Shown here: in pieces, positions 1 through 64,000 of the stretch | Layout: every line of letters starts with the position of its first letter | How positions within the stretch are numbered: the stretch's first letter is position 1 | Assembly (NCBI GenBank): GCA_009995545.1 | Contig: JAACPI010000003.1 | Location: forward strand, 5,781 to 69,780 | Reading direction: 5' to 3' | DNA from: a bacterium | GTDB taxonomy: Bacteria; Patescibacteriota; WWE3; 2-01-FULL-39-13; JAACPI01 | DNA length: 64,000 nt | The notes under the pieces: generated by a model | The model's database searches: none | What the model was told of the DNA's origin: nothing | Seen by the model: the letters and a program-made list of their open reading frames with translations, nothing else | Position numbers and translations under genes: made by a program

Positions 1-894
1 GTTAAAATTCCTTAGTTTTAAAAAAGATAAAAGCCCAAGTATTAAAGAAACTACCCAATAATAATTTCCGCAGGAACTGATATATATTAAAACTGCGGAT
101 AAAATAGCTAGAATTGATGCTAAAATTCTCCACTTAGTCTTAGAGAATAATAAAATTATTGTTAATAGCATTACCTGTGGGATAAATAGAAATAACCAGT
201 AATAATTTACACGACAGCTATTTTCACCTAAAACTTCACCTATAGATTTTTCGTTAAGGGTCTTATCCTTCTTAGGTTCAGTTTCAATTTTACTATTTTC
301 TTTTACTGTGTTGGGTTTCGCAGTTATACCCAATATTTCGGATACATAATCCCCTACATCTTGCAGGGTACTTTTAGTGTCTTTATCCTTAGTGCCATTA
401 TTATTATTTCCAGTCACTTCCTCTGCTTCAAAATTAAAGTCTAAATCAAAATATAAACGCAATGCTTGGTAGTCATTGTCTACGTCTAACATTGTAAGTG
501 TAAAAACGAATGTTTGTGTATTCTTGTTGGGAATTGCTCCTAACTTAACGTTTCCATTTTGTGCAAATTCCTTTAACGATTTAGGGCCATAAACTAAAGT
601 GGTTCCATTTTTTATAGATATTTCAATTACAGAATCTAGATCTGTATCTTTAAAATTATCGTTTTTTAAAACAACATAAGAATTGATAGGGTTAGGGTAC
701 TTATTTTGAATATCTACACTTTTAGATTCAGACCAAGAAGGGAAAACATTATCATATTGGAATAAGGGTAAATCAGAATCAATTTTACAATCGTTTTTTT
801 TACAAACCACTTTTCTATCAGCAGCCTTAACTGTATTAACGGCTACTAAAAGGTAAAATAGGGTGAATATCAGTAAAAAACTAAATTTCTTCAT
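1..894 (-). CDS. Secreted/membrane protein, 3'-truncated at window edge. Start codon at 894-892, N-terminal signal peptide (MKKFSFLLIFTLFYLLVAVNTVKA), hydrophobic C-terminal segments running off the window.
   Basis: Hand translation of the minus strand from ATG at 894. The open frame continues to position 1 with no stop, which is why it is absent from the ORF track. The frame was not machine-verified. Confidence 0.35.
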   Translation of the reverse strand, partial: MKKFSFLLIFTLFYLLVAVNTVKAADRKVVCKKNDCKIDSDLPLFQYDNVFPSWSESKSVDIQNKYPNPINSYVVLKNDNFKDTDLDSVIEISIKNGTTLVYGPKSLKEFAQNGNVKLGAIPNKNTQTFVFTLTMLDVDNDYQALRLYFDLDFNFEAEEVTGNNNNGTKDKDTKSTLQDVGDYVSEILGITAKPNTVKENSKIETEPKKDKTLNEKSIGEVLGENSCRVNYYWLFLFIPQVMLLTIILLFSKTKWRILASILAILSAVLIYISSCGNYYWVVSLILGLLSFLKLRNFN

Positions 895-2779
895 GGGCTA
901 TATCTTCTATTTTAACATTTTTTGGCCCTTCAGGATCTTTTGAATCAGGCACCTCTGTTTTTTCAGATACCTTCTCGACAATAACTTTTTGTTCTACTAC
1001 ATCTTCTTTTTTGTCAGCAGTATTAGTTAAAACTTCTTCAGTATCTTTAGCAACAGCAACCTCGGCATCCACAGGTTTCTCTTTGTTGTCAATAGGTTTT
1101 CCAAATATCTCAGCAGGCTCCTCTATAGTTATTTCTGCTTCTGCTTTCGACGATTGTTGAGGCAATATGTCCTCCTCATCAGATGAATCCATTTTGTTCT
1201 CCTCTGGCTCTGGTACAGGTTCGGGAGCAATACTATCCGTAGATAGACCCTCTTCAGGTTCATTTTCTATTGTAGTAATATTTTCTACATCGTCGGTTTT
1301 TAGGGGTATAGCCTCAATAACTTCTGTAACAAAAGTATCGTTACTAGAGTGATTTAAAGACTTGGGAGTTCCATAATCCTCCCCATCATCAGTATCCCAA
1401 TAAGTGCTGTCGTTGCACACAGCATCAATACAACTATGCCAATTTACAGGATCAGAGCCGTCTCCAGGGACACTATTTCGTTCCATAGATCTCTTTTGAA
1501 CAGTATTTTCCCCAGCAGCCCAGTTACCTGAAGGAGTTGTATCAATAAGGTCATTATGTAAATCGTAAAGCTGTAATAACTCGCCAGAGGTGTCTAAATT
1601 TAAAAGAGGTTCTACAAGATTAGAACTTATAGAGTCTGATATTGCGGAATTTGTTGTTACATACTTTGAGAGTAATAAGTATTCACCGACACCCAGTGTA
1701 CCGGACAAAGTAACACTAGTGTCACCCTCACCTGCTCCGTTTAAAGTCCACCCTGTTAAATTAACTATATTTGAGGAGTTATTATATAACTCAACCCACT
1801 GATCCTCAGTACTGTTTGTAGAACCAGACCAATAAACCTCATTTATTATAATGTCTCGAAGAACGTATTTAGGAGCCAAGGAAAACTGCAAACTTTCGGC
1901 GCTCATTAAAAATGGACCACCTGGATCAGAATTGGATGCTGAAATTTTTATTAACATTTGATCAGAAATTAAGGTAGTAGGTGTACTCCAAGTATAAGAT
2001 CCGTTATTAAAGGGTAAGAATGCAAATTCAACAAAATTTGCACCACCGTCTTCTGAGTATGATAGTTGAATAAGTAAAGAATTATCTGGTAGGTTGCCCG
2101 TACTTGTAGCCTCCCAATTTACAACAATATCACTACCAATTTCATATCTTTCCCCACTTAAAGCTCCAGGATTAATGGCTAAGACATAGGGCTCCCAGCC
2201 TAATGTGTAAATTGAATTCGTATTACTTTGTTCAGTATCAGAAAACCCTTCCCCTTCGTTAAGATCGGCTTGCCAGGAATTTAATTTGATGTCGAAGTTG
2301 CAATTTTTGTTTTGCAAAGACGCATCATCTGGTACAGAAGTTTTAAAATCCAAAGTATCCTCTAGATCACTTACTGTAAACTGCTGATTTTTAAGGTCAA
2401 CAAATTTACCACTATATTCAATAGAACCGTCAATAGATAACTCTAGGTCTAAGGAGTTACACAAACTATCGCTGCCCGAAATATTTAAAAGTTGAACTTT
2501 GTACTTAAAATCTAAACCGCCTATTTTAACTACTTTTATTTTAGAAATTACTGGGATACTTGGTGAGATCTGTGTACTGTCAAAGATCGGATTTCCTAAA
2601 CTCTCATCATCAGTATCTCTAATAGAAAAGTCTAAGGTGGCCAACTTTAAACTACTGTTTAAAGAAGTTTCGTTGTCAGAGTAGCTAGCTAAAACTGTAT
2701 CGTTTCTAGCTAAACTAATAATAACGAAAACAAGGTATACAAGGGTTTTAAAAAAGTTTCTTAAATTTAGGCGATGCAT
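881..2779 (-). CDS. Secreted surface protein with lamin-tail-domain (LTD)-like region and acidic K/E/D-rich C-terminal low-complexity tail
   Basis: Signal peptide MHRLNLRNFFKTLVYLVFVIISLA. LTD-like block IINEVYWSGSTNSTEDQWVELYNNSSNIVNLTGWTL. Overlaps the sipW stop by ~30 nt, consistent with an operon. Confidence 0.55.
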   Translation of the reverse strand: MHRLNLRNFFKTLVYLVFVIISLARNDTVLASYSDNETSLNSSLKLATLDFSIRDTDDESLGNPIFDSTQISPSIPVISKIKVVKIGGLDFKYKVQLLNISGSDSLCNSLDLELSIDGSIEYSGKFVDLKNQQFTVSDLEDTLDFKTSVPDDASLQNKNCNFDIKLNSWQADLNEGEGFSDTEQSNTNSIYTLGWEPYVLAINPGALSGERYEIGSDIVVNWEATSTGNLPDNSLLIQLSYSEDGGANFVEFAFLPFNNGSYTWSTPTTLISDQMLIKISASNSDPGGPFLMSAESLQFSLAPKYVLRDIIINEVYWSGSTNSTEDQWVELYNNSSNIVNLTGWTLNGAGEGDTSVTLSGTLGVGEYLLLSKYVTTNSAISDSISSNLVEPLLNLDTSGELLQLYDLHNDLIDTTPSGNWAAGENTVQKRSMERNSVPGDGSDPVNWHSCIDAVCNDSTYWDTDDGEDYGTPKSLNHSSNDTFVTEVIEAIPLKTDDVENITTIENEPEEGLSTDSIAPEPVPEPEENKMDSSDEEDILPQQSSKAEAEITIEEPAEIFGKPIDNKEKPVDAEVAVAKDTEEVLTNTADKKEDVVEQKVIVEKVSEKTEVPDSKDPEGPKNVKIEDIAHEEI

Positions 2780-3188
2780 ACCAAATTCCTAAAATTAAAA
2801 ATGCTGCAGACAAAAAATATTTATTAGTTAGATAACCTAGAAAAGGTAAGGTTAAGAAGACCCTTCCAACTATATCTTTAGAGTCTACAAGGTTTAAATC
2901 GGCAGAATCATTTGCGTCTCCTTTGGTTTGTAAATAGCCATCCATAATTGAAATTATCCTGTGTGTTACAGTAGAATTTGACTTTTTATAAGTTACAATC
3001 TGCTGTACTTTATAACTTTTTGCAGGAAGTACAACCACAATGCTGTTTTTCTTAATTGTCGGTGACATTGATCCCGATTTAACTGTGTATAAAAATATTT
3101 TATTCGTGTAAACCGATATAAAAACAGAAAGTAGTATTAAGGAACTTAAATTAAAGTATAAGTTTTTTTTATCTAGCACTTTATCCAC
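2748..3188 (-). CDS. sipW: Signal peptidase I, archaeal/eukaryotic type (S26B, SipW-like)
   Basis: Single N-terminal TM helix, then the SGSMSPT catalytic-Ser motif, and a downstream conserved His (VTHRI). Size 146 aa. Confidence 0.7.
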   Translation of the reverse strand: MDKVLDKKNLYFNLSSLILLSVFISVYTNKIFLYTVKSGSMSPTIKKNSIVVVLPAKSYKVQQIVTYKKSNSTVTHRIISIMDGYLQTKGDANDSADLNLVDSKDIVGRVFLTLPFLGYLTNKYFLSAAFLILGIWYASPKFKKLF

Positions 3189-3781
3189 TATTGTTGTTCT
3201 AAATTAAATTCAACATCAAAATTTACAGAGTCTCCTTGAATATTGTTATCTACATTGAGGGGTAATGTAAAGAGTAATTCAAAAGTAGCCGTTTCATTAT
3301 AATCTATTATGTTTGCACCTGTAGAAGCAAACTCGGAATCGCCAGCGTTACTTGGCGACCAGCAATAATTATTTAAAGTGTCCAAAGATGTATCTACGTC
3401 GACCAAAGAAAAAGAGTTAATCTTACTGTTTACCAGCAAACTTGCGCCAAGTTCACCGGGGTTTCCATCGGATTCAAACTCAGTAGTTCCAGTACTTTCG
3501 ACGTTGGTAACATTTTTAATACATATTGTGGGTTTTCCGGGTACAGAACCGATATTCTTTAATGTAAAGATATTAGATTTAGAATCACCGGGAACCAAAT
3601 CATTAAATGTAAAGTTTTGCACATTGCTTCCTTGGTTATCATCAACAGTCAAATCCAAAGTACCGGCAGCTAAAGCATTTCCGTTGGATGTTTCTTGGTC
3701 AGTAAAAAGTGAAGATGTGGGTAAAGAGAATCTGTTTAGTAATGCTAAAGAAAAGATAACTAACAACAAGTAGTTTTTCAT
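3188..3781 (-). CDS. TasA/camelysin-family (SipW-cognate) secreted protein
   Basis: N-terminus MKNYLLLVIFSLALLNRFSLPTSSLFTDQETSNGNALAAGTLDLTV matches the SipW-dependent signal and AGTLDL core seen in TasA/CalY-like proteins. Immediately adjacent to sipW. Confidence 0.6.
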   Translation of the reverse strand: MKNYLLLVIFSLALLNRFSLPTSSLFTDQETSNGNALAAGTLDLTVDDNQGSNVQNFTFNDLVPGDSKSNIFTLKNIGSVPGKPTICIKNVTNVESTGTTEFESDGNPGELGASLLVNSKINSFSLVDVDTSLDTLNNYCWSPSNAGDSEFASTGANIIDYNETATFELLFTLPLNVDNNIQGDSVNFDVEFNLEQQ

Positions 3782-3884
3782 AAGAATGCAAACTTAGTCA
3801 ACAATACCTATAGTATCTTTTATTGAAAATACAGTAAAGACTTACAGGCCTGTGGTATTAACAAACCTGTAAATCTAATACTAA

Positions 3885-4445
3885 CTAATATACTGGGGTT
3901 TCTGCCACAAATACTTCATCCCAAGTACAAGTTTCACCTTGAACGTCGTTGGTAGCATTCTCATCAATTTGAGCTCTTTGTTGTATAGCCATAGTCTCAG
4001 TTATTCCCAAATACTGGGAAACATAGCTAGTAACCTCTACCTTGTTGGAAACACCCTCTAAATCTACGATAGGACCTAGATATATATCTGTACCTCTCTC
4101 AGCGGTGTTCGTACCTAGTACACCCGTTGTAACCTGTAGGTTAACTTCATCGCACAGTAAACCACTAGTATTTTCTAAATACATAAAAACTCTTACAGAA
4201 GTACTGTAGTCCTCATTATATATTTCTGCTCTAGCCCAATCAGTCCACTGAGTAGGCACCAAATTAGAAACATTTACAGGTTTTTCAATAATTCCAGATG
4301 TTAGAGCTTGCAGAGTAATATCTACCGTTGCAGAGCTTAGGGTATTATTATCAATTCTTTCGGTATCACTAAAAACTGAATAAGTGTAACCTACACCAAG
4401 CAAGACAATGATAAATCCTATTGTTAAAGTTAAATATTTTTTCAA
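3885..4445 (-). CDS. Second TasA/camelysin-like SipW-cognate secreted protein
   Basis: MKKYLTLTIGFIIVLLGVGYTYSVFSDTERIDNNTLSSATVDITL has the same signal-peptide architecture. It is in tandem with the first. Confidence 0.5.
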   Translation of the reverse strand: MKKYLTLTIGFIIVLLGVGYTYSVFSDTERIDNNTLSSATVDITLQALTSGIIEKPVNVSNLVPTQWTDWARAEIYNEDYSTSVRVFMYLENTSGLLCDEVNLQVTTGVLGTNTAERGTDIYLGPIVDLEGVSNKVEVTSYVSQYLGITETMAIQQRAQIDENATNDVQGETCTWDEVFVAETPVY

Positions 4446-4546
4446 TTAAATCACCTCCCTGTTTTGGGCAAGAGGTAGCTAAATATTAATAAATTTCAGG
4501 AAGACAGGATGTAGTAGAAATTACCAGATACTTACTTAATATGCAA

Positions 4547-5509
4547 TTAAGATCTAGGGTAATTCTTATTTAATACCGATTTAATATCTCTGTTTTCAAA
4601 AATAATTTCATGTAGGGAGTCTGCTAATTTTACGGCCTCGGATACATTACGCTGATGCAAGTTTCGACCAATTGCAACTCCACTAGTTTTAGACAAATGA
4701 ATTTGTTTGTAAATATCAAACAAGTACGCTTCAGGTGAAACAGCCTTCCCACCGGCAGTTACTAATCTAACCTTTCCAGCTAGCTGAACAGCTCTAGCAA
4801 GATTTTCGAGTTTTTTAGTATCTCTGGGTGCGTTTATTTTTATAAAATCCGGGCCAAGAACAGAAGCAGCTGTAACTGCGGTGGATATGACTAAAGGATC
4901 CTTTTCGTCTTTAACACCATTACCTTTAGGGTATACCCAAAGTATAAAAACTAGACCTTGACTATGTGCTTGCTTAATTAGGTTTGCAGCCTCCTCCATC
5001 ATTTGGCCTTCTTCTTCTATGCCAAAAAGTAAAGTATAACCTACAGCAGGTATGTTTAGGCCGGAATTCTCCTTTAAGTTAATTACATCCTCAATCGAGG
5101 ATAAACAAGAACCCTTCGAGTAGCCATAAGTATCTTTTCGTATTTTTGACTGTGAGTTTAACTTAACTATGTAAGGGATTTGGCTGAATTCCTTCCCGTA
5201 TCTGTTAATTAGACCTATCTGTGTGGCCAATCCGCTTACCTTTGACACAGAAGCAACATTAAACAAATGCGCAGGCGAAATATCTAAGGGAGTTATTCCA
5301 GGACCGTAAAAACTTGTCGATAGGTGCTCTATTCGCTGGTCTCCAGCAAACATTAGCAATTTTCCGGTACCAAAAGTAAGTTTATTATAATTATTTATAT
5401 AATTTTTTTCTTTTGAACTGGGTACATCTAAAGGTACTTGTACAGTAAAGTCGGGCAGATCTTTCATATACTTAATTATAGATAAAATAACAGTAAGTAT
5501 AAAGAGCAA
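4547..5509 (-). CDS. Class I fructose-bisphosphate aldolase (DhnA/FbaB archaeal type, DeoC/LacD superfamily). The true start is possibly an internal Met.
   Basis: DhnA-like blocks (GLVFILWVYPKG, VRLVTAGGKAVS, GVAIGRNLHQ). ~300 aa. Confidence 0.55.
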   Translation of the reverse strand: MLFILTVILSIIKYMKDLPDFTVQVPLDVPSSKEKNYINNYNKLTFGTGKLLMFAGDQRIEHLSTSFYGPGITPLDISPAHLFNVASVSKVSGLATQIGLINRYGKEFSQIPYIVKLNSQSKIRKDTYGYSKGSCLSSIEDVINLKENSGLNIPAVGYTLLFGIEEEGQMMEEAANLIKQAHSQGLVFILWVYPKGNGVKDEKDPLVISTAVTAASVLGPDFIKINAPRDTKKLENLARAVQLAGKVRLVTAGGKAVSPEAYLFDIYKQIHLSKTSGVAIGRNLHQRNVSEAVKLADSLHEIIFENRDIKSVLNKNYPRS

Positions 5510-5591
5510 AGTTTGTGCCAGTAGAATTGAGATGTATAATACAAATAGTTAAATTGATTTATTAATAAATTACTAAATAATTATTGTAAGT

Positions 5592-5984
5592 ATGGAACAG
5601 AAAAAATTTAACCTTATACCTTTGATAGTTGCCTTTGTTTTAATTGGAATCTTTATATATTTTTTAAAGCCCAATAAGCTTTCTACTTACGCCCGGGCCA
5701 AATTTGGAGTTAAAAACAAGGTTTTACTGTATGAACTAAATAAAGACGCAGACTACCCAACTAATAATTCCAACTTGGGTAATTTTTTTATAGCAAGAGG
5801 GATATCCGGGACAGCTTATGAAGATAATCAAAAAGAATACTACGTTACTATAGTGCCCCACGATGTAACCCCTAACACCGAGCTTGATTTCGGATTCAAA
5901 GAAATAACTCCAGATGAATTCTACAAAACGGTATATAGCACAAAGCAAATTTACTTTACGAGAACTTTAAAGCTAATTCACTAG
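5592..5984 (+). CDS. Hypothetical membrane-anchored protein
   Basis: N-terminal TM helix (LIPLIVAFVLIGIFIYFL). No recognisable motif. Confidence 0.4.
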   Translation: MEQKKFNLIPLIVAFVLIGIFIYFLKPNKLSTYARAKFGVKNKVLLYELNKDADYPTNNSNLGNFFIARGISGTAYEDNQKEYYVTIVPHDVTPNTELDFGFKEITPDEFYKTVYSTKQIYFTRTLKLIH

Positions 5985-6008
5985 AATCTAAATAAAAAAG
6001 AGTAAAGG

Positions 6009-8465
6009 CTACTTGTCTTTCTCCTCTTCGTTTCTGTTTTCTTTTAAAGAGTTAATATAGTCCTCGGAACAATGTTGTTTAGGTTGGCTGCCCTCTACAT
6101 AGTACTCAACAAAACCCCCGCAGCTGTGGCAACTTAACTGTCCCGTGATTGGGCAAATATTTGCCTTGTAAACTTGGCCTGGAGGATCTAAATCTAGATA
6201 ATTTTGTTCGTTTGTAACTTGCTTTATTATATTTGCCCATATGGGAGAGGCCCCCGTAATACCACTTGCCACATAGCTCATGGGAGTGTTGTCATTATTC
6301 CCAACCCAAGCTCCCACTGTGTATTCATCGTTAAAACCAATCGCCCAGTTATCCCTTAGATCATTTGTAGTACCTGTTTTAACACCAGTACCAAATACAT
6401 TTAAAATCGACACACCAAAAGCCTCTTTCCGAGCATTAAAATCAGATAAAATACTTTTTATAATAAAAGCATTTGACTCAGGGATTATGTTTGTACCGCA
6501 TTCCCCTGGTTTAAATAGAATTTTTTTATCTTTAAAGTCCTCTTCTGTATAAACACAAGGATTATACTCAATTATATCTCCCCCACTGTTTGTAATGTAC
6601 AGAATAGGGTTAACTGGTACTAGATTTCCCTTATTAGCAAACACGGAAAACCCTTGGTTTAGTTCCACCATGGTTACTTCTGCTGCACCTAAAGCCAGAG
6701 AAAGGCCGTAATAGTCTCTATCCCAGTGTTTAAAGCCGAATAATCGTGCATAATCAATAAAGTTATTAACACCATTTTTCTCTAACACCTTTACAGAGGG
6801 TATATTTAAAGAGTTTGCTAAAGCACGTCTAAGGGTAACTGGACCCCTAAATTTGCCGTCGTAATTAACCGGTTTGTAAACAGGAGACCCCGGGGTAGCA
6901 TAGCTTACAGGAGTATCTAAAATTATTGTTCCAGCAGTCATTCCATTTTTTATACCTAACGAGTAATTAAAAGGTTTTATACTACTACCGGGTTGCCTTA
7001 AAGAGGTAGTTAAGTTTACAAAACCGTCGATATCTTTAGCATAAAAATTTTTACTTCCTACCATGGCAACTACCTCGCCTGTTTTATTGTTAGTTATAAG
7101 AGCTGAACCATTACTAATACGTAGACTAGAAATTTTGGCTACTTCATCAGTTACAACATTTTGGGCGATATTTTGTTTTTCTGGGTCTAAAGATGTGTAG
7201 ACCCTGAGTCCGCCGTTATCAAAAAGGTACTCTCCGTATTTGTTTCTAATATAGTCCTCAATATAAAAAACAAAATGTGGGTATTTTATTTGTGTTACAG
7301 GGTACTGAATATTCAATTTTTGGTTTAAAGCATCTCTTGCCTGCGTGTTTGTTATGTACTCGTTTTTAACCATAAGCACCAAAACCTCTTCTTGCCGACT
7401 TTTACTTTGTGTAAGGTCTGCATAGGGGGAATTATCTGTTGGGGCAGTAGGAAGTCCCGCCAATAAAGCACTTTCTGCTAAGGTTAAATCTTTTGCATCT
7501 TTGTTAAAGTACATCTGAGAAGCTTCTTGTACTCCATAACTGGTACCCCCAAAGCTTACAGTATTTAAGTACATCTCTAATATCTCATTTTTAGGATACT
7601 TATAATCAACCATAACGGACATTACAGCTTCTTTAATTTTTCGCTCTAAAGTTTTTTCTGGCGTTAATAGAGTATTTTTTACCAGTTGTTGTGTTATTGT
7701 AGAACCCCCCTGTACTACATCTTTATTTTCAAAATTTTTGTAACCTGCCCTTAGAATACCTGTTAAAGAAATACCGTGATGGGAATAAAAATTATCATCC
7801 TCAACAGATAAAATAGCTTCAATTAAATAGGGGGGTAGATCGTTAATTGATACCAATGTTCTGTTTGTATCTTTATAATTTTTATAAAGTAAGTCGCCAT
7901 TTTTATCGTAAACATAAGAAGTCAGCCTTTTAGTTCCAACAACAACATTATTTGGGTTTGGTAAAGAATAAATTATATTAAAATAAAAATAGGAAGCTAT
8001 TAAAAATATTAAAAATAAAAATAATATATACAGTTTGGCCCTAAAGACAAACCAAAATCTAAAGGTTTTAACCACCTCTTTTTTTGTTCGATCTATTTTT
8101 TTGCTTTTTTTAAATTTTGGTAGTGTTAATGATTTAGATCTACGCTTAAATAGTTTAGTTGGAAATCTGTTTAATTTTATGCAGCGTGACTTTAAAACTT
8201 TTATGTAATTATTTAAAGATACAGTTTTTTCAGACCTGGCTTTTTTTATAGTTGTTCTTACCAAAATATAACTATTTCTAAATGTTTTATGAGTATTTTT
8301 TAAAAGAGTTTTTTTGTAAATATAAAGCTGGCTGACAAGTAAATAATACGAGTATTTAATATAGCTACCAAGGTATTTTACGAGAATCAAAATAAAATTA
8401 ATTACGCCTCGATATATATCAAAAACATCTTTTAAAATTATTTTAATTTCATTTAGTAAGGCCAT
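6009..8465 (-). CDS. ponA: Class A penicillin-binding protein (bifunctional glycosyltransferase/transpeptidase, PBP1A-like)
   Basis: GT51 motifs EDDNFYSHHGIS and GGSTITQQLVKN. Transpeptidase SXXK in SLRQPGSSIKPF. Long basic N-terminal leader with a TM helix. Cys-rich C-terminus. Confidence 0.85.
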   Translation of the reverse strand: MALLNEIKIILKDVFDIYRGVINFILILVKYLGSYIKYSYYLLVSQLYIYKKTLLKNTHKTFRNSYILVRTTIKKARSEKTVSLNNYIKVLKSRCIKLNRFPTKLFKRRSKSLTLPKFKKSKKIDRTKKEVVKTFRFWFVFRAKLYILFLFLIFLIASYFYFNIIYSLPNPNNVVVGTKRLTSYVYDKNGDLLYKNYKDTNRTLVSINDLPPYLIEAILSVEDDNFYSHHGISLTGILRAGYKNFENKDVVQGGSTITQQLVKNTLLTPEKTLERKIKEAVMSVMVDYKYPKNEILEMYLNTVSFGGTSYGVQEASQMYFNKDAKDLTLAESALLAGLPTAPTDNSPYADLTQSKSRQEEVLVLMVKNEYITNTQARDALNQKLNIQYPVTQIKYPHFVFYIEDYIRNKYGEYLFDNGGLRVYTSLDPEKQNIAQNVVTDEVAKISSLRISNGSALITNNKTGEVVAMVGSKNFYAKDIDGFVNLTTSLRQPGSSIKPFNYSLGIKNGMTAGTIILDTPVSYATPGSPVYKPVNYDGKFRGPVTLRRALANSLNIPSVKVLEKNGVNNFIDYARLFGFKHWDRDYYGLSLALGAAEVTMVELNQGFSVFANKGNLVPVNPILYITNSGGDIIEYNPCVYTEEDFKDKKILFKPGECGTNIIPESNAFIIKSILSDFNARKEAFGVSILNVFGTGVKTGTTNDLRDNWAIGFNDEYTVGAWVGNNDNTPMSYVASGITGASPIWANIIKQVTNEQNYLDLDPPGQVYKANICPITGQLSCHSCGGFVEYYVEGSQPKQHCSEDYINSLKENRNEEEKDK

Positions 8466-8627
8466 TCATTTAGGAGGGCAACAGGTAAATTAAGGTAACT
8501 GAAAGTTTGAAGGTATTTTATCTTATAGTAGTCACTTATACAATCATCTAATTATCTATAGTAGGGTTTTAAAGAGTAATTTAGGGTATTTTAAGTACCT
8601 TATAGATAAATTATAAATACTCCACCT

Positions 8628-9797
8628 TTATTTGGGGACGTATAAAGGGAGCGCACACTGGTAGGGTTTTGCTTTTTTCCTTCTAGATCTTTTTTTCGAT
8701 GTCTTTACGATAGGAACAGAATCCTGTTTCAATTCTACTGAAATATTCCCGCTGACTAAGTCTTGATATAAGATAGGATTTTGTTGCATAAAATTTGCAA
8801 ATTGGGCTAGCCTATAAAGTGCATTTTTAATCCGCGTGTCGCTAAGTTCAATTTGTAGAAATGAAAAATTATTTTTTGGACGATTATACGCATTGTGCAT
8901 CTTAAGATAATGGAAATGGCCCCGATATTTCTCAATTAGACCCCCTATCAATTCTGGGCTCATCTGTACCCAAGGCTCCAAAGACACCCTCTTATACTTA
9001 AGACAATCCTCTTCTATTGCAAGTAGGCCGGAAACCAATGTCATCAGTATTCTCATATCCCCTACTAGGGATTTTTTTCTTGTGGAAGGGGGGCTAGAAT
9101 CTAATAGAAAATACCGAGTAGACCCTAATCTATCCTGGTCAGATAAAATCATTGGTGTATAAACCCAGATTCTAAAGTACGGAAATCTGGTGTCACTCCC
9201 AGTTGGAAAATTCATATTAATACATCTCGTTAAACCTGGATAAAAATTCGTTTGTTTAGGGTCAAAACAGCCAGGTAGGTTATAGGGATTGTCATTAAAG
9301 GGGTTGTCTTCAAAACTAAAATGGGCGGCATTTATTATCTGAGATAACGTATCTAAAACTTCCTCAGGTAGTAAGTTTGGAGGAATACCTTTAGCAGCGC
9401 AATAATGGGTAAATACATAATCGATCTGTTGATATAAACTATGCCCATCGTAGCAGGTGGTTCCGGATAATTCAGCACCAGTTAATCCCAAATTTCTAAG
9501 CTGGTTGTCTGTAAATAAATATCTTAAATCCTCACCTCTTAAAACACCAAAGACAGTCCTATAAAACCCGGCTAATGAGGTTTGCACTTGAGCAGTCACG
9601 TCAAATTCATCTTTGCTCTGAATTGAAGCGGACACCTCTAATAATTTTTTTGGGGTGTAGCCGCCATTAGAATCTAAAAGCTCGTCTAAAATCCAAAGCG
9701 ATCCGGGGTTTAAAGTTGGGGAATTGGGAGATTCTTCCTCAGGATAATAAGCAGTCTCATCCAATAAATAATTATTTGTTGGTCTTAATGCAGACAC
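8628..9797 (-). CDS. Hypothetical protein with a basic C-terminal tail (KKRSRRKKAKP)
   Basis: Long ORF with slightly raised GC. No motif recognised. Confidence 0.4.
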   Translation of the reverse strand: MSALRPTNNYLLDETAYYPEEESPNSPTLNPGSLWILDELLDSNGGYTPKKLLEVSASIQSKDEFDVTAQVQTSLAGFYRTVFGVLRGEDLRYLFTDNQLRNLGLTGAELSGTTCYDGHSLYQQIDYVFTHYCAAKGIPPNLLPEEVLDTLSQIINAAHFSFEDNPFNDNPYNLPGCFDPKQTNFYPGLTRCINMNFPTGSDTRFPYFRIWVYTPMILSDQDRLGSTRYFLLDSSPPSTRKKSLVGDMRILMTLVSGLLAIEEDCLKYKRVSLEPWVQMSPELIGGLIEKYRGHFHYLKMHNAYNRPKNNFSFLQIELSDTRIKNALYRLAQFANFMQQNPILYQDLVSGNISVELKQDSVPIVKTSKKRSRRKKAKPYQCALPLYVPK

Positions 9798-9887
9798 TTA
9801 TAAATTTACCAAAATTTTTAATATATTACTATAAGTTTTTTTAACTTGTTGATTGCTCGTTACCTATAAATCAAATAGAATTTACCT

Positions 9888-11915
9888 GTGAAACTGTCCA
9901 AAAAAATAGCATTACCTTTATACTCAATTACCTTAATTCTTTTTGCATTGTCGCCTTTTTATATACTAGACAAATACTTAAATACCCAACAAAAAATTTT
10001 AAACACTGGAAGTGTTTTGGGGGATACAAGTTGTAGTTGTGATTGTGGTGGGAGTCCTGGGAGTTATACCGATGTATATTGTGGGGCGAAAGGATCTGCA
10101 GGCTACCAAGAAATTAGTGGTACTTGCTACGAAATACAGGGTCACTGTAACGCAGATGCCTCTGATGACGGATCCTCATGTAACGCAAACCACTACTACA
10201 CTACGCAAGGTTCCTCTGTAGACTCATCAAACTGTGGTTCCGGAGGTGGTGGAGGTGGAGATACTTGTAACATAAGCAGCTGTGCGGATGCAGGTGGGAA
10301 GGTTTGTAACTTTGGAGTTCCAACATCCTGTAGTGGTATGAACCAATCTTTGTGTAGCACTCACGCAGGTTCAGATTGTTTTTGGACAGGATCTAGCTGC
10401 ACCTGTGATCCTAACCAAGGAAACACCGGGGGCGAGGGAGACTGCGGGTTTAACATAACTTATTCAGATAGTCATGCCTGTAGCGGAGGTAATAGCGCTT
10501 CTTTAACAGCGACAATCACAAAAAAGGACCCTTCAAAATGTACCCAAGCCCTAGACGTAGATATAAATGCGGGCTCTTTTAGTTGCCCAGGAGAAGACTA
10601 TGCTGACGGAACTTGTAGAACTTGTGGTGGAGGATCAGGCAAAACAACAGTTACTATCCCCGCTAACGAGGCATCTAAAACACACTCAGTAAGCTGCCAA
10701 GTAGAAAATAACTGCGGCTCTTGCCAGGTAGACATTAACGGTACAGGCACACTTGTATACGATAACTCTGGATGTGGGCCTGTTGTAACTCCAGGACCTC
10801 AACCAACCTACTATGATATAGGGGGAAAGGCCTATTGTGTAATAAAAAGTACTGGTCAAAAAGAGTATAAAGGGGGCATAGATATCTCACTTGGGGGAAC
10901 TAAAATTGCTACTACAGATGGTTCAGGATCTTGGGCTGCCTCTAAAGAAGCGAGCACGTTGATTAACACATATATTAGACCTACCGGAGGATCTAACTTT
11001 CCTAATGCTTCTGCAACGGATCAAAGCACAGGGGTGAACAATGGAATTAATTGTACAGATAGCAATGTCGAAGGAGCAACTCGCAGAACCGAGGGAGTAG
11101 TAGAATCTGTAGGTTGTAAAAGAACAATTCCTACTAATGAGATTAATTTTAACCTAGGGTACTGCCCAATTCCAGATTGCACGAGTATCCAGGGCCCTAA
11201 AGACCTAATAGTTGGACAGCCCGCAACCTACAATGTTTCATTTTCTAAATCTGTGCCTAATGCCAAAGTCACTGGAGTTGGAATTTCTATAATCGACGGG
11301 AGTATAAATGCAGGAACCCAAGTATGTAGTTCAGATAACCAACCTGGAAGATACATTGTACAAGATGCCAACAACAATACCTCAATAAATTCTTTTAGCT
11401 GGACACCCAAAGCTACAGGCACATTTTCAATATACGGAAGAATCTGGAATGATGGTATTACCGAATGTAAAGCCGCGTGCGTTGACGGACCACCAAGATA
11501 CGAGTGCCAAAGTGCTACAAGTTGTCGAACGGAAGTAACAGTTAAAAACCCAGAGGTGCCTGTGCCTAATTTTAGCTGTGATGATTTACTTATGAGTTTC
11601 GAGAACGCTTCGGGGGCAGTTGAGTACAACGAAACATCACCAAATATACCCAAAGGTTATACCGGAAATATAATACTAACCTGTAAAGCCAGTTCCGCTA
11701 GTACCACAAAAATTGACAAAATAAAGTTTCAACTCTCGCTGAATGGAGCAATAGTTAAACAAGCTGACAATACAGATGTTAAGGAGGTAACAGTATCCGG
11801 AGAAAATAAACGTAAATTTGAGGCCACACAAAAGTTTGCTGTAAATTCAAAAGGAAAATACGAAGCAGATTCCATGGCATGTATTACCTTTGAAGGAAAT
11901 GAGTATTGTAATTAA
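9888..11915 (+). CDS. Large Cys- and Gly-rich secreted/surface protein
   Basis: N-terminal TM/signal segment. More than 50 Cys in CxC/CxxC-rich repeats. Gly-rich low-complexity run. Confidence 0.5.
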   Translation: MKLSKKIALPLYSITLILFALSPFYILDKYLNTQQKILNTGSVLGDTSCSCDCGGSPGSYTDVYCGAKGSAGYQEISGTCYEIQGHCNADASDDGSSCNANHYYTTQGSSVDSSNCGSGGGGGGDTCNISSCADAGGKVCNFGVPTSCSGMNQSLCSTHAGSDCFWTGSSCTCDPNQGNTGGEGDCGFNITYSDSHACSGGNSASLTATITKKDPSKCTQALDVDINAGSFSCPGEDYADGTCRTCGGGSGKTTVTIPANEASKTHSVSCQVENNCGSCQVDINGTGTLVYDNSGCGPVVTPGPQPTYYDIGGKAYCVIKSTGQKEYKGGIDISLGGTKIATTDGSGSWAASKEASTLINTYIRPTGGSNFPNASATDQSTGVNNGINCTDSNVEGATRRTEGVVESVGCKRTIPTNEINFNLGYCPIPDCTSIQGPKDLIVGQPATYNVSFSKSVPNAKVTGVGISIIDGSINAGTQVCSSDNQPGRYIVQDANNNTSINSFSWTPKATGTFSIYGRIWNDGITECKAACVDGPPRYECQSATSCRTEVTVKNPEVPVPNFSCDDLLMSFENASGAVEYNETSPNIPKGYTGNIILTCKASSASTTKIDKIKFQLSLNGAIVKQADNTDVKEVTVSGENKRKFEATQKFAVNSKGKYEADSMACITFEGNEYCN

Positions 11916-11917
11916 AA

Positions 11918-13915
11918 ATGAATATACAAGTAGAACAAAATAACAAAAGGATAATCAGTAATCAACCTAAAAACAAAGGAAAGGTTTGGAACGTCTTATT
12001 GGGTACCCTGGGTATTACTATGATCTTTTCTATAAGTTTTTTTGCAATAAAAAACTACCTAGTTAAAGAGACAGATATAAATTTTGTAGGTACAGACGCG
12101 TGTAGAGTAAGTTTTGAAATTCTTGAGGACTCTCTTCCGCCAAGCATCAGTTGTGCGAAATTAATCAACGGATCCCCTTCTAGTGAGCAAGACCCAACCT
12201 ATGTAGAAAACGGCAGTGAATTCTTTTACACTCTAAAAGCTAAAAATACAGGTTTAACCCCCGTTTTTGTAACTAAATTTGATGATTCTTTCAGTACTCT
12301 TAACACAAATAACTATGTTAAATTTTTAGAGATTACAGACTCGTCGGGTGTTAGTTGCACACTCGAACCAGTAAATATTTTAAACTGCACAGTAACAACA
12401 ACAACTTTAAACCCTGACCAAGAAATTTACGTAACTATAAAAACTAAGGCGATTGCAAAAACAGATCAAGATTCAATTATCAACGGCATAAAGGTAGAAG
12501 CTAGTAATGTAGAACAAGATAAAAATATAAATAAAGAATGTGTTTCAGCTCTAAAAGTAGTACAAACAGTTTATACAAAATTTAGTTGCACAAAAGAGTT
12601 TACAGACGCCTCAGTGTCTATCGGAAAATCCCAAAATGCTAGCATTAAACTATTCTCAAGTACAACTACAAACAATACAGATGTAAAAAGTAATGAGGTA
12701 ATTTTTGATAAGGATATAAATAAGATCGACACCTTGCAGGTTTTAGACCCTCTTTATAATTACCCTGTATTTAACAATAAAAACACGAGTTGGCTTACCC
12801 TACCTATAATAAAAGAGGGATATCCCAAATGCGAAATAAAGGAGATACCCGATAAAGGCAAAGAAGTATTTTGTATTCAAGATAATGTAATTTTTGAAAC
12901 AGGAAAAAACTTACTAGAATTTAGCTCTACAATAGTAGACAATGCCACCCCTTCAGAAGACATTATTAACTCCTCCGCCCTAAATATTGTTGTTAATGGG
13001 AGCGCGCAAACAGTTTATTGTAGTGATACAGTTAAAGTATTGGAAAAAGAAGAGTCTAATCTAGAGTGCTCAAAATCTTTTTATAACGAAATGGGAGAAA
13101 AACTTGATGACAAGGCAAAGGTCAGTGCTGGTAAAAAAATACTAGCTAAAATCGAAATTAAAAATAAGGGAAACACCTTACTAGAGGGAGTTAAACTGAA
13201 AGATCCTTTAGACAAAAGCTATAAATCAGAAGGCGCACAGAACTTGAATTACTTACAATATAAAGAAATATCTAGTAGCAGTTCACAAGAAACAAAAGAT
13301 AAATGTAATATTAACAGTAAAAAAGATGAGGTTACTTGCGAAAATATTAAGATCAATCCTGGGGAATCTACCACACTATACACCTTATTAAAGTTACAAG
13401 AATCAGTAGAAGATAAAAAACAGGTTATAAACGTAGCTAAAGTTGAATATACCGATAGTGAGGGGAATAAATTGCAAGGTTACTGTAAAGATAATTTTGA
13501 AACTAATGCTAAAGAAGAATCTACCCACTTAGAGTGCAGTAACAGTGCTTGTATAACAGTCGATGGTTCAGGAGAAGACGGATGTGCAACTGATGCAAAC
13601 TGCTCATACACAACTTGCGAAGGAAACAGCTGTACGCAAAAAGAATGTACAAGTGGCAACTGTAACAGCAGTTGTACTGCGGACAATGACTGTGTTACAG
13701 GTCAGCAAAGTCACCTGATTTGTCAAAATCAATCCTGTGAACAGGTTTTAGGTGCAGGTATAAGTAAGTGTTCTAATAATAACGACTGTAGCTTAGAAGT
13801 ACAAAAACCAATACCAGATACTGGAAAAACAGACTACACTATTTACCTAGCTTTAAGTGCATTAGGTATAGGTTTATTTGTTAGCTTAATACTTTTTAGA
13901 AAATCTAAAGTTTAA
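11918..13915 (+). CDS. Cell-surface protein with a C-terminal sortase-type sorting signal (IPDTG, hydrophobic stretch, RKSKV tail), Cys-rich EGF-like repeats and DUF11-like beta repeats
   Basis: The C-terminus PIPDTGKTDYTIYLALSALGIGLFVSLILFRKSKV is a classic LPXTG-like tripartite signal. Starts 3 nt after the preceding gene, so an operon is likely. Confidence 0.5.
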   Translation: MNIQVEQNNKRIISNQPKNKGKVWNVLLGTLGITMIFSISFFAIKNYLVKETDINFVGTDACRVSFEILEDSLPPSISCAKLINGSPSSEQDPTYVENGSEFFYTLKAKNTGLTPVFVTKFDDSFSTLNTNNYVKFLEITDSSGVSCTLEPVNILNCTVTTTTLNPDQEIYVTIKTKAIAKTDQDSIINGIKVEASNVEQDKNINKECVSALKVVQTVYTKFSCTKEFTDASVSIGKSQNASIKLFSSTTTNNTDVKSNEVIFDKDINKIDTLQVLDPLYNYPVFNNKNTSWLTLPIIKEGYPKCEIKEIPDKGKEVFCIQDNVIFETGKNLLEFSSTIVDNATPSEDIINSSALNIVVNGSAQTVYCSDTVKVLEKEESNLECSKSFYNEMGEKLDDKAKVSAGKKILAKIEIKNKGNTLLEGVKLKDPLDKSYKSEGAQNLNYLQYKEISSSSSQETKDKCNINSKKDEVTCENIKINPGESTTLYTLLKLQESVEDKKQVINVAKVEYTDSEGNKLQGYCKDNFETNAKEESTHLECSNSACITVDGSGEDGCATDANCSYTTCEGNSCTQKECTSGNCNSSCTADNDCVTGQQSHLICQNQSCEQVLGAGISKCSNNNDCSLEVQKPIPDTGKTDYTIYLALSALGIGLFVSLILFRKSKV

Positions 13916-13950
13916 TTCTACTGGAGTAAATAAAAAAACAAAGTCACAGC

Positions 13951-14646
13951 TTAGTACTTATAAGTATACATAGTTATACCTTTATTCTTAGAAATAGTCA
14001 GATAACTAGCATGCTGTTTACCAACAAAGCCAGGATTAGCGTACAGTCTATTTAACTCTCTATAATGAGTGTGTCCAAAAATAACCCTCTCAAATTTTCC
14101 AGACTCTTTAGAAAATGCCTTAAAGATACTTAAGTTTATATCTTTTAAGTAAGAAACTTCTTTTTCAAGCGTTTCTAGTTTTGGTTCTAAATTGGAAACT
14201 ATTCTGTCGTAGTAAAGTAAAAGGATTTTTGTAACGATGCGTGGCATAAGATAGAGGTAATAACGAACATCTATACTTTTTAAATGTAAATGGCCGTGTA
14301 AAAATGCGTATCTTTTCCCATAAATATTTTTAACTACATACCTACCGGAAGTATACTCAATATTTTTTAAAAATGGAAAATCAAAATCTTTATCATGGTT
14401 ACCTCGTATAAATAAACACTTTTTTTTGTCTAAAACTTGAAATAACTCCAAATACTTATAATAAATGGCATTGGGAGAACTACGGTAACCCTCGAACAAA
14501 TCACCAACAACTATTATTTTAGAGTACCGATTAAATAAATCAGTCAGAAAATGTATTTTATTAAGAGGGGTTTTATCTGTTAAATGTAAATCAGATATTA
14601 CTAAATAGGACATGGTATGGTATAGTATATCGCAAAATGGACACAA
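13951..14646 (-). CDS. Calcineurin-like metallophosphoesterase
   Basis: Motifs ISDLHL, VVGDLFEG, GNHD, GHLH, GHTH. Confidence 0.7.
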   Translation of the reverse strand: MCPFCDILYHTMSYLVISDLHLTDKTPLNKIHFLTDLFNRYSKIIVVGDLFEGYRSSPNAIYYKYLELFQVLDKKKCLFIRGNHDKDFDFPFLKNIEYTSGRYVVKNIYGKRYAFLHGHLHLKSIDVRYYLYLMPRIVTKILLLYYDRIVSNLEPKLETLEKEVSYLKDINLSIFKAFSKESGKFERVIFGHTHYRELNRLYANPGFVGKQHASYLTISKNKGITMYTYKY

Positions 14647-15977
14647 ATGAAGGCCAAAAAAATTTATCTTTTAATGAATACACACCCAATATGTATTCTC
14701 TTCGACCATTTGTTCAAGACAATGCACCTGAAACTACCAAAACACTTATAGATCCATTTATTAGCGACTTTTCTGACTCTACTTATATAGCTGCAGCTAT
14801 GCTTCTTACCCCGGAAATTTTAGGGACTCTTACTAATTTTTTGTTGCATAAAAAAACAACTCGAAGATCCCTACTGCTAGGAATGGGAATCGCAGCTGCT
14901 GGTATGGTTAAATTGGCAGATACCGCAGATCTAGCTGAAAGGTTGTTAAGCTATTATGAAAACGAAGGTCGTGAAAATATGTTTGCAGAGAGAACCCTGT
15001 TAAGGTCACCGGAGCTTGCTTACTATAAATTATACCTAGATACAGTCGCTACCTTTGATTACCAGAGTAGACTTAAAAATCAATCAGTCCTAGAGTCTCC
15101 AAAGCAGGAGTTTTCAGACACAGGTGATTACCTGGAAATGACTTTTTTACAACGAAACAAAGAAGTAAAATTTTTTGGCTACAGATCCCAAAAACCTATA
15201 AGTATAGACCTTGACGGGAGTTATTTAGCTCAAAATGCTAGGCAATTTCACTCTATGAGTAATCAAAAGTGTTCCTGCTTTCTAAATGCCACCAGCCTAT
15301 CAGCAATTGAGTGGTCTAAGGCTATAGCGATCGGAGAAACGGAAATGTCCAAACCGGAAGAAAAAATAGTTTATGGTTCTGAAAGCCTATTTGTTTACCA
15401 AGCACTGCATAAAAATTCTCCTGTGTGGGAACATGCAAGATATCTCATGACCCACAATCACCCAAACTTTTCGGAGCTTACCCTACGACCGGGTAATAAA
15501 AATCAGCACGCAGTTGTAGCAAACGAGGCGGGTGAAATGTCCGTAGTTTCAAACGTAGTGCTGTCAGAATGGGTGAAAAATAAATTTTTACCAAAAGGTA
15601 TAAAATACGCATGGTTACCTCAATTTTGTTTTGTACCCGATCAAGAAGGTATTAACTACGACATTCCCTTTAACGACTTACATCACAGAATGCTGTCTTT
15701 ACTAGCCTACGATGGGCAACAAACATATTTAATCTCGGGAAAGCCCGATTATTTCTGCACTCCTTGGGACATTAGAGATGTCGTTAAATATTTTCAAGAT
15801 GCTTATAAAACTAAGTTTAAATTTGTAGCGTGCACAGATGTAGGTTTAGCAGGAGGTTTTAATATTTCTGATGACAATAGAAATGTATTTAAACCTAGCT
15901 TAGAGGGATTTTGCTCAACTGGAAAAGTTTTACCAAAAGCTTTAGATCATACGGCCTCTGTAATATTGGGAATATAG
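14637..15977 (+). CDS. Hypothetical protein
   Basis: 446-aa ORF, divergent from the phosphoesterase. No motif recognised. Confidence 0.4.
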   Translation: MDTNEGQKNLSFNEYTPNMYSLRPFVQDNAPETTKTLIDPFISDFSDSTYIAAAMLLTPEILGTLTNFLLHKKTTRRSLLLGMGIAAAGMVKLADTADLAERLLSYYENEGRENMFAERTLLRSPELAYYKLYLDTVATFDYQSRLKNQSVLESPKQEFSDTGDYLEMTFLQRNKEVKFFGYRSQKPISIDLDGSYLAQNARQFHSMSNQKCSCFLNATSLSAIEWSKAIAIGETEMSKPEEKIVYGSESLFVYQALHKNSPVWEHARYLMTHNHPNFSELTLRPGNKNQHAVVANEAGEMSVVSNVVLSEWVKNKFLPKGIKYAWLPQFCFVPDQEGINYDIPFNDLHHRMLSLLAYDGQQTYLISGKPDYFCTPWDIRDVVKYFQDAYKTKFKFVACTDVGLAGGFNISDDNRNVFKPSLEGFCSTGKVLPKALDHTASVILGI

Positions 15978-16088
15978 TGTGGTTTTGTAAACAAGCTAGG
16001 CTTGTAAACTGTATACCACACAATCAAGGATATACCTTGAAACAGTTTAGTTACTATCGTGCACTAGTGCAAAATAGTAAATTACTCT

Positions 16089-16727
16089 TTAAAGCAGCTC
16101 TACCACCTCCTTGGCCCTATCTAAAGTATTACGAACCTTTTGAACGGATTCAGCATATTCCTCAGGTAATCCCGCGGGGTAAAGACGCGTTAACCACAAG
16201 GGACTAATCAGACATAGAGAAAAAGAATCGACGTACATACCACCGGACCGCCTCACACGAGGATTACGACCTGTAATATGGTAGCCGACGCGCTCAAGAG
16301 CCTTTCTGGAGCCAAGATTTTCAATCATAACCTCAGACTGAATAGTCGCACGGTCAAGATAGGTAAGCGCGTACCAAGTGCGTGCCACATGGGCGCGGCT
16401 TGCAACACCTTTTCCCCACCAACTAGGGTCACAGATAATAATCCCAGTGTGACAACTGTTAGAACTATTTATATCGTGAATCCCGGTAGAACCAACGACT
16501 TTACCGTGCCCTTCAGGCTCGATTGCCCAGTAGACATCTTCGTTCTCCTGAGCCTTGTCAAACCACTTCTCCTCCATCTGTTGAGTGAAACCTCGGGACT
16601 GCAGAGTGTACTCATGAACTCTGGGACTGCTAAACATGTCAGCAAAGTAACCCATCTCCTCACGTTTAAAAGGACGAAGATTGATATAGAATCCGTCCCA
16701 ACCAACTTTGAACTTAGGTCCAAACAT
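16089..16727 (-). CDS. GNAT N-acetyltransferase (RimJ/RimL-like)
   Basis: GNAT core GHGKVVGSTGIHDI...GIIICDPSWWGKGVASRA...IQSEVMIENLGSRKALERVGY. Strong SD (AAGGAG) 8 nt before the ATG. Locally ~50% GC against the ~32% background. Confidence 0.7.
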   Translation of the reverse strand: MFGPKFKVGWDGFYINLRPFKREEMGYFADMFSSPRVHEYTLQSRGFTQQMEEKWFDKAQENEDVYWAIEPEGHGKVVGSTGIHDINSSNSCHTGIIICDPSWWGKGVASRAHVARTWYALTYLDRATIQSEVMIENLGSRKALERVGYHITGRNPRVRRSGGMYVDSFSLCLISPLWLTRLYPAGLPEEYAESVQKVRNTLDRAKEVVELL

Positions 16728-16871
16728 GTGATTTCTCCTTTGATAGTGGCTGTAGTTGAGTTGTTAAAGAGCTTCTTTGTTCTTTAGTTGTCTTTGTATT
16801 TCCTTAGCTACAAAGGGTTTAAAGAACCAAAAAAGCCTTCAAATAGAGATTTATTAAGTGAAAATAAGCAC

Positions 16872-16896
16872 AAAAAAAGCCTCCGTTTGGAGGCTT
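16872..16896 (-). terminator. Hairpin (AAGCCTCC-GTTT-GGAGGCTT) followed by a T7 run on the minus strand
   Basis: Seen directly in the sequence. Which transcript it ends is unclear. Confidence 0.35.
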
Positions 16897-17220
16897 ATCC
16901 GGGTGTTTAAAGGGGGGTTAAATCTTAGATAAGCCACAAACTTGCGCAATAACCTGCATAACAGGGTTTAAACCCGCTGTTGCAGAAATATTAAGTTTGC
17001 AGTTCCATCTAAAATAGTTCATATCTAGGATATTATAACTGTTATTTCTACTTAATCAAGTACTATAGGGTGTTTATTGAATTAATAACAAATAACACAT
17101 ATTGTAAAATAACCCTGTCTAATGGTTTATAGTACGATTTAAGTGGAAAACTACGGATTAAAACGTTATAATCTAGCAGGCTAAGCCTAAGTATCCTGAA
17201 TACGGGGGTTAGCTATTTAT

Positions 17221-17298
17221 GGTGGCTGTAGCTCAATTGGTTAGAGCGCCGCTTTGTGGAAGCGGAGGCAGTGGGTTCAAATCCCATCAGCCACCCCA
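17221..17298 (+). tRNA. tRNA-His (anticodon GTG) with encoded G-1 and 3' CCA
   Basis: Hand-folded cloverleaf. Acceptor GTGGCTG/CAGCCAC, with an extra 5' G pairing the discriminator C, which is the His hallmark. D-stem GCTC/GAGC. Anticodon loop TTGTGGA. T-arm GTGGG-TTCAAAT-CCCAT. Confidence 0.85.
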
Positions 17299-17330
17299 CC
17301 TTAAAATCCTTTACCTAAGCCATCTGTAGT
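17274..17330 (+). repeat. att-like repeat copy 1: tRNA-His 3' half plus 32 nt of downstream flank
   Basis: Near-identical copies at 18716-18776 and 19813-19866. Confidence 0.7.
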
Positions 17331-17496
17331 GGTATAAAACACTACTGATAACTACTGCCACTTAGGCTAGTCTTTATTGCAGACAAGCACTTTTGTTCGG
17401 ATATCATCCTACAACAAAAGAGCACAGACATTTTCGCCCTCGAAGAAGGAGTCGCATTTTCACAGACACACAAGTATACAACTCTAGTCATTGAGC

Positions 17497-18648
17497 TTAA
17501 AGATTTTCCTTAATCCATAGATTTAGAGGATCCCTCTGTTTGATATAAGACTCTACAGTGATCGGGATAGGAATATTTGGCTTGAGTACATCTAGGTCTT
17601 GTCCAGGCAATAACTCAAAATACTTATACGAACACTGAACTTCAATTTTAGAGTTTGGCAGGACTATGTCCTTTCTATCACCAAATCTATTAGGCTTTTG
17701 TCCTGCATTTTCTCCAATTAGCACTGCGTTTTTATGTTGTTTCAAAAAAAGCGTATGATGCATGGCAGACGAAAATGTTTCTCTACCGATTGCTACATAC
17801 GTTGGAGTATTATCTGGGAAATTTTCGAAGGAGTCTTCCATAACACTAGTATCACCTCCGCCGTTAAGGCGTAAGTCTACAATAATGCTCTTTGCTTTAG
17901 AGGCTTCGAGAGAAAGAACTTTTTTAAACTTCTTCAGTTCATTCTCAGTGTGTCCTCTGTTGTTACAAGCATTGTACTGAAATACAAGGGTTTCTTCTTC
18001 CATGCGAAGCCTATACGTATTGTTTCCTGTGTAGGTGGGATTTTTAATGTAATCAGATTTCTTCCAAGTTAATGGTTTCAGTACAATTGCATTTTGAAAT
18101 TCTTCCTCAGTTCCTTTGTTAATTTCAAAACTCCCTTCAGACGTCTCTATATTTAATAAGTCTTTCTTGCTCACATCTATATATTTGAGAATATTGTTGG
18201 ATTGTAGATAGATCGAAACATCTCTAAACAGAACCTCTAAGTTCTCTTGTGAAGACAGCTTTGCTATTCTCTTGGTAAGTTCTTCAATCGAGATATCATT
18301 TATGCTTAAAAGTTTCTTTCCAAGAAAAGCTTTTTTGTTTTCTGTGATACCTACGATGTGGAGAATATCTCCTATAAATATGTATTTTATAGGAAATAGG
18401 GACCCTCCTATTCTAGTAACTTTTGTATGGGCGTCTCTCAATAACACTAAAGCTTCTTGAATAACGTACCTCATCTCCTCTTCAGTACAATCAAGAGTTT
18501 TGGACAATTCCTTTTCGAAGTCCTTTTTTTCAACATTTTTATAAGGATCACAATGTATTTGTTCTATCCCAGATACTAAGTATTTAATGTCTTCCTTCTT
18601 TTCCTTAGTAGTTAATTGGGTAGATTTTATGTTTTTGCTCATTTTCAA
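17497..18648 (-). CDS. S41-family (C-terminal processing/tail-specific protease-like) peptidase
   Basis: DLRLNGGGD and GRETFSSAMHH...NAVLIGE resemble the S41 DLRNNGGG and Ser-containing catalytic blocks. Confidence 0.55.
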   Translation of the reverse strand: MKMSKNIKSTQLTTKEKKEDIKYLVSGIEQIHCDPYKNVEKKDFEKELSKTLDCTEEEMRYVIQEALVLLRDAHTKVTRIGGSLFPIKYIFIGDILHIVGITENKKAFLGKKLLSINDISIEELTKRIAKLSSQENLEVLFRDVSIYLQSNNILKYIDVSKKDLLNIETSEGSFEINKGTEEEFQNAIVLKPLTWKKSDYIKNPTYTGNNTYRLRMEEETLVFQYNACNNRGHTENELKKFKKVLSLEASKAKSIIVDLRLNGGGDTSVMEDSFENFPDNTPTYVAIGRETFSSAMHHTLFLKQHKNAVLIGENAGQKPNRFGDRKDIVLPNSKIEVQCSYKYFELLPGQDLDVLKPNIPIPITVESYIKQRDPLNLWIKENL

Positions 18649-18715
18649 GTTATATCATAATAGTATCTATATTATACAATTACTCTTATCAAAATCTCTA
18701 TTTCACCAACTATTT

Positions 18716-18776
18716 GGTTCAAACCAAAAATCTATCAGCTACCCCACCTTAAAACCCTTTACCTAAGCCATTTGTA
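18716..18776 (+). repeat. att-like repeat copy 2 (degenerate tRNA-His 3' end plus flank)
   Basis: GGTTCAAACCAAAAATCTATCAGCTACCCCACCTTAAAACCCTTTACCTAAGCCATTTGTAG versus the tRNA's GGGTTCAAATCCCATCAGCCACCCCACCTTAAAATCCTTTACCTAAGCCATCTGTAG. Confidence 0.7.
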
Positions 18777-18914
18777 GGCGTCATAACATACCCCTATGAG
18801 ACTTACTTGAACTCCTAGACTTCCGAACCTAAAAATATTTTAAAATGAATATTACTGAAGCTTATTGGTTGTTATTAATTTTGTTATTTGAAATAAACTT
18901 GTTAAAATTTTCTT

Positions 18915-19760
18915 ATGGATATGAACTTACTTGAGGAAAAATTTAAAGGACTTCCAGATCATAAAAAAGTTGCTTTTAAAGCATTAAAATATTTAAGTGA
19001 GTCTCCAGATGTAATAGGATTGTACTTATCTGGATCTTTTGCAAAGGGTCTACCAGACATATATTCTGACTTAGATATAAATATACTAGTTGATCCCACA
19101 AAGCGAGAAAAGATAGTTAAAGAGCACCAAGAAAACCTAATTAAAAATGTAGGTAAGATAGCCACTTTATTTCCCGCAACTCACTTAGGTGACCCTAACC
19201 AAATAATCGTTTTTTATGAAGAAGGCGTACCAATTCACGTAGATTACCAATATAGAGTACTGGAAGATCTTTTACCCACTTCAAAAAATAAAGATGTATT
19301 AGTCTTATTTGACCCTGGAGGTGTCTTAACTGAGTGGAAAAGTAAGTGCTTAATTGCTAAACCTGAGACCCTACCGATTAACGATAAAATGCAATATTTT
19401 GAAGATAGATTTTGGGGTTGGTGCGCCTACACGGATGCAAAAATTGAAAGAGGTGAACTGTGGGAATCTAGAGACGCTCTTGAATACTTAAGATCTAATG
19501 TACTAGTTTCTTTGGCTTATTTTAAGCTCGGATTACCAAATGAAGGAAATAGGAGGCTAGAGTCTAAATTCCCTACCGATATACTTAATTCACTAACCAG
19601 TACTGTTCCTTTGGGCTTGGATAAAAATTCATATAAAGATGCTTTACTAAGTACGATTGAAGGCTACACAACTCTTTTCAGGGATGTCTCTAGCTTAAAC
19701 ACCACTAACAAAACCACCCTAGCGGATCGCGAATATTTTATCCGCTCGATCAAAAGCTAA
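18915..19760 (+). CDS. Nucleotidyltransferase-fold protein (ANT/aminoglycoside-lincosamide adenylyltransferase-like architecture)
   Basis: GS...D.D NTase motif (LSGSFAKGLPDIYSDLDINILVD) plus a C-terminal helical domain. 281 aa. Confidence 0.5.
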   Translation: MDMNLLEEKFKGLPDHKKVAFKALKYLSESPDVIGLYLSGSFAKGLPDIYSDLDINILVDPTKREKIVKEHQENLIKNVGKIATLFPATHLGDPNQIIVFYEEGVPIHVDYQYRVLEDLLPTSKNKDVLVLFDPGGVLTEWKSKCLIAKPETLPINDKMQYFEDRFWGWCAYTDAKIERGELWESRDALEYLRSNVLVSLAYFKLGLPNEGNRRLESKFPTDILNSLTSTVPLGLDKNSYKDALLSTIEGYTTLFRDVSSLNTTNKTTLADREYFIRSIKS

Positions 19761-19770
19761 TACACAGATT

Positions 19771-19866
19771 AGACAAACAAATACTCCTTCACAAACACTT
19801 TCGTTCGAGTATCGTTCAATTGCCGACCCCCACCTTTAAAACCCTTTACCTAAGCCATTTATACCG
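19771..19866 (+). repeat. Composite repeat R1/copy 3: AAACAAACAAATACTCCTTCACAAACACTTT block, pseudo-tRNA 3' half, then the tRNA downstream flank
   Basis: Left half matches 22901-22945. Right half matches 17296-17330 and 18741-18776. About 50 nt downstream of it also resemble the sequence after copy 2. Confidence 0.65.
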
Positions 19867-19933
19867 ATTGTAAAACACCCTGATGGGACGTTACTCGAAC
19901 TCATAGGATTGGAAATCAAAAATCACCCAGGTT

Positions 19934-21247
19934 CTAAGGGGTAAGTCTTTTAACTCCCCTATAGAGATAGGTCACTTCTCTCACATTTGGAATATCAAAT
20001 ATTTTCATTAACATTCTTGTAGGACCAAACCCAATTCCACCATGAGGAGGACAACCATACTTAAAAAAGTTTAAATAATGTTGTAAGGGCTCCAAGTGGA
20101 GACCTTTCTCTGTAGCTTGTTTTATTAAAACGTCATAACGGTGTTCTCGTTGCGCACCCGTTGTAATTTCAATACCGTTCCAAAGTAAGTCAAAACTTTT
20201 AGTTAATGTTGGATCCCCATCAACGCGCATATGATAAAAAGGTCTGACATCAATTGGGTATTCTGTAACAAACACAAACTCGTGCCCCTTTTCTTTCAAA
20301 ATATACTCAGATAATCTTCTTTCTTCTTCTGGACTTAAATCTCCGTCTTTTTCACTTGGAACATTAAGTTTCTTTAGTATCTTCTTAGCCTCAGACATAC
20401 TTACCTTAGGAAAAGGTGTGGTAGGAATTACTAATTTTCTACCATAAGATTTTTCAATCTCAGCCCCAAACTTTTGCTTAAGCTTCTCTATAACAAACCG
20501 TAGCATACGTTCCTCTTGCTCCATAACATCGTAGTGAGACTTTATAAATGAAATTTCAAAGTCGTAGCCTGTAAACTCAGTATCGTGCCTAGAAGTAAAG
20601 GAGGGATTAGCCCTAAACACCGGACCCACCTCAAATACCTTCTCAAAACCAGAGGCCATAGCCATTTGCTTATAAAACTGTGGGGATTGAGCCAAATAGG
20701 CAACTCTATCAAAGTATTTAACCTCGAATAGTTCAGCACCGGATTCACTAGGTGTGCTCATAAACTTAGGGGAGTGTATTTCCATAAACCCATCGTTTAC
20801 GAAAAACTCTCTCATGTATTGCTCCATCCAAGTCCACACTTTAAAAATAAGTGCTTTTTCAGGTTTCCTAAGGTCAATCCATCGCCAGTCTAATCTCGTG
20901 GGTTGCTCTGTTTCTGCATTACTTTTATCTATTATGGGAATTGGCAATTTTGGATCTGCTTTAGAAAGCACGGTTATGCTATCAATCTGAAGTTCCACCC
21001 CATTAGGGGCCTGTCTCTCCTCTTTTATAACCCCTATTACTTCTATTACAGACTCGTTAGCCAAGTCAGAAATTATTTTAAATGCCTCAGTCTTTTCTTC
21101 ACCGACTACTAATTGGGCAATACCAGTAATATCCCTTAGTAAAACGAATTTTATTCTCCCTTGGTCACGAATAGTGTGCACCCACCCCATCATAGTTACT
21201 TCCTCAGAGATTTTAGATTTTATATCTTGAACGTATACCCTTTTCAT
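19934..21247 (-). CDS. aspS: Aspartyl-tRNA synthetase, archaeal/eukaryotic type (no GAD insertion, 437 aa)
   Basis: N-terminal OB anticodon-binding domain. Class II motifs (FRANPSF, GGIGFGPTRM). The length is typical of the archaeal-type enzyme. Confidence 0.85.
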   Translation of the reverse strand: MKRVYVQDIKSKISEEVTMMGWVHTIRDQGRIKFVLLRDITGIAQLVVGEEKTEAFKIISDLANESVIEVIGVIKEERQAPNGVELQIDSITVLSKADPKLPIPIIDKSNAETEQPTRLDWRWIDLRKPEKALIFKVWTWMEQYMREFFVNDGFMEIHSPKFMSTPSESGAELFEVKYFDRVAYLAQSPQFYKQMAMASGFEKVFEVGPVFRANPSFTSRHDTEFTGYDFEISFIKSHYDVMEQEERMLRFVIEKLKQKFGAEIEKSYGRKLVIPTTPFPKVSMSEAKKILKKLNVPSEKDGDLSPEEERRLSEYILKEKGHEFVFVTEYPIDVRPFYHMRVDGDPTLTKSFDLLWNGIEITTGAQREHRYDVLIKQATEKGLHLEPLQHYLNFFKYGCPPHGGIGFGPTRMLMKIFDIPNVREVTYLYRGVKRLTP

Positions 21248-21600
21248 AAATCGTTTTCTTAATTACGTAGGGGTAAGTTTAAAAATACCCAAACGGAACA
21301 AAAAGCTAAAAAAGCTAAATTGATAATCCGTAAGGGCGTAGTAGAGTACTAACAGTACCTAATGTTACGCGGTGCCACCTCACTTTTTTCTAATGTTCTC
21401 ATTAGAAACTCTCACCTCAAACTAATAAGGTTTAACGCTGTAATGGGCGTTCCCATGGGGTTCTAATTTCGTAAAGATTTCTTCCCCAAGCTCATCGGTG
21501 TTTGCCGAATCATAGCTATATACGGTAATTATATACCTTTTGTCAAATTACTTCAAATAACCTCTCAAAGGATAGTAAACAAAAGAATGGAGCGAGAGAA
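21248..21600 (-). promoter_or_regulatory. Candidate T-box riboswitch leader of aspS
   Basis: The minus strand at 21383-21365 reads GTGAGGTGGCACCGCGTAA. This matches the T-box core AGGGUGGNACCGCG with N=C, which would pair a G73 discriminator. It lies ~120 nt upstream of the aspS ATG. A further 450-nt untranslated leader with raised GC follows. Confidence 0.4.
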
Positions 21601-21689
21601 CAGAACTGAAAAATACTGTTAAGACACAAATTAAGTAAAAATCATGTTAGCGTACTGTACAAAAAAGATACACCTTAACAAAAGCTTTA

Positions 21690-21760
21690 GTTCGAACAAC
21701 GTCCCATTGCCGACCCCATCATCCTATAGTATTTACAAATAACTCCTATTTTGATATAAT
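21690..21760 (+). promoter_or_regulatory. Repeat R2: pseudo-tRNA-His 3' half (GTTCGAACAACGTCCCATTGCCGACCCCA), CCTATAGTA, then promoter TTTACA(21732-21737)-N17-TATAAT(21755-21760)
   Basis: Near-consensus sigma70-type spacing. Orientation fits the downstream + genes at 21816 and 22068. Confidence 0.6.
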
Positions 21761-21815
21761 TACCCTAATATAGCAATCCGGCTATAAATTGGATTAAGAG
21801 TTTCAGGAGGGAAAT

Positions 21816-21998
21816 ATGCCGAATAGAGGTTGGTCGAAGAAGCGCTTGTTAAGTGCAGGGGCATTTCTAGCCACTTTGCTGATCTTCGCGATCCAGGCTG
21901 TAGTGGCAAAAAATGGAAGCCCCGATGACGTCGTGCTGGTCTCGGCCTTAATGGTGATCGTAACAGCCTATCTGGTGATTTTTGTACCAGGGAAATAA
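21816..21998 (+). CDS. Small membrane protein (60 aa, two TM helices)
   Basis: Strong SD (GGAGGGAAAT-ATG). Local GC ~50%. Downstream of the R2 promoter. Confidence 0.4.
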   Translation: MPNRGWSKKRLLSAGAFLATLLIFAIQAVVAKNGSPDDVVLVSALMVIVTAYLVIFVPGK

Positions 21999-22067
21999 GG
22001 CCAAGGATAGGGAAAAGTGAAGGGTACCTTACGGAACCTATAGGCAAAGCCTGTAGCCCTTCGATGG

Positions 22068-22862
22068 TTGGATAATCTAGAAAGGAGGTTTATCCTTCAA
22101 AAAAGATTGTTCAACCATTTCCGTGTAGTAAAAATCTTTTTAAAAATGCTTAAAAATTACACAAAACCATACTTACAGGAAATTGCCCATAATGTAATTG
22201 ACGAAGAAAAAGAATCCCGTACCGGTTACCAGGATATAGAAGTACAAGATGGTGAGCTATTTGACCCTTCATATGCTGAGTGGGAAATAGCAGAAAGTTG
22301 GGAGAGGCATTTGAAAATTTCTTTATCCACAAGGTTAGAAGAGGACAATATTGAAAATATACAAAAAACAGGAAAATTCCTGGCCACTTTCTTTGTAACA
22401 TTAGAAGAATTAAGAAAAAAATACAATTTTGAGAAAGCTATACCAGTAGGTGTTGTCTATAAATATACGGAAAAACGCAACCAAAAATTTATTATATTAG
22501 CAGACGAGGAATCTGGGACAATACACATATCATTTTTTGACTTAAACAGGCTACTAACAAAACCTCCCACCAAAGTACAAGCAGAAGGAACAACTTACAG
22601 TGGTACTTTAGAAGACTTTGCAAAGTTGTGCGCCGCAGAAGAGTTTTACCATATTGCTCACCCAGAATACGAGCAAAATATACTAGGTAATGTAAGCGCT
22701 GGTGTAAATTTGGTAGACTATGATGCACAAGAGGCTGAGTTTAACGCACTCCTTTTTCAACTCCACAATGCAATAGAATGGGATATGCCAGAACATACAG
22801 TAGAAAATATACGACAAAGGATTAATAGAGCTAAAAAAATTAGAGACAATCGGATTAAATAA
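22068..22862 (+). CDS. Hypothetical protein, paralog of 27172-27903. The ORF-track start is TTG, so the true start is uncertain.
   Basis: Shares FLATFFVTLEELRKKYNF...ILADEESGTIHISFF and VDYDAQEAEF...LLFQLHNAIEW blocks with the 27172 ORF. Confidence 0.45.
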   Translation: MDNLERRFILQKRLFNHFRVVKIFLKMLKNYTKPYLQEIAHNVIDEEKESRTGYQDIEVQDGELFDPSYAEWEIAESWERHLKISLSTRLEEDNIENIQKTGKFLATFFVTLEELRKKYNFEKAIPVGVVYKYTEKRNQKFIILADEESGTIHISFFDLNRLLTKPPTKVQAEGTTYSGTLEDFAKLCAAEEFYHIAHPEYEQNILGNVSAGVNLVDYDAQEAEFNALLFQLHNAIEWDMPEHTVENIRQRINRAKKIRDNRIK

Positions 22863-22885
22863 CCTCTTTTACAGATTTATGGGAC

Positions 22886-23004
22886 ATTAAATCCCCCACT
22901 CTAAACAAACAAATACTCCTTCACAAACACTTTGGTTCTAGTATCGTCCCATTGCCGACCCCATTATCCCATAGTATTTACAGGTATACCCTTTTATCGT
23001 ATAA
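22886..23004 (+). promoter_or_regulatory. Repeat R3, the full composite: ATTAAATCCCCCACT, AAACAAACAAATACTCCTTCACAAACACTTT, pseudo-tRNA 3' half, then TTTACA(22976-22981)-N17-TATAAT(22999-23004)
   Basis: Same architecture as R2, R4 and R5. Left parts recur at 19771-19812 and 29731-29765. Confidence 0.6.
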
Positions 23005-23060
23005 TTATTGTGTAACTGAATTTCGAGTTACATAGTCGTTTTAGCACGAGGAGAGAAGAA

Positions 23061-23435
23061 ATGAAAAGGTTAAACCTGATGTTTTTTTTCCTAGTCTTGG
23101 CAAGCCTCCTATTACAAGGCTGTGCCAGCTTCGGCAATACGAAGGTGAAAGATGCAGTCGTTAGGGACTGGATATTTTCAGTCGAAACACGAGTAAACGG
23201 GGTGACTACCGTTTGGCTCAGGAACGATGACACCGGGGTCTACTGCTTCACTAATGATATCGCTACTGCGAAGCAGCTAGAAGACCTCATGAAGTCGGAT
23301 CGAATGGTCACATTCCGGTACGGTGATGTAAAGTTTTTCAATAACAATCCGTGCTCTGGAGCAGAAGTAAGTGTCGATGGGAGTGGTTTCCACACCTTTG
23401 TTGTCACCCAAATCGTAGGGGACTTAAAGGAGTAA
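23061..23435 (+). CDS. Small lipoprotein (lipobox LLLQGC)
   Basis: MKRLNLMFFFLVLASLLLQGCASF. Higher GC than the host. SD GGAGAG. Confidence 0.5.
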   Translation: MKRLNLMFFFLVLASLLLQGCASFGNTKVKDAVVRDWIFSVETRVNGVTTVWLRNDDTGVYCFTNDIATAKQLEDLMKSDRMVTFRYGDVKFFNNNPCSGAEVSVDGSGFHTFVVTQIVGDLKE

Positions 23436-23565
23436 CTTAGATGAGCGGTAAGGACCGGCGGAAGATCCAACATGGATCGCCACGGAATATCTGACAAAAG
23501 TCAGACGCACATATAACATCCTTACAGTAGTACAATTTTTAGAACACTACCCTCTCCCTAACGAA

Positions 23566-24180
23566 TTAAAAGTTCGGTATTTTAATAATAATTCCCTCTT
23601 CAAGTAAAGAATCAGAATCTATATCCAGTAAATTTATTTTACTTAGTTTTTCTGCGTAGCTGGTTGAACCAAAAAATAACGTTGAAAGATTATTTAGGTT
23701 TTTAGGAGTATTTTTATTATTTACTTTATATGTAAAAACTTCAGAGTGCTGTTTTATGTCTTTCTCAAAAATTGGGTTAAAAACCATATCTTTTAACGAG
23801 GACTTGGAGATATCTCTAACTTCAAAATGTAAGTGAGGCTCTAAACAAGCCTCTCCTGTATCACCAGAGAACCCTATAACATCTCCAGTTTTAACTATTT
23901 GAGCGAGATTAACTGAAAAGACGCTTAGATGGGCATAAAGAGCTACTATATTACCATTTCTAATTGAAACAGTATTACCCATACCTTTATGAAATTCTTT
24001 TCTTACGACAATACCCCTGAAAGAGTTTAGTATTTTAGTTCCAACTGGAATATCAAAATCTAACCCAGGATGTTTATTACTGAAAATTTCGTAAAACTTC
24101 CCCTTATCGGAGTCCCCAGTAAAGTCTTTGCCAAAAGTGACAGATATTTTACCCTGTTCCAGAAGTTTTTGTAACTTCAT
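23566..24180 (-). CDS. M23-family metallopeptidase (lysostaphin/LytM-like)
   Basis: HxxxD and HxH blocks (GLDFDIP..., GDTGEACLEPHLHFEV). Confidence 0.7.
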   Translation of the reverse strand: MKLQKLLEQGKISVTFGKDFTGDSDKGKFYEIFSNKHPGLDFDIPVGTKILNSFRGIVVRKEFHKGMGNTVSIRNGNIVALYAHLSVFSVNLAQIVKTGDVIGFSGDTGEACLEPHLHFEVRDISKSSLKDMVFNPIFEKDIKQHSEVFTYKVNNKNTPKNLNNLSTLFFGSTSYAEKLSKINLLDIDSDSLLEEGIIIKIPNF

Positions 24181-24216
24181 ATGCTTATTTTAACACCAGA
24201 GGAGTGTAACAGGCTA

Positions 24217-24296
24217 AACAAACATTTTCGTTCGAATATCACTCCATTAACGTCCCACCCTATAGTATTTACACCGAACCTCATTTGACATATAAT
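24217..24296 (+). promoter_or_regulatory. Repeat R4: TTCGTTCGAATATC...CGTCCCACCCTATAGTA, then TTTACA(24268-24273)-N17-TATAAT(24291-24296)
   Basis: Same promoter module. Faces the + gene at 24387. Confidence 0.55.
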
Positions 24297-24386
24297 ATAT
24301 GTATTTAGTGGCAATTCGATGCACTAATCAGAACATTCAAAACCTGTTACTTAATAATTGATTTTCTAGCATATAGGAGAAGAGAG

Positions 24387-25619
24387 ATGTCAGATCGAAG
24401 ACTTGGCGCATGGGACTGTGAGTATTGTAGTCGCACCAAAATCTGGGGAAATGTATATACATGTCCAGGATGTGGTAACCCAAGGAGCAAGGGAGTGAGG
24501 TTCTACCTACCCTCTGATGCCCCTTTGGTGACACCGGAGATTGCAGAACAATTGGGGTCCGGAGATCCTAACTGGTATTGCGAACATTGTAATTCCGGAA
24601 ACACAGACACCAGAGATATTTGCTGGAACTGTGGAGCTCCGAAGGGATCTTCTCCCGTACATGAAACAAAAAATTTCATGGAAGGACAGACCCCCCGAAG
24701 TACTGCACAGGCTCGAGCAGCAGATCCAGATGGACGGTCTTGGGTGGCAAAAAGTGATAGAAACGGCCGAACCACTACAACTTCACCTTCAAGAGAACCT
24801 AATAAGCCTGAGCAATATAGTTGGGCTTCTCTAGTGAGTTCTCCGAAGACGTTCACTAATCAGGCTAAATCCATAATAAGCTCGGGGAAAAATCCAGCTT
24901 ACTTAGGGGCAGCTCTAGGGGTTTTGGGAGCAATTCTGATAGCATTTCTAAGCTACAACCTGTTCTTTAAACCCCACGAGGAAACTGCTATAGTTAGCTC
25001 GTTCCAGTGGGAACAGAGCGTGGTTTTACAGCAGTTTTCCACCGTTCGCGAAACAGCATGGACAAGTACACCCTCAGGGGCGTACAACATCCAATCTGAC
25101 TACAGGGATACTGGCCGCGATCTAAAAGTCCACGACGGATGGGAGACAGTCAGTTACTCGGACACTTGTTACCGTAGCGAAAGCTACACCGACACGTGCA
25201 CCAGGTCTGTCTACAACTCCCGGACGTGTACAGGGAATCGCGACAATGGAGACGGATCCTTCAGCAGTTATACCTATGACTGCGGGAGCAGCGGTACGGA
25301 GACATACTCGTGTAGTAAAACGAGAAGTGTCCCATATAGCTGCACCAAGACCCGTCAAGAAGAGTTGTACCATTATGAGGACATATGGGACAACTGGCAC
25401 GAGTTCGACATTGATAAGTGGACCCATGTGACAACGTATCCCACACGGGGTAATAATCACAGACCCCACTTTCAAGAGGTAAATCTCCAAAACCCCTACT
25501 TGGGTGGGAACCCGATACTTGGTCAGCAGAAGCTGATTCAGATCCCGGGAAGCTATTCCATAACCTTTGCGTGCGAAAACAAAAAATCACTCGGCTCGTT
25601 CTTAAACCAAAATTTTTAA
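24387..25619 (+). CDS. Membrane protein with two N-terminal cytoplasmic CxxC...CxxC zinc ribbons, one TM helix, and a Ser/Thr/Tyr/Cys-rich extracytoplasmic domain
   Basis: CEYCSRTKIWGNVYTCPGCGNP and YCEHCNSGNTDTRDICWNCGAP. TM helix AYLGAALGVLGAILIAFLSY. GC ~48%. Several antisense ORFs are artefacts of that GC. Confidence 0.5.
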   Translation: MSDRRLGAWDCEYCSRTKIWGNVYTCPGCGNPRSKGVRFYLPSDAPLVTPEIAEQLGSGDPNWYCEHCNSGNTDTRDICWNCGAPKGSSPVHETKNFMEGQTPRSTAQARAADPDGRSWVAKSDRNGRTTTTSPSREPNKPEQYSWASLVSSPKTFTNQAKSIISSGKNPAYLGAALGVLGAILIAFLSYNLFFKPHEETAIVSSFQWEQSVVLQQFSTVRETAWTSTPSGAYNIQSDYRDTGRDLKVHDGWETVSYSDTCYRSESYTDTCTRSVYNSRTCTGNRDNGDGSFSSYTYDCGSSGTETYSCSKTRSVPYSCTKTRQEELYHYEDIWDNWHEFDIDKWTHVTTYPTRGNNHRPHFQEVNLQNPYLGGNPILGQQKLIQIPGSYSITFACENKKSLGSFLNQNF

Positions 25620-25683
25620 ACAAACAAACTCTAACAAATACTTTTAAATAGTAAATTTCTGAAGTATTTTAAATACATGAACC

Positions 25684-25998
25684 TTGGTGATTTTATTTCC
25701 TTTGCAAGTCTGGGGGGGGGGCGAAATTGGTTTTGATGGTTTAACGGTATCAACAAATTTTGGAGAAATAATGTTATACTCCGGGTATGCCCACAGTGAT
25801 AAATGCAACAGGGTTTTTTGTAATTTCGCAGACACAAACGAGCAGATAGAGTGTGTCTACAACACTAGCGGGGAATTACTAATTTTTAAAAAAGACGACA
25901 AAGTATTATTTCAATTAGAGACAGGTATAGAAACTGATCCGGCAATCGAACTCAGAAGTAGCAATAATTGGTCTCTCGGGGCTTATTGGACCAGGTAA
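25684..25998 (+). CDS. Possible small protein (104 aa) whose 5' end contains the G10 tract. The start may instead be the internal Met, after the tract.
   Basis: ORF has protein-like composition. No homology recognised. Confidence 0.25.
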   Translation: MVILFPLQVWGGGEIGFDGLTVSTNFGEIMLYSGYAHSDKCNRVFCNFADTNEQIECVYNTSGELLIFKKDDKVLFQLETGIETDPAIELRSSNNWSLGAYWTR

Positions 25999-26006
25999 TT
26001 ATAGGC

Positions 26007-27065
26007 CTATCTGGCATATATTGAATTAAACTCTTGAATCAGAGAAATATTTGAAAGGTAGTTTTTATACATGTCCACGTAGGTATCTTCATAAATAAGA
26101 TCGCGGTTTCCATAGCCAAATGTTTGATCAACTTTGTATTTCCCGTCTCCCATAGAATCGTACTGATACTCATATGCAGGGGTGCCAAAACTTCCTAGGT
26201 CAACCCATCTTTTTCTAATTCCTAGTACGGTAACTTCGCTGTCATTGTCAATGCCACCTACCCAGGTACGTTTATCAGAATCAGTTAAAAATAAATAAGA
26301 ATATTTACTATTAACTGATTTAAAAACTCTTGCTGTAGTTTTTCCATAAATGGCGGCTTCAAACTGCCATGTTAATGTTAAATTTTTAAAGTTGGGTTTA
26401 TCACTTTGCTCTATATAAATATCTTCGGGTGGAAGTAATTCTTCTTTTTTAGACGAGTACATCTTGCCTATTATTTTTAAGGGCTCCTCAACTATAAGTT
26501 CTGTATATGTTTTATCTGTGGCACTTTCCATAGCGGTACCATAGAACACTTCAATTCCTGAGATTTTATCTTCAATTTTAAGGGTGGTTTTAATTTGCGT
26601 TGAAATAAAATACTGAAGCTCTAGAGGAAGCATTATACTCCACTCACTATAACCTTTGTCATTCCACTTAGGCTGTTCATTACCTTCCTCATCCACTCTA
26701 TATTTATAAGCTCTAAGCAAACGATACAAACCTTGAGATTTGCTTTGGAAAAAAGAAGATACTAAATACCTTCCCTTATAATCTTTAATGTAAGCAATTA
26801 ATCTTGGAACTTCGTTGTTTGCAATTTTAAATTTGTCGGATAAATAAATCTTTCTATCCCCTACTGTTACCTGGTATTTAGGAAAAAGTTTGTGATTAAT
26901 TAAATCTTGTGCAGTAAGATCTTTACCATTAAAGGGGCGGGCGTGAAAATAAGACTTTTCTAAAGCATCTTTAAACATTACTACATTATATAACAGGAAA
27001 TAATAAATACCTTTAGTAGACATCTGATTAGAGTCCCCCCCCCCTTCTACTAAGACAGACCTCAT
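26007..27065 (-). CDS. Hypothetical protein with a G9 tract (on the minus strand) in codons 8-10 (GGG). Alternative start MSTKG lies downstream of the tract.
   Basis: 352-aa ORF. C9 at 27036-27044 on the plus strand. Confidence 0.4.
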   Translation of the reverse strand: MRSVLVEGGGDSNQMSTKGIYYFLLYNVVMFKDALEKSYFHARPFNGKDLTAQDLINHKLFPKYQVTVGDRKIYLSDKFKIANNEVPRLIAYIKDYKGRYLVSSFFQSKSQGLYRLLRAYKYRVDEEGNEQPKWNDKGYSEWSIMLPLELQYFISTQIKTTLKIEDKISGIEVFYGTAMESATDKTYTELIVEEPLKIIGKMYSSKKEELLPPEDIYIEQSDKPNFKNLTLTWQFEAAIYGKTTARVFKSVNSKYSYLFLTDSDKRTWVGGIDNDSEVTVLGIRKRWVDLGSFGTPAYEYQYDSMGDGKYKVDQTFGYGNRDLIYEDTYVDMYKNYLSNISLIQEFNSIYAR

Positions 27066-27070
27066 AGACC

Positions 27071-27115
27071 CTATAACCCTATAGTATTTACAAGTAACCT
27101 ATTCTAGGGTATATT
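27071..27115 (+). promoter_or_regulatory. Repeat R5: CCCTATAACCCTATAGTA, then TTTACA(27087-27092)-N17-TATATT(27110-27115)
   Basis: Same promoter module. Faces 27172. Confidence 0.55.
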
Positions 27116-27171
27116 TATTGTAACTAAAATCCGAATTATAAATCCTTGGTATCAATAAACTTTTAAAAATA

Positions 27172-27903
27172 ATGAATCCGCAAATACCAAAAGAAGAACC
27201 TACCGTTTCCGAGGCACAAATTCCAGATAGCGGCTTTGAGATGGAAATAACAGATAGGGATCTTATCAACGTGTCAGACCCTAGCTGGAAAGACACCCAA
27301 ATGTGGGTGAATCAACTTAGTATGTCTATGGAATCTCGCAATTTGGAATACTCAGAAGACGAAATTCTAGTTGCGGCAAGATACTTAGCTACATTTTCGC
27401 AGACACTAGAGGAACTAAGGGGGAGGTTTAACTATCCAAATGTAATACCTATAAACATTGTTTATAGGTACCAGGAGAAAAACAACCGAGCCTTTATGAT
27501 CCTTGCGGATTCAAAATCAAGAACAGTACATATCTCCATCATTGCTTTGATGAAGTTTTTTAGAGGATTGTCTAGTATAGAAGAAGATTTTTTTTACTAC
27601 AAACTGGGAGACACAATAGCATTTAATGGCACTTTAATGAATTTTGCGAGGCTTAATGCAGTCGAAGAATTCGACCACGTGACGAATTCTGCAGGCAGAT
27701 CAAATAGCCTTTGGTTGGTTAATGAGGATAACCCAATAGTCGAATATGATGCGCAAGATGTTGAGCACAGCGGGCTGTTATTACAGCTACAGTTAGCTGT
27801 TGAGTGGAAAATGCCCTGGACAACTATAAACCCACTGGGCGACAGGTTACACAACGCTATAGAGTTAAGAAGAAGTAGAAGGAGTAGTACTGTTAAAAAA
27901 TAA
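27172..27903 (+). CDS. Hypothetical protein, paralog of 22068-22862
   Basis: Aligned blocks YLATFSQTLEELRGRFNY...ILADSKSRTVHISII and VEYDAQDVEH...LLLQLQLAVEW. Confidence 0.45.
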   Translation: MNPQIPKEEPTVSEAQIPDSGFEMEITDRDLINVSDPSWKDTQMWVNQLSMSMESRNLEYSEDEILVAARYLATFSQTLEELRGRFNYPNVIPINIVYRYQEKNNRAFMILADSKSRTVHISIIALMKFFRGLSSIEEDFFYYKLGDTIAFNGTLMNFARLNAVEEFDHVTNSAGRSNSLWLVNEDNPIVEYDAQDVEHSGLLLQLQLAVEWKMPWTTINPLGDRLHNAIELRRSRRSSTVKK

Positions 27904-27941
27904 GTATCTAACTATAATCAATATATACCCTCAATAAATCA

Positions 27942-28832
27942 GTGGGTTGTAATTTTGCTATAAAAACACTGCTAATGGATGAAGTAAGAACAATTTCCCC
28001 AGATATTGTTGGATATACTATATCAGAGGCAGGCATACTACCCCCCAAAGTTGAAACCTCAATAAGAGAAAGTATAGGTGAAACCGTGGACACCCTTTTA
28101 AGTGAATTTAAGGGATCTACTCCAAGAACTCTGGCCACTCGAGAAGAATTAATAAAGGGTATAGATCAAAGGCTGGTTTTTGTCGATGAAGAAGACATTC
28201 CAACCATAGCATCGGCTTTTTTCGATACTAATCCAGACGATAATAAAGCTAGCGCTTTTTTTAAAATCGACGGAGAAGGCCCTATTGCAGTAGGAGTACC
28301 CTCTAAAGAGAAAGCACAAAAAATATATAATAACCTAGATGATGAAAGTAAAAAACAAGTTAATACATTTATTTTAGGTTCAAATTTTTCAAGGGTGGAG
28401 GGAGTGAGATATTTAATTTTGGCCCAGAATTTAACTCACGAACTAGTCCATGTTTTACAAAATTTTAAAGAAGTTAATGTAAACAAACCAGAGGAACTGG
28501 CTTTTGTTGAAACTGCAGTAAGATACTATACAATGCGGATTTTTGAAAAAAATAACATACCGTATATAACAAACAAAGTCGACCTAACAGCATTTAAAGA
28601 ATACAGTTCAATTCTACGAGAGTTTGATGAACAGACTCTAAAAGATATTTTATTGGGTAATAAACCAAAAATTAGTCATAGTACAAGCTTTTTTAGCCCC
28701 GGTGCAGAAAGATTTGCAAATTACACCCGTGTAAAAATTAGGTTACTATCCAGTTTTGTTCCTAACAGAATTAAATACATTTTTGATAATGGTCTTAACC
28801 CCAATCTGACAACCCAGATACCCAACTTTTAA
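27942..28832 (+). CDS. Hypothetical protein with an HExxH (HELVH) zincin-like motif, a putative metallopeptidase
   Basis: NLTHELVHVLQ at ~aa 175. No other support. Confidence 0.35.
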   Translation: MGCNFAIKTLLMDEVRTISPDIVGYTISEAGILPPKVETSIRESIGETVDTLLSEFKGSTPRTLATREELIKGIDQRLVFVDEEDIPTIASAFFDTNPDDNKASAFFKIDGEGPIAVGVPSKEKAQKIYNNLDDESKKQVNTFILGSNFSRVEGVRYLILAQNLTHELVHVLQNFKEVNVNKPEELAFVETAVRYYTMRIFEKNNIPYITNKVDLTAFKEYSSILREFDEQTLKDILLGNKPKISHSTSFFSPGAERFANYTRVKIRLLSSFVPNRIKYIFDNGLNPNLTTQIPNF

Positions 28833-28859
28833 AACTACCCAACCAATACGAAAAATAAA

Positions 28860-29720
28860 CTAAGATAAATCTAAACTTAACTTACCTAAAACTCCACGTA
28901 CAGAAGATTTAGCCTCGAACAATTCTTTAAGTTCCTCTAGCATAAATGTTTTGTTTTTTGCTCCGCCCTGCTTGATTAAAAAATTATAGGTGTAGTAATA
29001 AAGTAGCTGAAAAATTATCTCTTTAGTATACTCTTGACTATAATTATCGTTTAAAATTTTAAAGTAGTATTTATTTAAATCTAAGTATTTATTATTAAAA
29101 TTTTCAGAGGTTATAAAGCCTCCTAAAATACTAAATCTTAATAGGGGCTCAAAAATTAAACTTTTACTGCTTTTATTAAACTTGAAATTATTTATAACCT
29201 CCGCATCAAAAAATAAGATACTAATCCTTAAAGGTAACCTGCCATTAGCCGGTAACTCCTTTACAAAATTCTCTATCAACAACACAACTCTTAGATAATT
29301 CTGGGTACTTAAAATTACTTCGATATCTATGTCACTAAGTTTTTCTCTATCAGACTGATATAACTGTGCCTCCGTAGCTGAAATTAATTTTTTGCAGTCA
29401 AACGGTGAATTATTTAAATTACTACAGAATGACCCTACTACCCTTGCACAGTCAACACAGTCTTCTATCAACAAAAAAAGTTTTTCTAATAATACCAATG
29501 CGGCATTGTTTGTATCGCTGTATACAGAATTATCTAAATTAGAAAATATTGTAGGAAGTAAAATCTTATCATTTCTAAAGAATAAGAGGTTATCAAAACC
29601 TCTAGGAAAATACTCTATTAGTGGAGTCCTATTTATAAAATCTGTTATTCTTTCTTCTATATTTTGGTATTCTGTATTTTTAGCCATAACAAATAAGTAG
29701 AGTAATTCATTTTCATACAT
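28860..29720 (-). CDS. Hypothetical protein
   Basis: 286-aa ORF. Confidence 0.35.
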   Translation of the reverse strand: MYENELLYLFVMAKNTEYQNIEERITDFINRTPLIEYFPRGFDNLLFFRNDKILLPTIFSNLDNSVYSDTNNAALVLLEKLFLLIEDCVDCARVVGSFCSNLNNSPFDCKKLISATEAQLYQSDREKLSDIDIEVILSTQNYLRVVLLIENFVKELPANGRLPLRISILFFDAEVINNFKFNKSSKSLIFEPLLRFSILGGFITSENFNNKYLDLNKYYFKILNDNYSQEYTKEIIFQLLYYYTYNFLIKQGGAKNKTFMLEELKELFEAKSSVRGVLGKLSLDLS

Positions 29721-29752
29721 TAAAAATCGCGATTAAATCCCCCACTTTAGCG

Positions 29753-30145
29753 TTAAACAAAATAAAGAGAATAAGTATAAACTTCAGAATAAACCTGACT
29801 TTCCTGAAAACAAAATTCATATCCTACGGATTCCAAAGTTTTAATAAATCTTTGTGCATCTGGTGTTGTGGGCTGAAATTCTAGCAACAACGGACCCTCT
29901 TCTCTTACGTAGAATTCAATTTGCTCAATTAAATGTTCAAACAACCTAGTACCGTTTGAAGGGGCATAAATAAAGGATAATTCTGCAATATAGCCTTGAA
30001 GTGAGGGGTCTAGAGGCTTCCAGAACTCAACGTTATAGTAAAAGCCGGTTTCTTCTTCAGAATATTTTAATTGTTCAGGTAATGACTTCATTAAAAAAAT
30101 ATAACACACTGCAACCTTTAGATGGTTACACAAATCATAAACCAA
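29753..30145 (-). CDS. Hypothetical small protein
   Basis: 130-aa ORF. A left-part repeat motif (ATTAAATCCCCCACT...AAACAAA) sits in the 32-nt gap before it. Confidence 0.35.
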   Translation of the reverse strand: MVYDLCNHLKVAVCYIFLMKSLPEQLKYSEEETGFYYNVEFWKPLDPSLQGYIAELSFIYAPSNGTRLFEHLIEQIEFYVREEGPLLLEFQPTTPDAQRFIKTLESVGYEFCFQESQVYSEVYTYSLYFV

Positions 30146-30204
30146 TAGCCTGCACCTCCCTACCTCCAGTAAGGATCAAATGAAGAGTATGCTATGATCT
30201 TAAT

Positions 30205-31020
30205 ATGGGTATAAACCTAGAAAATGACATAGATAAAGTTTTAAAAGACATTAAAATCTTTGTTTTTGATAATATTCTTACACAATTCCCCTTTTTAAAG
30301 AAAGACTCTTCAATAGTAGTATCGGGTTCTGTAGCAACAGAATGTTACGATAAAGATTCAGATATTGATATTCATGTAATTAGATCAGAAAATTTAGATA
30401 CGATATTATTAAACAGATTAAAAGATTACAAAAAAATTTTACGGGAATCTGGATCAAATATAGAACTACGATTTGCTAGTACATATGAAAAACTAGAAGA
30501 CAATTTAGGATGGAATACTGATTATATCTTAGGCGAAATAAATAACTACCTAATAATCTTTGATTATAATAACCGACTCACAGAACTAGTAAGTAAATTT
30601 AACTGGTACCCCAGCGAGATATATGAAGAAAAAATAAAGTGGTTACTTTCCGAAATGCTTATAATAATACAAAGAGAAATAAACTCTGCCACAATTAGAA
30701 ACCAGGGCTATTATCTAAGGGTGTTGAAAGTAAAATATGTAAAGTACGCACTAACTATACTTAGATTACTAAATAAAAAATATCCCGTTTATGACAAAAA
30801 ATCATATGAAACTACTCTAAAGTTACCTACCGTAAGCAAGGATCTTAAACTAGCTATAAATGAAATTTTAAGTAGCAAGGATAAAGACAAAATACCAAAT
30901 GTTATGCTAAAGGTGCACTTAAATTTAGTTAATTTAGTTGAATCTGAAACACATTTTAAGAGCTTGAAAAAAGAAGATTTACTTAATTTCAGTACCAAAA
31001 ACAAAATTCGGTTTGAGTAG
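30205..31020 (+). CDS. Nucleotidyltransferase-fold protein (Pol-beta superfamily, G[S]x9-13 DhD motif)
   Basis: VVSGSVATECYDKDSDIDIHVI plus a C-terminal helical domain. 271 aa. Confidence 0.5.
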   Translation: MGINLENDIDKVLKDIKIFVFDNILTQFPFLKKDSSIVVSGSVATECYDKDSDIDIHVIRSENLDTILLNRLKDYKKILRESGSNIELRFASTYEKLEDNLGWNTDYILGEINNYLIIFDYNNRLTELVSKFNWYPSEIYEEKIKWLLSEMLIIIQREINSATIRNQGYYLRVLKVKYVKYALTILRLLNKKYPVYDKKSYETTLKLPTVSKDLKLAINEILSSKDKDKIPNVMLKVHLNLVNLVESETHFKSLKKEDLLNFSTKNKIRFE

Positions 31021-31095
31021 AGCTAACAAAGCGGAGAAGTATTTATACATACTGTGTGTGTGTTGGATGAGTATATGGTAAAATTAGCTTAGACT

Positions 31096-31815
31096 ATGGG
31101 TAAAATTCAAATTAAAATAAAGGAAACTGTCCTTATTTATCTTAAAAAACGACTCAAAAATATAGTTATTACCAAGTCCCTATCTAGATATATAGATACC
31201 TTGGATTTTATAAAAGAAGATAGAGTTGTACGAAGTAATTACTCGTTAGTTACTAAAGACCCAAAATTTAGCTACCAAACTCCCTTCTCAGAAATAAAAT
31301 TAATAAAACTATTAGTGGATCTTATAAAGGCTAAAAATATTCTCGAAATTGGAACCTTTAAAGGTTTTACTTCTGGTTATTTAGCCACTTCACCAAGTGT
31401 AAAAAAGGTTTTTACCTGTGAAATCGATGAAAGTAACATAAAACAAGCTCAAAAACTGTGGAATTCGCTAAAAGTAACCCATAAAATTACACCGCTCTTA
31501 GGTTTAGCTACAGAGAGTATGCAGGAGTTGATCCGTAGTAAAAAGTTTTTTGATCTTATATACATCGATGCAAACAAAAATCAGTATGATAGTTATTTTG
31601 ATTTGTCATTGCAGCTAATAGAAAACGAAGGACTTATATTAATTGATAATACTTTATGGGCGGGTTTGGTTGCGGAAAAAAATACATCCTTCTCCCACGC
31701 AAGACTAATTGACAAATTAAATAAAAAAATTGCTAAAAATAACAATTGTGAGTCAGTTATTATTCCAGCATGGGACGGCCTAACAATAGTCAAAATTAAT
31801 AAAAAAATTAAGTAG
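31096..31815 (+). CDS. Class I SAM-dependent O-methyltransferase (family 3, CCoAOMT/catechol-OMT-like)
   Basis: ILEIGTFKGFTSGYLA (SAM motif I) and IYIDANKNQY (the DADK-like block of PF01596). Confidence 0.65.
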   Translation: MGKIQIKIKETVLIYLKKRLKNIVITKSLSRYIDTLDFIKEDRVVRSNYSLVTKDPKFSYQTPFSEIKLIKLLVDLIKAKNILEIGTFKGFTSGYLATSPSVKKVFTCEIDESNIKQAQKLWNSLKVTHKITPLLGLATESMQELIRSKKFFDLIYIDANKNQYDSYFDLSLQLIENEGLILIDNTLWAGLVAEKNTSFSHARLIDKLNKKIAKNNNCESVIIPAWDGLTIVKINKKIK

Positions 31816-31820
31816 TACCT

Positions 31821-33071
31821 ATGGAATTTCCGTATACAGTAAAAAGCGATCTTGGACCCAAGGCACTTAGCTTTTGGAACAACATTCTATTGCCAACTAA
31901 GGGTTCAGCTGTGGATAAAACTATAGAGGAAAGTTTGTGGAGAAGAAATCAATCGGAGAGTAATAAAAAAATGTCGGGATGGACAAAGGAATCGGATAAA
32001 AGAAGAAAAATCGTCTACTATAAACACCAATATAATGTTATCCAGAAAAAATCTATTAAATACCCCGGTAGCCTAATCTTAGAATCTACATACATCTACG
32101 AGTGCTTTACACTACCAAGTAAAGAGATAATTAAATACAAAAAATCTTTAGTACTAAGTGCAAATACCGGAAAATGGAAAAAATCTAAAGAAGCTGAAAA
32201 CCAGTTAAGCTATATAAAGGGCGATTTGATACTAAACATAAATCACTTTATAAATCCCCAAGATAGAATGGAAGAGTATGGTGACTTTCCAGAAAATTAC
32301 CAAACCCTAGAGATCACCATTAAATCCAAAAATTTTGTGGAAGGTGCCGACCTTCAAGGCATAATTTGGAACGTAGCAAAATCTGGACTCAGGAGGGCAC
32401 TGCCAAGGAATAAACCAACTTATATTGAAAATGTAGATAGAATTATTAAACACCTACCCTGTCAAATAGAGTTAGGTTGCGGAGCCGCATTTGAAGCAGG
32501 GGTCCCACCTTTACACGAATTACACGATACATATTTTATAAATGAGCCCTTCACCAAAAAATTTATTATTACAGCTGAAAAAGATTTACTAATGAAGTAT
32601 TACATATTAAATACAGAAAAGGAATTTAAGTTATCCTCAAGATTTTATAGTAAGGTACTAACAGCTAAGTTGACTCCTTTTTATAAAATATTACAAAAAC
32701 TATACAAAAAAAATTATGTCGTCGGCCCTATAATTACAAATAATTTTGATGGTGTTCACCTAAGAATGGGGATCCCCGAATTATATATAAGAACATATAC
32801 TGAAAGTGAAGTTATGCCAAACATAGATTTTCATCCGGAAGCTAAATCTCTTCTGGTCGTAGGGTGCCACGCAGACAGAAGAAATATCGAAATGAAAGCC
32901 AGGGATAAAGGGCTAAAGGTGATTTACATTGATCCAGAAGGTTGGTGGGTTAAAGGTAATTTTATTGAGTATAAATTAGAATCTCCTCAACAAAAAGATT
33001 TAATATACAGTCGAGGTGCAAGTGATGCCTTTTTGGAAATAGGGCAAAAACTACTATCTAATAAAGAATAG
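31821..33071 (+). CDS. Protein with an unknown N-terminal domain (~200 aa) and a C-terminal SIR2-like (DHS-like NAD-binding) domain
   Basis: ELGCGAAFEAGVPPLHE resembles Sir2 GAGIS..GIPDFR. IITNNFDGVHLRMG resembles TQNIDGLHERAG. LLVVGCHAD resembles LLVIGTSL. The canonical HG catalytic His is not obvious. Starts 6 nt after the MTase stop. Confidence 0.4.
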   Translation: MEFPYTVKSDLGPKALSFWNNILLPTKGSAVDKTIEESLWRRNQSESNKKMSGWTKESDKRRKIVYYKHQYNVIQKKSIKYPGSLILESTYIYECFTLPSKEIIKYKKSLVLSANTGKWKKSKEAENQLSYIKGDLILNINHFINPQDRMEEYGDFPENYQTLEITIKSKNFVEGADLQGIIWNVAKSGLRRALPRNKPTYIENVDRIIKHLPCQIELGCGAAFEAGVPPLHELHDTYFINEPFTKKFIITAEKDLLMKYYILNTEKEFKLSSRFYSKVLTAKLTPFYKILQKLYKKNYVVGPIITNNFDGVHLRMGIPELYIRTYTESEVMPNIDFHPEAKSLLVVGCHADRRNIEMKARDKGLKVIYIDPEGWWVKGNFIEYKLESPQQKDLIYSRGASDAFLEIGQKLLSNKE

Positions 33072-33077
33072 GCCCTA

Positions 33078-34808
33078 CTACCCAAAAGTAAAAGCAAAAA
33101 CCTCTACGTTATTATCTTCAAATTCTAAAATTAGGGTTTCTTTTCCTGCATTTTTTAATTTTACTAGCTTGTATAAAGTATCTTTAGTAACTGTTACAAA
33201 ACCTCCAACAACATCTAAACCCAAATCATTTGGATTATTTTTTAGCAAAACTTTTACTTTAGAATTACCCTCTTTAGCCCTCATAACTAAAAAAACTTGC
33301 TGTGCATCAAAATTAAAGTATAACTTTGCACCAGCTTCAGGATTTGCAAACTCTTCATTAACAACCCAGTTACCTTCGTAGGCAAAACTATTACCCTTTA
33401 AATCTCTCGGTAAACTATAAGTTTCTAGCACGTCTTCTTTAATTGATTCATTAGAAGCAAAGCCTTTCAGCCTCCCATATCCTAAATATGTTTCTGGGGT
33501 CTTTGCGTAACTTTTCGGTGCTAATTCAGTTGAAATACTTTGCTCAACTTTAAGTAATTCTTGAATGGCTTTTTCTGTTTTATCGTAATCCCCTTCTCCA
33601 AAGTGGTAGTATCTTATATTACCCTCTTTATCAATTAGATATTTTGCAGGCCAATACCTATTGTTATAAGCCCGCCAAGTTGCAAAATCATTATCCTGCA
33701 TAACCGGATAGTTGATCCCAAAGTCTTCTAGTGCCTGTAACACATTTTTCGGATTTTTTTCAAATTCAAACTCGGGGGTGTGTACACCTATAATTACTAA
33801 ACCCTCCTTTTCGTATTTTTCCCACCAGGTTTTTAAGTAAGGTAGGGTTCTTTGACAGTTTATACAGGTATAAGTCCAAAAATCTATTAAAACAATTTTT
33901 CCCTTAAGCTGCGACATACTTAAAGGTTCAGAATTAAACCAAATTCCCCCCACTATAAGATCTGGTGCAAAAATTGGGTTTTTAACATTCAAAGGACTGT
34001 TATTAATTTTGGGTAAAGGAACATCAAATATAGAATTTGAGCTTTTTGTATTTTTATTAATATTTTGTAAGCTTTTATCAATTACAGAAGTATCCTCGAA
34101 TCTAGTAAGTCCTGCACCCCAATTTGGAAATGCAGATAACAAATAATTTTGAAATTTTCTATCAACACCAGTATAAATTCCGATCGCTAGTAGAATCATC
34201 AGTACTCCAAAAGCTTTTTGAATATTAACTAAATTCCTATTTAAAAGAGGTATTTTAGAAGTTACTTTAGACCCACCAAGCATAATCATTAACATAGGAA
34301 AAGCTGTACCTAAAGAATAGGAAAGGGTTATAAACAAGACAGAAGTATTAAAGACGCCAATTGCGGCTAAAGTTATTACAGACGCAAATATTGGACCCAC
34401 ACAAGGAGTCCAAAGCAGACCCAGAGAGATGCCAATTAAGAAACCACCACCAAACCCGGTTTTATCCTTAGAACTTAAGCCTTTACTTGAAAGTTTAGAA
34501 AAAAACTTTTCAGTCACTAACTGAAATTTTGGAATAACTAAGGAAAGTCCAAAACCAGCAATTATAAATACTGAGATTAACCTTAAGGTATCCGCTGAAA
34601 TGTTGGTAAGCCTGACTAGAGAAGATAAAAATAAAGTAAAAAAAGTAAAGCTTAAAATAAAACCTAATATAATCCCAAAAGGCTTCCTCTGACTAGATTT
34701 GTCACCCTCAACAGCTGATGAAAGGATAATAGGGAGTAACGGCAAGACGCAGGGAGAAAGTATTGTTACTAAACCAGCAATAAAAGAGTAAATTATAAGC
34801 AGAAACAT
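33078..34808 (-). CDS. Fused DsbD/CcdA-like membrane thiol-disulfide transporter plus a TlpA/ResA-like thioredoxin domain (CINC)
   Basis: N-terminal LSPCVLPLLP (CcdA motif). Multiple TM helices. WTYTCINCQRTLP thioredoxin CxxC. Confidence 0.65.
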   Translation of the reverse strand: MFLLIIYSFIAGLVTILSPCVLPLLPIILSSAVEGDKSSQRKPFGIILGFILSFTFFTLFLSSLVRLTNISADTLRLISVFIIAGFGLSLVIPKFQLVTEKFFSKLSSKGLSSKDKTGFGGGFLIGISLGLLWTPCVGPIFASVITLAAIGVFNTSVLFITLSYSLGTAFPMLMIMLGGSKVTSKIPLLNRNLVNIQKAFGVLMILLAIGIYTGVDRKFQNYLLSAFPNWGAGLTRFEDTSVIDKSLQNINKNTKSSNSIFDVPLPKINNSPLNVKNPIFAPDLIVGGIWFNSEPLSMSQLKGKIVLIDFWTYTCINCQRTLPYLKTWWEKYEKEGLVIIGVHTPEFEFEKNPKNVLQALEDFGINYPVMQDNDFATWRAYNNRYWPAKYLIDKEGNIRYYHFGEGDYDKTEKAIQELLKVEQSISTELAPKSYAKTPETYLGYGRLKGFASNESIKEDVLETYSLPRDLKGNSFAYEGNWVVNEEFANPEAGAKLYFNFDAQQVFLVMRAKEGNSKVKVLLKNNPNDLGLDVVGGFVTVTKDTLYKLVKLKNAGKETLILEFEDNNVEVFAFTFG

Positions 34809-34833
34809 CTATTAATCGTAACTTAAAAGTGCA

Positions 34834-35163
34834 TTAATTCCAATCAACGCCATCGTAATATCTAGTACCTCTATGACCTTTTTTGGTTACAGTATTTTTA
34901 ATTAATTCCCCGGGACAACCCACTATTATTAAAGTTCTGAGGCTTCCACTATCTGGATTTTTAGATCCCAGGATAAGCTTTACTATCTTTAATCTACCTC
35001 GCAACTTATCCTTAAAAATAGTATAAACGTAATCCCCTACTTTTAATTTAGAGGGCGTGCCTGCCATATGGAATTCAAACGTCTTTATTGTTCCGTTATA
35101 AAGCTGATTTAGAGCGCCATCTCCCTCACTGGCAGGTACTGTTTTAGTTATTCCAAAAAACAT
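34834..35163 (-). CDS. Hypothetical small protein
   Basis: 109-aa ORF. Confidence 0.3.
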   Translation of the reverse strand: MFFGITKTVPASEGDGALNQLYNGTIKTFEFHMAGTPSKLKVGDYVYTIFKDKLRGRLKIVKLILGSKNPDSGSLRTLIIVGCPGELIKNTVTKKGHRGTRYYDGVDWN

Positions 35164-35231
35164 ATATAAAGTTTAACATTTTTTAGCTAAATATTTATTT
35201 AATCTCGCTATGACAATGTTATAATAAAAAA

Positions 35232-36116
35232 ATGTTCACCGTCCTTTTGTATTACAAATACGTTAATATTGAAAATCCAGAAAATTTTAAGGCTAAGCAG
35301 ACCGAGTTATGTAAAAAGCTGGGATTAAAAGGGAGAGTAATTATCTCCTCAGAAGGAATAAACGGAACAATAGGGGGAAGTAAAGAATCAACCACAGAGT
35401 ATATTAGTGAAACCAAAAAATATCCAGGGATGGTAAATATGGAATGGAAAATTTCCGAAAGTAAAACAGACCCATTTCCCAAATTAAGAATTGTAGCAAG
35501 AGAAGAAATAGTTACCTTAGGATTTAAAAAGACACAAAAAGACGTTAACTTGCAAAACAAAGCTAATTACATAGAACCCGAAGAGCTTAAAAACCTATAT
35601 GATAAAGGGGAGGATTTTATAATCATTGATGCAAGAAATGAGTATGAAGGAAGAATAGGAAAATTTAAAAATGCAATTGTTCCAGACATAAAAGTATTTA
35701 GACAATTCCCAGAATTCGTAAAAACTATTGGAGAATTAAAGAACAAGCCAATAGTTACTTACTGTACAGGGGGAATTAGATGTGAAAAAGCTTCAGCTTA
35801 TTTGAGAGAACAGGGATTTACTAATGTCAGACAATTACACGGCGGAATTCACGAATATTCAGAAAAGGCCGGAGGAAAGAATTTTGAAGGAGAAATGTAT
35901 GTTTTCGATGCAAGAATTAATATTAAGGTTAATCACGAAAACCCAACTATCATCAGTAAGTGTATCCATTGTGGCGAAAGTATAACGAGGTATATTAACT
36001 GCGCAAATAAACTATGTAATAAACAAATAGTCTGTTGTGAAAAATGTCAAAATGAAAAAAGCTCTACGTGCTCGGATAAATGCAGAATTTTAGTACAAAA
36101 TAAAGTTACTTCTTAG
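35232..36116 (+). CDS. trhO: Rhodanese-domain tRNA uridine(34) hydroxylase TrhO (YceA/UPF0176)
   Basis: N-terminal ...KGRVIISSEGINGTIGG. Rhodanese CTGGIRCEK active-site loop. Cys-rich C-terminus. Confidence 0.7.
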   Translation: MFTVLLYYKYVNIENPENFKAKQTELCKKLGLKGRVIISSEGINGTIGGSKESTTEYISETKKYPGMVNMEWKISESKTDPFPKLRIVAREEIVTLGFKKTQKDVNLQNKANYIEPEELKNLYDKGEDFIIIDARNEYEGRIGKFKNAIVPDIKVFRQFPEFVKTIGELKNKPIVTYCTGGIRCEKASAYLREQGFTNVRQLHGGIHEYSEKAGGKNFEGEMYVFDARINIKVNHENPTIISKCIHCGESITRYINCANKLCNKQIVCCEKCQNEKSSTCSDKCRILVQNKVTS

Positions 36117-36255
36117 AAGGAAGGCTTTTACAAGCTAAACAGTCGTCATCACCATCTAGTCGAATAATACCAAATCCGGCCCCACTACACTTTTCTAAAA
36201 CCTCTTGCGCATCTTCTTGATAAGTAAAGGCTGCACATGGGTTGTAAATGAACAT
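36106..36255 (-). CDS. Possible 49-aa Cys-containing small protein (MFIYNPCAAFTYQEDAQEVLEKCSGAGFGIIRLDGDDDCLACKSLPSKK)
   Basis: Hand translation. Its ATG overlaps the NUDIX stop as TAATG, suggesting translational coupling. Not in the ORF track because it is under 60 aa. Tail overlaps the trhO 3' end. Confidence 0.2.
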   Translation of the reverse strand: MFIYNPCAAFTYQEDAQEVLEKCSGAGFGIIRLDGDDDCLACKSLPSKK

Positions 36256-36788
36256 TAATTTTGAGGGTGTCGATGGAATATTAAGGGATAATTCTGTGAC
36301 TTATAATCAAAAGACGAAAGTATAATTTTTTTGATTAATTCAGATCGAACAGAGGGAACTTGCATATTTGCAACTTGTTTTTTCGTAAAACTTTTTATCT
36401 CTAATACCTCATCTTCTGTCATCATATCTCTATTCGGTTTGACTTTAGTATCAACCTTTCCAACGTAAATAAAACTATAATAGTCTTTAGATTTTTTTGT
36501 AAACTCAGTAATTGACAGTATTCCAGAAATTTTAGAGATTCTATACCCAGTTTCTTCTAAAAACTCTCTTTTAGCGGCATCTAAACTACCTTCATTTTTT
36601 TCAATACCCCCGCTTGGGATCTTCCAACGATTTAAAGTATCTTTTATTAGTAAAACTCTACCTAATTGATCCAAGGCAACAATACCGGCAACATTTCTTT
36701 GATATTTTCTATAGATTATTGACTTAATTTTGTAAAAAATGCGATTAAGAAATACCCGATTGATTGGGAGTAAAGACTTAGGCAGCAT
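36255..36788 (-). CDS. NUDIX hydrolase
   Basis: Nudix box GGIEKNEGSLDAAKREFLEETGY. Confidence 0.7.
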   Translation of the reverse strand: MLPKSLLPINRVFLNRIFYKIKSIIYRKYQRNVAGIVALDQLGRVLLIKDTLNRWKIPSGGIEKNEGSLDAAKREFLEETGYRISKISGILSITEFTKKSKDYYSFIYVGKVDTKVKPNRDMMTEDEVLEIKSFTKKQVANMQVPSVRSELIKKIILSSFDYKSQNYPLIFHRHPQN

Positions 36789-36797
36789 GGTTTAAAT

Positions 36798-38105
36798 TTA
36801 GGATTGTAAAAGAGATATAGTTTCTTCTAGATTTATAGTTTTTTGTTCACCTGATTCCATATTTTTAATCGTAACTAAACCACTTTTAATCTCGTCCTCA
36901 CCCAATATAACCACATAAGGGATTTTAGACTTATTAGCGTAGTCCAATTGTTTATTTAAAGATAAATTTTTACCTAAATAAACTTGGGAGTTTATATTTT
37001 CTTTTCTAAGCTTAGTTAAAATTTCCGCTGACAGAGAATTAAATTCTTCGGATAAGGCACAAACAAGTACCCTAGTAGAAACTGCAGATACTTCCGGTAA
37101 AGTACCTAGTTCCAAAAGAACCTCAAAAAGACGTGTTAGTCCTATAGACATGCCCACGCCAGGCAACCTTTGATTACTATAGTAGTTAACCAAGTCATCG
37201 TATCTACCACCGCTAGCAATACTTCCATAGTTTACAGCGATATCAATAAAAGTTTCGAAAACAGAGGAAGTATAGTAATCTAACCCCCTAACAACCGATA
37301 AATCTATTTCTAAATAATCAGGATCTATACCCATTGAGATTAATAAATTATAAAGACTTTGTAGCTCAGTAGCGCCTTCACTGCCTTCTAAAGAACATTC
37401 TTTTATAATTGACTCTATTTTCATAAAGTCACCTTTTAATGTAAAAGTATCTAATATTTTTAAGGACTTTTCTCTGTCTTTAACTAAAGTATTTAGTTGT
37501 TCTATAGCGGAGCTTTTTCCTATTTTTGACAGTTTATCTATTATTCTTAAAATTTCAGTAGACTGCTCCCCTACCTCTAAAAAACTAAGAATTTCCTTTA
37601 CCAACTTTCTATTATTTATACTAATTGTAAATTTAGGGATATTCAGGCTCTTTAAAGCAGAATAAACAGCAAAAACAGAATCAGCATCTGCAACAACACT
37701 AGTATTTCCTAAAATATCTACGTCACATTGGTAAAATTCCCTAGACCTACCTTTTTGTGCTTTTTCGGCTCGCCATACTTTTTGAATTTGATATCTCTTA
37801 AAGGGGAAAGTGAGCTGACTGTAGTTTTGAGATACATATCTAGCAAGAGGAACAGTCAAGTCATACCTAAGGGTTAGGTTATTCTTACCTTTTGTAAAAC
37901 TATAAACCTGTTTTTCAGTCTCACCACCACCCTTAGCCAGAAGCACTTCAGTAAGTTCTAGATTACTGGTTTCAAGTGGGATATAGCCCAAACTTTCGTA
38001 TGTACTAGAAATTTGACGTTTAAATTTTTCAAAAATAACCTGATGACTGGGAAGAAGTTCTTTAAAACCACTAGGAAGCCTAGGGATGACTTTTTTAATA
38101 CTCAT
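36798..38105 (-). CDS. hisS: Histidyl-tRNA synthetase
   Basis: Class II motifs, GGRYDDLV, HGG-like region, C-terminal anticodon-binding domain. Confidence 0.9.
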   Translation of the reverse strand: MSIKKVIPRLPSGFKELLPSHQVIFEKFKRQISSTYESLGYIPLETSNLELTEVLLAKGGGETEKQVYSFTKGKNNLTLRYDLTVPLARYVSQNYSQLTFPFKRYQIQKVWRAEKAQKGRSREFYQCDVDILGNTSVVADADSVFAVYSALKSLNIPKFTISINNRKLVKEILSFLEVGEQSTEILRIIDKLSKIGKSSAIEQLNTLVKDREKSLKILDTFTLKGDFMKIESIIKECSLEGSEGATELQSLYNLLISMGIDPDYLEIDLSVVRGLDYYTSSVFETFIDIAVNYGSIASGGRYDDLVNYYSNQRLPGVGMSIGLTRLFEVLLELGTLPEVSAVSTRVLVCALSEEFNSLSAEILTKLRKENINSQVYLGKNLSLNKQLDYANKSKIPYVVILGEDEIKSGLVTIKNMESGEQKTINLEETISLLQS

Positions 38106-38132
38106 ATGTACATTTTAACAGACTAAAAAGTT

Positions 38133-38405
38133 TTAGTAACTAATGGTTGTTTTTACGCCCTGAATATAAGAAATGACTTCGGAAATAAATTCTCCTATGA
38201 AAGGAACCCACTCAAAAAAAGATAAAATGTATACTGACAAGGCTAAAAATACAGAAACACCTACAAGAGTTCCTAATCCTCGAGCGACACCCATAGTAAA
38301 GTTTACCCAAAACAGTTTTGAGGGATGCTGATACAGTTGAACTAGTCTCAGTTGTCTGATAAGTCTTAATTCTTTTAATAAAGGTTTAGTATCGTCGGCA
38401 GACAT
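38133..38405 (-). CDS. Small membrane protein
   Basis: Two TM helices. 90 aa. Confidence 0.35.
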   Translation of the reverse strand: MSADDTKPLLKELRLIRQLRLVQLYQHPSKLFWVNFTMGVARGLGTLVGVSVFLALSVYILSFFEWVPFIGEFISEVISYIQGVKTTISY

Positions 38406-38430
38406 TAAAATAAGAATACCTTATTATAGT

Positions 38431-38775
38431 TTACTCGACAACAAGTGTATTACTGCCACTATGTATTAAGTCTAAAAATAAATTCACATGTTCTAACACC
38501 GTTGGATCATACGAATTTAAATAAGTGGCCTTGAAAATAAACAGCTCTTTAAAGGAAACGTACTCACCGTCTATTTTAGTAACGAACTCTAAGAGCACCT
38601 GATCTACAGATAAACCACTACTTAAAAGAGCTGTGTATCTATAGTTAATATGCTTAGGGGTATCATCAAGATCAGTAATATAGTGAATTTTGGAGGCTTT
38701 TTTCTCTTTTATTAAAGAGATCTTACCGATATCTAATTTTTTCTTAATTTCCTCAAGCATCGAATTATTATACAC
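38431..38775 (-). CDS. Hypothetical protein
   Basis: 114-aa ORF. Confidence 0.35.
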   Translation of the reverse strand: MYNNSMLEEIKKKLDIGKISLIKEKKASKIHYITDLDDTPKHINYRYTALLSSGLSVDQVLLEFVTKIDGEYVSFKELFIFKATYLNSYDPTVLEHVNLFLDLIHSGSNTLVVE

Positions 38776-38784
38776 TATAGGTTG

Positions 38785-39297
38785 CTATTTAACAATAATT
38801 TGCCTATATTTTAAGAAATAACCTGCGATAGCCCCCGATATGGCCACGTTCATCGATTTATTAGAACCGAACATAGGGATAAAAAAAGTTGAAAGGCTTA
38901 TGGTTAAATAGGCATCTTCGATGCCGCTAACCTCATTACCTAAAACTAAGACAAACGAATCCGTTTTTATTGAAGAATCAAAAATACTTTTACAACCAAC
39001 CACACCCTCCTCTAAACAGTATAAATCCAGTTTTTTTTCAAGGGTAAATCTAATTGCTTCTTCTGGTTTTACAAAATACTCCCAATTAACTGTATCCAAT
39101 GTTTTAACTGCTGTTTTTCTAAGTTTTTTTTCGACACTTTTAATTTCATAAGGCAATCTAGCATCTTTGAAAACCTTTGGATGCGGAGTAATTCCTTGAA
39201 CCAAAACTCCCCAACCAAGGCTATCTGCAATCCTGAAAATAGATCCTACATTTTCAATAGATCTAATATTATTTAATAGAAAATAATTTGAAGGCAT
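38785..39297 (-). CDS. SpoU/TrmH-family RNA 2'-O-methyltransferase. Start placed at the internal Met MPSNYF; the ORF extends to 39375.
   Basis: IENVGSIFRIADSLGWG, VLVLGNEVSGI, MFGSNKSMNVAISGAIAGY (SPOUT motifs). Confidence 0.65.
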   Translation of the reverse strand: MPSNYFLLNNIRSIENVGSIFRIADSLGWGVLVQGITPHPKVFKDARLPYEIKSVEKKLRKTAVKTLDTVNWEYFVKPEEAIRFTLEKKLDLYCLEEGVVGCKSIFDSSIKTDSFVLVLGNEVSGIEDAYLTISLSTFFIPMFGSNKSMNVAISGAIAGYFLKYRQIIVK

Positions 39298-39328
39298 ATT
39301 CCTTGAAAATTTAGTTAAAAACTTGGTG

Positions 39329-40753
39329 TTAAAAAATAACCTGAGAATCCGACTTTTCCCAGGTAGACAGGTCATTCAGTATTTCCCAAGGATAAAACGA
39401 TTTAATATCGGGCGAACTTTTCAGTTTGGCTGAGTAAAAAAAGGTTTGTGCGGGATGTACGATAAACGTAGCTAAAGACTCTTCAGAAAATACGCTTTGA
39501 AATATATCATAATGTTTCTGTCTCTCCTCAATTCCTACAGCATCTCTGCCTTCTTCTAAGGATTTGTCTGTTCTTACCGACGAGTAGTTAGAAAAATTCA
39601 ATCCCTGTTTATTTTGGCTGCTGTGCCAAAAAACATACCTATCAGGATCTAATCCGTATTCCTGAGCAATTAAAACCAAGTCATAATCGATATCTCTTAT
39701 ATGCTCCACGTAATTTTCCTTATCTAAAGATATAGTTTTAATCTGCCCAACTTCTCTATCTTTAAACTGTTTTGTTATATTATCAGCAATTAACTTTGCT
39801 TCACGAACCTTTGGGATAACCAAAACCAATTCGTTGCTTATAGAAAAATTAAAATTGGGGTCATAACTAATCTGCTCAAAACTATCAGAGTCTGCCCAGG
39901 TACCTGAAAGAGGTCCATGGGGACGTACTCCACTTGGGTACTCCTGATAATCAAGTAACTCAGTATAATCTATGGATTTAGCAAGACTACGTCTGTTTTC
40001 TTGATTTAAATATTCCTTATCAGTATTAAATACTAAAAGGTATGACCTACTAAAGAAAATATTGTCTACAGTCTTAAAACCTTCAATAGGATCATCCCTG
40101 TTTGAAATAATGCTATCTACCTCTCTTAATTTTAGGCCTATGAGTAGAGATTCCTCGTTATCGTAAAACTTTATAGATAATTTTTTGAAATTCGGGGATT
40201 TTTCCCTATTTATTAAAACAACTTCTTTAACCTTAGATCTCTCTTTTTTCACCCTTATAATTTGGTATTTAGAGCTACCCAGAGGCAGAAAATCGTTTTC
40301 TTTACCACGCATATGCGCGGGAAGAAGCTTTAAAGACAAAACGCTGGGGAAAGCGCTATACTTATTTGGAAGAATAAAACGTACCTTGTAGTTATTTATT
40401 TTGTCCGAAGAAACCTCAGAGAGATTTTTAGAAATTGACGCGGTGTACAAGATATCGTCAGCTGTTATTTCGACACCATCCTGCCAAAACTGATTTTCTT
40501 TTAGGGTAACTTCGTAAACTAAACCATCTTCAATTACAGTATAACTATCCAGTAAATCTAACGTCTCCTCACCTGTAGCAGGGTTTAGGTAAAGAAGCTT
40601 GCGATAAATAAGTTCTGAAACTAATTTTTCCGAATCATTTGAAACTTTATCTGCTAAAAAAGTATTGGGCTGTCCTTGAACACCGTGACTCCAAGAAGAC
40701 ACAGGTAAAAAAGAAACAATAAAATAAAGAACGTAGTATAAAAAAGAAATCAT
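39329..40753 (-). CDS. Extracellular solute-binding protein, family 5 (Opp/Dpp-like), truncated form
   Basis: N-terminal TM/signal segment. Family-5 N-terminal block (LVYEVTLKENQFWQDGVEITADDILYT). Confidence 0.5.
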   Translation of the reverse strand: MISFLYYVLYFIVSFLPVSSWSHGVQGQPNTFLADKVSNDSEKLVSELIYRKLLYLNPATGEETLDLLDSYTVIEDGLVYEVTLKENQFWQDGVEITADDILYTASISKNLSEVSSDKINNYKVRFILPNKYSAFPSVLSLKLLPAHMRGKENDFLPLGSSKYQIIRVKKERSKVKEVVLINREKSPNFKKLSIKFYDNEESLLIGLKLREVDSIISNRDDPIEGFKTVDNIFFSRSYLLVFNTDKEYLNQENRRSLAKSIDYTELLDYQEYPSGVRPHGPLSGTWADSDSFEQISYDPNFNFSISNELVLVIPKVREAKLIADNITKQFKDREVGQIKTISLDKENYVEHIRDIDYDLVLIAQEYGLDPDRYVFWHSSQNKQGLNFSNYSSVRTDKSLEEGRDAVGIEERQKHYDIFQSVFSEESLATFIVHPAQTFFYSAKLKSSPDIKSFYPWEILNDLSTWEKSDSQVIF

Positions 40754-40759
40754 TTAAGG

Positions 40760-40978
40760 TTAAATTCCCAAAACCCTATATAGGCCTAGTAAACAAAAGA
40801 TAATTACACATACAATGGTTAATTGATGTAAAAATTTTTCGCTGCCACGTCTAGTAGATTGAAAGGATCCGCCGCCGAAGAGAGTGGAAAAACCGCTACT
40901 ACGACCTTGTAAAATAATTAAGATTACTATTAAAATCGACACTAGAAAGTGAAAAAAAACTACTATATTTTGAATCAT
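40760..40978 (-). CDS. secG: Preprotein translocase subunit SecG
   Basis: ILQGRSSGFSTLFGGGSFQSTRRGSEKFL...TIVCVIIF matches the SecG signature. 72 aa. Confidence 0.7.
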   Translation of the reverse strand: MIQNIVVFFHFLVSILIVILIILQGRSSGFSTLFGGGSFQSTRRGSEKFLHQLTIVCVIIFCLLGLYRVLGI

Positions 40979-40981
40979 AAT

Positions 40982-41395
40982 TTAAGAGTCTTTTCTTTTA
41001 AAAACCCAGGTAAAAACTCGAGTTAATACTACCACAAAGAGTGCAGATACAACATAATTCAAAGGAAAGCCAATTAAATACTTAGGAAATATTATAAAAT
41101 TAGTAGCTAATCCAGGAAACTCCCAAGGAATTACTTTTAATCCAGTAATTAACTCCGTTGTAACATAAAAAACAAGCACAGCCGCTACCCACCTTAGTAA
41201 ACCAAAAGTGATCATATTAACTGGAATTAACACCAATTTAAGTACAGGCTTTAAAAATTTATTTAAAACTGTTAAGGCTAAAGCGGCTAAAAGTACGTCC
41301 TCAAAACCGCCTTCTAATATTACGGTGGGAAAATACTGCCAGGCTACAATAAAAGATAAAACGTTAATTAAAAAGGCACGGAGTAATACTTTCAT
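40982..41395 (-). CDS. Integral membrane protein (4 TM)
   Basis: Hydrophobic throughout. Confidence 0.4.
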   Translation of the reverse strand: MKVLLRAFLINVLSFIVAWQYFPTVILEGGFEDVLLAALALTVLNKFLKPVLKLVLIPVNMITFGLLRWVAAVLVFYVTTELITGLKVIPWEFPGLATNFIIFPKYLIGFPLNYVVSALFVVVLTRVFTWVFKRKDS

Positions 41396-41439
41396 TTGTA
41401 TATAATAACGTAATCCTACGTTCTGTTGAATAGGGTAAA

Positions 41440-42810
41440 TTAAACTTTAATAGAGGAACTTCTAAGTTTTCGATTATAGCTCAAACCAAAACGATGAACC
41501 TCATTACGACCTTTTATTAAAATCTGTAAAGCCGGGTCACTTTTTGGCAGTTCAATTGATCTGTAATTGCTTCTAGAGCTTACATCCAAACTTCTTAGGG
41601 GTTTTAAAAATATTGTTTCGTCTTTTTTTGCCAAAGAAATAGTAGGTATCTTGTGTTTTTCAACTATATTTAATGCCTTTGACAGTTGGCCCTTACCCCC
41701 ATCTATCACTATTAAATCGGGTTTACCCCAGTCAGAAAAGTGCCGCACCCTTCTTTTTAATATTTCTTCCATAGCCCCAAAGTCATTTTGTTTGCTTTGA
41801 TGCTTTATCCTAAACCTCCTATAAAGGCTTTTATTAAAATCCTCACCTTCTAAGGTTATAAATGATCCCACTATATAGCTGTCCGCTAAATTTGAAATAT
41901 CGTAGAATTCAATTTTAAATTTTTTAAGTTTTTTAACAGAATCTTTTAGATAGAGATCATAAGTAGGAAAATAAAAAGATAGAATTTTAATAAGCTTTAA
42001 CAAGTTGCTCCCTGCCTTCTCTAAATCTCCTATGCCCTCAAGTAATTCTTCACCAGACTTGTAGGATTGAGATAAGTATTTATAGGTATTTAAACTATCT
42101 CTATATTTTGCAGCTTTTTCGAAGTCTAGGTCGCTAGAAGACCTAAGCATTTCCTTTTGTAAATCCTTTATAACTTTTTGATAACTTCCGTTTAAAAACT
42201 CTTTAATCTTAAGTATATTTAACTCATTTACCTTTATAGCACTGGGATCTACACAGGGAGCAGGGCAAAGACCCAGTTTTCCGTATAAGCAACTTCGACC
42301 CAATTTATGATATGTACCAAATTTATTGTCAGAGCAGTTTCGGTAAGGAAATAGCTTTCTTATATCCCTAAGAACTGTATTTACAGCATTTCCATCTGGA
42401 TAAGGGCCAAAGTAGGACCCTTTTTGATCTTTTTTTCTACTAGTTTCTATCTTATAGGTACCATTCTTACTTTTAGTAATCTTAATAAATTTGTAAAACT
42501 TATCGTCTTTTAAGTTTTTATTGTAAGCTGGTTGGTACTGCTTAATTAAGTTTGCTTCTAAAACTAAAGCCTCTACCTCTGTGGATACTTCATAAAACTT
42601 AATTTTATTAGCACTAGACACTAATTTTTTAGTTTTGGGGTATTTATCTAAGACACTTAGATCCACATACGATCTTAATCTGCTTTTTAGTTTATTGGCC
42701 TTGCCTACGTATAATACTTTACCAAACTCATTGTAAAAAGAGTAAACTCCGGGAGTTTGGGGTACTTTTTCAATCTGCTTTTTAAGTAGTTCTATTTTTT
42801 CGATCAGCAT
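41440..42810 (-). CDS. uvrC: Excinuclease ABC subunit C, short form lacking the C-terminal (HhH)2
   Basis: GIY-YIG N-terminus (PGVYSFYNEFGKVLYVGKANKLKSRLRSY). UvrC Cys cluster. VIDGGKGQL RNase-H-like endonuclease block. Confidence 0.7.
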   Translation of the reverse strand: MLIEKIELLKKQIEKVPQTPGVYSFYNEFGKVLYVGKANKLKSRLRSYVDLSVLDKYPKTKKLVSSANKIKFYEVSTEVEALVLEANLIKQYQPAYNKNLKDDKFYKFIKITKSKNGTYKIETSRKKDQKGSYFGPYPDGNAVNTVLRDIRKLFPYRNCSDNKFGTYHKLGRSCLYGKLGLCPAPCVDPSAIKVNELNILKIKEFLNGSYQKVIKDLQKEMLRSSSDLDFEKAAKYRDSLNTYKYLSQSYKSGEELLEGIGDLEKAGSNLLKLIKILSFYFPTYDLYLKDSVKKLKKFKIEFYDISNLADSYIVGSFITLEGEDFNKSLYRRFRIKHQSKQNDFGAMEEILKRRVRHFSDWGKPDLIVIDGGKGQLSKALNIVEKHKIPTISLAKKDETIFLKPLRSLDVSSRSNYRSIELPKSDPALQILIKGRNEVHRFGLSYNRKLRSSSIKV

Positions 42811-42826
42811 CGAGTAAAATTATAAC

Positions 42827-44503
42827 ATGTTATATATTAGGCTTATCGCTATATTGTTAGGTTTTATGGCGTGTCACAACCCCTACGTTAATGCTAAATC
42901 AAATTACAGCACAGAACACGAAGTTGAATACTACTTAGGCATAGATAGAACCTATATAACCCACAAACTAAAAATAAATATTAATGATAAATACAAAGGT
43001 TTAGAAAGCTTAACCTTTATAGAACCTACAGAAGATATCTTAAATCTAAAACTAGAAAAAAATAACCTGGGTGCAGAGATCGAAGAAGAAAATGGCAAAA
43101 TATTTATAAACTTTAGAAATCTTTTGGTTGGGCCTAAAACCGAAACTATACAATTTAACTACAGTTCCGATACGATTTTTAGAAAAATTGGTAAAACATA
43201 CGTATTGGACATACCCAAGGTAAAAGAATCAGAATCAATAGATAGCTTTAACCTAAAAGTATATTTTCCAAAATCTACAGGGCAGTTACAAAGTTTTATC
43301 AACAATTTAAAAAATGATGATAAGGGGGCTTATCTCGTATTTAATAAAGAAGAGCTTATGGGTTTTGGGGAAACAATAATATTTGGTAACGAAGAGTACT
43401 ACGTTATGAAAGTAACTAATATTGTATCCCCAGATAAAAATTATATTGTCCTTCCTACAACCATCACAGACAGGCAAGAAGTATATGTACAGAATATATC
43501 AAAGCCTCCCTACAGGGTTAGTATAGACATGGATAAAAACACCATCTTATATTATAAAGTTAGTTCCCCAGAAAAAATAACTACAGATTATACAGTTAAA
43601 GTATACGGTAATAAGTCAAAAGCGGTAAATAATTTTTATTATACAGATACAAAGGCTATCAAGAACTGGGACTACACAGAAGGATACCCAAAGTACGTAT
43701 TATCCAATCTTAAAGGTAGCGAGAAGTATGGTCAGTTACAGGATATTTTCAGTATCACCAAGGAGACACTTAGCTATAGTAGTGAAAAATCTAACTATGA
43801 TTATATAAACAGAATAGGGGCAGAAAACTTGAATAATAAAAATTTTTCACAATCAGTTTGTTTAGAATACACTGACCTTCTTATAGCATTACTAAGAGGT
43901 GTAAAAATACCTGCAAGGGAAATTAATGGTTATGCACTTAACACTAGCAACACAGAAAAACCCTTACCCCACTCTTGGGTAGAATATTTAGATAAAAACG
44001 GTTATTGGGTGCAAGTAGACCCAACTTGGGCAGACACATCTAACCAAAATTATTTTGATACCTTTGATCTTTACCATATAGGATTTTTAACTAAAGGGGT
44101 GAATTCGGAGTCCCCAAAGCTGGCTGGAAGTCATAAAATTGGAGTATTAGAAGAGGCAGTTGAGTTGAGTATACTTACTGAAATACCTAGAACAGAACAA
44201 GTCGCGGTTAAAAAAGTTGGTCTTGGACCTTTATTAATAGTTAAAAACGATTCCTACAACACAATCTCTTTTACAAACAAACTTTTAAAACCTAAAAGTT
44301 GGGGTTTTTATTTTAATGAAGAACTAAAAACAAGTAACACACTTTTTGACGTAAAGTGGGAAAAGTTAAACTTTAAGGATTTCTTAGGTGATTCGTTATT
44401 TTACTTTGTTCCATTAATAATCTCGCCCTTAGTGTTTTATATTATTCACAAAAAGTTAAAAAAATTATCTAAAAACAAAAATAAAATTAAAAGTATTATT
44501 TAA
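42827..44503 (+). CDS. Transglutaminase-like cysteine protease-fold protein, secreted, with a C-terminal TM anchor
   Basis: Core CLEYTDLLIALLRGVKIPAREINGY. N-terminal signal peptide. C-terminal TM plus KKLKK tail. Confidence 0.6.
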   Translation: MLYIRLIAILLGFMACHNPYVNAKSNYSTEHEVEYYLGIDRTYITHKLKININDKYKGLESLTFIEPTEDILNLKLEKNNLGAEIEEENGKIFINFRNLLVGPKTETIQFNYSSDTIFRKIGKTYVLDIPKVKESESIDSFNLKVYFPKSTGQLQSFINNLKNDDKGAYLVFNKEELMGFGETIIFGNEEYYVMKVTNIVSPDKNYIVLPTTITDRQEVYVQNISKPPYRVSIDMDKNTILYYKVSSPEKITTDYTVKVYGNKSKAVNNFYYTDTKAIKNWDYTEGYPKYVLSNLKGSEKYGQLQDIFSITKETLSYSSEKSNYDYINRIGAENLNNKNFSQSVCLEYTDLLIALLRGVKIPAREINGYALNTSNTEKPLPHSWVEYLDKNGYWVQVDPTWADTSNQNYFDTFDLYHIGFLTKGVNSESPKLAGSHKIGVLEEAVELSILTEIPRTEQVAVKKVGLGPLLIVKNDSYNTISFTNKLLKPKSWGFYFNEELKTSNTLFDVKWEKLNFKDFLGDSLFYFVPLIISPLVFYIIHKKLKKLSKNKNKIKSII

Positions 44504-44512
44504 AAAATTTAC

Positions 44513-47500
44513 TTATAAGTAATAAAGTTCTCTAAGTGCAAAGGCGGTTTTGCTGTCCTTATCTTTTAACAAGTTATCCACCGTACCTTGAAACATTATT
44601 TTACCGCCTTCTTCTCCACCTGCAGGCCCTAAATCAATCACCCAGTCAGCTGATTTAATTACGTCTAGGTTATGTTCAATAACCAAAACAGTATTTCCTC
44701 GTGCAACAAGCTTTTTTAGAATAGAAATAAGTCTTTCTAAGTCTGCAAAGTGCAACCCTGTAGTTGGCTCGTCTAAAATGTAAAATGTGTGTCCTCTAGG
44801 TATTTTACTAAGCTCGGTGGCTAATTTTACCCTTTGCGCTTCTCCACCACTTAAAGTAGGAGCTGGTTGCCCTAACCTAATATAGCCTAAACCTACCTCG
44901 TGTAGAGTTCTAAGTTTTCTTTCAATATTTCTATGATTTTTAAAAAAATCTAGGGCCTCTGTTACTGTCATTTCTAAAACATCTGCAATATTTTTATCTT
45001 TAAAGTAAACATCTAAAACCTCTTCTGTATATCTTTTTCCCTCACAAACCTCACAGTCTACGTAAACATCAGGCATAAACTGCATCTCAATTTTAATTTG
45101 GCCATCTCCCCTACACGCTTCGCACCTTCCACCTTTAACATTAAAAGAAAACCTTCCCTGGTTATAACCTCTAATGCGAGCATCCTTTGTCTGTGCAAAA
45201 ACTTTTCTAATTTCATCAAAGGCTTTAGTGTAGGTTGCAGGGTTGCTTCGAGGAGTTCTCCCTATAGGGCTTTGGTCAATATCTATTATCTTTTTAACAT
45301 CCTCAGCACCTAGTATACCGTCGTTTTCTTGAGGAGCACTGTCGTTTTTTAATCCTAGTTCTTTTCTAAGTTCTTTTAAAAGAGTTTCATTTACTAAGGT
45401 AGATTTCCCGCTTCCGCTTACACCAGTAACACAAACAAACTTACTTAAAGGTATCTCTACATCCACATTTTTTAAATTATGCCCCCTAGCACCTATTACT
45501 TTAATAACCTTACCTTTTCCATACTTCTTAATCTCATCCTTAATATCTTTTAATGTTTGTTTTTCTTCCTTAATTAAAAATTCCTCGGGGTTTATCTTCT
45601 TTTTTCCAGACAAATACTTACCAGTTAAACTATTGGGATTTTGCATTATTTCATCAGGAGTACCTTGTGCTACAACCTGACCTCCAAGTTCACCCGCACC
45701 AGGACCAAAGTCTATTATATAGTCGCTTTCAAGCATTGTTTGAGCATCGTGTTCGACCACCAATACTGTATTACCCAAGGCCTTAAGGTCTTTAAGGGTA
45801 GTAATAAGCCTGTCGTGATCTACAGAATGAAGTCCAATAGAGGGTTCGTCTAAAACGTAAAGTACCCCGGATAAACCACTCCCGATTTGACTAGCAAGTC
45901 TAATTCTTTGAGCCTCTCCCCCAGCTAAAGTGCTGCTGGAGCGGGCCAAAGTTAAATAAGTTAAACCAACACTAACCAAAAAATTTAATCTAGAAGATAC
46001 CTCTTTAGAGATAGACTGGCCAATGTCTTTTTCTCGTTTGCTTAAATTTGGGTCAGCCATTAAATTACTTATCCATTCAAAAGATTGTTTAATAGGCATT
46101 GAGGCTACATCTGCAATGCTTAAACCATTAATTCGTACGTATAAGGCTTCTTGTCTCAATCTAGCACCCTTACAAAGGGGGCACTGCTCTTTCATCATAT
46201 ACTTTTCTACCTCATTTTTTATATAGTCACTGTCGGTTTCGGCATAACGTCTTTCTAGATTAGGTATAATACCTTCCCACCTAAAATCAAAAGTCTTTTT
46301 AACACCTTCTGCAGAAACCCAAGGTGCCTTATATTTTTTTCCTTTTTTATCTTTAATATTGGCCACATTATTTAAAAGCCTTTGAGATATACGTCCTTTA
46401 ATAGAGCCGAAAAGCAAAATGTTTAAATGTTCCTCAGAAAGATCTTTCATGGGGACAGACAAGTTTATTTTTTCATCTTTTGCAACGGCTTCTAACCTTT
46501 TTCTAGTCCAACTACTTTTTTCACCTATGTCTCCTAGGGGGTATATCCCTCCTTCTAATACAGAAAGTACTGGGTTATATATTAGGTCTGTATCAATTTT
46601 TAAAATATTTCCCAACCCGCTACAATTTGGGCAAGCACCAAAGGGAGTATTGAAACTAAAAATTCTAGGCTCCACCTCAGGAAAATCGACCCCGCTCTCG
46701 TCAAATGCAAAATTTTCACTAAAAACGGTATCTTGCATGTCTTTAGGGCTATCCGGGAACTCTGCAGAAGAGTCTAATACCTTACTATAAGTAACTAGAC
46801 CATCACTTAACCTGGTAGAAGTTTCAATACTTTGAAACAAACGTGTTTTAAATTCTTTTAATTTTTCGTCATTTTTTAAAGTTTCTTTACCTATAACTAT
46901 TCGATCAACAACTACCTCGATAGTATGCTTATTTGTTTTTATAAGATTAATATCCTTGGATAAAGAATGGATTAAACCGTCTACTCTAACTTTTGTGTAT
47001 CCCTGCTTTTGTAAATTTTCAAGAAGTTTACTGTATTCACCCTTTCTTCCTCGTACAATTGGAGATAAAACAAGAGCCCAAACTCCTTTTATTTTAATAT
47101 CTCTATCATTTGTTATAAGGTCTAAAACATTATCTGTAATTTCATCTACACTTTGTCTTTTTATTTCTTTTCCTGTTTTTGGATCATAAACTCTACCTAT
47201 ACGGGCAAATAATACCCTTAAATAGTCATATATTTCGGTGACAGTACCCACGGTACTTCTAGGATTTTTGCTGGTTGTTTTTTGGTCAATCGCAATTGCT
47301 GGAGACAAACCCTCAATACTTTCTATTTCGGGTTTATTCATTACCCCTAAAAACTGTCTTGCGTAACTACTTAGGCTTTCTACATATCTTCTTTGCCCCT
47401 CGGCGTAAATGGTATCCATAGCCATACTACTTTTACCACTGCCGCTAACGCCTGTAAAAATTACGAGTTTATTTTTAGGAATATTCAGGTCTACGTTTTT

Positions 47501-47545
47501 TAAGTTATGTTCGCGGGCTCCGCGTACTTTTATTTGATCTTCCAA
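44513..47545 (-). CDS. uvrA: Excinuclease ABC subunit A
   Basis: Two ABC modules (GVSGSGKSS, LSGGEAQR), zinc fingers. 1010 aa. Confidence 0.95.
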   Translation of the reverse strand: MEDQIKVRGAREHNLKNVDLNIPKNKLVIFTGVSGSGKSSMAMDTIYAEGQRRYVESLSSYARQFLGVMNKPEIESIEGLSPAIAIDQKTTSKNPRSTVGTVTEIYDYLRVLFARIGRVYDPKTGKEIKRQSVDEITDNVLDLITNDRDIKIKGVWALVLSPIVRGRKGEYSKLLENLQKQGYTKVRVDGLIHSLSKDINLIKTNKHTIEVVVDRIVIGKETLKNDEKLKEFKTRLFQSIETSTRLSDGLVTYSKVLDSSAEFPDSPKDMQDTVFSENFAFDESGVDFPEVEPRIFSFNTPFGACPNCSGLGNILKIDTDLIYNPVLSVLEGGIYPLGDIGEKSSWTRKRLEAVAKDEKINLSVPMKDLSEEHLNILLFGSIKGRISQRLLNNVANIKDKKGKKYKAPWVSAEGVKKTFDFRWEGIIPNLERRYAETDSDYIKNEVEKYMMKEQCPLCKGARLRQEALYVRINGLSIADVASMPIKQSFEWISNLMADPNLSKREKDIGQSISKEVSSRLNFLVSVGLTYLTLARSSSTLAGGEAQRIRLASQIGSGLSGVLYVLDEPSIGLHSVDHDRLITTLKDLKALGNTVLVVEHDAQTMLESDYIIDFGPGAGELGGQVVAQGTPDEIMQNPNSLTGKYLSGKKKINPEEFLIKEEKQTLKDIKDEIKKYGKGKVIKVIGARGHNLKNVDVEIPLSKFVCVTGVSGSGKSTLVNETLLKELRKELGLKNDSAPQENDGILGAEDVKKIIDIDQSPIGRTPRSNPATYTKAFDEIRKVFAQTKDARIRGYNQGRFSFNVKGGRCEACRGDGQIKIEMQFMPDVYVDCEVCEGKRYTEEVLDVYFKDKNIADVLEMTVTEALDFFKNHRNIERKLRTLHEVGLGYIRLGQPAPTLSGGEAQRVKLATELSKIPRGHTFYILDEPTTGLHFADLERLISILKKLVARGNTVLVIEHNLDVIKSADWVIDLGPAGGEEGGKIMFQGTVDNLLKDKDSKTAFALRELYYL

Positions 47546-47787
47546 AATTGTGCAAAAGAGCTAATACACTAATGTGCTGAGGTGCTATATAGCAGATCAG
47601 TTGATTAGGTGTAGTTCTTGTTTTTGTACTTAATACAGCAAAAAGAAGTATAACACAAAATCACCTTTCGGGTAAAGTATGGGTTTTAATCGAAAGATAC
47701 TATTGTAGAATCTAAAAAGTCTTAATACCTTGAATTATCAAGCTTTTAATGCTATATTTAGATGCGTCCTAAAAACTAATTAACACT

Positions 47788-49899
47788 TTGAATCCACAGT
47801 TTACATACGAACAAAAACACCTTAAGGATACCCTAGTACTTTTAGACCACAGCTTTAAATTTTTGGATACCGAAACTAAAGACCTCTTTAAAAAATACCG
47901 CGAGGGGATAAAAGCTGCAGCAAGAAGTGGAGACAGGCAAGACAACGTCGTTGAAGAAATGGCGGCCCTAAACCAAATGATGGAGCTTAGAGGATTTAGA
48001 TACAAAGAAGCTTTAGCAGAAAGATTAAAAAGCCAGAAGCAGAAACCTTATTTTGCCCGAATTAAATTCACCCCTTTCGATACCAAGGAAGAATTAGATT
48101 TATACATAGGCAAACATAACTTTAATACTAATAAGAGTAACTTAAGAATATACGATTGGAGAGCCCCGATATGTTCACTTTACTATAATTATCCTGGCCC
48201 CGAAAAGACCGTAACTTATGAATTTGATGTACATAATCCCATAAGAATTAAAGAAATAATTCATAAAAAGATTGATGGGGATTTAAATTTACGTAGAAGT
48301 ATTGATACGGAGTATAACGAAAAAATTAAAAAACCCGAGCTAATTGCAATTTATGATAACAGTGCTCGGGTAGATTTAATGAACAAAGAAATTAGTAAAA
48401 AAACAGGAGGAGTTTTGCAAGACATTGTTCAAACTATTCAGTTAACCCAAAACAAAATAATTAGAACCGATAGAAATGCTGTTGCAGTAATACAAGGAAC
48501 CGCAGGAAGTGGAAAAACTACAGTAGCTATTCATAGAATTTCTTTTTTACTTTACTCCCACCCCGATCTTAAAGAAAAAGAAATACTTTTATTATCGGCA
48601 AGTAAGGTATTAGCAAATTACATTGAAAAAACTCTCCCCGAGCTAGAGATATACGCACTAACTAGAGACACTTTAGAGGATTTTTTACTTAAAAAACTTA
48701 AACAAAAGAACATTTTAAAACTTACCACAGCAATAAAAAAAATTAAAGATAAAGATATCTTAATAAAAACTAGCCCTAAATTTTTAAACAATCTTGATCG
48801 ATTTATTAAAGAAAAAAATGAGTATTTTACTGATTTTGTATCGGAGGCTAAATATTTTAAAGCTTTAAACCTGCAAAGATTTTTTGATAGGGGTAATCAG
48901 AGACCTGTTTTTACTATTATCGACCGAATATTAGAAAACCTACAACAACAATTGTTAGAGGTAAAAATAGAGCGAAAAAAAGGCAATATTACTGTAGAAA
49001 GTAAAATAGATGTAATAGAAGAAACTATTACCGATTTAAAATTTATAAAAGAAGACTTAAAAATAGAAGTTTTATATAAAGAATTTTTGCAAACCCATTA
49101 CCCAAAATTACCTTCAGCAAGCAAGGGTTTAATAGATATCGTAATTTTATATTACCTAGCTAATGGTTTAGTTCAGATCGTAGAAGATGAAGATAAATTT
49201 AGACAAATTGTAGTAGATGAGGGCCAGGAATTATCTGAGATACATTTTAGAATTATTAAAGACTTAGGATTTAAAGCGGGTTACACAATTTTAGGAGACT
49301 TAAACCAATCTACAGAGGACTCCGGAAGTATTAGCGACTGGTCAGATTTAGAAAAAGTTTTTAAGGATAAAAAGATCGAGAATTTCAATATAAAAACTAG
49401 TTATAGAAACACTAAACAAATAAGTGAGTACAGTAGAAAAATATTAGAAAAGTTTAAAGATTTTAAATATTTACCAGAACCCTTTGACAGAAATGGAAAG
49501 AATCCCAAGGTAATTGAGGTAGCCACCAAAGAGCAAATTCTTGAATCTATCATAAAAGATATTACAGATTTAAAAAATAAAGGAAATAAGGGAGCAGTAG
49601 GTATTCTAGAGCCAAACGATAAAAGTTTACAAAAAACTTTTGATTACCTAAAAAGCAAAAAACTAAAATTTAGCCTAATAACAGAAGACTTTAAAAATTT
49701 TACCAGCACTGGGATTTATTTAGTAAACCAAGAGTTAGTAAAAGGCTTAGAGTTTGACACGGTGTTTATTATTGACCCTAACCAAAAATTATTTCCACCT
49801 ACTCCCCTATCAGCAAAAAAACTTTTTGTTATGTGTACAAGGGCAATAAATAATTTATATATCTATCACTGTCAACCCTTAAGTGAATTACTGGTTTAA
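47788..49899 (+). CDS. UvrD/Rep-superfamily DNA helicase (HelD/helicase IV-like architecture)
   Basis: Walker A GTAGSGKTT. DExx VVDEGQELS. C-terminal GLEFDTVFI and MCTRA motifs. Confidence 0.6.
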   Translation: MNPQFTYEQKHLKDTLVLLDHSFKFLDTETKDLFKKYREGIKAAARSGDRQDNVVEEMAALNQMMELRGFRYKEALAERLKSQKQKPYFARIKFTPFDTKEELDLYIGKHNFNTNKSNLRIYDWRAPICSLYYNYPGPEKTVTYEFDVHNPIRIKEIIHKKIDGDLNLRRSIDTEYNEKIKKPELIAIYDNSARVDLMNKEISKKTGGVLQDIVQTIQLTQNKIIRTDRNAVAVIQGTAGSGKTTVAIHRISFLLYSHPDLKEKEILLLSASKVLANYIEKTLPELEIYALTRDTLEDFLLKKLKQKNILKLTTAIKKIKDKDILIKTSPKFLNNLDRFIKEKNEYFTDFVSEAKYFKALNLQRFFDRGNQRPVFTIIDRILENLQQQLLEVKIERKKGNITVESKIDVIEETITDLKFIKEDLKIEVLYKEFLQTHYPKLPSASKGLIDIVILYYLANGLVQIVEDEDKFRQIVVDEGQELSEIHFRIIKDLGFKAGYTILGDLNQSTEDSGSISDWSDLEKVFKDKKIENFNIKTSYRNTKQISEYSRKILEKFKDFKYLPEPFDRNGKNPKVIEVATKEQILESIIKDITDLKNKGNKGAVGILEPNDKSLQKTFDYLKSKKLKFSLITEDFKNFTSTGIYLVNQELVKGLEFDTVFIIDPNQKLFPPTPLSAKKLFVMCTRAINNLYIYHCQPLSELLV

Positions 49900-49907
49900 A
49901 AATATAC

Positions 49908-50984
49908 CTAAACCATTAACTTAAAACCAAATCCCCTTACATTAACAATTGTATTTTCGGGCAACCCGTATAAATTCAACTTATTTCTAACCCTTTGAAT
50001 TAATTTAGAAATACCCCAAAAAGAAAACTTAAGACTGTCTTCTACACCATATAATTCTTTAGAAAAAGCATCAAAGCTTACTGTGTGATTAGCATTAACT
50101 ACTAAAACCTTTAAAACCTTAAACTCATACGGGCTAAAATCTTTAGTTATATCTTTATTAAATAGTTTTAATTTATTTTCTTTTTCATCATAGGAAAAAT
50201 TAATACCGGAGGGCAAATTTAGAATCTTTAAATATTCAAGACCTTTTGATCTTAATTTTATATTCTCTTCTTGATCAACAACGTTAAGGGTAGTTTTAAA
50301 GTCTTTTGCATTCAATACAAATTTTGTTATAAAGTCACTTACCATTTCTGTTTCTCGCCACGAAACTTTTTTACTGTACTCTTTCTCTAATAAACCTTTA
50401 GTTATGCTAGAAGCCAGTCCTTCTAAAATTGTTCCGTAGGGCGCATCTACTCTTTTTGTTATCTGTATTTTGTGATGTTTCGAATTTAGTTTTTTTCCTC
50501 GCAAAGTTTTAAAAGACATATAAACCCCAAAATGAGTTGGGATAATTTCAACCTCAAAAGTATGCCCTTTATAGAAAGGGATTAAATCTACAAGTCTATC
50601 TAAAGCGCTAAGGACTAACCCTGTAGTGTCTTTTTCTAACTTTAACAAATATTTTGCCGTCAGTTTTTTAAATAATTCCTTTTGAACCAATTGCAGTACA
50701 ACTTTGTTAGATAACTCAGAGTTCGTTATTTTTTTGGGATAATTTTTAGTAAGTATCTTTGCATAATCTAACCTAGGAAGAATTATTGAGTTTTCGTATA
50801 GATAATTTTTGGTATTAATATCATCCAAAACGGCCCATCCATTTTGTATATAGAACCCACTTAAGATACCTTCTAAGGTGTGAAGTATTCTAGCTGACTC
50901 GGTATAGACAGAATAATTAATATATACACTATTCATTACCCTATTATACTTACTATGGGTTTTAAATACAATCCACATTGGCAA
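49908..50984 (-). CDS. Transcriptional regulator with C-terminal OmpR/PhoB-type winged-helix DNA-binding domain. No receiver domain; unknown N-terminal domain.
   Basis: C-terminus YEFKVLKVLVVNANHTVSFDAFSKELYG...ISKLIQRVRNKL...IVNVRGFGFKL. Confidence 0.5.
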   Translation of the reverse strand: MPMWIVFKTHSKYNRVMNSVYINYSVYTESARILHTLEGILSGFYIQNGWAVLDDINTKNYLYENSIILPRLDYAKILTKNYPKKITNSELSNKVVLQLVQKELFKKLTAKYLLKLEKDTTGLVLSALDRLVDLIPFYKGHTFEVEIIPTHFGVYMSFKTLRGKKLNSKHHKIQITKRVDAPYGTILEGLASSITKGLLEKEYSKKVSWRETEMVSDFITKFVLNAKDFKTTLNVVDQEENIKLRSKGLEYLKILNLPSGINFSYDEKENKLKLFNKDITKDFSPYEFKVLKVLVVNANHTVSFDAFSKELYGVEDSLKFSFWGISKLIQRVRNKLNLYGLPENTIVNVRGFGFKLMV

Positions 50985-51049
50985 ACTATGTCAAACTTCC
51001 AACGATACTCGGCTCCATAATCGAACAACCATAACAAATTCAACTTAGT

Positions 51050-52753
51050 ATGAAAAGTATATCTGGATTAAGGGCATTAGAATTCAACCCCGAAATTGAA
51101 GGGCTAGAAGATACTATCTTGGGTATTAAAGCGGAATTTGATAGAGTAATGGGTGAAAGATCCTTTGTCGATCCTGAGAGTCAGTACCTAGGGGTAACGA
51201 ACGACCAGGAAGAGTACACGCTGACCCCTAATTCAGATGGTAGGATTTCAATTTCAATGAAGTATAATCTTGAACCTGGGGATCCTAGAATGGATGTTTC
51301 TATAGAGCAAGGGCAACACCTGGAATTATGGGTGGACCAGGAAGAAATAGGGGTGGCTCAACTCTCAAATCAAACTACTAGGCTTCACGAAATTCTTATT
51401 AAAACTCCTGTACTAAGTTCGAGCGCCGCATTAGTAGAGGGTTTTAGTCCACCATTGGTGGCCTTACTTAAAGATATACCCTTACCCCAAAAAGTAGAGG
51501 AACTGGTAAGAAAGGAAATCTCAGCACTTTGTGAAAATACATTTAATGCAGTAACTAGGGCACTTGCAAATAGAGAGGTCGAAAACAGACATGTAATAGA
51601 ATGGTCAATAGAGGGTAGTCAGTACTCACTTGCAGAAATAAGAGTACATCTACTAGAAAATGAAGCAATGATAATTGAATTTTTTCATACACAATTTCCC
51701 ACAAAAAAATACGAAGATAGAGTAGAAGTACGCGAGAGTATAGTGTACTCACATACCCAACATACTTTCTCTACTACCACACCAAAACCAGATTCCTTAT
51801 TACCAGACTTAAGAAAATTCGAATATATAATTCGCTCTTGTCCATTAATACCCGCGCATAGACATGGTCCCATATTTAGATTTAATTACCAAGGTGGGTA
51901 TATTGATATAAAAGAAGATTTTCTAACGGTCCAAGAAATTACATCAATTAAAATTTTAGGTCTGGCACGACACATAGGTTACTTTTCAAATTTATGTCAT
52001 GATCAAATAAATTCTAATATGAGCGCTCTAACAGATGATGAACTTTACGCGCTTAATATACTCCCAAGAGACTTACTCTTATTTGACCCAGAAAAATTTT
52101 GGGGTTGGGAAAGAGAATTTTTGAAAATAGATAAAAATGCGGGATTATATCCTGTGAGTTTCAAAGATCTACATAAAACTAGAGTTGCTTTGGCTATAAT
52201 CAAGCAATACCTGATAAACTGGAATATAGATCAACAAAATGTTTTAATTCTATGTGCCGAACTACAAAACAAACAATATGAGTTAGCGGAAAAAATTGAA
52301 ACTGAAGCTGAGAGGATTTATGATCTGGCCTGCGAAATTGTCCCAGAATCATTAGATGGTGATTACCACATTATTACTTTAGTACACAAGGGATCAAACT
52401 ATAGACACAAAGTTTATCTTTCTAGAGATAAAGATAGAATGTTTATTGAATCCGAGTACAGGTATCAAAAACCCCCAAAAGACCTTATTAAATATGTCTT
52501 CGATTGCTATCCCGACAATAAAGAAATTATGCGCAGCCGACATACAGAAGAAGTTACGGTAGTTGATAGAGATAGAAAAATATCTTTTGTTGGAGTGGGA
52601 GGCCAAAGTTCTGTAATAGGAACATTAAATGAGGCAGACATAACTCGGATCCAGAATATCGGCAAGCTTTTATCCGATCTCTCCCAAATAGATGAAACGG
52701 AACTTCATAGGGGAGCATCTTGGGGAGATTTTTATTACTCAACTTTTGGATAA
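51050..52753 (+). CDS. Hypothetical protein (567 aa) with GC content above genome background
   Basis: Long ORF. No motif recognised. Confidence 0.4.
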   Translation: MKSISGLRALEFNPEIEGLEDTILGIKAEFDRVMGERSFVDPESQYLGVTNDQEEYTLTPNSDGRISISMKYNLEPGDPRMDVSIEQGQHLELWVDQEEIGVAQLSNQTTRLHEILIKTPVLSSSAALVEGFSPPLVALLKDIPLPQKVEELVRKEISALCENTFNAVTRALANREVENRHVIEWSIEGSQYSLAEIRVHLLENEAMIIEFFHTQFPTKKYEDRVEVRESIVYSHTQHTFSTTTPKPDSLLPDLRKFEYIIRSCPLIPAHRHGPIFRFNYQGGYIDIKEDFLTVQEITSIKILGLARHIGYFSNLCHDQINSNMSALTDDELYALNILPRDLLLFDPEKFWGWEREFLKIDKNAGLYPVSFKDLHKTRVALAIIKQYLINWNIDQQNVLILCAELQNKQYELAEKIETEAERIYDLACEIVPESLDGDYHIITLVHKGSNYRHKVYLSRDKDRMFIESEYRYQKPPKDLIKYVFDCYPDNKEIMRSRHTEEVTVVDRDRKISFVGVGGQSSVIGTLNEADITRIQNIGKLLSDLSQIDETELHRGASWGDFYYSTFG

Positions 52754-52780
52754 AACTTTTAATACCTTCGGCTAGATACT

Positions 52781-53905
52781 TTAAACAATACTCTCAGTCT
52801 GTAATTGTTTTTTAATATCTAACCACCTATTAAACTTAGCTATTCTCTCGCCTCTTTGTAGGCCGCCAAACTTAACGTACTCGGCTCCAACACCAACTGC
52901 CAAATCGGTAATAAAATCGTCGTTCGTGTCCCCCCCTCTGTGACTAACTATAATAGTCCAAATTTCTTGTCTTGCAGTTTTAATAGCTTCAATAGTTTCG
53001 GTTATGGTACCAATTTGATTCGGTTTTATTATTACCGCATTAGCCATTTTTTCTTTTTGAGCATTTTTTATTAAAAGTTTGTTACTTGTTGTTAAATCAT
53101 CAGCTACTACTCTAATTTTGTTGCTGTACTTTAAATAAAAATCTTTCCAGCCTAAATAGTCTTTTTCATCTTTAGGGTCTTCGATAGAAAAAATATTGTA
53201 ATCTTTAAGCATAGTTTCAAAATCAAAAGCATCTCCTTCTCTTGAGGCCTCGGCTATATCAATAGCTATTTGTTTGTCAGGGGCAATTTGTTTAATTAAA
53301 GAAAGCACACCTGAGTCATGCAAGGTACTGCTTGTAAAAGCCCCCTCTAACCCATACCCAGTAAATAAACTATTTGCATCTAAGTGATGTTTAAACTTTG
53401 AAATTAGATCCATAGACTCTTCAACACTTTCGGTAATAAGCATAAATTCTTGCGCAGTAATATACTTACTTCCATGTTTACCCCCTTCAAAGATCAATAA
53501 AAAGAACTTAGGTAATTTAGGGATAAAACCGAAAGTACTACTTATATACTCATAAGTTTCTAACTTTTGGGCCTTAGCAAATAATTTGGTAGCAGCAATA
53601 GATAAAGCTAATATAAGATTTGCACCAAGTTCAGACTTATTTGCAGTACCATCTTTTTCAATTAAAAAAGTATCAAAGTCTTTTAACGTATTAAAGTCTT
53701 TAGATAAAAGATCGGCTTTAATGCTGTTTAACTTTTCTTCGGCTTTTAAGGGGTCAATAGTTAGCGCTTCCGCTTCTCCAAAAGATTCGCCTTGAGGAAC
53801 ACTTGCTACAGTGGAATTTCCAGATGAGTCGGTTAAGGATATTTCAATAGTCCATTTTCCTAAAGAATTAAGAATGGTTTTAAACTCAATTTTTTGAAGT
53901 TTCAT
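52781..53905 (-). CDS. eno: Enolase, shortened (~374 aa). Start placed at MKLQKI.
   Basis: N-terminus IEFKTILNSLGKWTIEISL...SVPQGESFGEAEA. Catalytic blocks IKPNQIGTITE and VSHRGGDTNDDF. Tail KFNRWLDIKKQL. Confidence 0.65.
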   Translation of the reverse strand: MKLQKIEFKTILNSLGKWTIEISLTDSSGNSTVASVPQGESFGEAEALTIDPLKAEEKLNSIKADLLSKDFNTLKDFDTFLIEKDGTANKSELGANLILALSIAATKLFAKAQKLETYEYISSTFGFIPKLPKFFLLIFEGGKHGSKYITAQEFMLITESVEESMDLISKFKHHLDANSLFTGYGLEGAFTSSTLHDSGVLSLIKQIAPDKQIAIDIAEASREGDAFDFETMLKDYNIFSIEDPKDEKDYLGWKDFYLKYSNKIRVVADDLTTSNKLLIKNAQKEKMANAVIIKPNQIGTITETIEAIKTARQEIWTIIVSHRGGDTNDDFITDLAVGVGAEYVKFGGLQRGERIAKFNRWLDIKKQLQTESIV

Positions 53906-54608
53906 TGGGCAAAAGTTGCAGATGTAAAATGGCCTCACCACTTACTTTACTGGCAGAAATTGTTTTTAATACTTCTTCTATATTTCCATAATACACCCGT
54001 TCAAACTTTTTAGTAAGTTCTAAGCCTAGCGAAACTAAACACGTTGGATATACTTCAAAAATTAATTTTAAAGTTTTTTCTAAACGGTGTTTACTTTCTA
54101 AAATTACAAATGTAGTTTTTGTAATATTATTTATATCGTTAAAAGAGTTTAAAGTTTTGGTACACTTACCTATTTTTTTAGGTAAAAAGCCTACAAACAT
54201 AAAATTATTTGTGGGTAAACCCGAAATGGATAAGTGAGAAATGATCGAGCTTGCACCAGGAACACACAAAATTTCAATTTCTAGTTTATTAGCACGTATA
54301 AAACTAATAATTTCGTAACCGGGATCGCTAATTAAAGGGGTGCCTGCCTCCGAAACTAAAGCTGAATTTTTAGTATTTTTAAGTAATTCTATTACTTTAG
54401 GTAAATCTTGTTTGCTGTTAAAATCCGCAAAGGTAACCAGTCTTTTACCAGAAATATTTAAGTTTAAAAGTGAAAATAATTTTCGAGTAGTTGGTTGATT
54501 TTCAGTAATTATTAAATCAGCCTCTTGTAAAACACGCATAGCACGGCTAGAAACATCCTCTAAGTTACCGATAGGTGTTGCTACAACGTACAGTTTGTTT
54601 TCTTCCAT
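53886..54608 (-). CDS. rsmI: 16S rRNA (cytidine1402-2'-O)-methyltransferase RsmI
   Basis: YVVATPIGNLEDVSSRAMRVLQEADLIITE, tetrapyrrole-methylase fold. Confidence 0.8.
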   Translation of the reverse strand: MEENKLYVVATPIGNLEDVSSRAMRVLQEADLIITENQPTTRKLFSLLNLNISGKRLVTFADFNSKQDLPKVIELLKNTKNSALVSEAGTPLISDPGYEIISFIRANKLEIEILCVPGASSIISHLSISGLPTNNFMFVGFLPKKIGKCTKTLNSFNDINNITKTTFVILESKHRLEKTLKLIFEVYPTCLVSLGLELTKKFERVYYGNIEEVLKTISASKVSGEAILHLQLLPNETSKN

Positions 54609-54641
54609 CTATAAAGTATAACAGTCGCAAGTAAAAACCCT

Positions 54642-55595
54642 CTAATTTGGGTTTTTAACCGCCATTTTGTTTATAAAATAAACAAACAGAGCACCAAAGG
54701 AGATTAGCAGTATTCCAAGCAAATGCTCTGTATTATAAAGATTAGGAAGGCTACTTACAGACTCTGTATGTTTAACACAGTTTAAAGTAATTCCGTTTAC
54801 AGGCTCGCAAACTTCTCCTAGCGTTTTTACAATTTGAAATGGCCATATTTTTCTTACTGCGCCCAAAACAAATCCAGCTAATAAAGACACTGCTAGATCA
54901 TGGTAATTATCAAAAACATATTTTAATAATTTTGAAAAAACTATTAAACCTAGGGCTGCTCCTAAAGCCACTAACCCGACTGTTATAAAATCTCGATTAT
55001 TCACAGCACTTAAAACAGTTTCATACTTTCCCAGTAATACCAAGATAAAAGACCCAGAAATTCCAGGCAGGATCATAGCCATACTAGCCAAAGCACCACT
55101 TAAAAGTATAAATAAAGGTGTATCCGGAGTTTTAGAAGGAGCCAACCCAACTAGAACAAAAGCAAAAACTGCACCAAAAGCAAAAAAGAGATAAGGCTTT
55201 ATTTCCCATTTTTTAACCCTACTCGATATAGTAGGGACACTGGCTAAAATTAAACCTGTAAAGAAGGACCAAATATAGATTGGCTGGTTTTTAAGTAAGT
55301 ATTCTAAACCGTGAGATAACGATAAAATTGCTGTAACAATTCCAAAACCTAACACGGTTAAAAACTGCCAAGGAAATGTTTTTAAAATATCTTTAATTTT
55401 AAATTTTAATACTTTGGTAATTAATTCCTTGTTTATGGACGAAATTGCGGAGATTAGCTCCTCGTATATACCAAGTATAAATGCCATCGTCCCACCACTT
55501 ACTCCAGGTACTAAATCCGCTGAGCCCATTAAAACACCAGAAAAGTACAGTTTAATATAGTCTCTTAAAGATCTTTTTTGTTTTATTTTTTGCAT
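54642..55595 (-). CDS. DUF368-family membrane protein (putative polyprenyl-phosphate transporter)
   Basis: Two copies of the P-G-[IV]-S-[GR]-SG motif (VPGVSGGTMAF, LPGISGSFIL). Multi-TM. Confidence 0.6.
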   Translation of the reverse strand: MQKIKQKRSLRDYIKLYFSGVLMGSADLVPGVSGGTMAFILGIYEELISAISSINKELITKVLKFKIKDILKTFPWQFLTVLGFGIVTAILSLSHGLEYLLKNQPIYIWSFFTGLILASVPTISSRVKKWEIKPYLFFAFGAVFAFVLVGLAPSKTPDTPLFILLSGALASMAMILPGISGSFILVLLGKYETVLSAVNNRDFITVGLVALGAALGLIVFSKLLKYVFDNYHDLAVSLLAGFVLGAVRKIWPFQIVKTLGEVCEPVNGITLNCVKHTESVSSLPNLYNTEHLLGILLISFGALFVYFINKMAVKNPN

Positions 55596-55719
55596 AAAGT
55601 AAGATTACCTAAGTACTAACTGGTTGGCAATAATTCGTAAATTATAGGTATTTTACAATCGTCTTATTTCGGGTATAATTTGTGTAGTACCAAATTTAAC
55701 CCAAAAGTTACATTACACA

Positions 55720-56334
55720 ATGCCTATCACACTTTATAAGAGACAAAAAGAACTAGTAGATTACTTAAATCAGTATATTCAGAAATTTGGTTATGCACCA
55801 ACTTTAACAGACATTGCCGAAGCTATGGGACTATCTTCCTTAGCAACAGTGCACGAACACCTTGCAGCTTTAGAAAAAAAGGGGGTTATTAGAAAATTTG
55901 AAGGACAAGTAAGGGGGATAGAATTAGTAGATGCATACTCAAACTCAGCCTTAGAAGCAATCGAGCTTCCTGTGGTAGGTAAGATTGCAGCTGGAAAGCC
56001 TATTGAGGCGATACAGGATATGGATCAAACTATTTTAGTGTCACCTAATATGATAAGTAGTAGTAAACGTAACTTTGTTTTAAAAGTAGTTGGTAATTCT
56101 ATGATAGAAGATGGAATAAACAGCGGAGACTATGTGGTAATAGAACAAAGAGAAACAGCCAGTAACGGCGAAATTGTAGTTGCTTTAATTGACGGAGAAT
56201 TTGCTACTTTAAAAAGATACTACAACGAAAAAGGGAAAATTAAGTTAGTACCTGCAAATAGCGAAATGCAACCAATTTTTCCGGATAACTGTATAGTTCA
56301 GGGTGTTGTAAAAGGACTAATTAGAAAATACTAA
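55720..56334 (+). CDS. lexA: LexA repressor (S24 peptidase)
   Basis: N-terminal wHTH (LTDIAEAMGLSSLATVHEHL). C-terminal VVGNSMIEDGI and catalytic K. Confidence 0.85.
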   Translation: MPITLYKRQKELVDYLNQYIQKFGYAPTLTDIAEAMGLSSLATVHEHLAALEKKGVIRKFEGQVRGIELVDAYSNSALEAIELPVVGKIAAGKPIEAIQDMDQTILVSPNMISSSKRNFVLKVVGNSMIEDGINSGDYVVIEQRETASNGEIVVALIDGEFATLKRYYNEKGKIKLVPANSEMQPIFPDNCIVQGVVKGLIRKY

Positions 56335-56350
56335 ATTTAAATATTTAGAA

Positions 56351-58453
56351 ATGTTTGATTTAGTATCAACGTATTCCCCGGCAGGAGATCAACCAAGGGC
56401 AATTAAAGAACTTACAAAAAGAGTAAAAGATAAAGAGAAAAACACAGTTTTACTAGGTGTTACTGGAAGTGGTAAAACCTATACAATTGCAAATGTAGTT
56501 AAAGAAATAAACAAGCCCACCTTAGTTATTAGTCACAATAAAACTTTAGCTGGGCAACTTTTTCAAGAATTTAGAGACTTTTTTCCAAACAATGCTGTCG
56601 AGTACTTTGTAAGTTATTATGATTACTACCAACCTGAAAGCTATATTCCAAGCAGTGATACCTATATAGAAAAAGAGGCTGAGAGAAACGATGAAATTGA
56701 TCGTTTAAGACTTTCTGCAACTACTAGTCTTAGTACTAGAAAAGATGTTTTAGTAGTTGCATCTGTAAGCTGTATTTATAATCTTGGCTCCCCTATCGAG
56801 TATGCAAGCAATATTATAGAAGTTGTTAAAGGAATGAATTTACGAAGACAAGACCTATTTTTAAAACTGTCAGATTTGCAGTACGAGCGAAACGATTTTG
56901 AACTAAAACGATCTACTTATAAAGTAGCCGGAGATAGCATTAATATTTACCCAAGTTATGAAAAAGAAATTGTTAAATTTGTTTTTTTAGAAAATACCCT
57001 AACCAATATTTTTAGAGTAGATCCAATTACTGGAATTATTTTGCAAGAACTTAACCAATTTAGTCTTTTTCCAGCTAAACATTACGTAACCGCAGAAGAA
57101 CGAAAAGAGCAGGGTTTAAAAAATATGGAAATTGATTTAAATAAAAGAATTGAAGAACTTAAACAAAGTGGAAGAGTTGTAGAAGCCTATCGTTTAGAGC
57201 AAAGAACAAAACACGATATAGAAATGATTAACGAGGTAGGGTACTGTAGCGGAATAGAAAATTATTCAATTTATTTTGATGGACGAAAACAGGGTGACTC
57301 CCCTTTTACTTTATTAGACTTTTTTCCTAAAGATTATTTATTAGTTATCGACGAGTCACATATAACGGTACCCCAAATTGGAGGTATGTCTGCAGGAGAC
57401 AGGAGTCGAAAAGAAACTTTAGTTGAATACGGTTTTAGGTTACCGAGTGCTCTGGATAACAGACCTTTAAACTTTACGGAATTTGAACGAAGAATGGGCC
57501 AAAGTACTATTTATACCAGTGCCACACCTGGGGACTTTGAATTAACTAGAATTAAAGCCTCTACCTCAAAGAAAAAAGGTAAATTAGCGGATAAACCTGA
57601 GGTAACCAAGCAATACTTTAGTGATCTTAAAAAGCATAAAGGGATAATAGAACTTATTGTTAGACCAACAGGATTAATAGACCCCGAAATAGAAGTTAAA
57701 CCAACAGAAGGTCAAATAGAAGATTTAATAAAAAATATAAAGCAAACTATTTCTAAAGATCAAAGAGTATTGGTAACAACTCTAACTAAGAGAATGTCCG
57801 AAGAACTAAGTAGGTATATCGAAGATAGGGGTATTAAAGTAGCCTACTTACACAGTGATATAGAAACTTTGGATAGAGCAGATATTTTAGCCGACTTTAG
57901 GAAAGGTACTTACGATGTAGTTGTAGGTATAAACCTTTTAAGAGAGGGTTTAGACTTACCCGAGGTAAGCCTTGTTGCAATTTTAGACGCCGATAAAGAA
58001 GGGTTTTTAAGAAGTGATAAAAGTTTAATTCAAACAATGGGTAGAGCGGCCCGGAATTTAGATGGTAGAGTAATAATGTACGCCGATAAAATAACTGGAA
58101 GTATGAAGCGAGCAATGGACGAAATTGAGCGAAGACGAAAAATACAACGAGCTTATAATTTAAAACACGACATAACACCAACGAGTATTATAAAACCTTT
58201 TAGAGAAGTAATTATTGAGCGAGAAGACAAAAATAAGGAAAAAGACTACAAAGCTCAGGTTTTAAAAGATTCCTCGATTACTTCTGAGGATATGCAAGTA
58301 GAAGATTATGAGTATAAAACAATGGCTAAAACAGCTAAAAAAGATTTAATTAAAAGACTAGAGTCCCAAATGAAAAAACTCGCTCAAAATCTAGAATTTG
58401 AAAAAGCTAGTGTAATAAGAGATAAGGTTTTGGAATTAAAGAGAATTAAGTAA
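56351..58453 (+). CDS. uvrB: Excinuclease ABC subunit B
   Basis: GVTGSGKT, helicase motifs, UvrB beta-hairpin, C-terminal UVR domain. 16 nt after lexA. Confidence 0.95.
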   Translation: MFDLVSTYSPAGDQPRAIKELTKRVKDKEKNTVLLGVTGSGKTYTIANVVKEINKPTLVISHNKTLAGQLFQEFRDFFPNNAVEYFVSYYDYYQPESYIPSSDTYIEKEAERNDEIDRLRLSATTSLSTRKDVLVVASVSCIYNLGSPIEYASNIIEVVKGMNLRRQDLFLKLSDLQYERNDFELKRSTYKVAGDSINIYPSYEKEIVKFVFLENTLTNIFRVDPITGIILQELNQFSLFPAKHYVTAEERKEQGLKNMEIDLNKRIEELKQSGRVVEAYRLEQRTKHDIEMINEVGYCSGIENYSIYFDGRKQGDSPFTLLDFFPKDYLLVIDESHITVPQIGGMSAGDRSRKETLVEYGFRLPSALDNRPLNFTEFERRMGQSTIYTSATPGDFELTRIKASTSKKKGKLADKPEVTKQYFSDLKKHKGIIELIVRPTGLIDPEIEVKPTEGQIEDLIKNIKQTISKDQRVLVTTLTKRMSEELSRYIEDRGIKVAYLHSDIETLDRADILADFRKGTYDVVVGINLLREGLDLPEVSLVAILDADKEGFLRSDKSLIQTMGRAARNLDGRVIMYADKITGSMKRAMDEIERRRKIQRAYNLKHDITPTSIIKPFREVIIEREDKNKEKDYKAQVLKDSSITSEDMQVEDYEYKTMAKTAKKDLIKRLESQMKKLAQNLEFEKASVIRDKVLELKRIK

Positions 58454-58467
58454 ATGCTGAGTTAATT

Positions 58468-59253
58468 CTAAGTTATTTCTTCTTCTACAAAACTAGTTAT
58501 TGCAGGCAGCAAGTGCTTTCTCCACCTAACTAAATTTCCTCCTTGGTAGGAGATAGTGTGAGGACCATTAAACCATATTTCAAAACTATTTGGATAACAA
58601 TGCCTTAGCCTAACCCTAGATTCTTTGGTGACAATAGAGTCATTTTTATAAGTAACAATCATGCAGGGCTTAGTACTATACAAGGTTAATGGAATTTTAT
58701 ATTTTATGGCGTATAGCCACTGACTCAGGATTAAATCTAAATTAGTTTTAGGAAAGTCGGGGCCGAAAAAGCGCAGCTTACTAGTAAGGATATAACGATA
58801 AAACAGTTGTACTCTTTTTGAAAACTTCGGGGGTATAAAGGCAATTCTTAGTAATAAGGTAACAAAATTATTAAAGAACTCTCCTGGGGTAACTAATACT
58901 ACTTTAGATATAGACACTCTTCTCCCTTCAACAATACTATTAACAACACAAGTCCCAAACGAAACACCCACCAAGGTAATATCTTGGAGTTTAAGCTCTC
59001 TAATTAAGTACTCTACGTCCCTAGCAAACATTTCGTAGGAAAATTTATCACATCTAGAAGACTTGCCCCTACCGTAGTAATCAAAACTAACTAACCTAAA
59101 ACTCTTTGGGAATAATTTAAAAAAGGGGTGAAAATAAGTACCGCTTGTTGGACCTGGAGAAAAAAACAGCAAAGTATATTTTGCCGGAGAGTTATTTGTA
59201 TCATAATAAGAAAGTACCCTATCTTTAATTGGTATACTTTTGCTTACAATCAC
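58468..59253 (-). CDS. Alpha/beta-fold hydrolase
   Basis: Nucleophile elbow GVSFG. Confidence 0.5.
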   Translation of the reverse strand: MIVSKSIPIKDRVLSYYDTNNSPAKYTLLFFSPGPTSGTYFHPFFKLFPKSFRLVSFDYYGRGKSSRCDKFSYEMFARDVEYLIRELKLQDITLVGVSFGTCVVNSIVEGRRVSISKVVLVTPGEFFNNFVTLLLRIAFIPPKFSKRVQLFYRYILTSKLRFFGPDFPKTNLDLILSQWLYAIKYKIPLTLYSTKPCMIVTYKNDSIVTKESRVRLRHCYPNSFEIWFNGPHTISYQGGNLVRWRKHLLPAITSFVEEEIT

Positions 59254-59257
59254 ACTA

Positions 59258-59959
59258 TTAGAGATTATACAAACAATAGTCCTTGCCGGTAGGGTTTTCT
59301 ATTTGAACAGCTTCTTTAGGGCTCAGTTTTTCATAGTGATAGCGAATTGCCCGCATGGTATTACTACTGCAAGCAATTACAGCACTTGCTTTTTCCTTTT
59401 TTAAAACACACTCTAACTCTTTTATAAAAGGTAAAATTCTGTAGTAAACCATTTGAGGAGATTCTCCATTTGGTGGAGGGTAATCCCAACTTCTACGATA
59501 TAAAACAGCTCTTAACGGGTCTTTTTTTATTAAATCACTCTTACTGGTCCCAGTTAAATCTCCGTAACTTCTTTCTTTAAGTCTCCAGTCAATAGTAGCG
59601 GTATAGTCCCTTTCCCCCATTGAGTATTTTAAAGTTTCAATTGCCCTTGTTTGATCCGAAGTAAAAAAGTAATCAAACTCAAAATCTTTAAGTCTTGGGG
59701 CTAGGGCTTTTGCGTCCCTAATTCCCTGTTCTGTAAGCTTTGCGTTGTTTCTCCAACCACTATGTATTCTAGCAACATTATCTTCACTTTGACCGTGTCT
59801 AAAAACTACTATAAAAGGTCTTTTGTTTAAGTCACCTTTTGGGAGATCTTCTCCCCTGGATTTTCCGGGATTTTTTAAAGAAGCAACCGCCGAAGCTGCG
59901 TCAAAAACAAATAATTTATTTAGTTCTTTTTTGGGTATTTTATCAAGCAGGCTTGGCAT
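59258..59959 (-). CDS. Histidine phosphatase (phosphoglycerate mutase family)
   Basis: RHG motif (VVFRHGQSEDN). Confidence 0.65.
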   Translation of the reverse strand: MPSLLDKIPKKELNKLFVFDAASAVASLKNPGKSRGEDLPKGDLNKRPFIVVFRHGQSEDNVARIHSGWRNNAKLTEQGIRDAKALAPRLKDFEFDYFFTSDQTRAIETLKYSMGERDYTATIDWRLKERSYGDLTGTSKSDLIKKDPLRAVLYRRSWDYPPPNGESPQMVYYRILPFIKELECVLKKEKASAVIACSSNTMRAIRYHYEKLSPKEAVQIENPTGKDYCLYNL

Positions 59960-60011
59960 AAATAGTTATAAATTACCCCGGGTAGGTGACTTTACCCGGG
60001 GTAGAAAAATC

Positions 60012-62276
60012 TTAATTACTATGTTTTTTCTGTTCTGCTAAGTAAGTTAGATGTCTTGTTCTATCTATTACATCAGGGCTTACACTAATACTGGTTATTC
60101 CCCAGTCAACTAACATATCTGTTAACTCAGGAAACACTGAAGGTGCTTGGCCACAGATAGAGCAGGTAACATTATTTTTAGCACATGTTCTAACTATTTT
60201 TTCTAATGCCCAAAGTACAGCAGGGTCCATCTCGTTATAATCTTTAGCTACCCTAGCATTATCTCTATCAACACCAAGTAACAACATAGTTAAGTCATTA
60301 GAACCAATAGAACATCCGTCTATACCAATTTCTAAGAACTGCTCTAGTAATATTACGTTAGAAGGTATTTCTACCATCATCCAAAGTTGGAAGTCGGCAC
60401 TTCTTCTAAGACCGTGCGCATCTACAATTTGTTTTACCTCTTTTAATTCTGGAACATTTCGAACAAAAGGTAACATTAGGTGTAAATTTTTAAACCCGTG
60501 TTTGTTTCTAACTCTTTTCATTGCTTCAATCTCTAATTTAAATACCTCAGCATCTTCTACATACCTGCTAACACCTCTAAAACCAATTAAAGGGTTATCT
60601 TCTTGAGTTTCAAACTTGGCTCCCCCCTCTAAAGAGGCGTACTCGTTTGTTTTAAAGTCGGTAGCCCTATAAACTACAGGTCGCGGACTAAAGCTTTTAG
60701 CAAACGAAAGCATTCCTTCTTCAAGTTTAGATGTAAACTCCTCACCTTTGCCTTCTTCTATAAAAGCTCTTGGGTGCTTACCAATATCAGCTATCATAAA
60801 TTCGGCTCTAAGTAGGCCAACACCATCTACCTTGTGTTTAGCCATGTCTTCAGCCAAATCAGGTTCAGCTAAATTTAAGTAAACTTTTGTGGCTGTTTTT
60901 TCGTTTTTATGTTCGTAATCAATAATTTTTTCGCTAAGTTCTGCTCTTTTGTCCCCCATATACACGGTACCTTTATAGCCATTAACAGTTATTAAGTCTC
61001 CTTCTTTTAAGGTTTTTGTAGCTACTTCTGATCCCACAATACAAGGAATACCTAATTCTCTACTAACAATTGCAGCATGGCTAGTTCGACCACCTTTATC
61101 GGTAACAATTGCTACTGCTTTACGCATAGCAGGCACAAAATCGGGGTCAGTCATTTCGGTAACCAAAATATCACCCTTTTCTATTTTTGATATTTCTTTA
61201 GCGCTGGTTAAAATTCTAACTTTTCCAACACCAACTCCAGGGGAAGCGCTTAAACCTGTTAAAAGTAGGTCTTTGTTTCCTATATCAACTGTTAAATCTT
61301 CTGTTTTTATTTTTAAGGTTGTAACAGGTCTACTTTGTACAATGTATAGTTTTCCTTTTTGTAAAGCCCATTCTATGTCTTGGGGTCTACCGTAATGTTC
61401 TTCTATTTTTGCTCCAAGTTTAGCTAATTCTACAACGTAATTATCTTCTAATTTTTGCTTTTCTTTATACTCGGCACTTACGTCTATTTTTCCAGAAATA
61501 GTATCTTGCCACTGTTGTTTTACTATGTACTTTTTAACTATTTCAAATGTTTTTTTATCAATTAAATATTGATCGGGAGTTAATTCTCCAGAAACAATAG
61601 GTTGTCCTAAACCGTAAACTGCCTCTATGGAAAGTTGGGTGGTGTCGTTGGTTAGAGGATTTACCGTAAACATAATTCCACTTACCTCGCTTTGAACCAT
61701 AAGTTGAACTGGAACAGCTATACCAACTTTAAAATGATCAAAACCTTGAGTTTGTCGGTAATATATAGCCCTTGCACCAAATAGAGAAGCCCAACACATT
61801 TGAACATTTTTAACTACGTTTTCAGCACCTTTAATATTTAAGTAGGTATCTTGTTGTCCTGCAAAAGAGGCATCTGGTAAATCTTCAGCCGTTGCAGAGG
61901 ATCTGACAGCAACCAACTGATCTTGGTTACCACATAATGTATGATAACTAGAAGTTATTTGCTCTTTTATTTCTCCAGGTAATTCTGCACTTAAGATAGC
62001 TTGCATTATATTATCTGAGGCTTTTTTTAAGGTATCCGAGTTTTGAACGTCTAAATTGGCTAACTCGGTGGATATTTTGTGTCTTAAAGAACTTTTATCT
62101 AAAAACTGGTAGTAAGACTCGGAGGTAACAACAAAACCATCGGGCACAGGTATACCCGCGTTTATCATTTCGCCTAGGTTAGCTCCTTTTCCTCCGGCTA
62201 AATCTAAACTACCCTTGTTTAATTCGTGAAACTTTGCTACTAAAGGTTTTAGGGAAGTAATTGTTTGATCAGGCAT
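60012..62276 (-). CDS. ppsA: Phosphoenolpyruvate synthase (pyruvate, water dikinase)
   Basis: Phosphohistidine domain GGRTSHAAIVSRELGIPCIVG. PEP-utilising C-terminal domain. 754 aa. Confidence 0.85.
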   Translation of the reverse strand: MPDQTITSLKPLVAKFHELNKGSLDLAGGKGANLGEMINAGIPVPDGFVVTSESYYQFLDKSSLRHKISTELANLDVQNSDTLKKASDNIMQAILSAELPGEIKEQITSSYHTLCGNQDQLVAVRSSATAEDLPDASFAGQQDTYLNIKGAENVVKNVQMCWASLFGARAIYYRQTQGFDHFKVGIAVPVQLMVQSEVSGIMFTVNPLTNDTTQLSIEAVYGLGQPIVSGELTPDQYLIDKKTFEIVKKYIVKQQWQDTISGKIDVSAEYKEKQKLEDNYVVELAKLGAKIEEHYGRPQDIEWALQKGKLYIVQSRPVTTLKIKTEDLTVDIGNKDLLLTGLSASPGVGVGKVRILTSAKEISKIEKGDILVTEMTDPDFVPAMRKAVAIVTDKGGRTSHAAIVSRELGIPCIVGSEVATKTLKEGDLITVNGYKGTVYMGDKRAELSEKIIDYEHKNEKTATKVYLNLAEPDLAEDMAKHKVDGVGLLRAEFMIADIGKHPRAFIEEGKGEEFTSKLEEGMLSFAKSFSPRPVVYRATDFKTNEYASLEGGAKFETQEDNPLIGFRGVSRYVEDAEVFKLEIEAMKRVRNKHGFKNLHLMLPFVRNVPELKEVKQIVDAHGLRRSADFQLWMMVEIPSNVILLEQFLEIGIDGCSIGSNDLTMLLLGVDRDNARVAKDYNEMDPAVLWALEKIVRTCAKNNVTCSICGQAPSVFPELTDMLVDWGITSISVSPDVIDRTRHLTYLAEQKKHSN

Positions 62277-62310
62277 ATTTGGGCATGTAATTTACTAAAT
62301 TTATTATATG

Positions 62311-63945
62311 CTATTTATTAGCTAAAGGTAAGTTAAAACTAAATGTAGAACCTTCTCCCTCAGTGGAAGTAACCGTGATTCTCCCACCGTGCTTTTCTAC
62401 TATAGACTTAGCTATAACAAGACCTAAACCGGTACTTTTAAAAGATTTACTAACAGGAGTACCTGCCTTTATAAACTTGTGAAATATTTCGTTTTTACGA
62501 ACTTTAGACATTCCTAATCCGGTATCCGTAATAGATATTTGAGCATCATTTTTAACCTTTGTAAGAGTTACTTTTATACTTCCTTTTTTAGTATATTTAT
62601 TTGCATTAGAAATTAAATTGTTAACTACCCTTTCCATAAGCTCGGGATCAAACTTTGCGTACATAGGTGTTTTTGGAACTTTAACAAAGAATTTTAGTGA
62701 CCGGTTTTCCACAGTACCTCTAAAGTGTTCTGACTTTGTAGCTACAAATTTACCCAAATCTTCTAATTTTTTATTAATTATAAATTCGTCGCTTTCTATT
62801 TTAGACACGTCTAACAGGTTATTTACTGTATTTAACAAACTTAAAGCACTACCCTTAATATCTTCTAACATATCTACTTTTTGGCTCTTTTTTAGCTGAC
62901 TATCTCGTTTAACTAAAATATCCGCAGCATCTTTTATTACCGTTAAAGGGGCTCTAAGATCGTGAACCATCATATTTGTATTATCTACTCGAAGTTTTTC
63001 AATTTTTAAATCATTGGTTATGTCTATAAACCTAATCAGTAAAATAGAATTACCCAGATCTTGTGAGTTTACTTCGTAAGTGTGATCAAAAATATTAATA
63101 TTTTGTTTTTTGCTTTTGGTAGAAAAAATAGTTTTAAAAATACCAGATTTATCTTCTTTAAAAACTTTAGTAAAGGCTAATTCAACGTCTAAAGGGTAAC
63201 TATCGATTTTAAAAGTATCTTTTGCAAGTTTATTTGCGTAAATCAATTTATTGTGACCCTTTACTAGCAAAATACCCTGCGAGAAAGAATTAAAAATGTT
63301 AGATACAAATTCTAGGTCTTGATTTGAAAATGTTTTTAACGACTTACTTAAATTTAAGTAGTCTTCTGTAGCAAGTAAAACTAGCTTTTTAAAATCCTTT
63401 TCTTTTTTTAAATCGGAAGTTAAAACAAAAGTAAGTACAGGTACATCTTCTACTTTTTGTAAAGAAAACTTCACATTACCCTTTACACTAGGGATAGAAA
63501 TAGTGTTCTTTGACTCGGTCAATGTCTCTAAAAAATTCAAATTTCCAACATCGATTTTTGTGTTTTTAGAAAAATAGTTTACACAATCTCTAACAAGTAT
63601 TTTATATTCAGAATCTGGTAAGTTTACCGGTTTATTAACTGTAAAATAAAGGTTTTTATCTTTAACGTAAACAGTTCCAGAGACTGTAAACTGTGGAACT
63701 GCTGAAAGTACAGTTAGAAGCGACTTAGAAAAAAAGTCTATGCTAGGAATCTTATCTAGCTTTTGATTAATATAATTATTAAAAGAATATAAACTTTTAT
63801 AACTACTAATGTCCTGAGAAAGATCTTCATCGTTTTTAAAGGTTTGAAGTAATTTAGATCTGTAAGAATAGGCAAACAGAGCTAAAAAAACCACTAAAAA
63901 CAGTAATAAAAACAACAAGAAATATAATATTGGTTCGGGCAGCAT
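62311..63945 (-). CDS. Sensor histidine kinase
   Basis: N-terminal TM. H-box HDLRAPLTVI. HATPase_c blocks (ISNANKYT, ITDTGLGM, GLGLVIAKSIVEKHGG). Confidence 0.8.
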   Translation of the reverse strand: MLPEPILYFLLFLLLFLVVFLALFAYSYRSKLLQTFKNDEDLSQDISSYKSLYSFNNYINQKLDKIPSIDFFSKSLLTVLSAVPQFTVSGTVYVKDKNLYFTVNKPVNLPDSEYKILVRDCVNYFSKNTKIDVGNLNFLETLTESKNTISIPSVKGNVKFSLQKVEDVPVLTFVLTSDLKKEKDFKKLVLLATEDYLNLSKSLKTFSNQDLEFVSNIFNSFSQGILLVKGHNKLIYANKLAKDTFKIDSYPLDVELAFTKVFKEDKSGIFKTIFSTKSKKQNINIFDHTYEVNSQDLGNSILLIRFIDITNDLKIEKLRVDNTNMMVHDLRAPLTVIKDAADILVKRDSQLKKSQKVDMLEDIKGSALSLLNTVNNLLDVSKIESDEFIINKKLEDLGKFVATKSEHFRGTVENRSLKFFVKVPKTPMYAKFDPELMERVVNNLISNANKYTKKGSIKVTLTKVKNDAQISITDTGLGMSKVRKNEIFHKFIKAGTPVSKSFKSTGLGLVIAKSIVEKHGGRITVTSTEGEGSTFSFNLPLANK

Positions 63946-64000
63946 TTTTTATTAAACCATTGAATTTACTTTGGCGGAAAGTTCTTGAGGTACTATTCTA

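What the first reader, a model, noticed from the sequence alone, without database searches (positions are those of the whole stretch)
17221..29770. tRNA-His-anchored mosaic of cassette-like segments, each bounded by a decayed copy of the tRNA-His 3' half
Seen in sequence. At least seven segment boundaries (17.30, 18.73, 19.82, 21.70, 22.95, 24.25 and 27.08 kb, with a partial motif at 29.74 kb) carry a composite repeat. Its parts are, in order:
- ATTAAATCCCCCACT (sometimes present);
- AAACAAACAAATACTCCTTCACAAACACTTT;
- a 25-30 nt element resembling the T-arm/acceptor 3' half of the adjacent tRNA-His, for example GTTCGAACAACGTCCCATTGCCGACCCCA against the tRNA's GGTTCAAATCCCATCAGCCACCCCA;
- then either the tRNA downstream flank (CCTTAAAAYCCTTTACCTAAGCCATYTGTA) or CCTATAGTA plus a promoter.

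Several enclosed genes are ~45-50% GC in a ~32% GC genome. They are an S41 peptidase, two NTase-fold proteins, an M23 peptidase, a lipoprotein, a Zn-ribbon membrane protein and two paralogs of an unknown family. Inference: serial site-specific insertions at tRNA-His have left stacked att scars. Alternatively, a novel cassette-capture hotspot uses a tRNA-derived recombination site. No integrase is present in the window, which is atypical for tRNA-targeting islands. Core gene aspS sits inside the array, which suggests insertions on both sides of an ancestral tRNA-His/aspS junction.
Basis: partly seen in the sequence, partly recalled or inferred. Interest (0 to 1): 0.8.

Follow-up and report, generated by a model that had tools for sequence, protein, structure and literature searches.

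The report
tRNA-His-anchored array of mini-islands
Next to the histidine tRNA gene of an uncultured groundwater bacterium lies a 10-kb row of one- or two-gene segments, each separated by the same composite repeat; it most likely records repeated site-specific insertions at the tRNA's 3' end, a known kind of genomic island in an unusually miniature, integrase-less form.

Summary
The repeat is real. Seven co-oriented boundaries (17.30-27.08 kb) are linked by significant pairwise similarity. They are built from three modules: a ~30-nt left arm, a ~30-nt core ending in ACCCCA, and one of two right arms. One right arm is the tRNA-His trailer; the other is CCTATAGTA plus a near-consensus promoter. 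Modules switch exactly at ACCCCA, the tRNA's 3' terminus. No copy occurs elsewhere in about 90 kb of this contig.

The tRNA likeness of the core is solid only at 18.73 kb, marginal at 21.70 and 22.95 kb, and otherwise inferred from position. The 29.74-kb motif is not supported. Only three genes are GC-rich.

Best reading (about 0.5): a fixed tandem array of small integrase-less units, made by site-specific recombination at the tRNA-His 3' end. This resembles Dehalococcoides ssrA islands, cis-mobilizable elements and tycheposon islands.

There is no evidence of present mobility. Twenty-two assemblies give the same gene order, and 14 aligned contigs are 99.9% identical. The window holds no recombinase; a serine recombinase abuts tRNA-Gln 5.7 kb outside it. 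The embedded aspS keeps the T-box leader also found upstream of aspS in the two nearest relatives. It is not an integron. Moderately interesting: a new variant of a known kind.

The parts
17222..17298 (+). tRNA-His(GTG) with encoded CCA. It anchors the array. Its 3' terminus ACCCCA (17293-17298) is the sequence at which modules switch at every boundary.
   Evidence: ARAGORN; Rfam tRNA 69.8 bits.
17299..17368 (+). B0 right arm type I, the tRNA trailer CCTTAAAATCCTTTACCTAAGCCATCTGTAG..., with a promoter-like TTTACC-N17-TATAAA.
   Evidence: BLAST to B1 (93% over 44 nt) and B2 (82% over 51 nt); profile hit E 1.6e-23.
17382..17410 (+). Extra decayed left-arm/core copy (GACAAGCACTTTTGTTCGGATATCATCC), 85 nt after the tRNA. 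It looks like an 'empty' unit.
   Evidence: nhmmer with the B2-B5 profile, E 0.007; 21 of 28 bases identical to B5 by eye.
17497..18648 (-). Segment 1 cargo: S41-like peptidase, 383 aa, GC3 0.33.
   Evidence: Pfam PF03572 partial match, E 3.6e-8; composition.
18695..18821 (+). B1. Weak left arm 18695-18715. Core 18716-18746 (GGTTCAAACCAAAAATCTATCAGCTACCCCA), which is the tRNA 3' half with a 6-nt insertion. Right arm I 18747-18821.
   Evidence: (score 23; 0 of 10,703 background windows).
18915..19760 (+). Segment 2 cargo: nucleotidyltransferase, 281 aa, GC3 0.29.
   Evidence: Pfam PF01909. Same neighbours on all 22 contigs that carry it.
19770..19910 (+). B2, the hybrid boundary. Left arm 19770-19801. 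Core 19802-19832. Right arm I 19833-19910, which holds an inverted core-like copy at 19883-19902 (minus strand GAGTTCGAGTAACGTCCCATCAGGG).
   Evidence: 92% to B4, 80% to B1; inverted copy, E 0.01-0.02.
19934..21556 (-). Segment 3. aspS (non-discriminating AspRS, 437 aa) at 19934-21247. T-box leader at 21329-21522. Promoter-like site at 21528-21556.
   Evidence: Pfam. T-box 55 bits, E 5.8e-10, below the Rfam gathering score. T-box also found upstream of aspS in sister genomes L097 and L100. Promoter.
21659..21790 (+). B3. Left arm 21659-21689. Core 21690-21718. Right arm II with CCTATAGTA plus TTTACA (21732-21737)-N17-TATAAT (21755-21760).
   Evidence: (11 of 12 promoter positions).
21816..22862 (+). 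Segment 4 cargo. A 60-aa membrane peptide at 21816-21998 (GC3 0.56, looks foreign). A 238-aa protein of a rare unknown family at 22146-22862.
22886..23035 (+). B4. ATTAAATCCCCCACT at 22886-22900. Left arm 22902-22933. Core 22934-22963. Right arm II with promoter hexamers at 22977-22982 and 23000-23005.
23061..24180 (.). Segment 5 cargo. Lipoprotein, 124 aa, at 23061-23435 (+), GC3 0.55. M23 peptidase, 204 aa, at 23566-24180 (-), GC3 0.24.
   Evidence: Lipobox LLQGC read in the translation; Pfam PF01551.
24214..24326 (+). B5. Shortened left arm 24214-24229. Core 24230-24257 (ends GTCCCA). Right arm II with promoter hexamers at 24268-24273 and 24291-24296.
24387..27065 (.). Segment 6 cargo. Zn-ribbon membrane protein, 410 aa, at 24387-25619 (+), GC3 0.49. 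A weak left-arm-like stretch at 25620-25655, not significant. A 104-aa ORF at 25684-25998 (+). A 352-aa ORF at 26007-27065 (-).
   Evidence: Zn-ribbon homologs (56% identity or less) are found in other CPR bacteria; the two loci examined (44-45% GC) are ordinary chromosomal contexts without the repeats.
27067..27143 (+). B6. Only the last bases of the core remain (GACCCTA). Right arm II with promoter TTTACA (27087-27092)-N17-TATATT (27110-27115).
   Evidence: (85% to B3, 74% to B4).
27172..29720 (.). Segment 7; its distal end is undefined. A 243-aa paralog of the 238-aa protein at 27172-27903 (+). A 296-aa HExxH protein at 27942-28832 (+). A 286-aa ORF at 28860-29720 (-).
29732..29746 (+). Doubtful 'B7': a single exact 15-mer, ATTAAATCCCCCACT, shared with 22886-22900.
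   Evidence: 6 of 100 shuffles give at least 2 matches at up to 2 mismatches. No profile hit.

Best explanation
The locus is a fixed tandem array of very small, integrase-less integrated units (1.1-2.8 kb, one to three genes each). Each unit resembles a cis-mobilizable element.

Proposed origin (inferred): repeated site-specific recombination at the 3' end of tRNA-His.
- Each incoming circular unit carried an attP-like site. That site was a ~30-nt element arm (AAACAAACAAATACTCCTTCACAAACACTTT), then a ~30-nt mimic of the tRNA 3' half ending in ACCCCA, then a right arm.
- The crossover was at or next to ACCCCA.
- This leaves the tRNA intact. The unit's right arm, which in four units is a strong inward-facing promoter, ends up next to the tRNA. 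The arm plus core ends up at the far end.
- Later units pushed earlier ones outward.

The recombinase acted in trans and is not in the window. The units now appear immobile in the sampled population.

Shown: the repeat anatomy, its restriction to this locus within the ~90 kb that could be examined, the switch point at ACCCCA, the foreign composition of three promoter-proximal genes, and the absence of a recombinase in the window.

Inferred: the recombination mechanism, the circular intermediates, and the order of events.
For: 1. All boundary copies are co-oriented with the tRNA. They lie only on its 3' side, within 9.9 kb. Apart from two weak copies inside the locus, none occurs elsewhere in the 64-kb window or in 26 further kb of the contig.
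2. B1 repeats the tRNA 3' half plus 36 nt of trailer at 93% identity. That is the classical attL/attR signature.
3. Upstream of the tRNA-like core, every copy carries a conserved arm that does not align with the tRNA body. Dehalococcoides ssrA islands show the same thing, and there it marks the crossover point (PMC3146451).
4. The modules recombine. Left arm+core is joined to the type I right arm in B2 and to the type II right arm in B3-B5. The switch always falls at (G/C/T)ACCC(C/T)A, which matches the tRNA's last six bases (sequence).
5. The arms are 68-92% identical, whereas the paralogous genes next to B3 and B6 are only 34% identical in protein. The arms were therefore constrained or acquired separately, not co-duplicated with the genes.
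6. The three GC-rich patches (GC3 0.49-0.56) each start just downstream of a type II promoter arm. The two Zn-ribbon homolog loci examined are from CPR genomes of 44-45% GC.
7. The type II arms are the three best sigma-70-like sites of the region.
8. Precedents exist. Serial integration pushes older elements inward and leaves partial tRNAs in tycheposon islands (bioRxiv 10.1101/2020.12.28.424599). Some tandem ssrA islands lack integrases and were read as possible cis-mobilizable elements (PMC3146451).
Against: - No recombinase lies in the array or the window.
- No presence/absence polymorphism exists among 14 aligned population contigs, and the NTase cargo has no alternative context on 22 contigs.
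- No copy of any module was found in viral contigs or in 2.3 Mb of other fetched loci.
- The tRNA likeness of the B2-B5 cores is statistically weak.
- Similarity does not decay with distance from the tRNA: B2-B4 is more similar than B2-B3 or B3-B4.
- aspS with the T-box leader also seen in sister genomes sits between B2 and B3. Integration at a single attB does not predict that.
- Most cargo has native-like composition.
- Only about 90 kb of the genome could be examined.
Confidence: 0.5

Rival explanations
1. Active cassette platform. The boundaries are working recombination sites, functionally like integron attC/attI. A recombinase encoded elsewhere in the genome uses them to capture, shuffle and excise promoter-bearing single-gene cassettes next to tRNA-His. 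New cassettes can enter at any boundary, not only at the tRNA.
For: - The units have a regular small size (1087-1887 bp for the first five) and hold intact ORFs without pseudogene debris.
- The arms are highly conserved despite very different cargo, including an identical 27-mer in B2 and B4.
- Insertion at internal boundaries would explain the lack of a decay gradient. It would also explain boundaries on both sides of aspS.
- Strong promoters sit at the proximal end of four units.
- A large serine recombinase is present on the same contig, at tRNA-Gln.
Against: - No polymorphism at all was seen in 14 aligned contigs, or in the neighbours of the NTase on 22 contigs.
- No recombinase is adjacent to the array.
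- The boundaries have no conserved hairpin or dyad symmetry.
- No second array or free cassette was found in the collections searched.
- The tRNA-Gln recombinase site shares only the generic T-loop with the cores.
Confidence: 0.15
2. Regulatory module, not a recombination scar. The conserved ~130-nt block (upstream arm, core, CCTATAGTA, promoter) is a shared cis-regulatory region for a co-regulated set of envelope or secreted proteins. It was spread locally by duplication and kept similar by selection or gene conversion. The likeness to the tRNA end is limited to the two copies nearest the tRNA.
For: - The type II arms are near-consensus promoters that face intact genes.
- CCTATAGTA directly abuts the -35 element in all four copies.
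- The arms are better conserved than neutral DNA should be.
- The tRNA similarity of B2-B6 is weak.
- The array is fixed in the population.
Against: - This does not explain three copies of the tRNA 3' end plus trailer (B0-B2).
- It does not explain the hybrid boundary B2, which joins the 'regulatory' arm+core to the tRNA trailer instead of a good promoter.
- It does not explain the strict co-orientation with the tRNA.
- At B1, B3 and B5 the arm+core lies behind the start of a minus-strand gene, and at B2 and B4 behind the stop of a plus-strand gene, so its position relative to genes is inconsistent.
- Three of the driven genes are compositionally foreign.
Confidence: 0.15
3. Small non-autonomous mobile repeat. 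In this view the boundary block itself is the mobile unit, a MITE- or Correia-like element carrying an outward promoter. It inserted repeatedly into intergenic spacers between resident genes near tRNA-His.
For: - aspS, with the T-box leader also present in sister genomes, and several genes of native composition lie between boundaries.
- The boundary blocks are short (110-150 nt) and carry a promoter.
Against: - No terminal inverted repeats or target-site duplications were seen (sequence).
- All copies share one orientation and lie within 10 kb; none is found elsewhere in about 90 kb.
- The copies are mosaics of three modules rather than one element with fixed ends.
Confidence: 0.08

Closest known systems
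Dehalococcoides ssrA genomic islands (McMurdie et al. 2011, PMC3146451)
   Same: - Tandem islands lie downstream of a small stable-RNA gene.
- Each island is bounded by a direct repeat of the gene's 3' end.
- A conserved motif just upstream of each repeat does not align with the RNA gene.
- Many units lack an integration module and were read as possible cis-mobilizable elements.
- Core-like, fixed gene regions lie close to the repeats.
   Different: - There the target is tmRNA, and many islands carry a ~540-aa serine recombinase next to attL.
- The repeat there is a clean 20-bp copy, and the array varies between strains.
- Here the target is tRNA-His, no unit has a recombinase, and the units are only 1-3 kb.
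- Here the tRNA-like core is strongly diverged, and no strain variation is seen.
Cis-mobilizable elements and tandem accretion (ICESt1/ICESt3 of Streptococcus thermophilus; Pavlovic et al. 2004, as cited in PMC3146451; review PMC5704250 listed, not read)
   Same: - Integrase-less segments are delimited by att-type repeats.
- They are stacked in direct orientation at one attachment site by successive site-specific integrations.
   Different: - Known cases sit beside a functional ICE or IME that supplies the integrase, and they have been shown to excise.
- Here no helper is adjacent, and mobility is untested.
Tycheposon-seeded genomic islands of Prochlorococcus (Hackl et al., bioRxiv 10.1101/2020.12.28.424599)
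   Same: - tRNA-anchored islands occur in a small, streamlined, low-GC genome.
- Serial integrations push older elements inward.
- Partial tRNAs are scattered through the island as remnants.
   Different: - Tycheposons are multi-gene elements with tyrosine recombinase and replication modules, and none of those is present here.
- The host phylum is different (CPR/Patescibacteria).
- The units here are far smaller, and their ends are conserved.
Integron cassette arrays
   Same: The array consists of short, mostly single-gene units separated by a recurring recombination-site-like element at one chromosomal platform.
   Different: - There is no intI gene.
- The boundaries do not fold into attC-like hairpins.
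- Units carry their own promoters and have genes on both strands.
- The platform here is a tRNA gene.

Membership tests
tRNA-targeting integrative element / genomic island | An intact target tRNA gene at one end of the island | tested here: met
   tRNA-His at 17222-17298; ARAGORN and Rfam 69.8 bits.
tRNA-targeting integrative element / genomic island | A direct repeat of the tRNA 3' segment at the distal end (attR) | tested here: met
   B1: tRNA 3' end plus trailer, 44 nt at 93% identity, E 2e-12; local score above all 10,703 background windows. For B2-B5 the tRNA likeness is marginal or not significant.
tRNA-targeting integrative element / genomic island | A tyrosine or serine integrase gene inside the element, next to an att site | tested here: not met
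   No recombinase domain in any called gene of the window. Unknown ORFs have no PDB, NCBIfam, PHROG or PADLOC recombinase match. The only recombinase seen is at tRNA-Gln, 5.7 kb outside the window.
tRNA-targeting integrative element / genomic island | Presence/absence polymorphism or excision products | tested here: not met
   14 contigs are collinear at 99.9% identity, with only SNPs and homopolymer length changes. The NTase cargo sits in the same context on 22 contigs. Read-level data could not be examined.
Cis-mobilizable element array (tandem accretion) | Integrase-less segments flanked by att-type repeats in direct orientation | tested here: met
   Seven co-oriented boundaries delimit six segments without a recombinase.
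Cis-mobilizable element array (tandem accretion) | A helper element with a cognate integrase in the same array or genome, and demonstrated mobilization | not testable with these tools
   Only about 90 kb of the genome is accessible. No helper lies in the array. Mobilization would need experiments or read-level analysis.
Integron | An intI integrase with attI and a Pc promoter at the head of the array | tested here: not met
   No tyrosine recombinase in the window.
Integron | attC sites: imperfect palindromes that fold as single-strand hairpins | tested here: not met
   No consensus structure in left arm+core (0 pairs). Single-strand DNA folds of five of the six boundary regions (including all type II boundaries) are no better than shuffles (z from -1.1 to +0.2); only the tRNA-proximal region 17270-17375 folds better (z -2.7).
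Integron | Promoterless, co-oriented cassettes | tested here: not met
   Four units begin with 10-11/12 sigma-70 promoter matches. Genes lie on both strands.
Tycheposon | Hallmark integration and replication modules (tyrosine recombinase, primase/helicase) | tested here: not met
   None among the array proteins.
MITE-like / dispersed intergenic repeat | Terminal inverted repeats, target duplications, and dispersed copies in both orientations | tested here: not met
   No inverted termini. All copies lie in one 10-kb stretch and one orientation, except for one short inverted core copy inside boundary B2. None is found elsewhere in about 90 kb.

The most novel reading that the evidence does not exclude
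A tRNA-anchored, integron-like gene-capture platform in a CPR bacterium. In this reading, promoter-bearing mini-cassettes are inserted, shuffled and perhaps excised at sites derived from the 3' end of tRNA-His. The shared crossover core would be ACCCCA. The recombinase would be encoded elsewhere in the genome, possibly the large serine recombinase at tRNA-Gln. This would give an ultra-small genome a compact way to try out foreign genes.
Probability: 0.15. Interest if true: 0.8.

Novelty: new variant of a known kind. Interest (0 to 1): 0.45.

Why it matters
CPR/Patescibacteria have tiny genomes, and their mechanisms of gene gain are poorly known.

If the array was built by site-specific recombination, it shows that tRNA-seeded island accretion operates in this group. 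That process is known from Dehalococcoides, streptococci and Prochlorococcus. Here it would operate at the scale of single genes, with each unit bringing its own strong promoter.

If the sites are still active, the locus would be a new kind of cassette platform. It would also supply a defined ~60-nt site and a candidate recombinase for testing.

If the array is only a fossil, it is still a clear example of how accessory envelope genes (peptidases, a lipoprotein, a Zn-ribbon membrane protein) pile up next to a tRNA gene and come to surround a housekeeping gene.

Tried and rejected
1. Sister-genome comparison.
   - The genome-contig scan with AspRS found nothing closer than 63% identity.
   - The protein database gave relatives at 77-78% identity. 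Their aspS loci (L097, L100) have no tRNA-His, no repeats and no shared neighbours. Synteny is therefore uninformative.
None relates to the window beyond the tRNA.
   - As a rough background, 9 of the 119 have a second full or partial (up to 3 mismatches) copy of the tRNA's last 17 nt nearby, on either strand. None has an array.
3. Viral-contig scans for the core, the tRNA 3' end, the left arm and the trailer gave zero hits.
4. Boundary profiles searched against 2.3 Mb of other fetched loci gave no hits.
5. RNA element or terminator idea. There is no Rfam family at the boundaries, no consensus structure, folds of five of six boundary regions no better than shuffles, and no intrinsic terminators at boundaries. 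Rejected.
6. Integron idea. Rejected; see the membership test.
7. Cargo as phage or defence genes. Only the M23 peptidase matches PHROGs, through the generic peptidase domain. There are no PADLOC hits.
8. Cargo mobility through homologs. Zn-ribbon homologs (56% identity or less) sit in ordinary chromosomal contexts of other CPR genomes, without the repeats. The 238/243-aa family has only 87 distant relatives among 1.84 billion representatives and none in the word-indexed search.
9. Hidden recombinase among the unknown ORFs. No PDB or NCBIfam match was found.
10. Structure prediction of the 238-aa protein was too poor to search with (pLDDT 54).
11. Extra boundary candidates at 25620-25655 and 26990-27066 align by eye but are not significant in profile searches.

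Full report
**Source and setting.** The window comes from an uncultured CPR/Patescibacteria bacterium of the Paceibacteria/Nomurabacteria type. Its AspRS is 77% identical to a 'Candidatus Nomurabacteria' protein. The same contig was assembled in more than 20 metagenome samples. The window is 34.7% GC. Its only tRNA gene is tRNA-His(GTG) at 17222-17298 on the + strand, with the CCA encoded.

**The observation.** Reading the sequence and a sensitive self-BLAST of 16.8-30.3 kb confirm seven boundaries, all on the + strand. I call them B0 (17.30 kb), B1 (18.73), B2 (19.82), B3 (21.70), B4 (22.95), B5 (24.25) and B6 (27.08). They are built from three modules:
- **Left arm**, about 30 nt: AAACAAACAAATACTCCTTCACAAACACTTT. 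It is exact in B2 and B4, diverged in B3 and B5, and faint in B1.
- **Core**, about 30 nt: it begins GTTC and ends ACCCCA. It is present in B1-B5; only the last bases remain in B6.
- **Right arm**, of two types. Type I is the tRNA trailer CCTTAAAAYCCTTTACCTAAGCCAT..., found in B0, B1 and B2. Type II is CCTATAGTA followed by TTTACA-N17-TATAAT, found in B3-B6.

Pairwise support:

| Pair | Length (nt) | Identity | E-value |
|---|---|---|---|
| B0-B1 | 44 | 93% | 2e-12 |
| B1-B2 | 79 | 80% | 7e-12 |
| B2-B4 | 61 | 92% | 7e-19 |
| B3-B4 | 104 | 79% | 2e-18 |
| B4-B6 | 74 | 74% | 2e-6 |

Exact-motif counts exceed all or nearly all shuffles. Profile HMMs of each module find no further significant copy in the 64-kb window. 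There are two exceptions. One is a decayed left-arm/core copy at 17382-17410 (E 0.007). The other is an inverted core copy at 19883-19902 (E 0.01-0.02). No copy lies in the 26 kb of the same contig outside the window. Fourteen contigs from different samples and assemblers are collinear at 99.9% identity, so the structure is not an assembly artefact.

- *tRNA likeness of the core.* It is significant on its own only for B1 (local score 23, above all 10,703 background windows). It is marginal for B3 and B4 (p about 0.005) and not significant for B2, B5 and B6. A profile of the B2-B5 cores does not retrieve the tRNA. Homology to the tRNA end rests on three things: position, because B2's core sits exactly where the tRNA 3' half sits relative to the shared trailer; the common terminal ACCCCA; and the inverted copy at 19883-19902, which carries the tRNA-identical TCCCATCAG.
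- *The 29.74-kb motif.* It is one exact 15-mer and cannot be told from chance.
- *GC content.* Only three genes are GC-rich: the 60-aa peptide, the 124-aa lipoprotein and the 410-aa Zn-ribbon protein (46-49% GC, GC3 0.49-0.56). The S41-like peptidase, NTase, M23 peptidase and the larger unknown ORFs have native-like GC3 of 0.24-0.33.
- *The two NTases.* They are unrelated beyond the fold, and the second lies outside the supported array.

**Anatomy that bears on mechanism.**
1. *Module switch point.* The modules switch partners at one fixed point. B2 follows B4 up to GACCCC and follows B1 from ACCCCACC. All seven boundaries read (G/C/T)ACCC(C/T)A at the switch, which matches the last six bases of the tRNA.
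2. *Non-tRNA arm.* The arm upstream of the core does not align with the tRNA body. The same feature is seen beside the ssrA repeats of Dehalococcoides islands, where it was used to place the crossover (PMC3146451).
3. *Promoters.* The type II right arms are the three best sigma-70-like sites of the 13.5-kb region (11 of 12 positions; B6 has 10 of 12). Each faces an intact gene.
4. *Foreign patches.* The three GC-rich patches (21.80-22.06, 23.06-23.56 and 24.40-25.60 kb) each begin just downstream of one of these promoters. The Zn-ribbon protein has homologs (56% identity or less) in other CPR bacteria. In the two loci examined (44-45% GC) they lie in ordinary chromosomal contexts without the repeats. 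This is consistent with lateral acquisition.
5. *Arm conservation.* The arms are 68-92% identical. The 238-aa and 243-aa paralogs that follow B3 and B6 are only 34% identical in protein. The arms therefore did not simply co-duplicate with the genes and drift.
6. *No structure.* The left arm+core has no conserved secondary structure. Single-strand folds of five of the six boundary regions are no better than shuffles. Rfam finds nothing there. An RNA element, a terminator or an attC-like hairpin is therefore unlikely.

**Evidence against ongoing mobility, and complications.**
- No called gene in the window has a recombinase domain. The unknown ORFs give no recombinase match in NCBIfam, PDB sequences, PHROGs or PADLOC.
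- The population shows only SNPs and homopolymer length changes, with no unit gain or loss. The NTase cargo has the same neighbours on all 22 contigs that carry it.
- None of the modules occurs in viral contigs or in 2.3 Mb of other loci.
- Similarity does not fall with distance from the tRNA. The non-adjacent B2 and B4 are the closest pair.
- aspS lies between B2 and B3 with a T-box leader (55 bits, E 5.8e-10). The two nearest relatives also have a T-box upstream of aspS. The gene looks like the lineage's own housekeeping gene, although acquisition from a related Paceibacteria lineage cannot be excluded. Integration at a single attB does not put boundaries on both sides of a resident gene.
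- The nearest sister genomes (AspRS 77-78% identical) share no neighbours with this locus, so they cannot show which segments are variable.

**Most likely explanation (confidence about 0.5).** The array was built by repeated site-specific recombination at the 3' end of tRNA-His.
- The incoming units were small and lacked an integrase. Their attP-like site was left arm + tRNA-mimicking core | right arm, with the crossover at or next to ACCCCA.
- This keeps the tRNA intact. It places each unit's right arm (a promoter in the type II units) proximally and its arm+core distally. It also explains why the cores need never have been functional tRNA halves; they carry a 5-6-nt insertion relative to the tRNA.
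- The recombinase acted in trans.
- The array is now fixed.
- The aspS segment may have been trapped by use of a secondary site or an internal boundary. Alternatively it may have arrived on a unit and replaced the original copy.
- These steps are inferred. What is shown is the repeat anatomy, the switch point, the locus restriction, the promoters, the foreign patches and the lack of a recombinase.

**Rival explanations.**
- *An active integron-like capture platform (0.15).* It would explain the conserved arms and the absence of a decay gradient. It has no positive evidence of activity.
- *A shared regulatory module spread by duplication or gene conversion (0.15).* It explains the promoters, but not the three copies of the tRNA end plus trailer, nor the hybrid B2.
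- *A MITE-like promoter-bearing repeat (0.08).* It has no inverted termini, a single orientation apart from one short inverted core copy inside B2, and no dispersed copies in about 90 kb.

**Comparison with known systems.** The closest are the tandem ssrA islands of Dehalococcoides, including their integrase-less members (PMC3146451). Next come cis-mobilizable elements formed by accretion in streptococci (cited there). Third are tycheposon-seeded islands with scattered partial tRNAs (bioRxiv 10.1101/2020.12.28.424599). Partial tRNA genes as att remnants are common (PMC9897764). The locus fails the integron tests: there is no intI, no attC-like hairpin, and the units have their own promoters. 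It lacks the integrase required to file any unit as an autonomous integrative element. I rate it a new variant of a known kind. It is a miniature, promoter-bearing, integrase-less version of a tRNA-seeded island, in a CPR genome.

**Limits.**
- Only about 90 kb of the genome could be read.
- No genome at 80-95% relatedness exists in the collections searched.
- Read-level data were not available.

Noticed in passing
window 27035-27044 and 25712-25721: Two 10-nt homopolymer tracts vary in length among population contigs. The poly-C tract at 27035-27044 has 8-11 C. It lies in codons 8-10 of the 352-aa ORF 26007-27065 (-), and gene calls come out at 323, 329, 338 or 352 aa. The poly-G tract at 25712-25721 gains 2 G in two contigs and lies at the 5' end of the 104-aa ORF. 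These are candidate phase-variable loci in a CPR genome, although assembly error in homopolymers is not excluded.
   Followed up: partly
L095 18475-20380 (about 5.7-7.6 kb left of window position 1, same contig): The last 14 nt of tRNA-Gln(TTG) overlap the 3' end of a 558-aa large serine recombinase gene on the opposite strand (Pfam Resolvase; weak XisF-like match over residues 15-494). A 55-aa ORF follows. Several assemblies break inside this gene. It looks like a separate integrated element at tRNA-Gln. It is arranged like DsiB next to ssrA in Dehalococcoides. No repeat of the tRNA-Gln end lies within the 3.3 kb available.
   Followed up: partly
window 21329-21522 (-); L097 9694-9876; L100 9700-9880: A T-box leader lies upstream of aspS in this genome (55 bits) and in two Paceibacteria relatives (32 and 41 bits). 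All three fall below Rfam's gathering score of 93, so CPR T-boxes of this type would be missed by standard annotation.
   Followed up: partly
window 19883-19902 (-) and 18795-18815 (-): An inverted copy of the core (GAGTTCGAGTAACGTCCCATCAGGG) lies about 55 nt downstream of the direct core in boundary B2. A weaker homologous stretch is seen in B1. It can pair with the direct core in a single strand, but the fold is no better than shuffles. Its role is unexplained.
   Followed up: partly
window 17382-17410 (+): A decayed left-arm/core copy lies only 85 nt after the tRNA-His gene and before any cargo gene. It looks like an empty unit or a solo scar.
   Followed up: partly
window 16089-16727 (-): A GNAT acetyltransferase gene lies about 0.5 kb upstream of tRNA-His, on the 5' side and outside the array. 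It is also compositionally foreign (47% GC, GC3 0.46).
   Followed up: no
window 22146-22862 and 27172-27903: The two paralogs (34% identity) belong to a very rare family. Only 87 distant relatives were found among 1.84 billion representative proteins, and these mostly share a C-terminal domain of about 90 aa. The structure prediction was poor (pLDDT 54) and the function is unknown.
   Followed up: partly
window 9888-13915 (+); L097 16296-20407: A tandem pair of ~670-aa genes of unknown function is present here (one has a faint CLIPPER_2 match). A tandem pair of 675-aa genes lies near aspS in the 78% sister genome; whether the two pairs are homologous was not tested.
   Followed up: no
L107 and L147 (unrelated ~59% GC metagenome contigs): Two complete tRNA-His genes lie 1167 nt apart in another organism, so tandem tRNA-His duplication also occurs in nature.
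   Followed up: no

Follow-up and report, generated by a model that had tools for sequence, protein, structure and literature searches.

A tRNA-His-anchored tandem array of integrase-less gene units with recombination-junction-like repeats in a CPR bacterium

Introduction

The ssrA islands of Dehalococcoides stand in tandem, are bounded by 20-bp repeats and show extra conservation around those repeats (McMurdie et al. 2011, PMC3146451); some of them carry no integration module and have been proposed to be cis-mobilizable (PMC3146451). In the formation and accretion of CIMEs, attL and attR are kept while integration and transfer genes are lost (Pavlovic 2004; Bellanger 2011; review PMC5704250), and in accretion arrays a new element integrates into an att site belonging to an element already resident (PMC5704250). 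In the tycheposon islands of Prochlorococcus, newcomers push older elements inward and partial tRNAs are left behind (Hackl et al., 10.1101/2020.12.28.424599).

Here, we describe a locus of a Parcubacteria (CPR) genome at which a tRNA-His gene is followed by 10 kb (17.27-27.12 kb) divided into six small gene units (X1-X6) of 1.1-2.8 kb with 1-3 genes each. Positions refer to the window, that is, the whole 64-kb stretch of DNA analyzed. As in the Dehalococcoides ssrA islands, the units follow one another downstream of a single small stable-RNA gene, each bounded by short direct repeats of the 3' end of that gene, and additional repeat-flanking conservation, not alignable to the RNA gene, marks the insertion point. 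However, those islands measure 10-30 kb and mostly have a serine-recombinase module, whereas a recombinase was found in 0/6 of the present units, the core is 6 nt rather than 20 nt long, and a housekeeping aaRS gene lies inside the array, unlike in the ssrA islands. Like CIMEs, units X1-X5 are flanked by junctions on both sides, and no recombinase or transfer genes were found in the array units; CIMEs, however, are decay products of ICEs or IMEs that lie beside a related integrase-bearing element, and the window contains no such partner. CPR bacteria are not known as ICE hosts.

With tycheposon islands, the locus shares a streamlined host genome, a tRNA-adjacent position, apparently older material pushed inward, and scattered partial tRNAs or degenerate remnants. 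Tycheposons are nevertheless 10-20 kb long and encode tyrosine or serine recombinases as well as replication modules; neither these hallmark genes nor tycheposon integrase or primase/helicase domains were found in the array. Integron arrays and integrase-less arrays (CALINs) follow the formal logic proposed for this locus, with small promoter-proximal units of one site each and serial one-orientation insertion beside a fixed primary site. Unlike in integrons, there is no attC hairpin or IntI here, conservation of the sites concerns sequence and not structure, a tRNA 3' end is the primary site and the cassettes are self-promoted. IMEX elements at dif and the pdif modules of Acinetobacter plasmids, which are Xer-dependent and flanked by 28-bp dif-like XerC-6-XerD sites, are likewise small gene modules without a recombinase of their own, and a host tyrosine recombinase moves them by way of short conserved sites; IMEX elements occur as tandem arrays, and pdif modules are flanked by inverted sites. 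In contrast to pdif sites, the sites here are direct, and inspection of the repeats by eye gave no dif-like 11-6-11 site.

Results

We searched the window for repeats of the tRNA-His end and aligned the copies with MAFFT. The initial annotation had described three direct copies of the tRNA 3' end plus flank, and all three (c1-c3) were recovered; the last bases of the tRNA and about 50 nt of trailer recur at ~18728-18818 and ~19828-19906. A 30-nt core (CTTAAAACCCTTTACCTAAGCCATTTGTAG) matched solely at positions 17300, 18748 and 19835 with up to three mismatches, compared with 0.00 matches expected from 100 shuffles, which rules out a chance origin of these repeats. Local alignment gave ~88% identity over 59 nt between c1 (17279-17337) and c2 (18728-18786), ~79% over 57 nt between c1 (17294-17349) and c3 (19828-19884), and ~81% over 79 nt between c2 (18742-18818) and c3 (19828-19906). 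The ~85-90% identity to c1 previously assigned to both other copies was accordingly confirmed for c2 but not for c3, and the reported resemblance of the flanks to the right of c2 and c3 is real. The alignments reach into shared flank, and identity is not limited to the tRNA gene. In c2, ~20 nt of the tRNA-His end are retained (p ~0.003 versus random 25-mers); in c3, the tRNA-derived part is only ACCCC(C)A and the remainder is not significant on its own. Because this part is so short in c2 and reduced to the core in c3, the repeat is mainly trailer or flank, and the flank is better conserved than the tRNA portion. Similarity of c3-c6 to the tRNA beyond the 6-nt core was weak (p ~0.01 or not significant).

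A profile search with nhmmer extended the family to at least seven related copies, all on the + strand (the tRNA orientation) and 3' of tRNA-His, within 17.27-27.12 kb. E values ranged from 7e-27 to 6e-8, the next match had E ~0.1, and no further copy was found outside 17.3-27.1 kb in the 64-kb window. A profile built without c1 recovered c1 (E 6e-8). What had been read as a two-cassette locus is instead a series of seven junctions and six units reaching 27.1 kb, an AspRS gene and its T-box-like leader included. The features are as follows, where LB, RA and RB are the arm classes described below.

17222-17298, + strand: tRNA-His(GTG), the array anchor (ARAGORN; Rfam RF00005, 69.8 bits)
17274-17349, + strand: c1, genuine tRNA 3' end, core, right arm RA (CCTTAAAATCCTTTACCTAAGCCATCTGTAG...TAAAACAC) (repeat search, alignments)
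17382-17409, + strand: candidate stray LB left-arm fragment (GACAAGCACTTTTGTTCGGATATCATCC) (nhmmer E 0.065-0.1, not significant alone)
17497-18648, - strand: X1 cargo, S41-like peptidase, 381-383 aa (Pfam PF03572, 33.6 bits, only aa 233-276)
18688-18818, + strand: c2, own left arm with a ~20-nt tRNA-His-like stretch (AAATCTATCAGCTACCCCA), core, RA (alignments, profile, arm analysis)
18915-19760, + strand: X2 cargo, ANT(6)/Adenyl_transf-like nucleotidyltransferase (NTase), 281 aa (Pfam PF01909, NTP_transf_2; PF04439, Adenyl_transf)
19772-19906, + strand: c3, mosaic of LB (93% identical to that of c5), ACCCCCA and RA (arm analysis)
19934-21247, - strand: X3, housekeeping non-discriminating AspRS (Pfam tRNA-synt_2 and OB fold)
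21329-21522, - strand: X3, T-box-like leader of AspRS (Rfam RF00230)
21657-21769, + strand: c4, LB, core, RB; RB is a sigma70-like promoter, CCTATAGTATTTACA-N17-TATAAT (profile, arm analysis)
21816-21998, + strand: X4 cargo, 60-aa membrane ORF
22068-22862, + strand: X4 cargo, 264-aa protein of no known family (ORF calls, Pfam, PHROGs)
22902-23012, + strand: c5, LB, core, RB (profile, arm analysis)
X5 (23061-24180), + strand: cargo, 124-aa lipoprotein-like ORF, 46% GC
23566-24180, - strand: X5 cargo, M23 peptidase
24204-24304, + strand: c6, more diverged LB, core TCCCA, RB (profile, arm analysis)
X6 (24387-27065), + strand: cargo, 410-aa zinc-ribbon membrane protein, 48% GC
X6, + strand: cargo, 104-aa ORF
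X6, - strand: cargo, 352-aa protein whose 5' end contains a variable poly-C tract
27060-27122, + strand: c7, the last copy, unrelated left side, ACCCTA, RB promoter arm (profile, arm analysis)

The last 6 nt of tRNA-His (17293-17298) read ACCCCA, and this core is common to all junctions. We scored the arms on either side of it (99th percentile of the null, 10) and found that their similarity switches exactly at the core. The left-arm class LB comprises c3, c4, c5 and c6 (scores 11-45), the other left arms being tRNA or unique, and the right arms fall into RA (c1, c2 and c3; scores 25-29) and RB (c4, c5, c6 and c7; scores 17-26), which have almost nothing in common except the core. As a result, c1 joins the tRNA to RA, c3 is a mosaic of LB (score 45 against c5; 50/55 positions identical) and RA (score 29 against c2), and c7 joins an unrelated left side to RB; these three kinds of breakpoint are all located on ACCCCA. 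The right arms of c4 and c7 are 81% identical, whereas the paralogous proteins downstream are only 34% identical. Copies c2-c6 have two non-tRNA features in common, a ~5-nt insertion after GTTCRA and a ~30-nt distal left arm, and therefore are not merely displaced, once-functional tRNA ends. An inverted GTTCAAGTAAGTCTCAT-like motif occurs at the right end of c2, and in c3 the left-arm motif is repeated inverted at 19881-19911. The RB arms of c4-c7 contain near-consensus strong sigma70-like promoters 45-90 nt upstream of + strand genes, and the motif CCTATAGTATTTACA occurs nowhere else in the 64 kb. The genes that come next after c1 and c3 are both on the minus strand and turn their 3' ends towards the repeat.

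This class switching around ACCCCA looks like the anatomy of recombination junctions, similar to hybrid att sites. The att-type signature that the initial annotation saw at the tRNA 3' end thus holds for the core and the arm switch, but c2-c6 also have features foreign to the tRNA, and the flank is the best-conserved part. With regard to tRNA-targeted integration, we found hybrid junctions in which arms are combined differently around one crossover point and direct repeats of the tRNA 3' part, in tRNA orientation, at the far ends of the units; a recombinase in or beside the element was not found within the 64-kb window. The fragment at 17382-17409 may be the remnant of a lost junction.

Each interval between c1 and c3 contains one gene, as first described. 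The S41-like family (~374 aa) occurs mostly in CPR genomes, with a best non-self homolog 59% identical, and homologs of the NTase, at most 61% identical, are spread across several phyla. Neither unit is compositionally foreign (GC z ~0 for both), and no PDB sequence matches were found for the cargo proteins. The 264-aa protein of X4 is a paralog (34% identity) of a 243-aa protein encoded directly after c7 (27172-27903). The nearest AspRS from other Parcubacteria shares 78% identity with the AspRS of X3, and the T-box-like leader of the latter matched the full-length RF00230 model with 55.1 bits (E 4.5e-10), which is below the gathering score of 93. An island built by insertion would not usually contain a housekeeping AspRS together with a T-box-like leader of its own.

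The description of the cassettes as integrase-less was correct both between the copies and in the rest of the window: no match to Phage_integrase, resolvase or transposase was obtained among the ~50 ORFs of the 64 kb (Pfam, PHROGs), and searches of the array proteins of no known family (Pfam to E 5, PHROGs) gave no support for a hidden recombinase. By eye, nothing convincing was recognised in the arms as a LexA, dif or other known binding site. Neither empty-site or excised variants nor variants in cassette order were observed in ~25 independent population contigs from many samples (at least 99.87% identical). These contigs differ by 0-15 SNPs/indels per 13-21 kb, none of them within the repeats, and the array is currently fixed in the population.

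In relatives with 77-78% identical AspRS, neither tRNA-His nor the repeats are found at the locus and the repeat profile had no match; the neighbourhood is rearranged and tRNA-His is located elsewhere, so that no ancestral empty site can be reconstructed. Four IMG/VR DNA scans for an attP match to the core or arms in viral contigs returned nothing or chance matches in coding sequence, and a protein-guided IMG/VR scan with the NTase alignment gave no match; neither a phage nor a plasmid attP was found in these scans. A 21-nt core had two matches in 596 Gb of genomes, one (L001) inside a methyltransferase CDS and at chance level, the other (L002) an unexplained 26-nt intergenic match. Its single match in metagenomes (L003) was the sequence itself, in a context judged to be a probable chimeric assembly because a T9SS protein of Bacteroidota type is joined on 143 nt upstream of the tRNA.

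We further compared the cargo with its homologs in other genomes. An NTase homolog with 53% identity (P0124, locus L035) is the sole gene of a 917-nt insert that lies between two perfect copies of a 43-nt repeat of a tRNA-Ile 3' end (anticodon loop through CCA), an arrangement seen in two independent assemblies. The 43-nt block of identity is confined exactly to the 3' part of tRNA-Ile and reads as the classical site-specific pattern. A 990-nt contig of this type of NTase cassette consists of one 960-nt unit with a 30-nt end overlap, which would fit a true circle as well as a k=31 graph loop. A third NTase homolog (L038) begins 42 nt past tRNA-Gly, beside a gene bracketed by a 64-nt repeat, and the nearest S41-like homolog (L041) sits in a four-copy direct-repeat array. 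The tRNA-Ile cassette lends independent support to the reading of the units as tRNA-linked cassettes.

Discussion

We propose, with moderate confidence, that the locus arose by tandem accretion of integrase-less, cis-mobilizable-like cassettes at tRNA-His. On the best reading, the units would be equivalent to cis-mobilizable elements or decayed islands. Each junction would combine the left arm of the unit on its left with the right arm of the unit on its right, joined at ACCCCA, and the history would be one of serial site-specific recombination of circular cassettes. Each circle would carry one composite site (left arm, ACCCCA, right arm) and enter either where the tRNA ends or at a junction already present, so that older units would be moved farther from the tRNA. 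Being the two units nearest to the tRNA, the S41-like and NTase units are probably the most recent insertions. Since no recombinase is present in the units, the enzyme would be supplied in trans or have since been lost; it could come from another region of the genome, from a helper element or, in the form of an Xer-like enzyme, from the host. From the anatomy of the array, we infer that circular intermediates and such an enzyme existed, and in which order the units were inserted. Counted against accretion were the lack of a recombinase, the fixed array, the AspRS inside it, the weak tRNA similarity of c3-c6, the GC z ~0 of two units, the lack of an attP in viral contigs and of a reconstructable empty site, and the promoters in the RB arms, where selection for regulation could explain the conservation. 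That six integrase-less units follow in a row, and that the same single NTase gene recurs at different tRNAs, points to cassettes more than to random decay.

The promoters also admit an explanation that we consider unlikely, in which the repeats are not recombination sites but a regulatory module, a promoter (TTTACa-N17-TATAAT) with a ~60-nt upstream operator, copied locally together with genes. Under this unlikely scheme, similarity would be held by selection for a shared transcription factor, the tRNA likeness would be marginal and RA would represent decayed copies. Near-consensus promoters 45-90 nt 5' of + strand genes in c4-c7, the paralogy of the genes behind c4 (264-aa) and c7 (243-aa), the weak tRNA similarity of c3-c6 and the fixed array would all fit. 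However, c1 and c3, facing the 3' ends of minus-strand genes, have nothing to drive, and neither the mosaic c3 nor the coincidence of three kinds of breakpoint on ACCCCA is predicted. The confinement of CCTATAGTATTTACA to the RB arms and the contrast between repeats 81-93% identical and co-duplicated proteins 34% identical also argue against such a module, and the tRNA-flanked NTase cassette of another genome would be left unexplained. Somewhat more doubtful still is homologous recombination with no dedicated integrase, in which a RecA loop-out between two repeats would give a one-repeat circle that, after uptake, would integrate again at whichever homologous repeat it met, by a Campbell-type single crossover duplicating the homology. 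The long shared homology (50-110 nt, well beyond the tRNA) and the recombinase-free window are consistent with this route, and the 50/55 identity of the non-adjacent c3 and c5 arms fits gene conversion. Yet this route would not place all arm switches on one 6-nt core; RA and RB, which have little but the core in common, offer no RecA substrate, and the restriction of the L035 43-nt block to the tRNA-Ile 3' part resembles a site-specific pattern instead.

Two further identities for the repeats are very improbable. That they are attC sites of an integron-type array that has no integrase is suggested by the few-gene units, the ~110-nt repeats in one orientation at 1.1-2.8 kb spacing and a 9+3 bp long-range inverted repeat in c3. 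An attC identity was nevertheless rejected by single-stranded DNA folding, in which no copy on either strand formed a hairpin beyond that of shuffles (z +0.3 to -1.8) and no stem was shared. Moreover, R''/R' consensus boxes are absent, c1 and c4-c7 have no inverted motif, both orientations occur among the cassettes, which have promoters of their own, and no IntI was found in the 64-kb window. It is just as hard to credit that a dispersed REP/MITE-like element or tRNA-derived repeat is clustered here by coincidence, even though c2 and c3 have terminal inverted GTTCRAnTA motifs ~100 nt apart: the copies are restricted to one strand of 17.3-27.1 kb of the window, no target-site duplications were seen, and the similarity runs past the inverted motifs. 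The absence of further copies in the window and the near-absence of the 21-nt core from public genomes (1-2 chance-level matches in 596 Gb) rule out a widespread REP-like element, in agreement with the initial annotation.

Tandem accretion at the tRNA could also be part of something more general. NTase and S41-like families recur in repeat-delimited units elsewhere (L035, L038 and L041), and for this reason there are hints, which we regard as speculative, that CPR/Patescibacteria might possess an undescribed cassette system at tRNA 3' ends that is integron-like in logic. Such a system would insert small self-promoted cassettes serially at short-core sites that are conserved in sequence and form no hairpin, by means of a recombinase whose gene lies elsewhere, for which a host Xer-like enzyme is one possibility.

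The genomes of CPR bacteria are tiny, few mobile elements have been recognised in them, and the ways in which these bacteria acquire and reshuffle accessory genes are poorly understood. At the present locus, six self-contained units form a compact array anchored at a tRNA, with what looks like recombination-junction anatomy and no recombinase found, and the same type of cargo, an ANT(6)-like NTase, forms a clean single-gene unit at a different tRNA in another genome. The junction sequences are predictable, which makes the system easily testable in reads. If the array is only a fossil, it would be an ordinary decayed tRNA island with unusually small units; if the units are mobile, they would represent a minimal cassette-exchange mechanism for streamlined genomes.

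Repeat copies downstream of tRNA-His

The initial annotation described three direct copies of the tRNA-His 3' end (here c1, c2 and c3). A 30-nt core matched the window at 17300, 18748 and 19835 only, with no match expected by chance, which establishes that the three copies are present. The pairwise alignment that had been proposed as a check yielded local identities of about 88% over 59 nt for c1 and c2 (17279-17337 versus 18728-18786), about 79% over 57 nt for c1 and c3 (17294-17349 versus 19828-19884) and about 81% over 79 nt for c2 and c3 (18742-18818 versus 19828-19906); given the last value, the reported likeness of the right flanks of c2 and c3 is real. The conserved portion of the copies is mostly trailer rather than tRNA: the acceptor/T-arm strand survives in c2 over about 20 nt, and the only significant tRNA remnant in c3 is ACCCC(C)A. 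As annotated, a single gene lies between each pair of copies, namely an S41-like peptidase gene (minus strand) and an ANT(6)-like nucleotidyltransferase (NTase) gene (plus strand).

Further related sequences were found at 21.7, 22.9, 24.2 and 27.1 kb in a window-wide repeat search. A profile built from c2 to c7 detected exactly seven copies, all on the plus strand and all within 17.27-27.12 kb, at spacings of 1448, 1087, 1887, 1245, 1291 and 2819 nt. The profile recovered the genuine tRNA end (E 6e-8) although this was absent from the model, and nothing else in the 64 kb fell below E about 0.1. The tRNA and the gene units between successive junctions (X1 to X6) are as follows.

The tRNA gene and the units of the array
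17222-17298, plus strand: tRNA-His(GTG), the sole tRNA in the window
X1: S41-like peptidase
X2: ANT(6)-like NTase
X3: AspRS with a T-box-like leader
21329-21522, minus strand: the X3 leader (Rfam RF00230), upstream of AspRS, which is of the non-discriminating type
X4: 60-aa membrane ORF and 264-aa protein
X5: 124-aa lipoprotein-like ORF and M23 peptidase
X6: 410-aa zinc-ribbon protein, 104-aa ORF and 352-aa protein

Junction-like anatomy of the repeats

The one element common to all copies is ACCCCA, the last six bases of the tRNA (variants ACCCCCA, TCCCA and ACCCTA). We anchored the copies on this core and compared 55 nt on each side, with a score of 10 as the 99th percentile of the null. The left arms of c3, c4, c5 and c6 form one class, LB (scores 11-45; c3 and c5 identical at 50 of 55 positions), and the left sides of c1 (the tRNA), c2 and c7 each differ. 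The right arms fall into class RA (c1, c2 and c3; scores 25-29) and class RB (c4-c7; scores 17-26). Consequently, c3 is a mosaic of LB and RA, c1 joins the tRNA to RA, c7 joins an unrelated sequence to RB, and all switches of arm class are located on the same six bases. A profile of c4-c7 alone recognized just the left half of c3, the match stopping at ...GACCCC. The att-site interpretation in the initial annotation is partly supported: the anatomy at the tRNA terminus fits it, and its tally of copies and cassettes was too low.

The LB arm contains a tRNA-His-like stretch (TCCCAT-TGCCGAC-C-CCA, in register with CCCAT-CAGCCAC-C-CCA of the tRNA); GTTCGA and about 5 additional nt come before it. 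These features, which do not belong to the tRNA, recur in c2-c6, so that these copies derive from one common template and are not displaced tRNA ends. The RB arms consist of a near-consensus promoter (CCTATAGTATTTACA-N17-TATAAT), which was found in these four places only and in each case begins a stretch of 45-90 nt leading to a plus-strand gene. No copy folded as single-stranded DNA better than shuffled sequence, and an integron attC reading was rejected on this test; a REP/MITE reading was likewise rejected, the copies being confined to 17.27-27.12 kb and to the plus strand.

Genes in and around the array

Among about 50 ORFs of the window, no match to recombinase, transposase or excisionase families was found. 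The T-box-like leader scored 55 bits, under the gathering score of 93, and matched RF00230 over the full model length (E 4.5e-10). A 243-aa gene 3' of c7 (27172-27903) is a paralog of the 264-aa protein (22068-22862; 34% identity, E 6e-45; unknown family), and each stands behind an RB-type repeat promoter. The RB arms are 81% identical compared with 34% for the proteins, which indicates that the repeats are constrained or were recently exchanged, rather than neutrally co-duplicated. X1 and X2 have an unremarkable GC content; in the 124-aa and 410-aa genes it is high (46-48%). The GNAT acetyltransferase gene directly 5' of tRNA-His (16089-16727, minus strand) has 47% GC (z = 2.6 versus window genes), which suggests a foreign origin 5' of the tRNA as well.

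The 352-aa gene (26007-27065, minus strand) has a poly-C tract at its 5' end (about 27027-27036) whose length differs by -2 to +1 nt among population contigs that are otherwise near-identical, moving the called start to give 323, 338 or 352 aa; either phase variation or sequencing error in the homopolymer may be the cause. There is another indel site at 25711. A second nucleotidyltransferase (NTP_transf_2 + DUF4037, 30205-31020) is located 3 kb past the array and has no flanking repeats.

Host, population and related loci

The window comes from the chromosome of a Parcubacteria/Paceibacteria (CPR) bacterium and carries PBP1, UvrABC, HisRS, enolase, LexA and PEP synthase/PPDK. The nearest other sequence to its AspRS is 78% identical, and a 77% match is named Candidatus Nomurabacteria. 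At >=99.87% identity, the same 20-kb stretch recurs in >25 contigs of numerous JGI, ENA and Logan samples (JGI 3300008093, 3300025158 and 3300007985 and ENA ERZ27293359 are among the samples with this population), and no polymorphism of the array was found within these population contigs. Since the nearest relatives are rearranged, the empty ancestral site could not be reconstructed from them. In the nearest relative (contigs L024-L026, AspRS 78%), HisRS, two unknown genes and a Fic protein lie between a pair of ~675-aa proteins and AspRS; the matching interval of the window (9888-21247) instead contains a metallophosphoesterase, GNAT, tRNA-His and the cassettes. Its content differs from species to species.

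A 2.8-kb metagenome contig (Ga0210054_1031077) is 100% identical to 17079-17591, from 143 nt upstream of tRNA-His to a point inside the S41-like gene, with Bacteroidota-type T9SS-sorted proteins beyond; it is probably a chimeric assembly, because the order in the window is supported by >25 other contigs.

Cargo homologs in other genomes

NTase homologs are at most 61% identical and are scattered over several phyla. In two independent assemblies (L035 and L036, one being NCBI GCA_964480825.1), a 53% identical homolog lies 46 nt after tRNA-Ile(GAT). The 3' part of this tRNA (anticodon loop to CCA) recurs as a perfect 43-nt repeat 13 nt past the stop codon of the homolog, with identity ending exactly at the tRNA end. 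This locus is a single-gene insert of 917 nt that has classical attL/attR and no integrase. A 990-nt contig (Logan SRR2177986), seen in two samples, has identical first and last 30 nt and comprises exactly one 960-nt L035 unit of cassette plus 43-nt repeat; either an excised circle or a k=31 de Bruijn graph loop could explain this contig.

Another homolog, in Collierbacteria (LCKY01000017.1), starts 42 nt after tRNA-Gly(CCC); 1.5 kb downstream of that tRNA, a 64-nt direct repeat (97% identical, 3233-3296 and 5066-5129, no hairpin potential) brackets a single 562-aa gene. The NTase is therefore directly downstream of a tRNA in two of four independent contexts, the window itself left out. If about 1 gene in 20 is tRNA-adjacent, this corresponds to p about 0.01, a rough estimate rather than a computed value.

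The closest S41-like homolog (59%) lies within an array of four 44-nt direct repeats (CTGGTGCACTATAAGCAACCAAGTTCGAACC...; L041, also L042) at 1233, 3069, 5780 and 6674, with units of one or two genes. In a second S41-like context (L043), neither intergenic repeats around the gene nor a tRNA was found.

Two large DNA scans with a 21-nt core returned nothing useful besides the window's own population. An exact match of 26 nt (TTTAAAACCCTTTACCTAAGCCATTT) to the core of c3 was observed in a 58-nt intergenic spacer of CAJCJB010000181.1 (1392-1417), a contig that is Bacteroidota-like but was binned as Saccharibacteria; had the 21-nt query been extended by chance, a shorter match would be expected.

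Origin of the array

We favor, with middling confidence, the reading that the array consists of site-specific recombination junctions stacked by serial insertion at the tRNA 3' end, the units being cis-mobilizable cassettes whose recombinase is encoded elsewhere. Stacked junctions are suggested because the copies share a short core that is the same as the tRNA terminus, have a single orientation, lie only 3' of the tRNA and have arms joined combinatorially at the core. Six consecutive units of one to three genes without an integration module, together with single-gene cargo at another tRNA, point to cis-mobilizable cassettes; the occurrence of the NTase family as a clean single-gene unit there also argues against random decay of large elements. 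The acting recombinase would be supplied from elsewhere and not by the units. The weak points of the insertion reading are the AspRS within the array, the uniform population and the lack of an enzyme among the ~50 ORFs. AspRS may have become enclosed when units inserted at secondary junctions; alternatively, the RB part could have had a separate history.

The main rival, local duplication of a promoter/operator module, seems unlikely to us: it does not explain why c3 is a mosaic, why the breakpoints coincide or why some copies face gene 3' ends, nor does it cover the L035 cassette, although it accounts for the RB promoters and for the fixed state of the array. RecA-driven loop-out with Campbell re-entry would account for the long homologies and leaves the common switch point unexplained; we regard it as quite improbable.

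Compared with published cases, namely the Dehalococcoides ssrA islands (PMC3146451), CIME/ICE accretion (PMC5704250) and tycheposon islands (10.1101/2020.12.28.424599), the array is smaller in scale, with six consecutive units of one to three genes, and is without any integration module. The first observation of three copies and two cassettes is extended to seven junctions and six units, and, as the junction sequences are predictable, mobility is directly testable in existing read sets.

Follow-up and report, generated by a model that had tools for sequence, protein, structure and literature searches.

CPR/Patescibacteria have tiny genomes and are largely uncultured, and to our knowledge little has been described of how they acquire and express foreign genes. 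Cassettes that bring their own promoter are known in chromosomal integrons, as an exception. In the tycheposons of Prochlorococcus, partial tRNA copies have been read as traces of elements that inserted one after another into a single site, the older ones being displaced inwards and undergoing decay (bioRxiv 10.1101/2020.12.28.424599). The promoter-early stem-loop (PeSL) elements of T4-like phages are composite motifs repeated between orphan genes in hyperplastic regions, and cassette exchange through motif recombination, via mini-circles, has been proposed for them (PMC2839356, PMC4122927). At the level of the promoter itself, alpha-CTD binds the classical UP element, a region of A/T tracts (PMC12641261).

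The locus described here lies in a 64-kb stretch of a cellular CPR genome (the window, by which we mean the whole stretch of DNA that was analysed). CCYATAGTA-TTTACA-N17-TATAAT/TATATT occurs four times, always on the + strand, in elements termed R2 to R5, and nowhere else in the 64 kb (0.03 expected). Exact TTTACA-N17-TATAAT is found three times, again only on the + strand (0.08 expected; shuffles never reach three), the -10 of the fourth copy being TATATT. The 15-mer CCTATAGTATTTACA, with up to one mismatch, likewise has four occurrences, each beginning with the 9-mer (0.03 expected from shuffles, none of 100 reaching four). These counts confirm the sequence-only reading of a four-copy promoter motif with exact 17-nt spacers. 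With hexamers near TTGACA/TATAAT, a spacer within 16–18 bp and a gene on the same strand, the copies are predicted sigma-70-type promoters (11/12, 11/12, 11/12 and 10/12). They make up four of the nine near-consensus sites of this type across the 64 kb; three are the top-scoring sites of the 17–29 kb interval and the fourth ties at 10/12. Each has a + strand gene downstream, as had been claimed, at distances from the -10 to the first start codon of 55, 55, 90 and 56 nt for R2, R3, R4 and R5, which corrects the 57–95 nt first given to 55–90 nt. Ribosome-binding sites of AGGAG/GGAGG type are present for R2–R4; inspection of the sequence found no obvious one for R5.

The four promoters are paralogous parts of one junction module of ~130 bp, in which a C-rich stretch (Z) and a block like the 3' end of tRNA-His (B) are combined with the promoter (C) and with a stem-loop where the transcript is predicted to start. 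Four full modules are recovered by nhmmer (E 1e-23 to 1e-34), with a further element, R1, matching in Z-B alone, and a whole-module HMM found no more copies in the window or in the 19 kb of adjoining contig. As the homology takes in, besides the hexamers, Z-B on the upstream side and the 5'-UTR on the downstream side, the view of the promoters as copies of a duplicated module is borne out. The pseudo-tRNA fragment said to precede all of them is a full Z-B block in R2, R3 and R4 (nhmmer E<=6e-12), and in R5 only ~11–20 nt of that block are retained (GACCCTATAA). Z-B is unstructured where it lies upstream of the promoter, and no terminator-like sites were found at the junctions. The stem-loop, of 5–6 bp, begins 4–8 nt past the -10; three different stem sequences occur, and 5–6 pairs are kept in all six copies from the window and from a second array on contig L047, described below.

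Features of the tRNA-His-linked array and its surroundings (positions in the window).
Feature	Position	Strand	Details
Fifth 9-mer promoter	17032–17075 (9-mer promoter at 17069)	-	CCCTATAGTA-c-TTGATT-N16-TATAAT; outside any cassette repeat
tRNA-His (GTG)	17222–17298	+	Intact, left end of array; ARAGORN; Rfam tRNA 69.8 bits
Primary site	17272–17371	+	tRNA-His 3' end, A0 (CCACCTTAAAATCCTTTACCTAAGCCATCTGTAG), degenerate B' arm; B-A-B' HMM E=2.3e-19
att2	18714–18816	+	Second B-A-B' site; E=2.2e-22
R1	19771–19909	+	R2–R4-type Z-B joined to tRNA-site-type A-B'; without promoter C
Inverted B copy	19883–19901	-	19 nt, 89% complementary
R2 module	21659–21787	+	E=1.7e-31; Z-B 21663–21717; 9-mer 21723–21731; -35 21732–21737; -10 21755–21760; 5' stem-loop 21769–21786
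R2 cargo	21816–21998, 22146–22862	+	60-aa membrane ORF (49% GC), then 238-aa ORF
R3 module	22902–23034	+	E=1.7e-34; Z-B 22903–22962; 9-mer 22968–22976 (CCCATAGTA); -35 22977–22982; -10 23000–23005; stem-loop 23012–23031
R3 cargo	23061–23435	+	124-aa lipoprotein ORF (46% GC)
R4 module	24196–24327	+	E=1.7e-29; Z-B 24198–24256; 9-mer 24259–24267; -35 24268–24273; -10 24291–24296; stem-loop 24305–24327
R4 cargo	24387–25619	+	410-aa double zinc-ribbon membrane protein (48% GC)
Z-like remnant	25620–25650	+	Directly after stop codon of 410-aa ORF; weak, from sequence; possible decayed cassette end
R5 module	27016–27142	+	E=2.1e-23; B remnant only (GACCCTATAA); 9-mer 27078–27086; -35 27087–27092; -10 27110–27115 (TATATT); weak stem-loop 27120–27139
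R5 cargo	27172–27903	+	243-aa ORF (40% GC, GC3 0.40); paralogue of 238-aa ORF

The array starts at an intact tRNA-His gene, the 3' end of which holds, in alignment, the position that block B occupies in the repeats. Aligned as B-A-B' sites, this 3' end, att2 and R1 give E values of 2e-19 to 2e-24, and local alignment of the primary site with other A-B' copies gives z of 14–17. The B block of att2 closely reproduces the 3' end of tRNA-His but for a 7-nt insertion, and att2 divides an S41-peptidase cassette (17497–18648, - strand) from a nucleotidyltransferase cassette (18915–19760, + strand), both assigned by Pfam. More diverged B blocks lie at 19801, 21688, 22933 and 24220, and the inverted B copy together with B2 (21689–21707) brackets the AspRS gene with its T-box leader and promoter. 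B fragments on their own do not score with the Infernal tRNA model. An intact tRNA at the boundary with direct repeats of its 3' part inside is the arrangement of a tRNA island, and the array comprises at least seven cassettes, all joined at GAC|CCC, a junction that corresponds to the tRNA 3' end. The inverted arms of the B-A-B' sites are 83–94% complementary; B and B' agree at 11 of 12 positions within each genome and at just 8–9 of 12 between genomes, and the arms co-vary between genomes.

R1 combines the two kinds of repeat. Its Z-B is 90% identical to that of R3, its A2 matches A1 (z 22), and its arms, GTTCGAGTATCGTTCAAT and ATGGGACGTTACTCGAAC, are imperfect inverted repeats of each other, with 16 of 18 pairs when G-T is counted (83% strictly complementary). 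Such a mosaic, of R3-type Z-B and tRNA-site-type A, is the pattern that would be expected of a recombination product. A second array, homologous to this one, is found on the metagenomic contig L047. It reads [A-B'-C-hairpin-2 genes-Z'-B][A-B'-C-hairpin-1 gene-Z'-B], beyond which the flank is unrelated; its Z-B, B-A-B' and C-hairpin segments each show homology to the copies in the window, and the cargo there is likewise higher in GC.

Composition sets most of the window cargo apart. The first ORFs behind R2, R3 and R4 (49, 46 and 48% GC) have a GC3 of 0.49–0.56 compared with 0.24–0.33 in neighbouring genes, the window mean being 34.7% GC, and the high-GC blocks begin at the cargo start codon. 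By composition the first ORF thus looks foreign in three of the four copies and the R5 cargo only intermediate, so that the claim of a promoter ahead of a higher-GC, foreign-looking gene can be kept for R2–R4. The cargo ORFs are orphans or CPR-restricted, homologues of the 410-aa protein being found in CPR contigs of 40–47% GC. The first ORFs behind R2, R3 and R4 are mutually unrelated; near-identical promoter regions before non-homologous genes within one genome are the pattern of promoter reuse.

On balance, and with confidence slightly better than even, we read the four motifs as the promoter part (C) of ~130-bp modules that mark the left ends of small cassettes in a tRNA-His array, the cassettes having been added by recombination. 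The locus would then resemble an integron whose cassettes carry their own predicted promoter. At its left end each cassette would have a sigma-70-type promoter, with the 9-bp CCYATAGTA abutting the -35 TTTACA, a 17-bp spacer and the -10 TATAAT, followed by a stem-loop at or near the predicted transcript 5' end; one to three genes would come next, preceded by a ribosome-binding site, and the right end would consist of the C-rich Z and of block B, copied from the 3' end of tRNA-His. RNA polymerase holoenzyme would read the two hexamers and the 9-bp upstream block, which in many Patescibacteria may serve as an additional recognition element or as the binding site of a factor, and each cassette could thereby be expressed on its own, whatever its context; stabilisation of the mRNA is the probable role of the 5' hairpin. 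The cassettes may have been added in repeated rounds of recombination at the site that resembles tRNA-His: either circular cassettes were integrated site-specifically, by a recombinase whose gene lies elsewhere, or homologous exchange took place between modules. Several observations count against this reading. Hairpin energies are not better than those of shuffles, the array encloses the AspRS gene, which is presumably essential, and the full module family occurs on two contigs only. The A-B' part, seen in R1 and in the L047 modules, is missing from R2–R5, and a 'tRNA + C' junction is not present at the locus, so that simple serial integration would need extra deletions or inversions.

How far the promoter core is tied to the cassettes bears on two other explanations. 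Mean pairwise identity among the four copies is 0.94 in the 9-mer, 1.00 in the -35 and 0.92 in the -10, compared with only 0.45 in the spacer and 0.24–0.48 in the flanks, and in the two L047 promoter copies the hexamers and 9-mer are likewise more conserved than neighbouring sequence. This pattern points to selection on promoter function. A 38-nt pattern matches 24 genome and 23 metagenome stretches, mostly from Saccharibacteria, WWE3, WS6 and other Patescibacteria, and YATAG lies just 5' of the -35 in 8 of 20 independent non-seed promoters of loci that were chosen for containing the motif. Since the core recurs in this way with unrelated flanks, its conservation would reflect promoter function rather than recent copying. 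CCYATAGTA-TTTACA is not specific to the cassettes, as unrelated promoters of many Patescibacteria have this 9-mer directly against their -35, and we conclude that the core is a predicted promoter type recurring across Patescibacteria. Literature searches turned up no description of CCYATAGTR or of CPR/Patescibacteria promoter motifs. The four copies might accordingly be no more than the standard strong promoter of the organism or lineage, arisen independently before four genes and similar by convergence. The 15-mer plus -10 at unrelated promoters across Patescibacteria would fit this, as would the fifth 9-mer promoter, which lies outside the repeats and faces away from tRNA-His. We nevertheless give it a low probability, because homology among the copies reaches ~60 nt upstream (Z-B) and ~30 nt downstream, spacer identity is 45%, all four copies fall within 5.4 kb with none in the other 58.6 kb or the 19 kb adjoining, and the window's housekeeping genes do not use the 9-mer promoter. 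Similarly improbable, in our estimation, is that CCYATAGTA is first of all the operator of a conserved Patescibacteria transcription factor, with the four copies co-regulated and the cassette context secondary. The 9-mer is discrete, is conserved like the hexamers, contains the palindrome CTATAG, and abuts the -35 in many promoters and the -10 in others (at 38781 on the - strand and in a conserved Saccharibacteria promoter), but no candidate factor was identified and no second half-site was found at a fixed distance. An operator would also be compatible with the cassette reading, not exclusive of it.

The origin of the copies can be explained differently again, by in-situ duplication, in which a gene and its promoter were duplicated by ordinary recombination and the promoter copies later reused before acquired genes; there would be no dedicated cassette-integration system, and the tRNA-like block would be an old scar. 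Behind R2 and R5 lie paralogous ORFs, of 238 and 243 aa respectively (34% identity, E=3e-45), and the 60-aa high-GC ORF of R2 sits between promoter and paralogue as if inserted later. Also in keeping with duplication, and counting against the cassette reading, the island has no recombinase: Pfam found no integrase or recombinase domain in the ORFs of the 14.6–34.8 kb interval or in the other large window ORFs scanned, and the nearest recombinase, a large serine recombinase ~25 kb off and outside the window, has no demonstrated link to the array. Nor, to the same effect, is there population polymorphism, cassette gain or loss being absent from 10 or more metagenome assemblies of the organism, which are at least 99.9% identical and colinear; relatives at 77–78% AspRS identity share no synteny and so are uninformative on this point. 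Of the proposed 'mobile or duplicated' promoter cassette, duplication is thus upheld and mobility is not. Duplication in place is at odds, however, with the unrelated cargo of R3 and R4, with the single precise junction point shared by all copies and L047, with the mosaic of two site types in R1, with the clean left and right ends of the homologous L047 array and with the co-variation of the inverted arms, and we regard it as unlikely. Descent from a prophage or another conventional mobile element, now a remnant with repeated early promoters, would suit the orphan cargo and the primase/helicase and type I restriction-modification genes that adjoin the L047 array; it is very improbable, given that no cargo protein matches PHROGs, that the motif patterns, the 38-nt one included, have no match in IMG/VR viral contigs and that cellular housekeeping genes flank the array on both sides.

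The cassette reading has a wider form, in which CPR/Patescibacteria would possess an undescribed integron-like mode of gene capture, with self-promoted, 5'-hairpin-bearing cassettes, a site derived from the tRNA-His 3' end (GAC|CCC, with co-varying inverted arms), a recombinase encoded elsewhere and a phylum-wide CCYATAGTR abutting the -35. We propose this tentatively, judging the balance of probability to lie against it. If true, it would provide a testable model of gene capture, by self-promoted cassettes at a tRNA-His-derived site, and a means by which minimal genomes gain plug-and-play expression of foreign genes; the compact strong promoter with its 5' stabiliser could find use in genetic tools for Patescibacteria. 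CCYATAGTR, at -44 to -36, would be a candidate lineage-wide element, with the help of which promoters and operons might be predicted better throughout the radiation, and could be a sign of an unusual contact with sigma, alpha or a factor. Should the cassettes prove immobile, the locus would still be a clear natural case of promoter reuse before horizontally acquired genes.

Comparison with integron arrays (attI/attC, IntI) shows tandem one- to three-gene cassettes, mostly in one orientation, in both, as well as a precise joining point inside a repeated, imperfectly palindromic site (here B-A-B', with 16–18-nt inverted arms 62–72 nt apart) and cargo that is mostly orphan and foreign in composition. 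In contrast to integrons, no IntI or other recombinase lies next to this array, and a tRNA gene, through its 3' end, provides the primary site in place of attI. Any likeness of B-A-B' to attC would be partial, as the arms do not fit the box consensus RYYYAAC/GTTRRRY and R2–R5 have no A-B'. Nor are the cassettes promoterless: four in the window and two on L047 begin with a near-consensus promoter, so that C-type cassettes bring their own predicted strong promoter, whereas integrons provide the platform promoter Pc. Tycheposons share the intact tRNA at one end, the variable island with its dispersed partial copies of the tRNA 3' end and the streamlined host genome, but are elements of several kb with a tyrosine recombinase and replication genes (bioRxiv 10.1101/2020.12.28.424599); the units here are 1–3 kb, without a recombinase, with a conserved promoter at the junction and with no excision or polymorphism seen. 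As in PeSL, short composites of promoter and stem-loop are repeated between orphan genes. PeSL, however, is a phage motif in which a terminator stem-loop precedes the promoter, while in this cellular genome no terminator-like hairpin precedes it, the stem-loop follows at the predicted mRNA 5' end, and a tRNA 3' fragment accompanies the motif. The promoters themselves resemble UP-element sigma-70 promoters in having hexamers at the optimal 17-bp spacing and an extra conserved block directly 5' of the -35, although CCYATAGTR is a discrete 9-mer of mixed composition. Putative mobile promoters (PMC3575422) are likewise highly similar promoter regions before non-homologous genes in one genome; that concept is descriptive, whereas the copies here occupy a fixed cassette position in a defined junction with recombination-site features. 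The locus is best regarded as a variant of these known kinds, integron-like or tRNA-island cassettes and mobile promoters.

The motif TTTACA-N17-TATAAT occurs at three sites in the 64-kb window, each on the + strand, where shuffled sequences give an expectation of 0.08, and a fourth copy has TATATT as its −10 hexamer. Allowing at most one mismatch, the 15-mer CCTATAGTATTTACA has exactly four sites in the window (0.03 expected), and these counts against shuffles confirm the four-copy promoter motif described by the sequence-only reading. Near-consensus sigma-70-type sites number just nine across the whole window; between 17 and 29 kb the three TATAAT copies hold the top three scores, and the fourth ties at 10/12. 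The four copies belong to the promoter-bearing junction modules R2–R5, with good ribosome-binding sites at R2–R4. Mean pairwise identity among them is 0.94 in the 9-mer that precedes the −35 hexamer, 1.00 in the −35 and 0.92 in the −10, and falls to 0.45 in the spacer and 0.24–0.48 in the flanks. Judged from the sequences, this is the profile that purifying selection leaves when old paralogues keep a functioning promoter; a recent duplication is disfavoured, because the spacer would then be kept as well as the hexamers.

Trained on the four copies, an HMM picks up all of them over ∼130 nt (E 1e-23 to 1e-34), together with a fifth, partial copy without the promoter, R1; it finds no others in the rest of the window or in the 19 kb of contig that adjoin it. 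In order along the + strand, the module consists of a C-rich, G-poor, unstructured stretch (Z), a block resembling the 3′ end of tRNA-His (B), the junction GAC|CCC, the 9-mer CCYATAGTA abutting the −35 TTTACA with its 17-nt spacer and −10 (the promoter part, C), and a 5–6-bp stem-loop that starts 4–8 nt past the −10, where, or close to where, the transcript is predicted to begin. The pseudo-tRNA block had been placed ahead of every promoter; it is complete in three of the four copies and not in the fourth.

Coordinates of the features discussed, in the window unless a contig or locus is named
Feature	Sequence	Position	Strand	Remarks
Candidate transcript	window	16868-17075	−	promoter at 17069, CCCTATAGTA-c-TTGATT-N16-TATAAT, then ∼150 nt, then hairpin and T-run, well before the GNAT gene at 16727
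tRNA-His	window	17222-17298
Island	window	17.3 to ≥28 kb
att2, second B-A-B′ site	window	18714-18816
R1, partial module	window	19770-19830
R1, B-A-B′ site	window	19801-19909
Inverted B copies	window	19883-19901; 21689-21707		19 nt, 89% complementary
Non-discriminating AspRS gene	window	19934-21247	−
T-box-like leader	window	21329-21522	−
Promoter near the leader	window	21556-21528	−	TTGAAG-N17-TATAAT
R2 promoter	window	21732	+	−10 to start codon, 55 nt
R3 promoter	window	22977	+	−10 to start codon, 55 nt
R4 promoter	window	24268	+	−10 to start codon, 90 nt
R5 promoter	window	27087	+	−10 to start codon, 56 nt
High-GC blocks	window	21800-22100; 23050-23550; 24380-25600		open at the start codon
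410-aa cargo ORF	window	24387-25619	+
Poly-G and poly-C tracts	window	25713-25722; 27036-27045
AACCTATAG(TG) abutting a −10	window	38781	−
lexA promoter	window	55638-55680	+	TATAGGTAT-TTTACA-N16-TATAAT
Large serine recombinase	L069, the window's own contig	18535-20211		6.6–8.3 kb left of window base 1
Orphan-ORF runs, MAG188	L022; L015 (JBMORU010000001.1)	413-7550; 1188-5510
Promoter after tRNA-Ile	L024	4256-4389		23 nt downstream
Promoter after tRNA cluster	L036	1838-2034		85 nt downstream; cluster ends in tRNA-Trp
Array neighbours	L047	1353-11246; 14300-14800

Other identities for parts of the module were considered and rejected. A terminator or structured RNA in Z-B is opposed by fold energies that equal those of shuffles, and among known RNA families Rfam returns tRNA and a sub-threshold T-box only. 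A MAFFT alignment suggested homology between C and A, the element that flanks the tRNA gene; local alignment against shuffles gives z ∼0, and the likeness is thus an alignment artefact. T7-like single-subunit polymerases use the promoter sequence CACTATAGGG, and a minus-strand promoter of this kind was considered for TACTATAGG; the likeness extends over just 8–9 nt, the orientation suits two of the four copies only, and to our knowledge no such polymerase is known here. A divergent minus-strand sigma-70 promoter with TACTAT as its −10 would have no conserved −35 at 16–18 nt, and the M23 peptidase gene carries its own TGnTAAAAT box, contrary to that reading.

The stretch made up of the tRNA-His 3′ end, the ∼35 nt behind it (A) and a short inverted arm (B′) is found again at att2 and at R1 (HMM E 2e-19 to 2e-24). 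At att2, B closely matches the tRNA 3′ end apart from a 7-nt insertion. At R1, B is of the R2–R4 type, 90% identical to that of R3, and A is of the tRNA-site type (local alignment z=22), so that R1 reads as a mosaic junction, as expected if sites of two types had recombined. Together, B and B′ make up an imperfect inverted repeat, its arms at R1 lying 62 nt apart with 16 of 18 positions paired when G-T is counted (83% strictly complementary). RNAalifold predicts no pairs for the five B-A-B′ copies, because two of them lack one arm, and the pairing was instead counted by hand.

With GAC|CCC taken as the joint between cassettes, the island divides into at least seven units: an S41 peptidase gene (−); a nucleotidyltransferase gene (+); the AspRS gene (−), which has a T-box leader and a promoter of its own and lies between inverted B copies; R2 with ORFs of 60 and 238 aa; R3 with a 124-aa lipoprotein and, on the other strand, the M23 peptidase; R4 with a 410-aa zinc-ribbon membrane protein, a 104-aa ORF and, on the other strand, a 352-aa ORF; and R5 with a 243-aa ORF and possibly the neighbouring 296-aa ORF too. 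The tRNA site, att2 and R1 are B-A-B′ junctions without C, and R2–R4 are Z-B-C junctions without A-B′.

The full site and the promoter are united in a second, cleaner instance of the array, on metagenome contig L047 (Ga0210057_1003426). Here a left flank ending ...GTCACCCA|CCC is followed by one cassette of the form CCC-A-B′-linker-C-hairpin-two ORFs-Z′-B, another of the form A-B′-linker-C-hairpin-one ORF-Z′-B, and an unrelated right flank bearing a Fic-like gene. Homology to the window elements is seen for all three of its parts, Z′-B, B-A-B′ and C-hairpin (nhmmer E 1e-13 to 1e-25; local-alignment z up to 10–11), and its cargo is of higher GC than the flanks. The arms ATTGGTTCGTATAGTG and CACTATTCGAACCAAT are 94% complementary. 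Inverted arms match at 11 of 12 positions within each genome and at only 8–9 of 12 between genomes, and the inverted repeat has therefore been maintained despite sequence change. The array adjoins a DnaG-type (primase) zinc ribbon, an HTH protein, a DnaB-like helicase, a complete type I restriction-modification system and the Fic-like ORF, a neighbourhood reminiscent of a mobile element or island.

The window itself (GC 34.7%) is cellular DNA of a low-GC, Parcubacteria/Paceibacteria-like CPR bacterium, its housekeeping proteins including UvrA/B/C, LexA, HisRS and a class A PBP. The same DNA turns up in many groundwater metagenome assemblies, each of them colinear with it at 99.9% identity or more; source samples are JGI 3300007987, 3300008093 and 3300025035/25126/25158 and ENA ERZ27293359. 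Among the assemblies the poly-G tract is 10 or 12 nt long and the poly-C tract 8, 9 or 10 nt, which could reflect phase variation or assembly noise; the poly-C tract falls within the 5′ end of the 352-aa ORF (−) and precedes the R5 promoter block by 33 nt. The best named relative of the AspRS is a Nomurabacteria protein (77% identity), and around the nearest relatives (77–78%) there is no synteny and no module. Upstream of the gene, the T-box-like leader scores 55 bits against an Rfam gathering score of 93 (E=4.8e-10, full model length). Gene, leader and promoter are enclosed by the inverted B copies, and this segment may have been inverted in the past, or be invertible.

The promoter core extends well beyond this locus. 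In GTDB, scanned with one genome for each species, CCYATAGTATTTACA-N17-TATAWT matches 24 stretches, at least 14 of them labelled Saccharibacteria, WWE3, WS6 or Patescibacteria, and a metagenome collection adds 23 of like kind. Flanks and spacers at these sites are unrelated and the genes downstream varied. IMG/VR viral contigs contain no match to the promoter, A-B′ or C-hairpin, and three chance matches, in coding DNA, to a 16-mer from B. The fetched loci also hold promoters that do not depend on the search pattern and in which the same block precedes other −35 variants (CCCATAGTG-TTTGCC, CCTATAGTA-TTGACT, CCTATAGTA-TTGACG and CCTATAGTA-TTTGCA, then N16-17 and TATAAT). YATAG lies within 9 nt before the −35 in 8 of 20 near-consensus promoters, a count that leaves out orthologues and search seeds and comes from loci preselected for the motif. 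Since the chance expectation among genuine bacterial promoters is not negligible, the argument rests on how concentrated the sites are taxonomically and on their repeated occurrence within genomes, one Patescibacteria MAG having four such promoters within 8 kb, with a small orphan ORF behind each. The core is a lineage-wide promoter type recurring across Patescibacteria, and the locus specificity considered for the module in the sequence-only reading does not hold for it.

Runs of small orphan ORFs (67–135 aa), each preceded by CCYATAGTR-TT(T/G)RCN-N16/17-TATAAT, are seen in MAG188, with no Z-B or A-B′ homology detected at these loci; this unrelated CPR genome may hold a comparable set of self-promoted genes. 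Two other loci have the same promoter type downstream of tRNA genes. A fifth example in the window lies beside tRNA-His, outside any repeat, and the element that it heads, which matches no Rfam family, could be a small RNA or regulatory leader. Housekeeping genes of the window are without this promoter motif; the lexA promoter is a near relative of the 9-mer type. AACCTATAG(TG) abuts the −10, not the −35, at one window site and in a promoter that is conserved among several Saccharibacteria (L021/L033/L041/L045/L048/L049), and the 9-mer block may therefore be a factor-binding site able to sit at either hexamer. We found no description of the 9-bp element in the searchable literature. For Nanosynbacter lyticus TM7x, of the Patescibacteria, 188 mapped start sites have been published (PMC12641261).

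Behind three of the four promoters the first ORF is compositionally distinct (R2, 60 aa, GC 49%, GC3 0.56; R3, 124 aa, 46%, 0.55; R4, 410 aa, 48%, 0.49), the R5 cargo being merely intermediate (243 aa, 40%, 0.40); neighbouring genes have GC3 of 0.24–0.33, and the module itself has native base composition. The cargo has no assignment in Pfam, PHROGs or PADLOC, and a phage or defence origin was rejected on the zero matches in the latter two. No relatives of the 243-aa protein were detected beyond its 238-aa paralogue, the homologue search returning only its own fragment. The 410-aa protein combines two RanBP2-type zinc ribbons with a membrane segment and a Cys-rich C-terminal part; 94 proteins of its family were detected, the closest in CPR lineages, with weaker matches in Firmicutes, Cyanobacteria and Chloroflexi MAGs. 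Its homologues in other CPR lineages (WS6, Collierbacteria) are at most 56% identical and lie on contigs of 40–47% GC, consistent with transfer from higher-GC CPR donors. Their upstream regions have no module in common; one has CCTATAACA-TTGATT-N17-TATTCT.

The best-supported reading is that C is a functional strong promoter, as predicted, of a Patescibacteria-typical type, that it belongs to the left end of gene cassettes predicted to be self-expressed, and that these accumulated beside tRNA-His via recombination at a site derived from the tRNA 3′ end. The earlier proposal, in which copies of one promoter module drive foreign cargo, is thus supported in the main, with two corrections, one for the lineage-wide core and one for the incomplete fourth pseudo-tRNA block. 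Accumulation could have proceeded through a site-specific recombinase or through homologous exchange between modules, as proposed for exchange between the PeSL motifs of T4-like phages (PMC2839356, PMC4122927). The sole recombinase seen near the locus is a large serine recombinase (558 aa, PF00239) ∼25 kb from the array. Active mobility is counted against by an island without a recombinase and a population without cassette gain or loss (assemblies ≥99.9% identical), by the presumably essential AspRS inside the array, and by an order of junction types at odds with simple serial integration.

We think it possible, though less likely than not, that the locus represents a distinct CPR gene-capture system. 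It works like an integron, but has no IntI and no attC consensus, and its cassettes are not promoterless. It likewise works like the tRNA-linked islands of stacked, decayed integrative elements known as tycheposon islands (bioRxiv 10.1101/2020.12.28.424599), from which it differs in having no element-encoded integrase and no excision polymorphism. Unlike PeSL, it has no terminator ahead of the promoter. It also resembles described cases of promoter reuse (PMC3575422), and the 9-bp block abutting the −35 is possibly a new ingredient.
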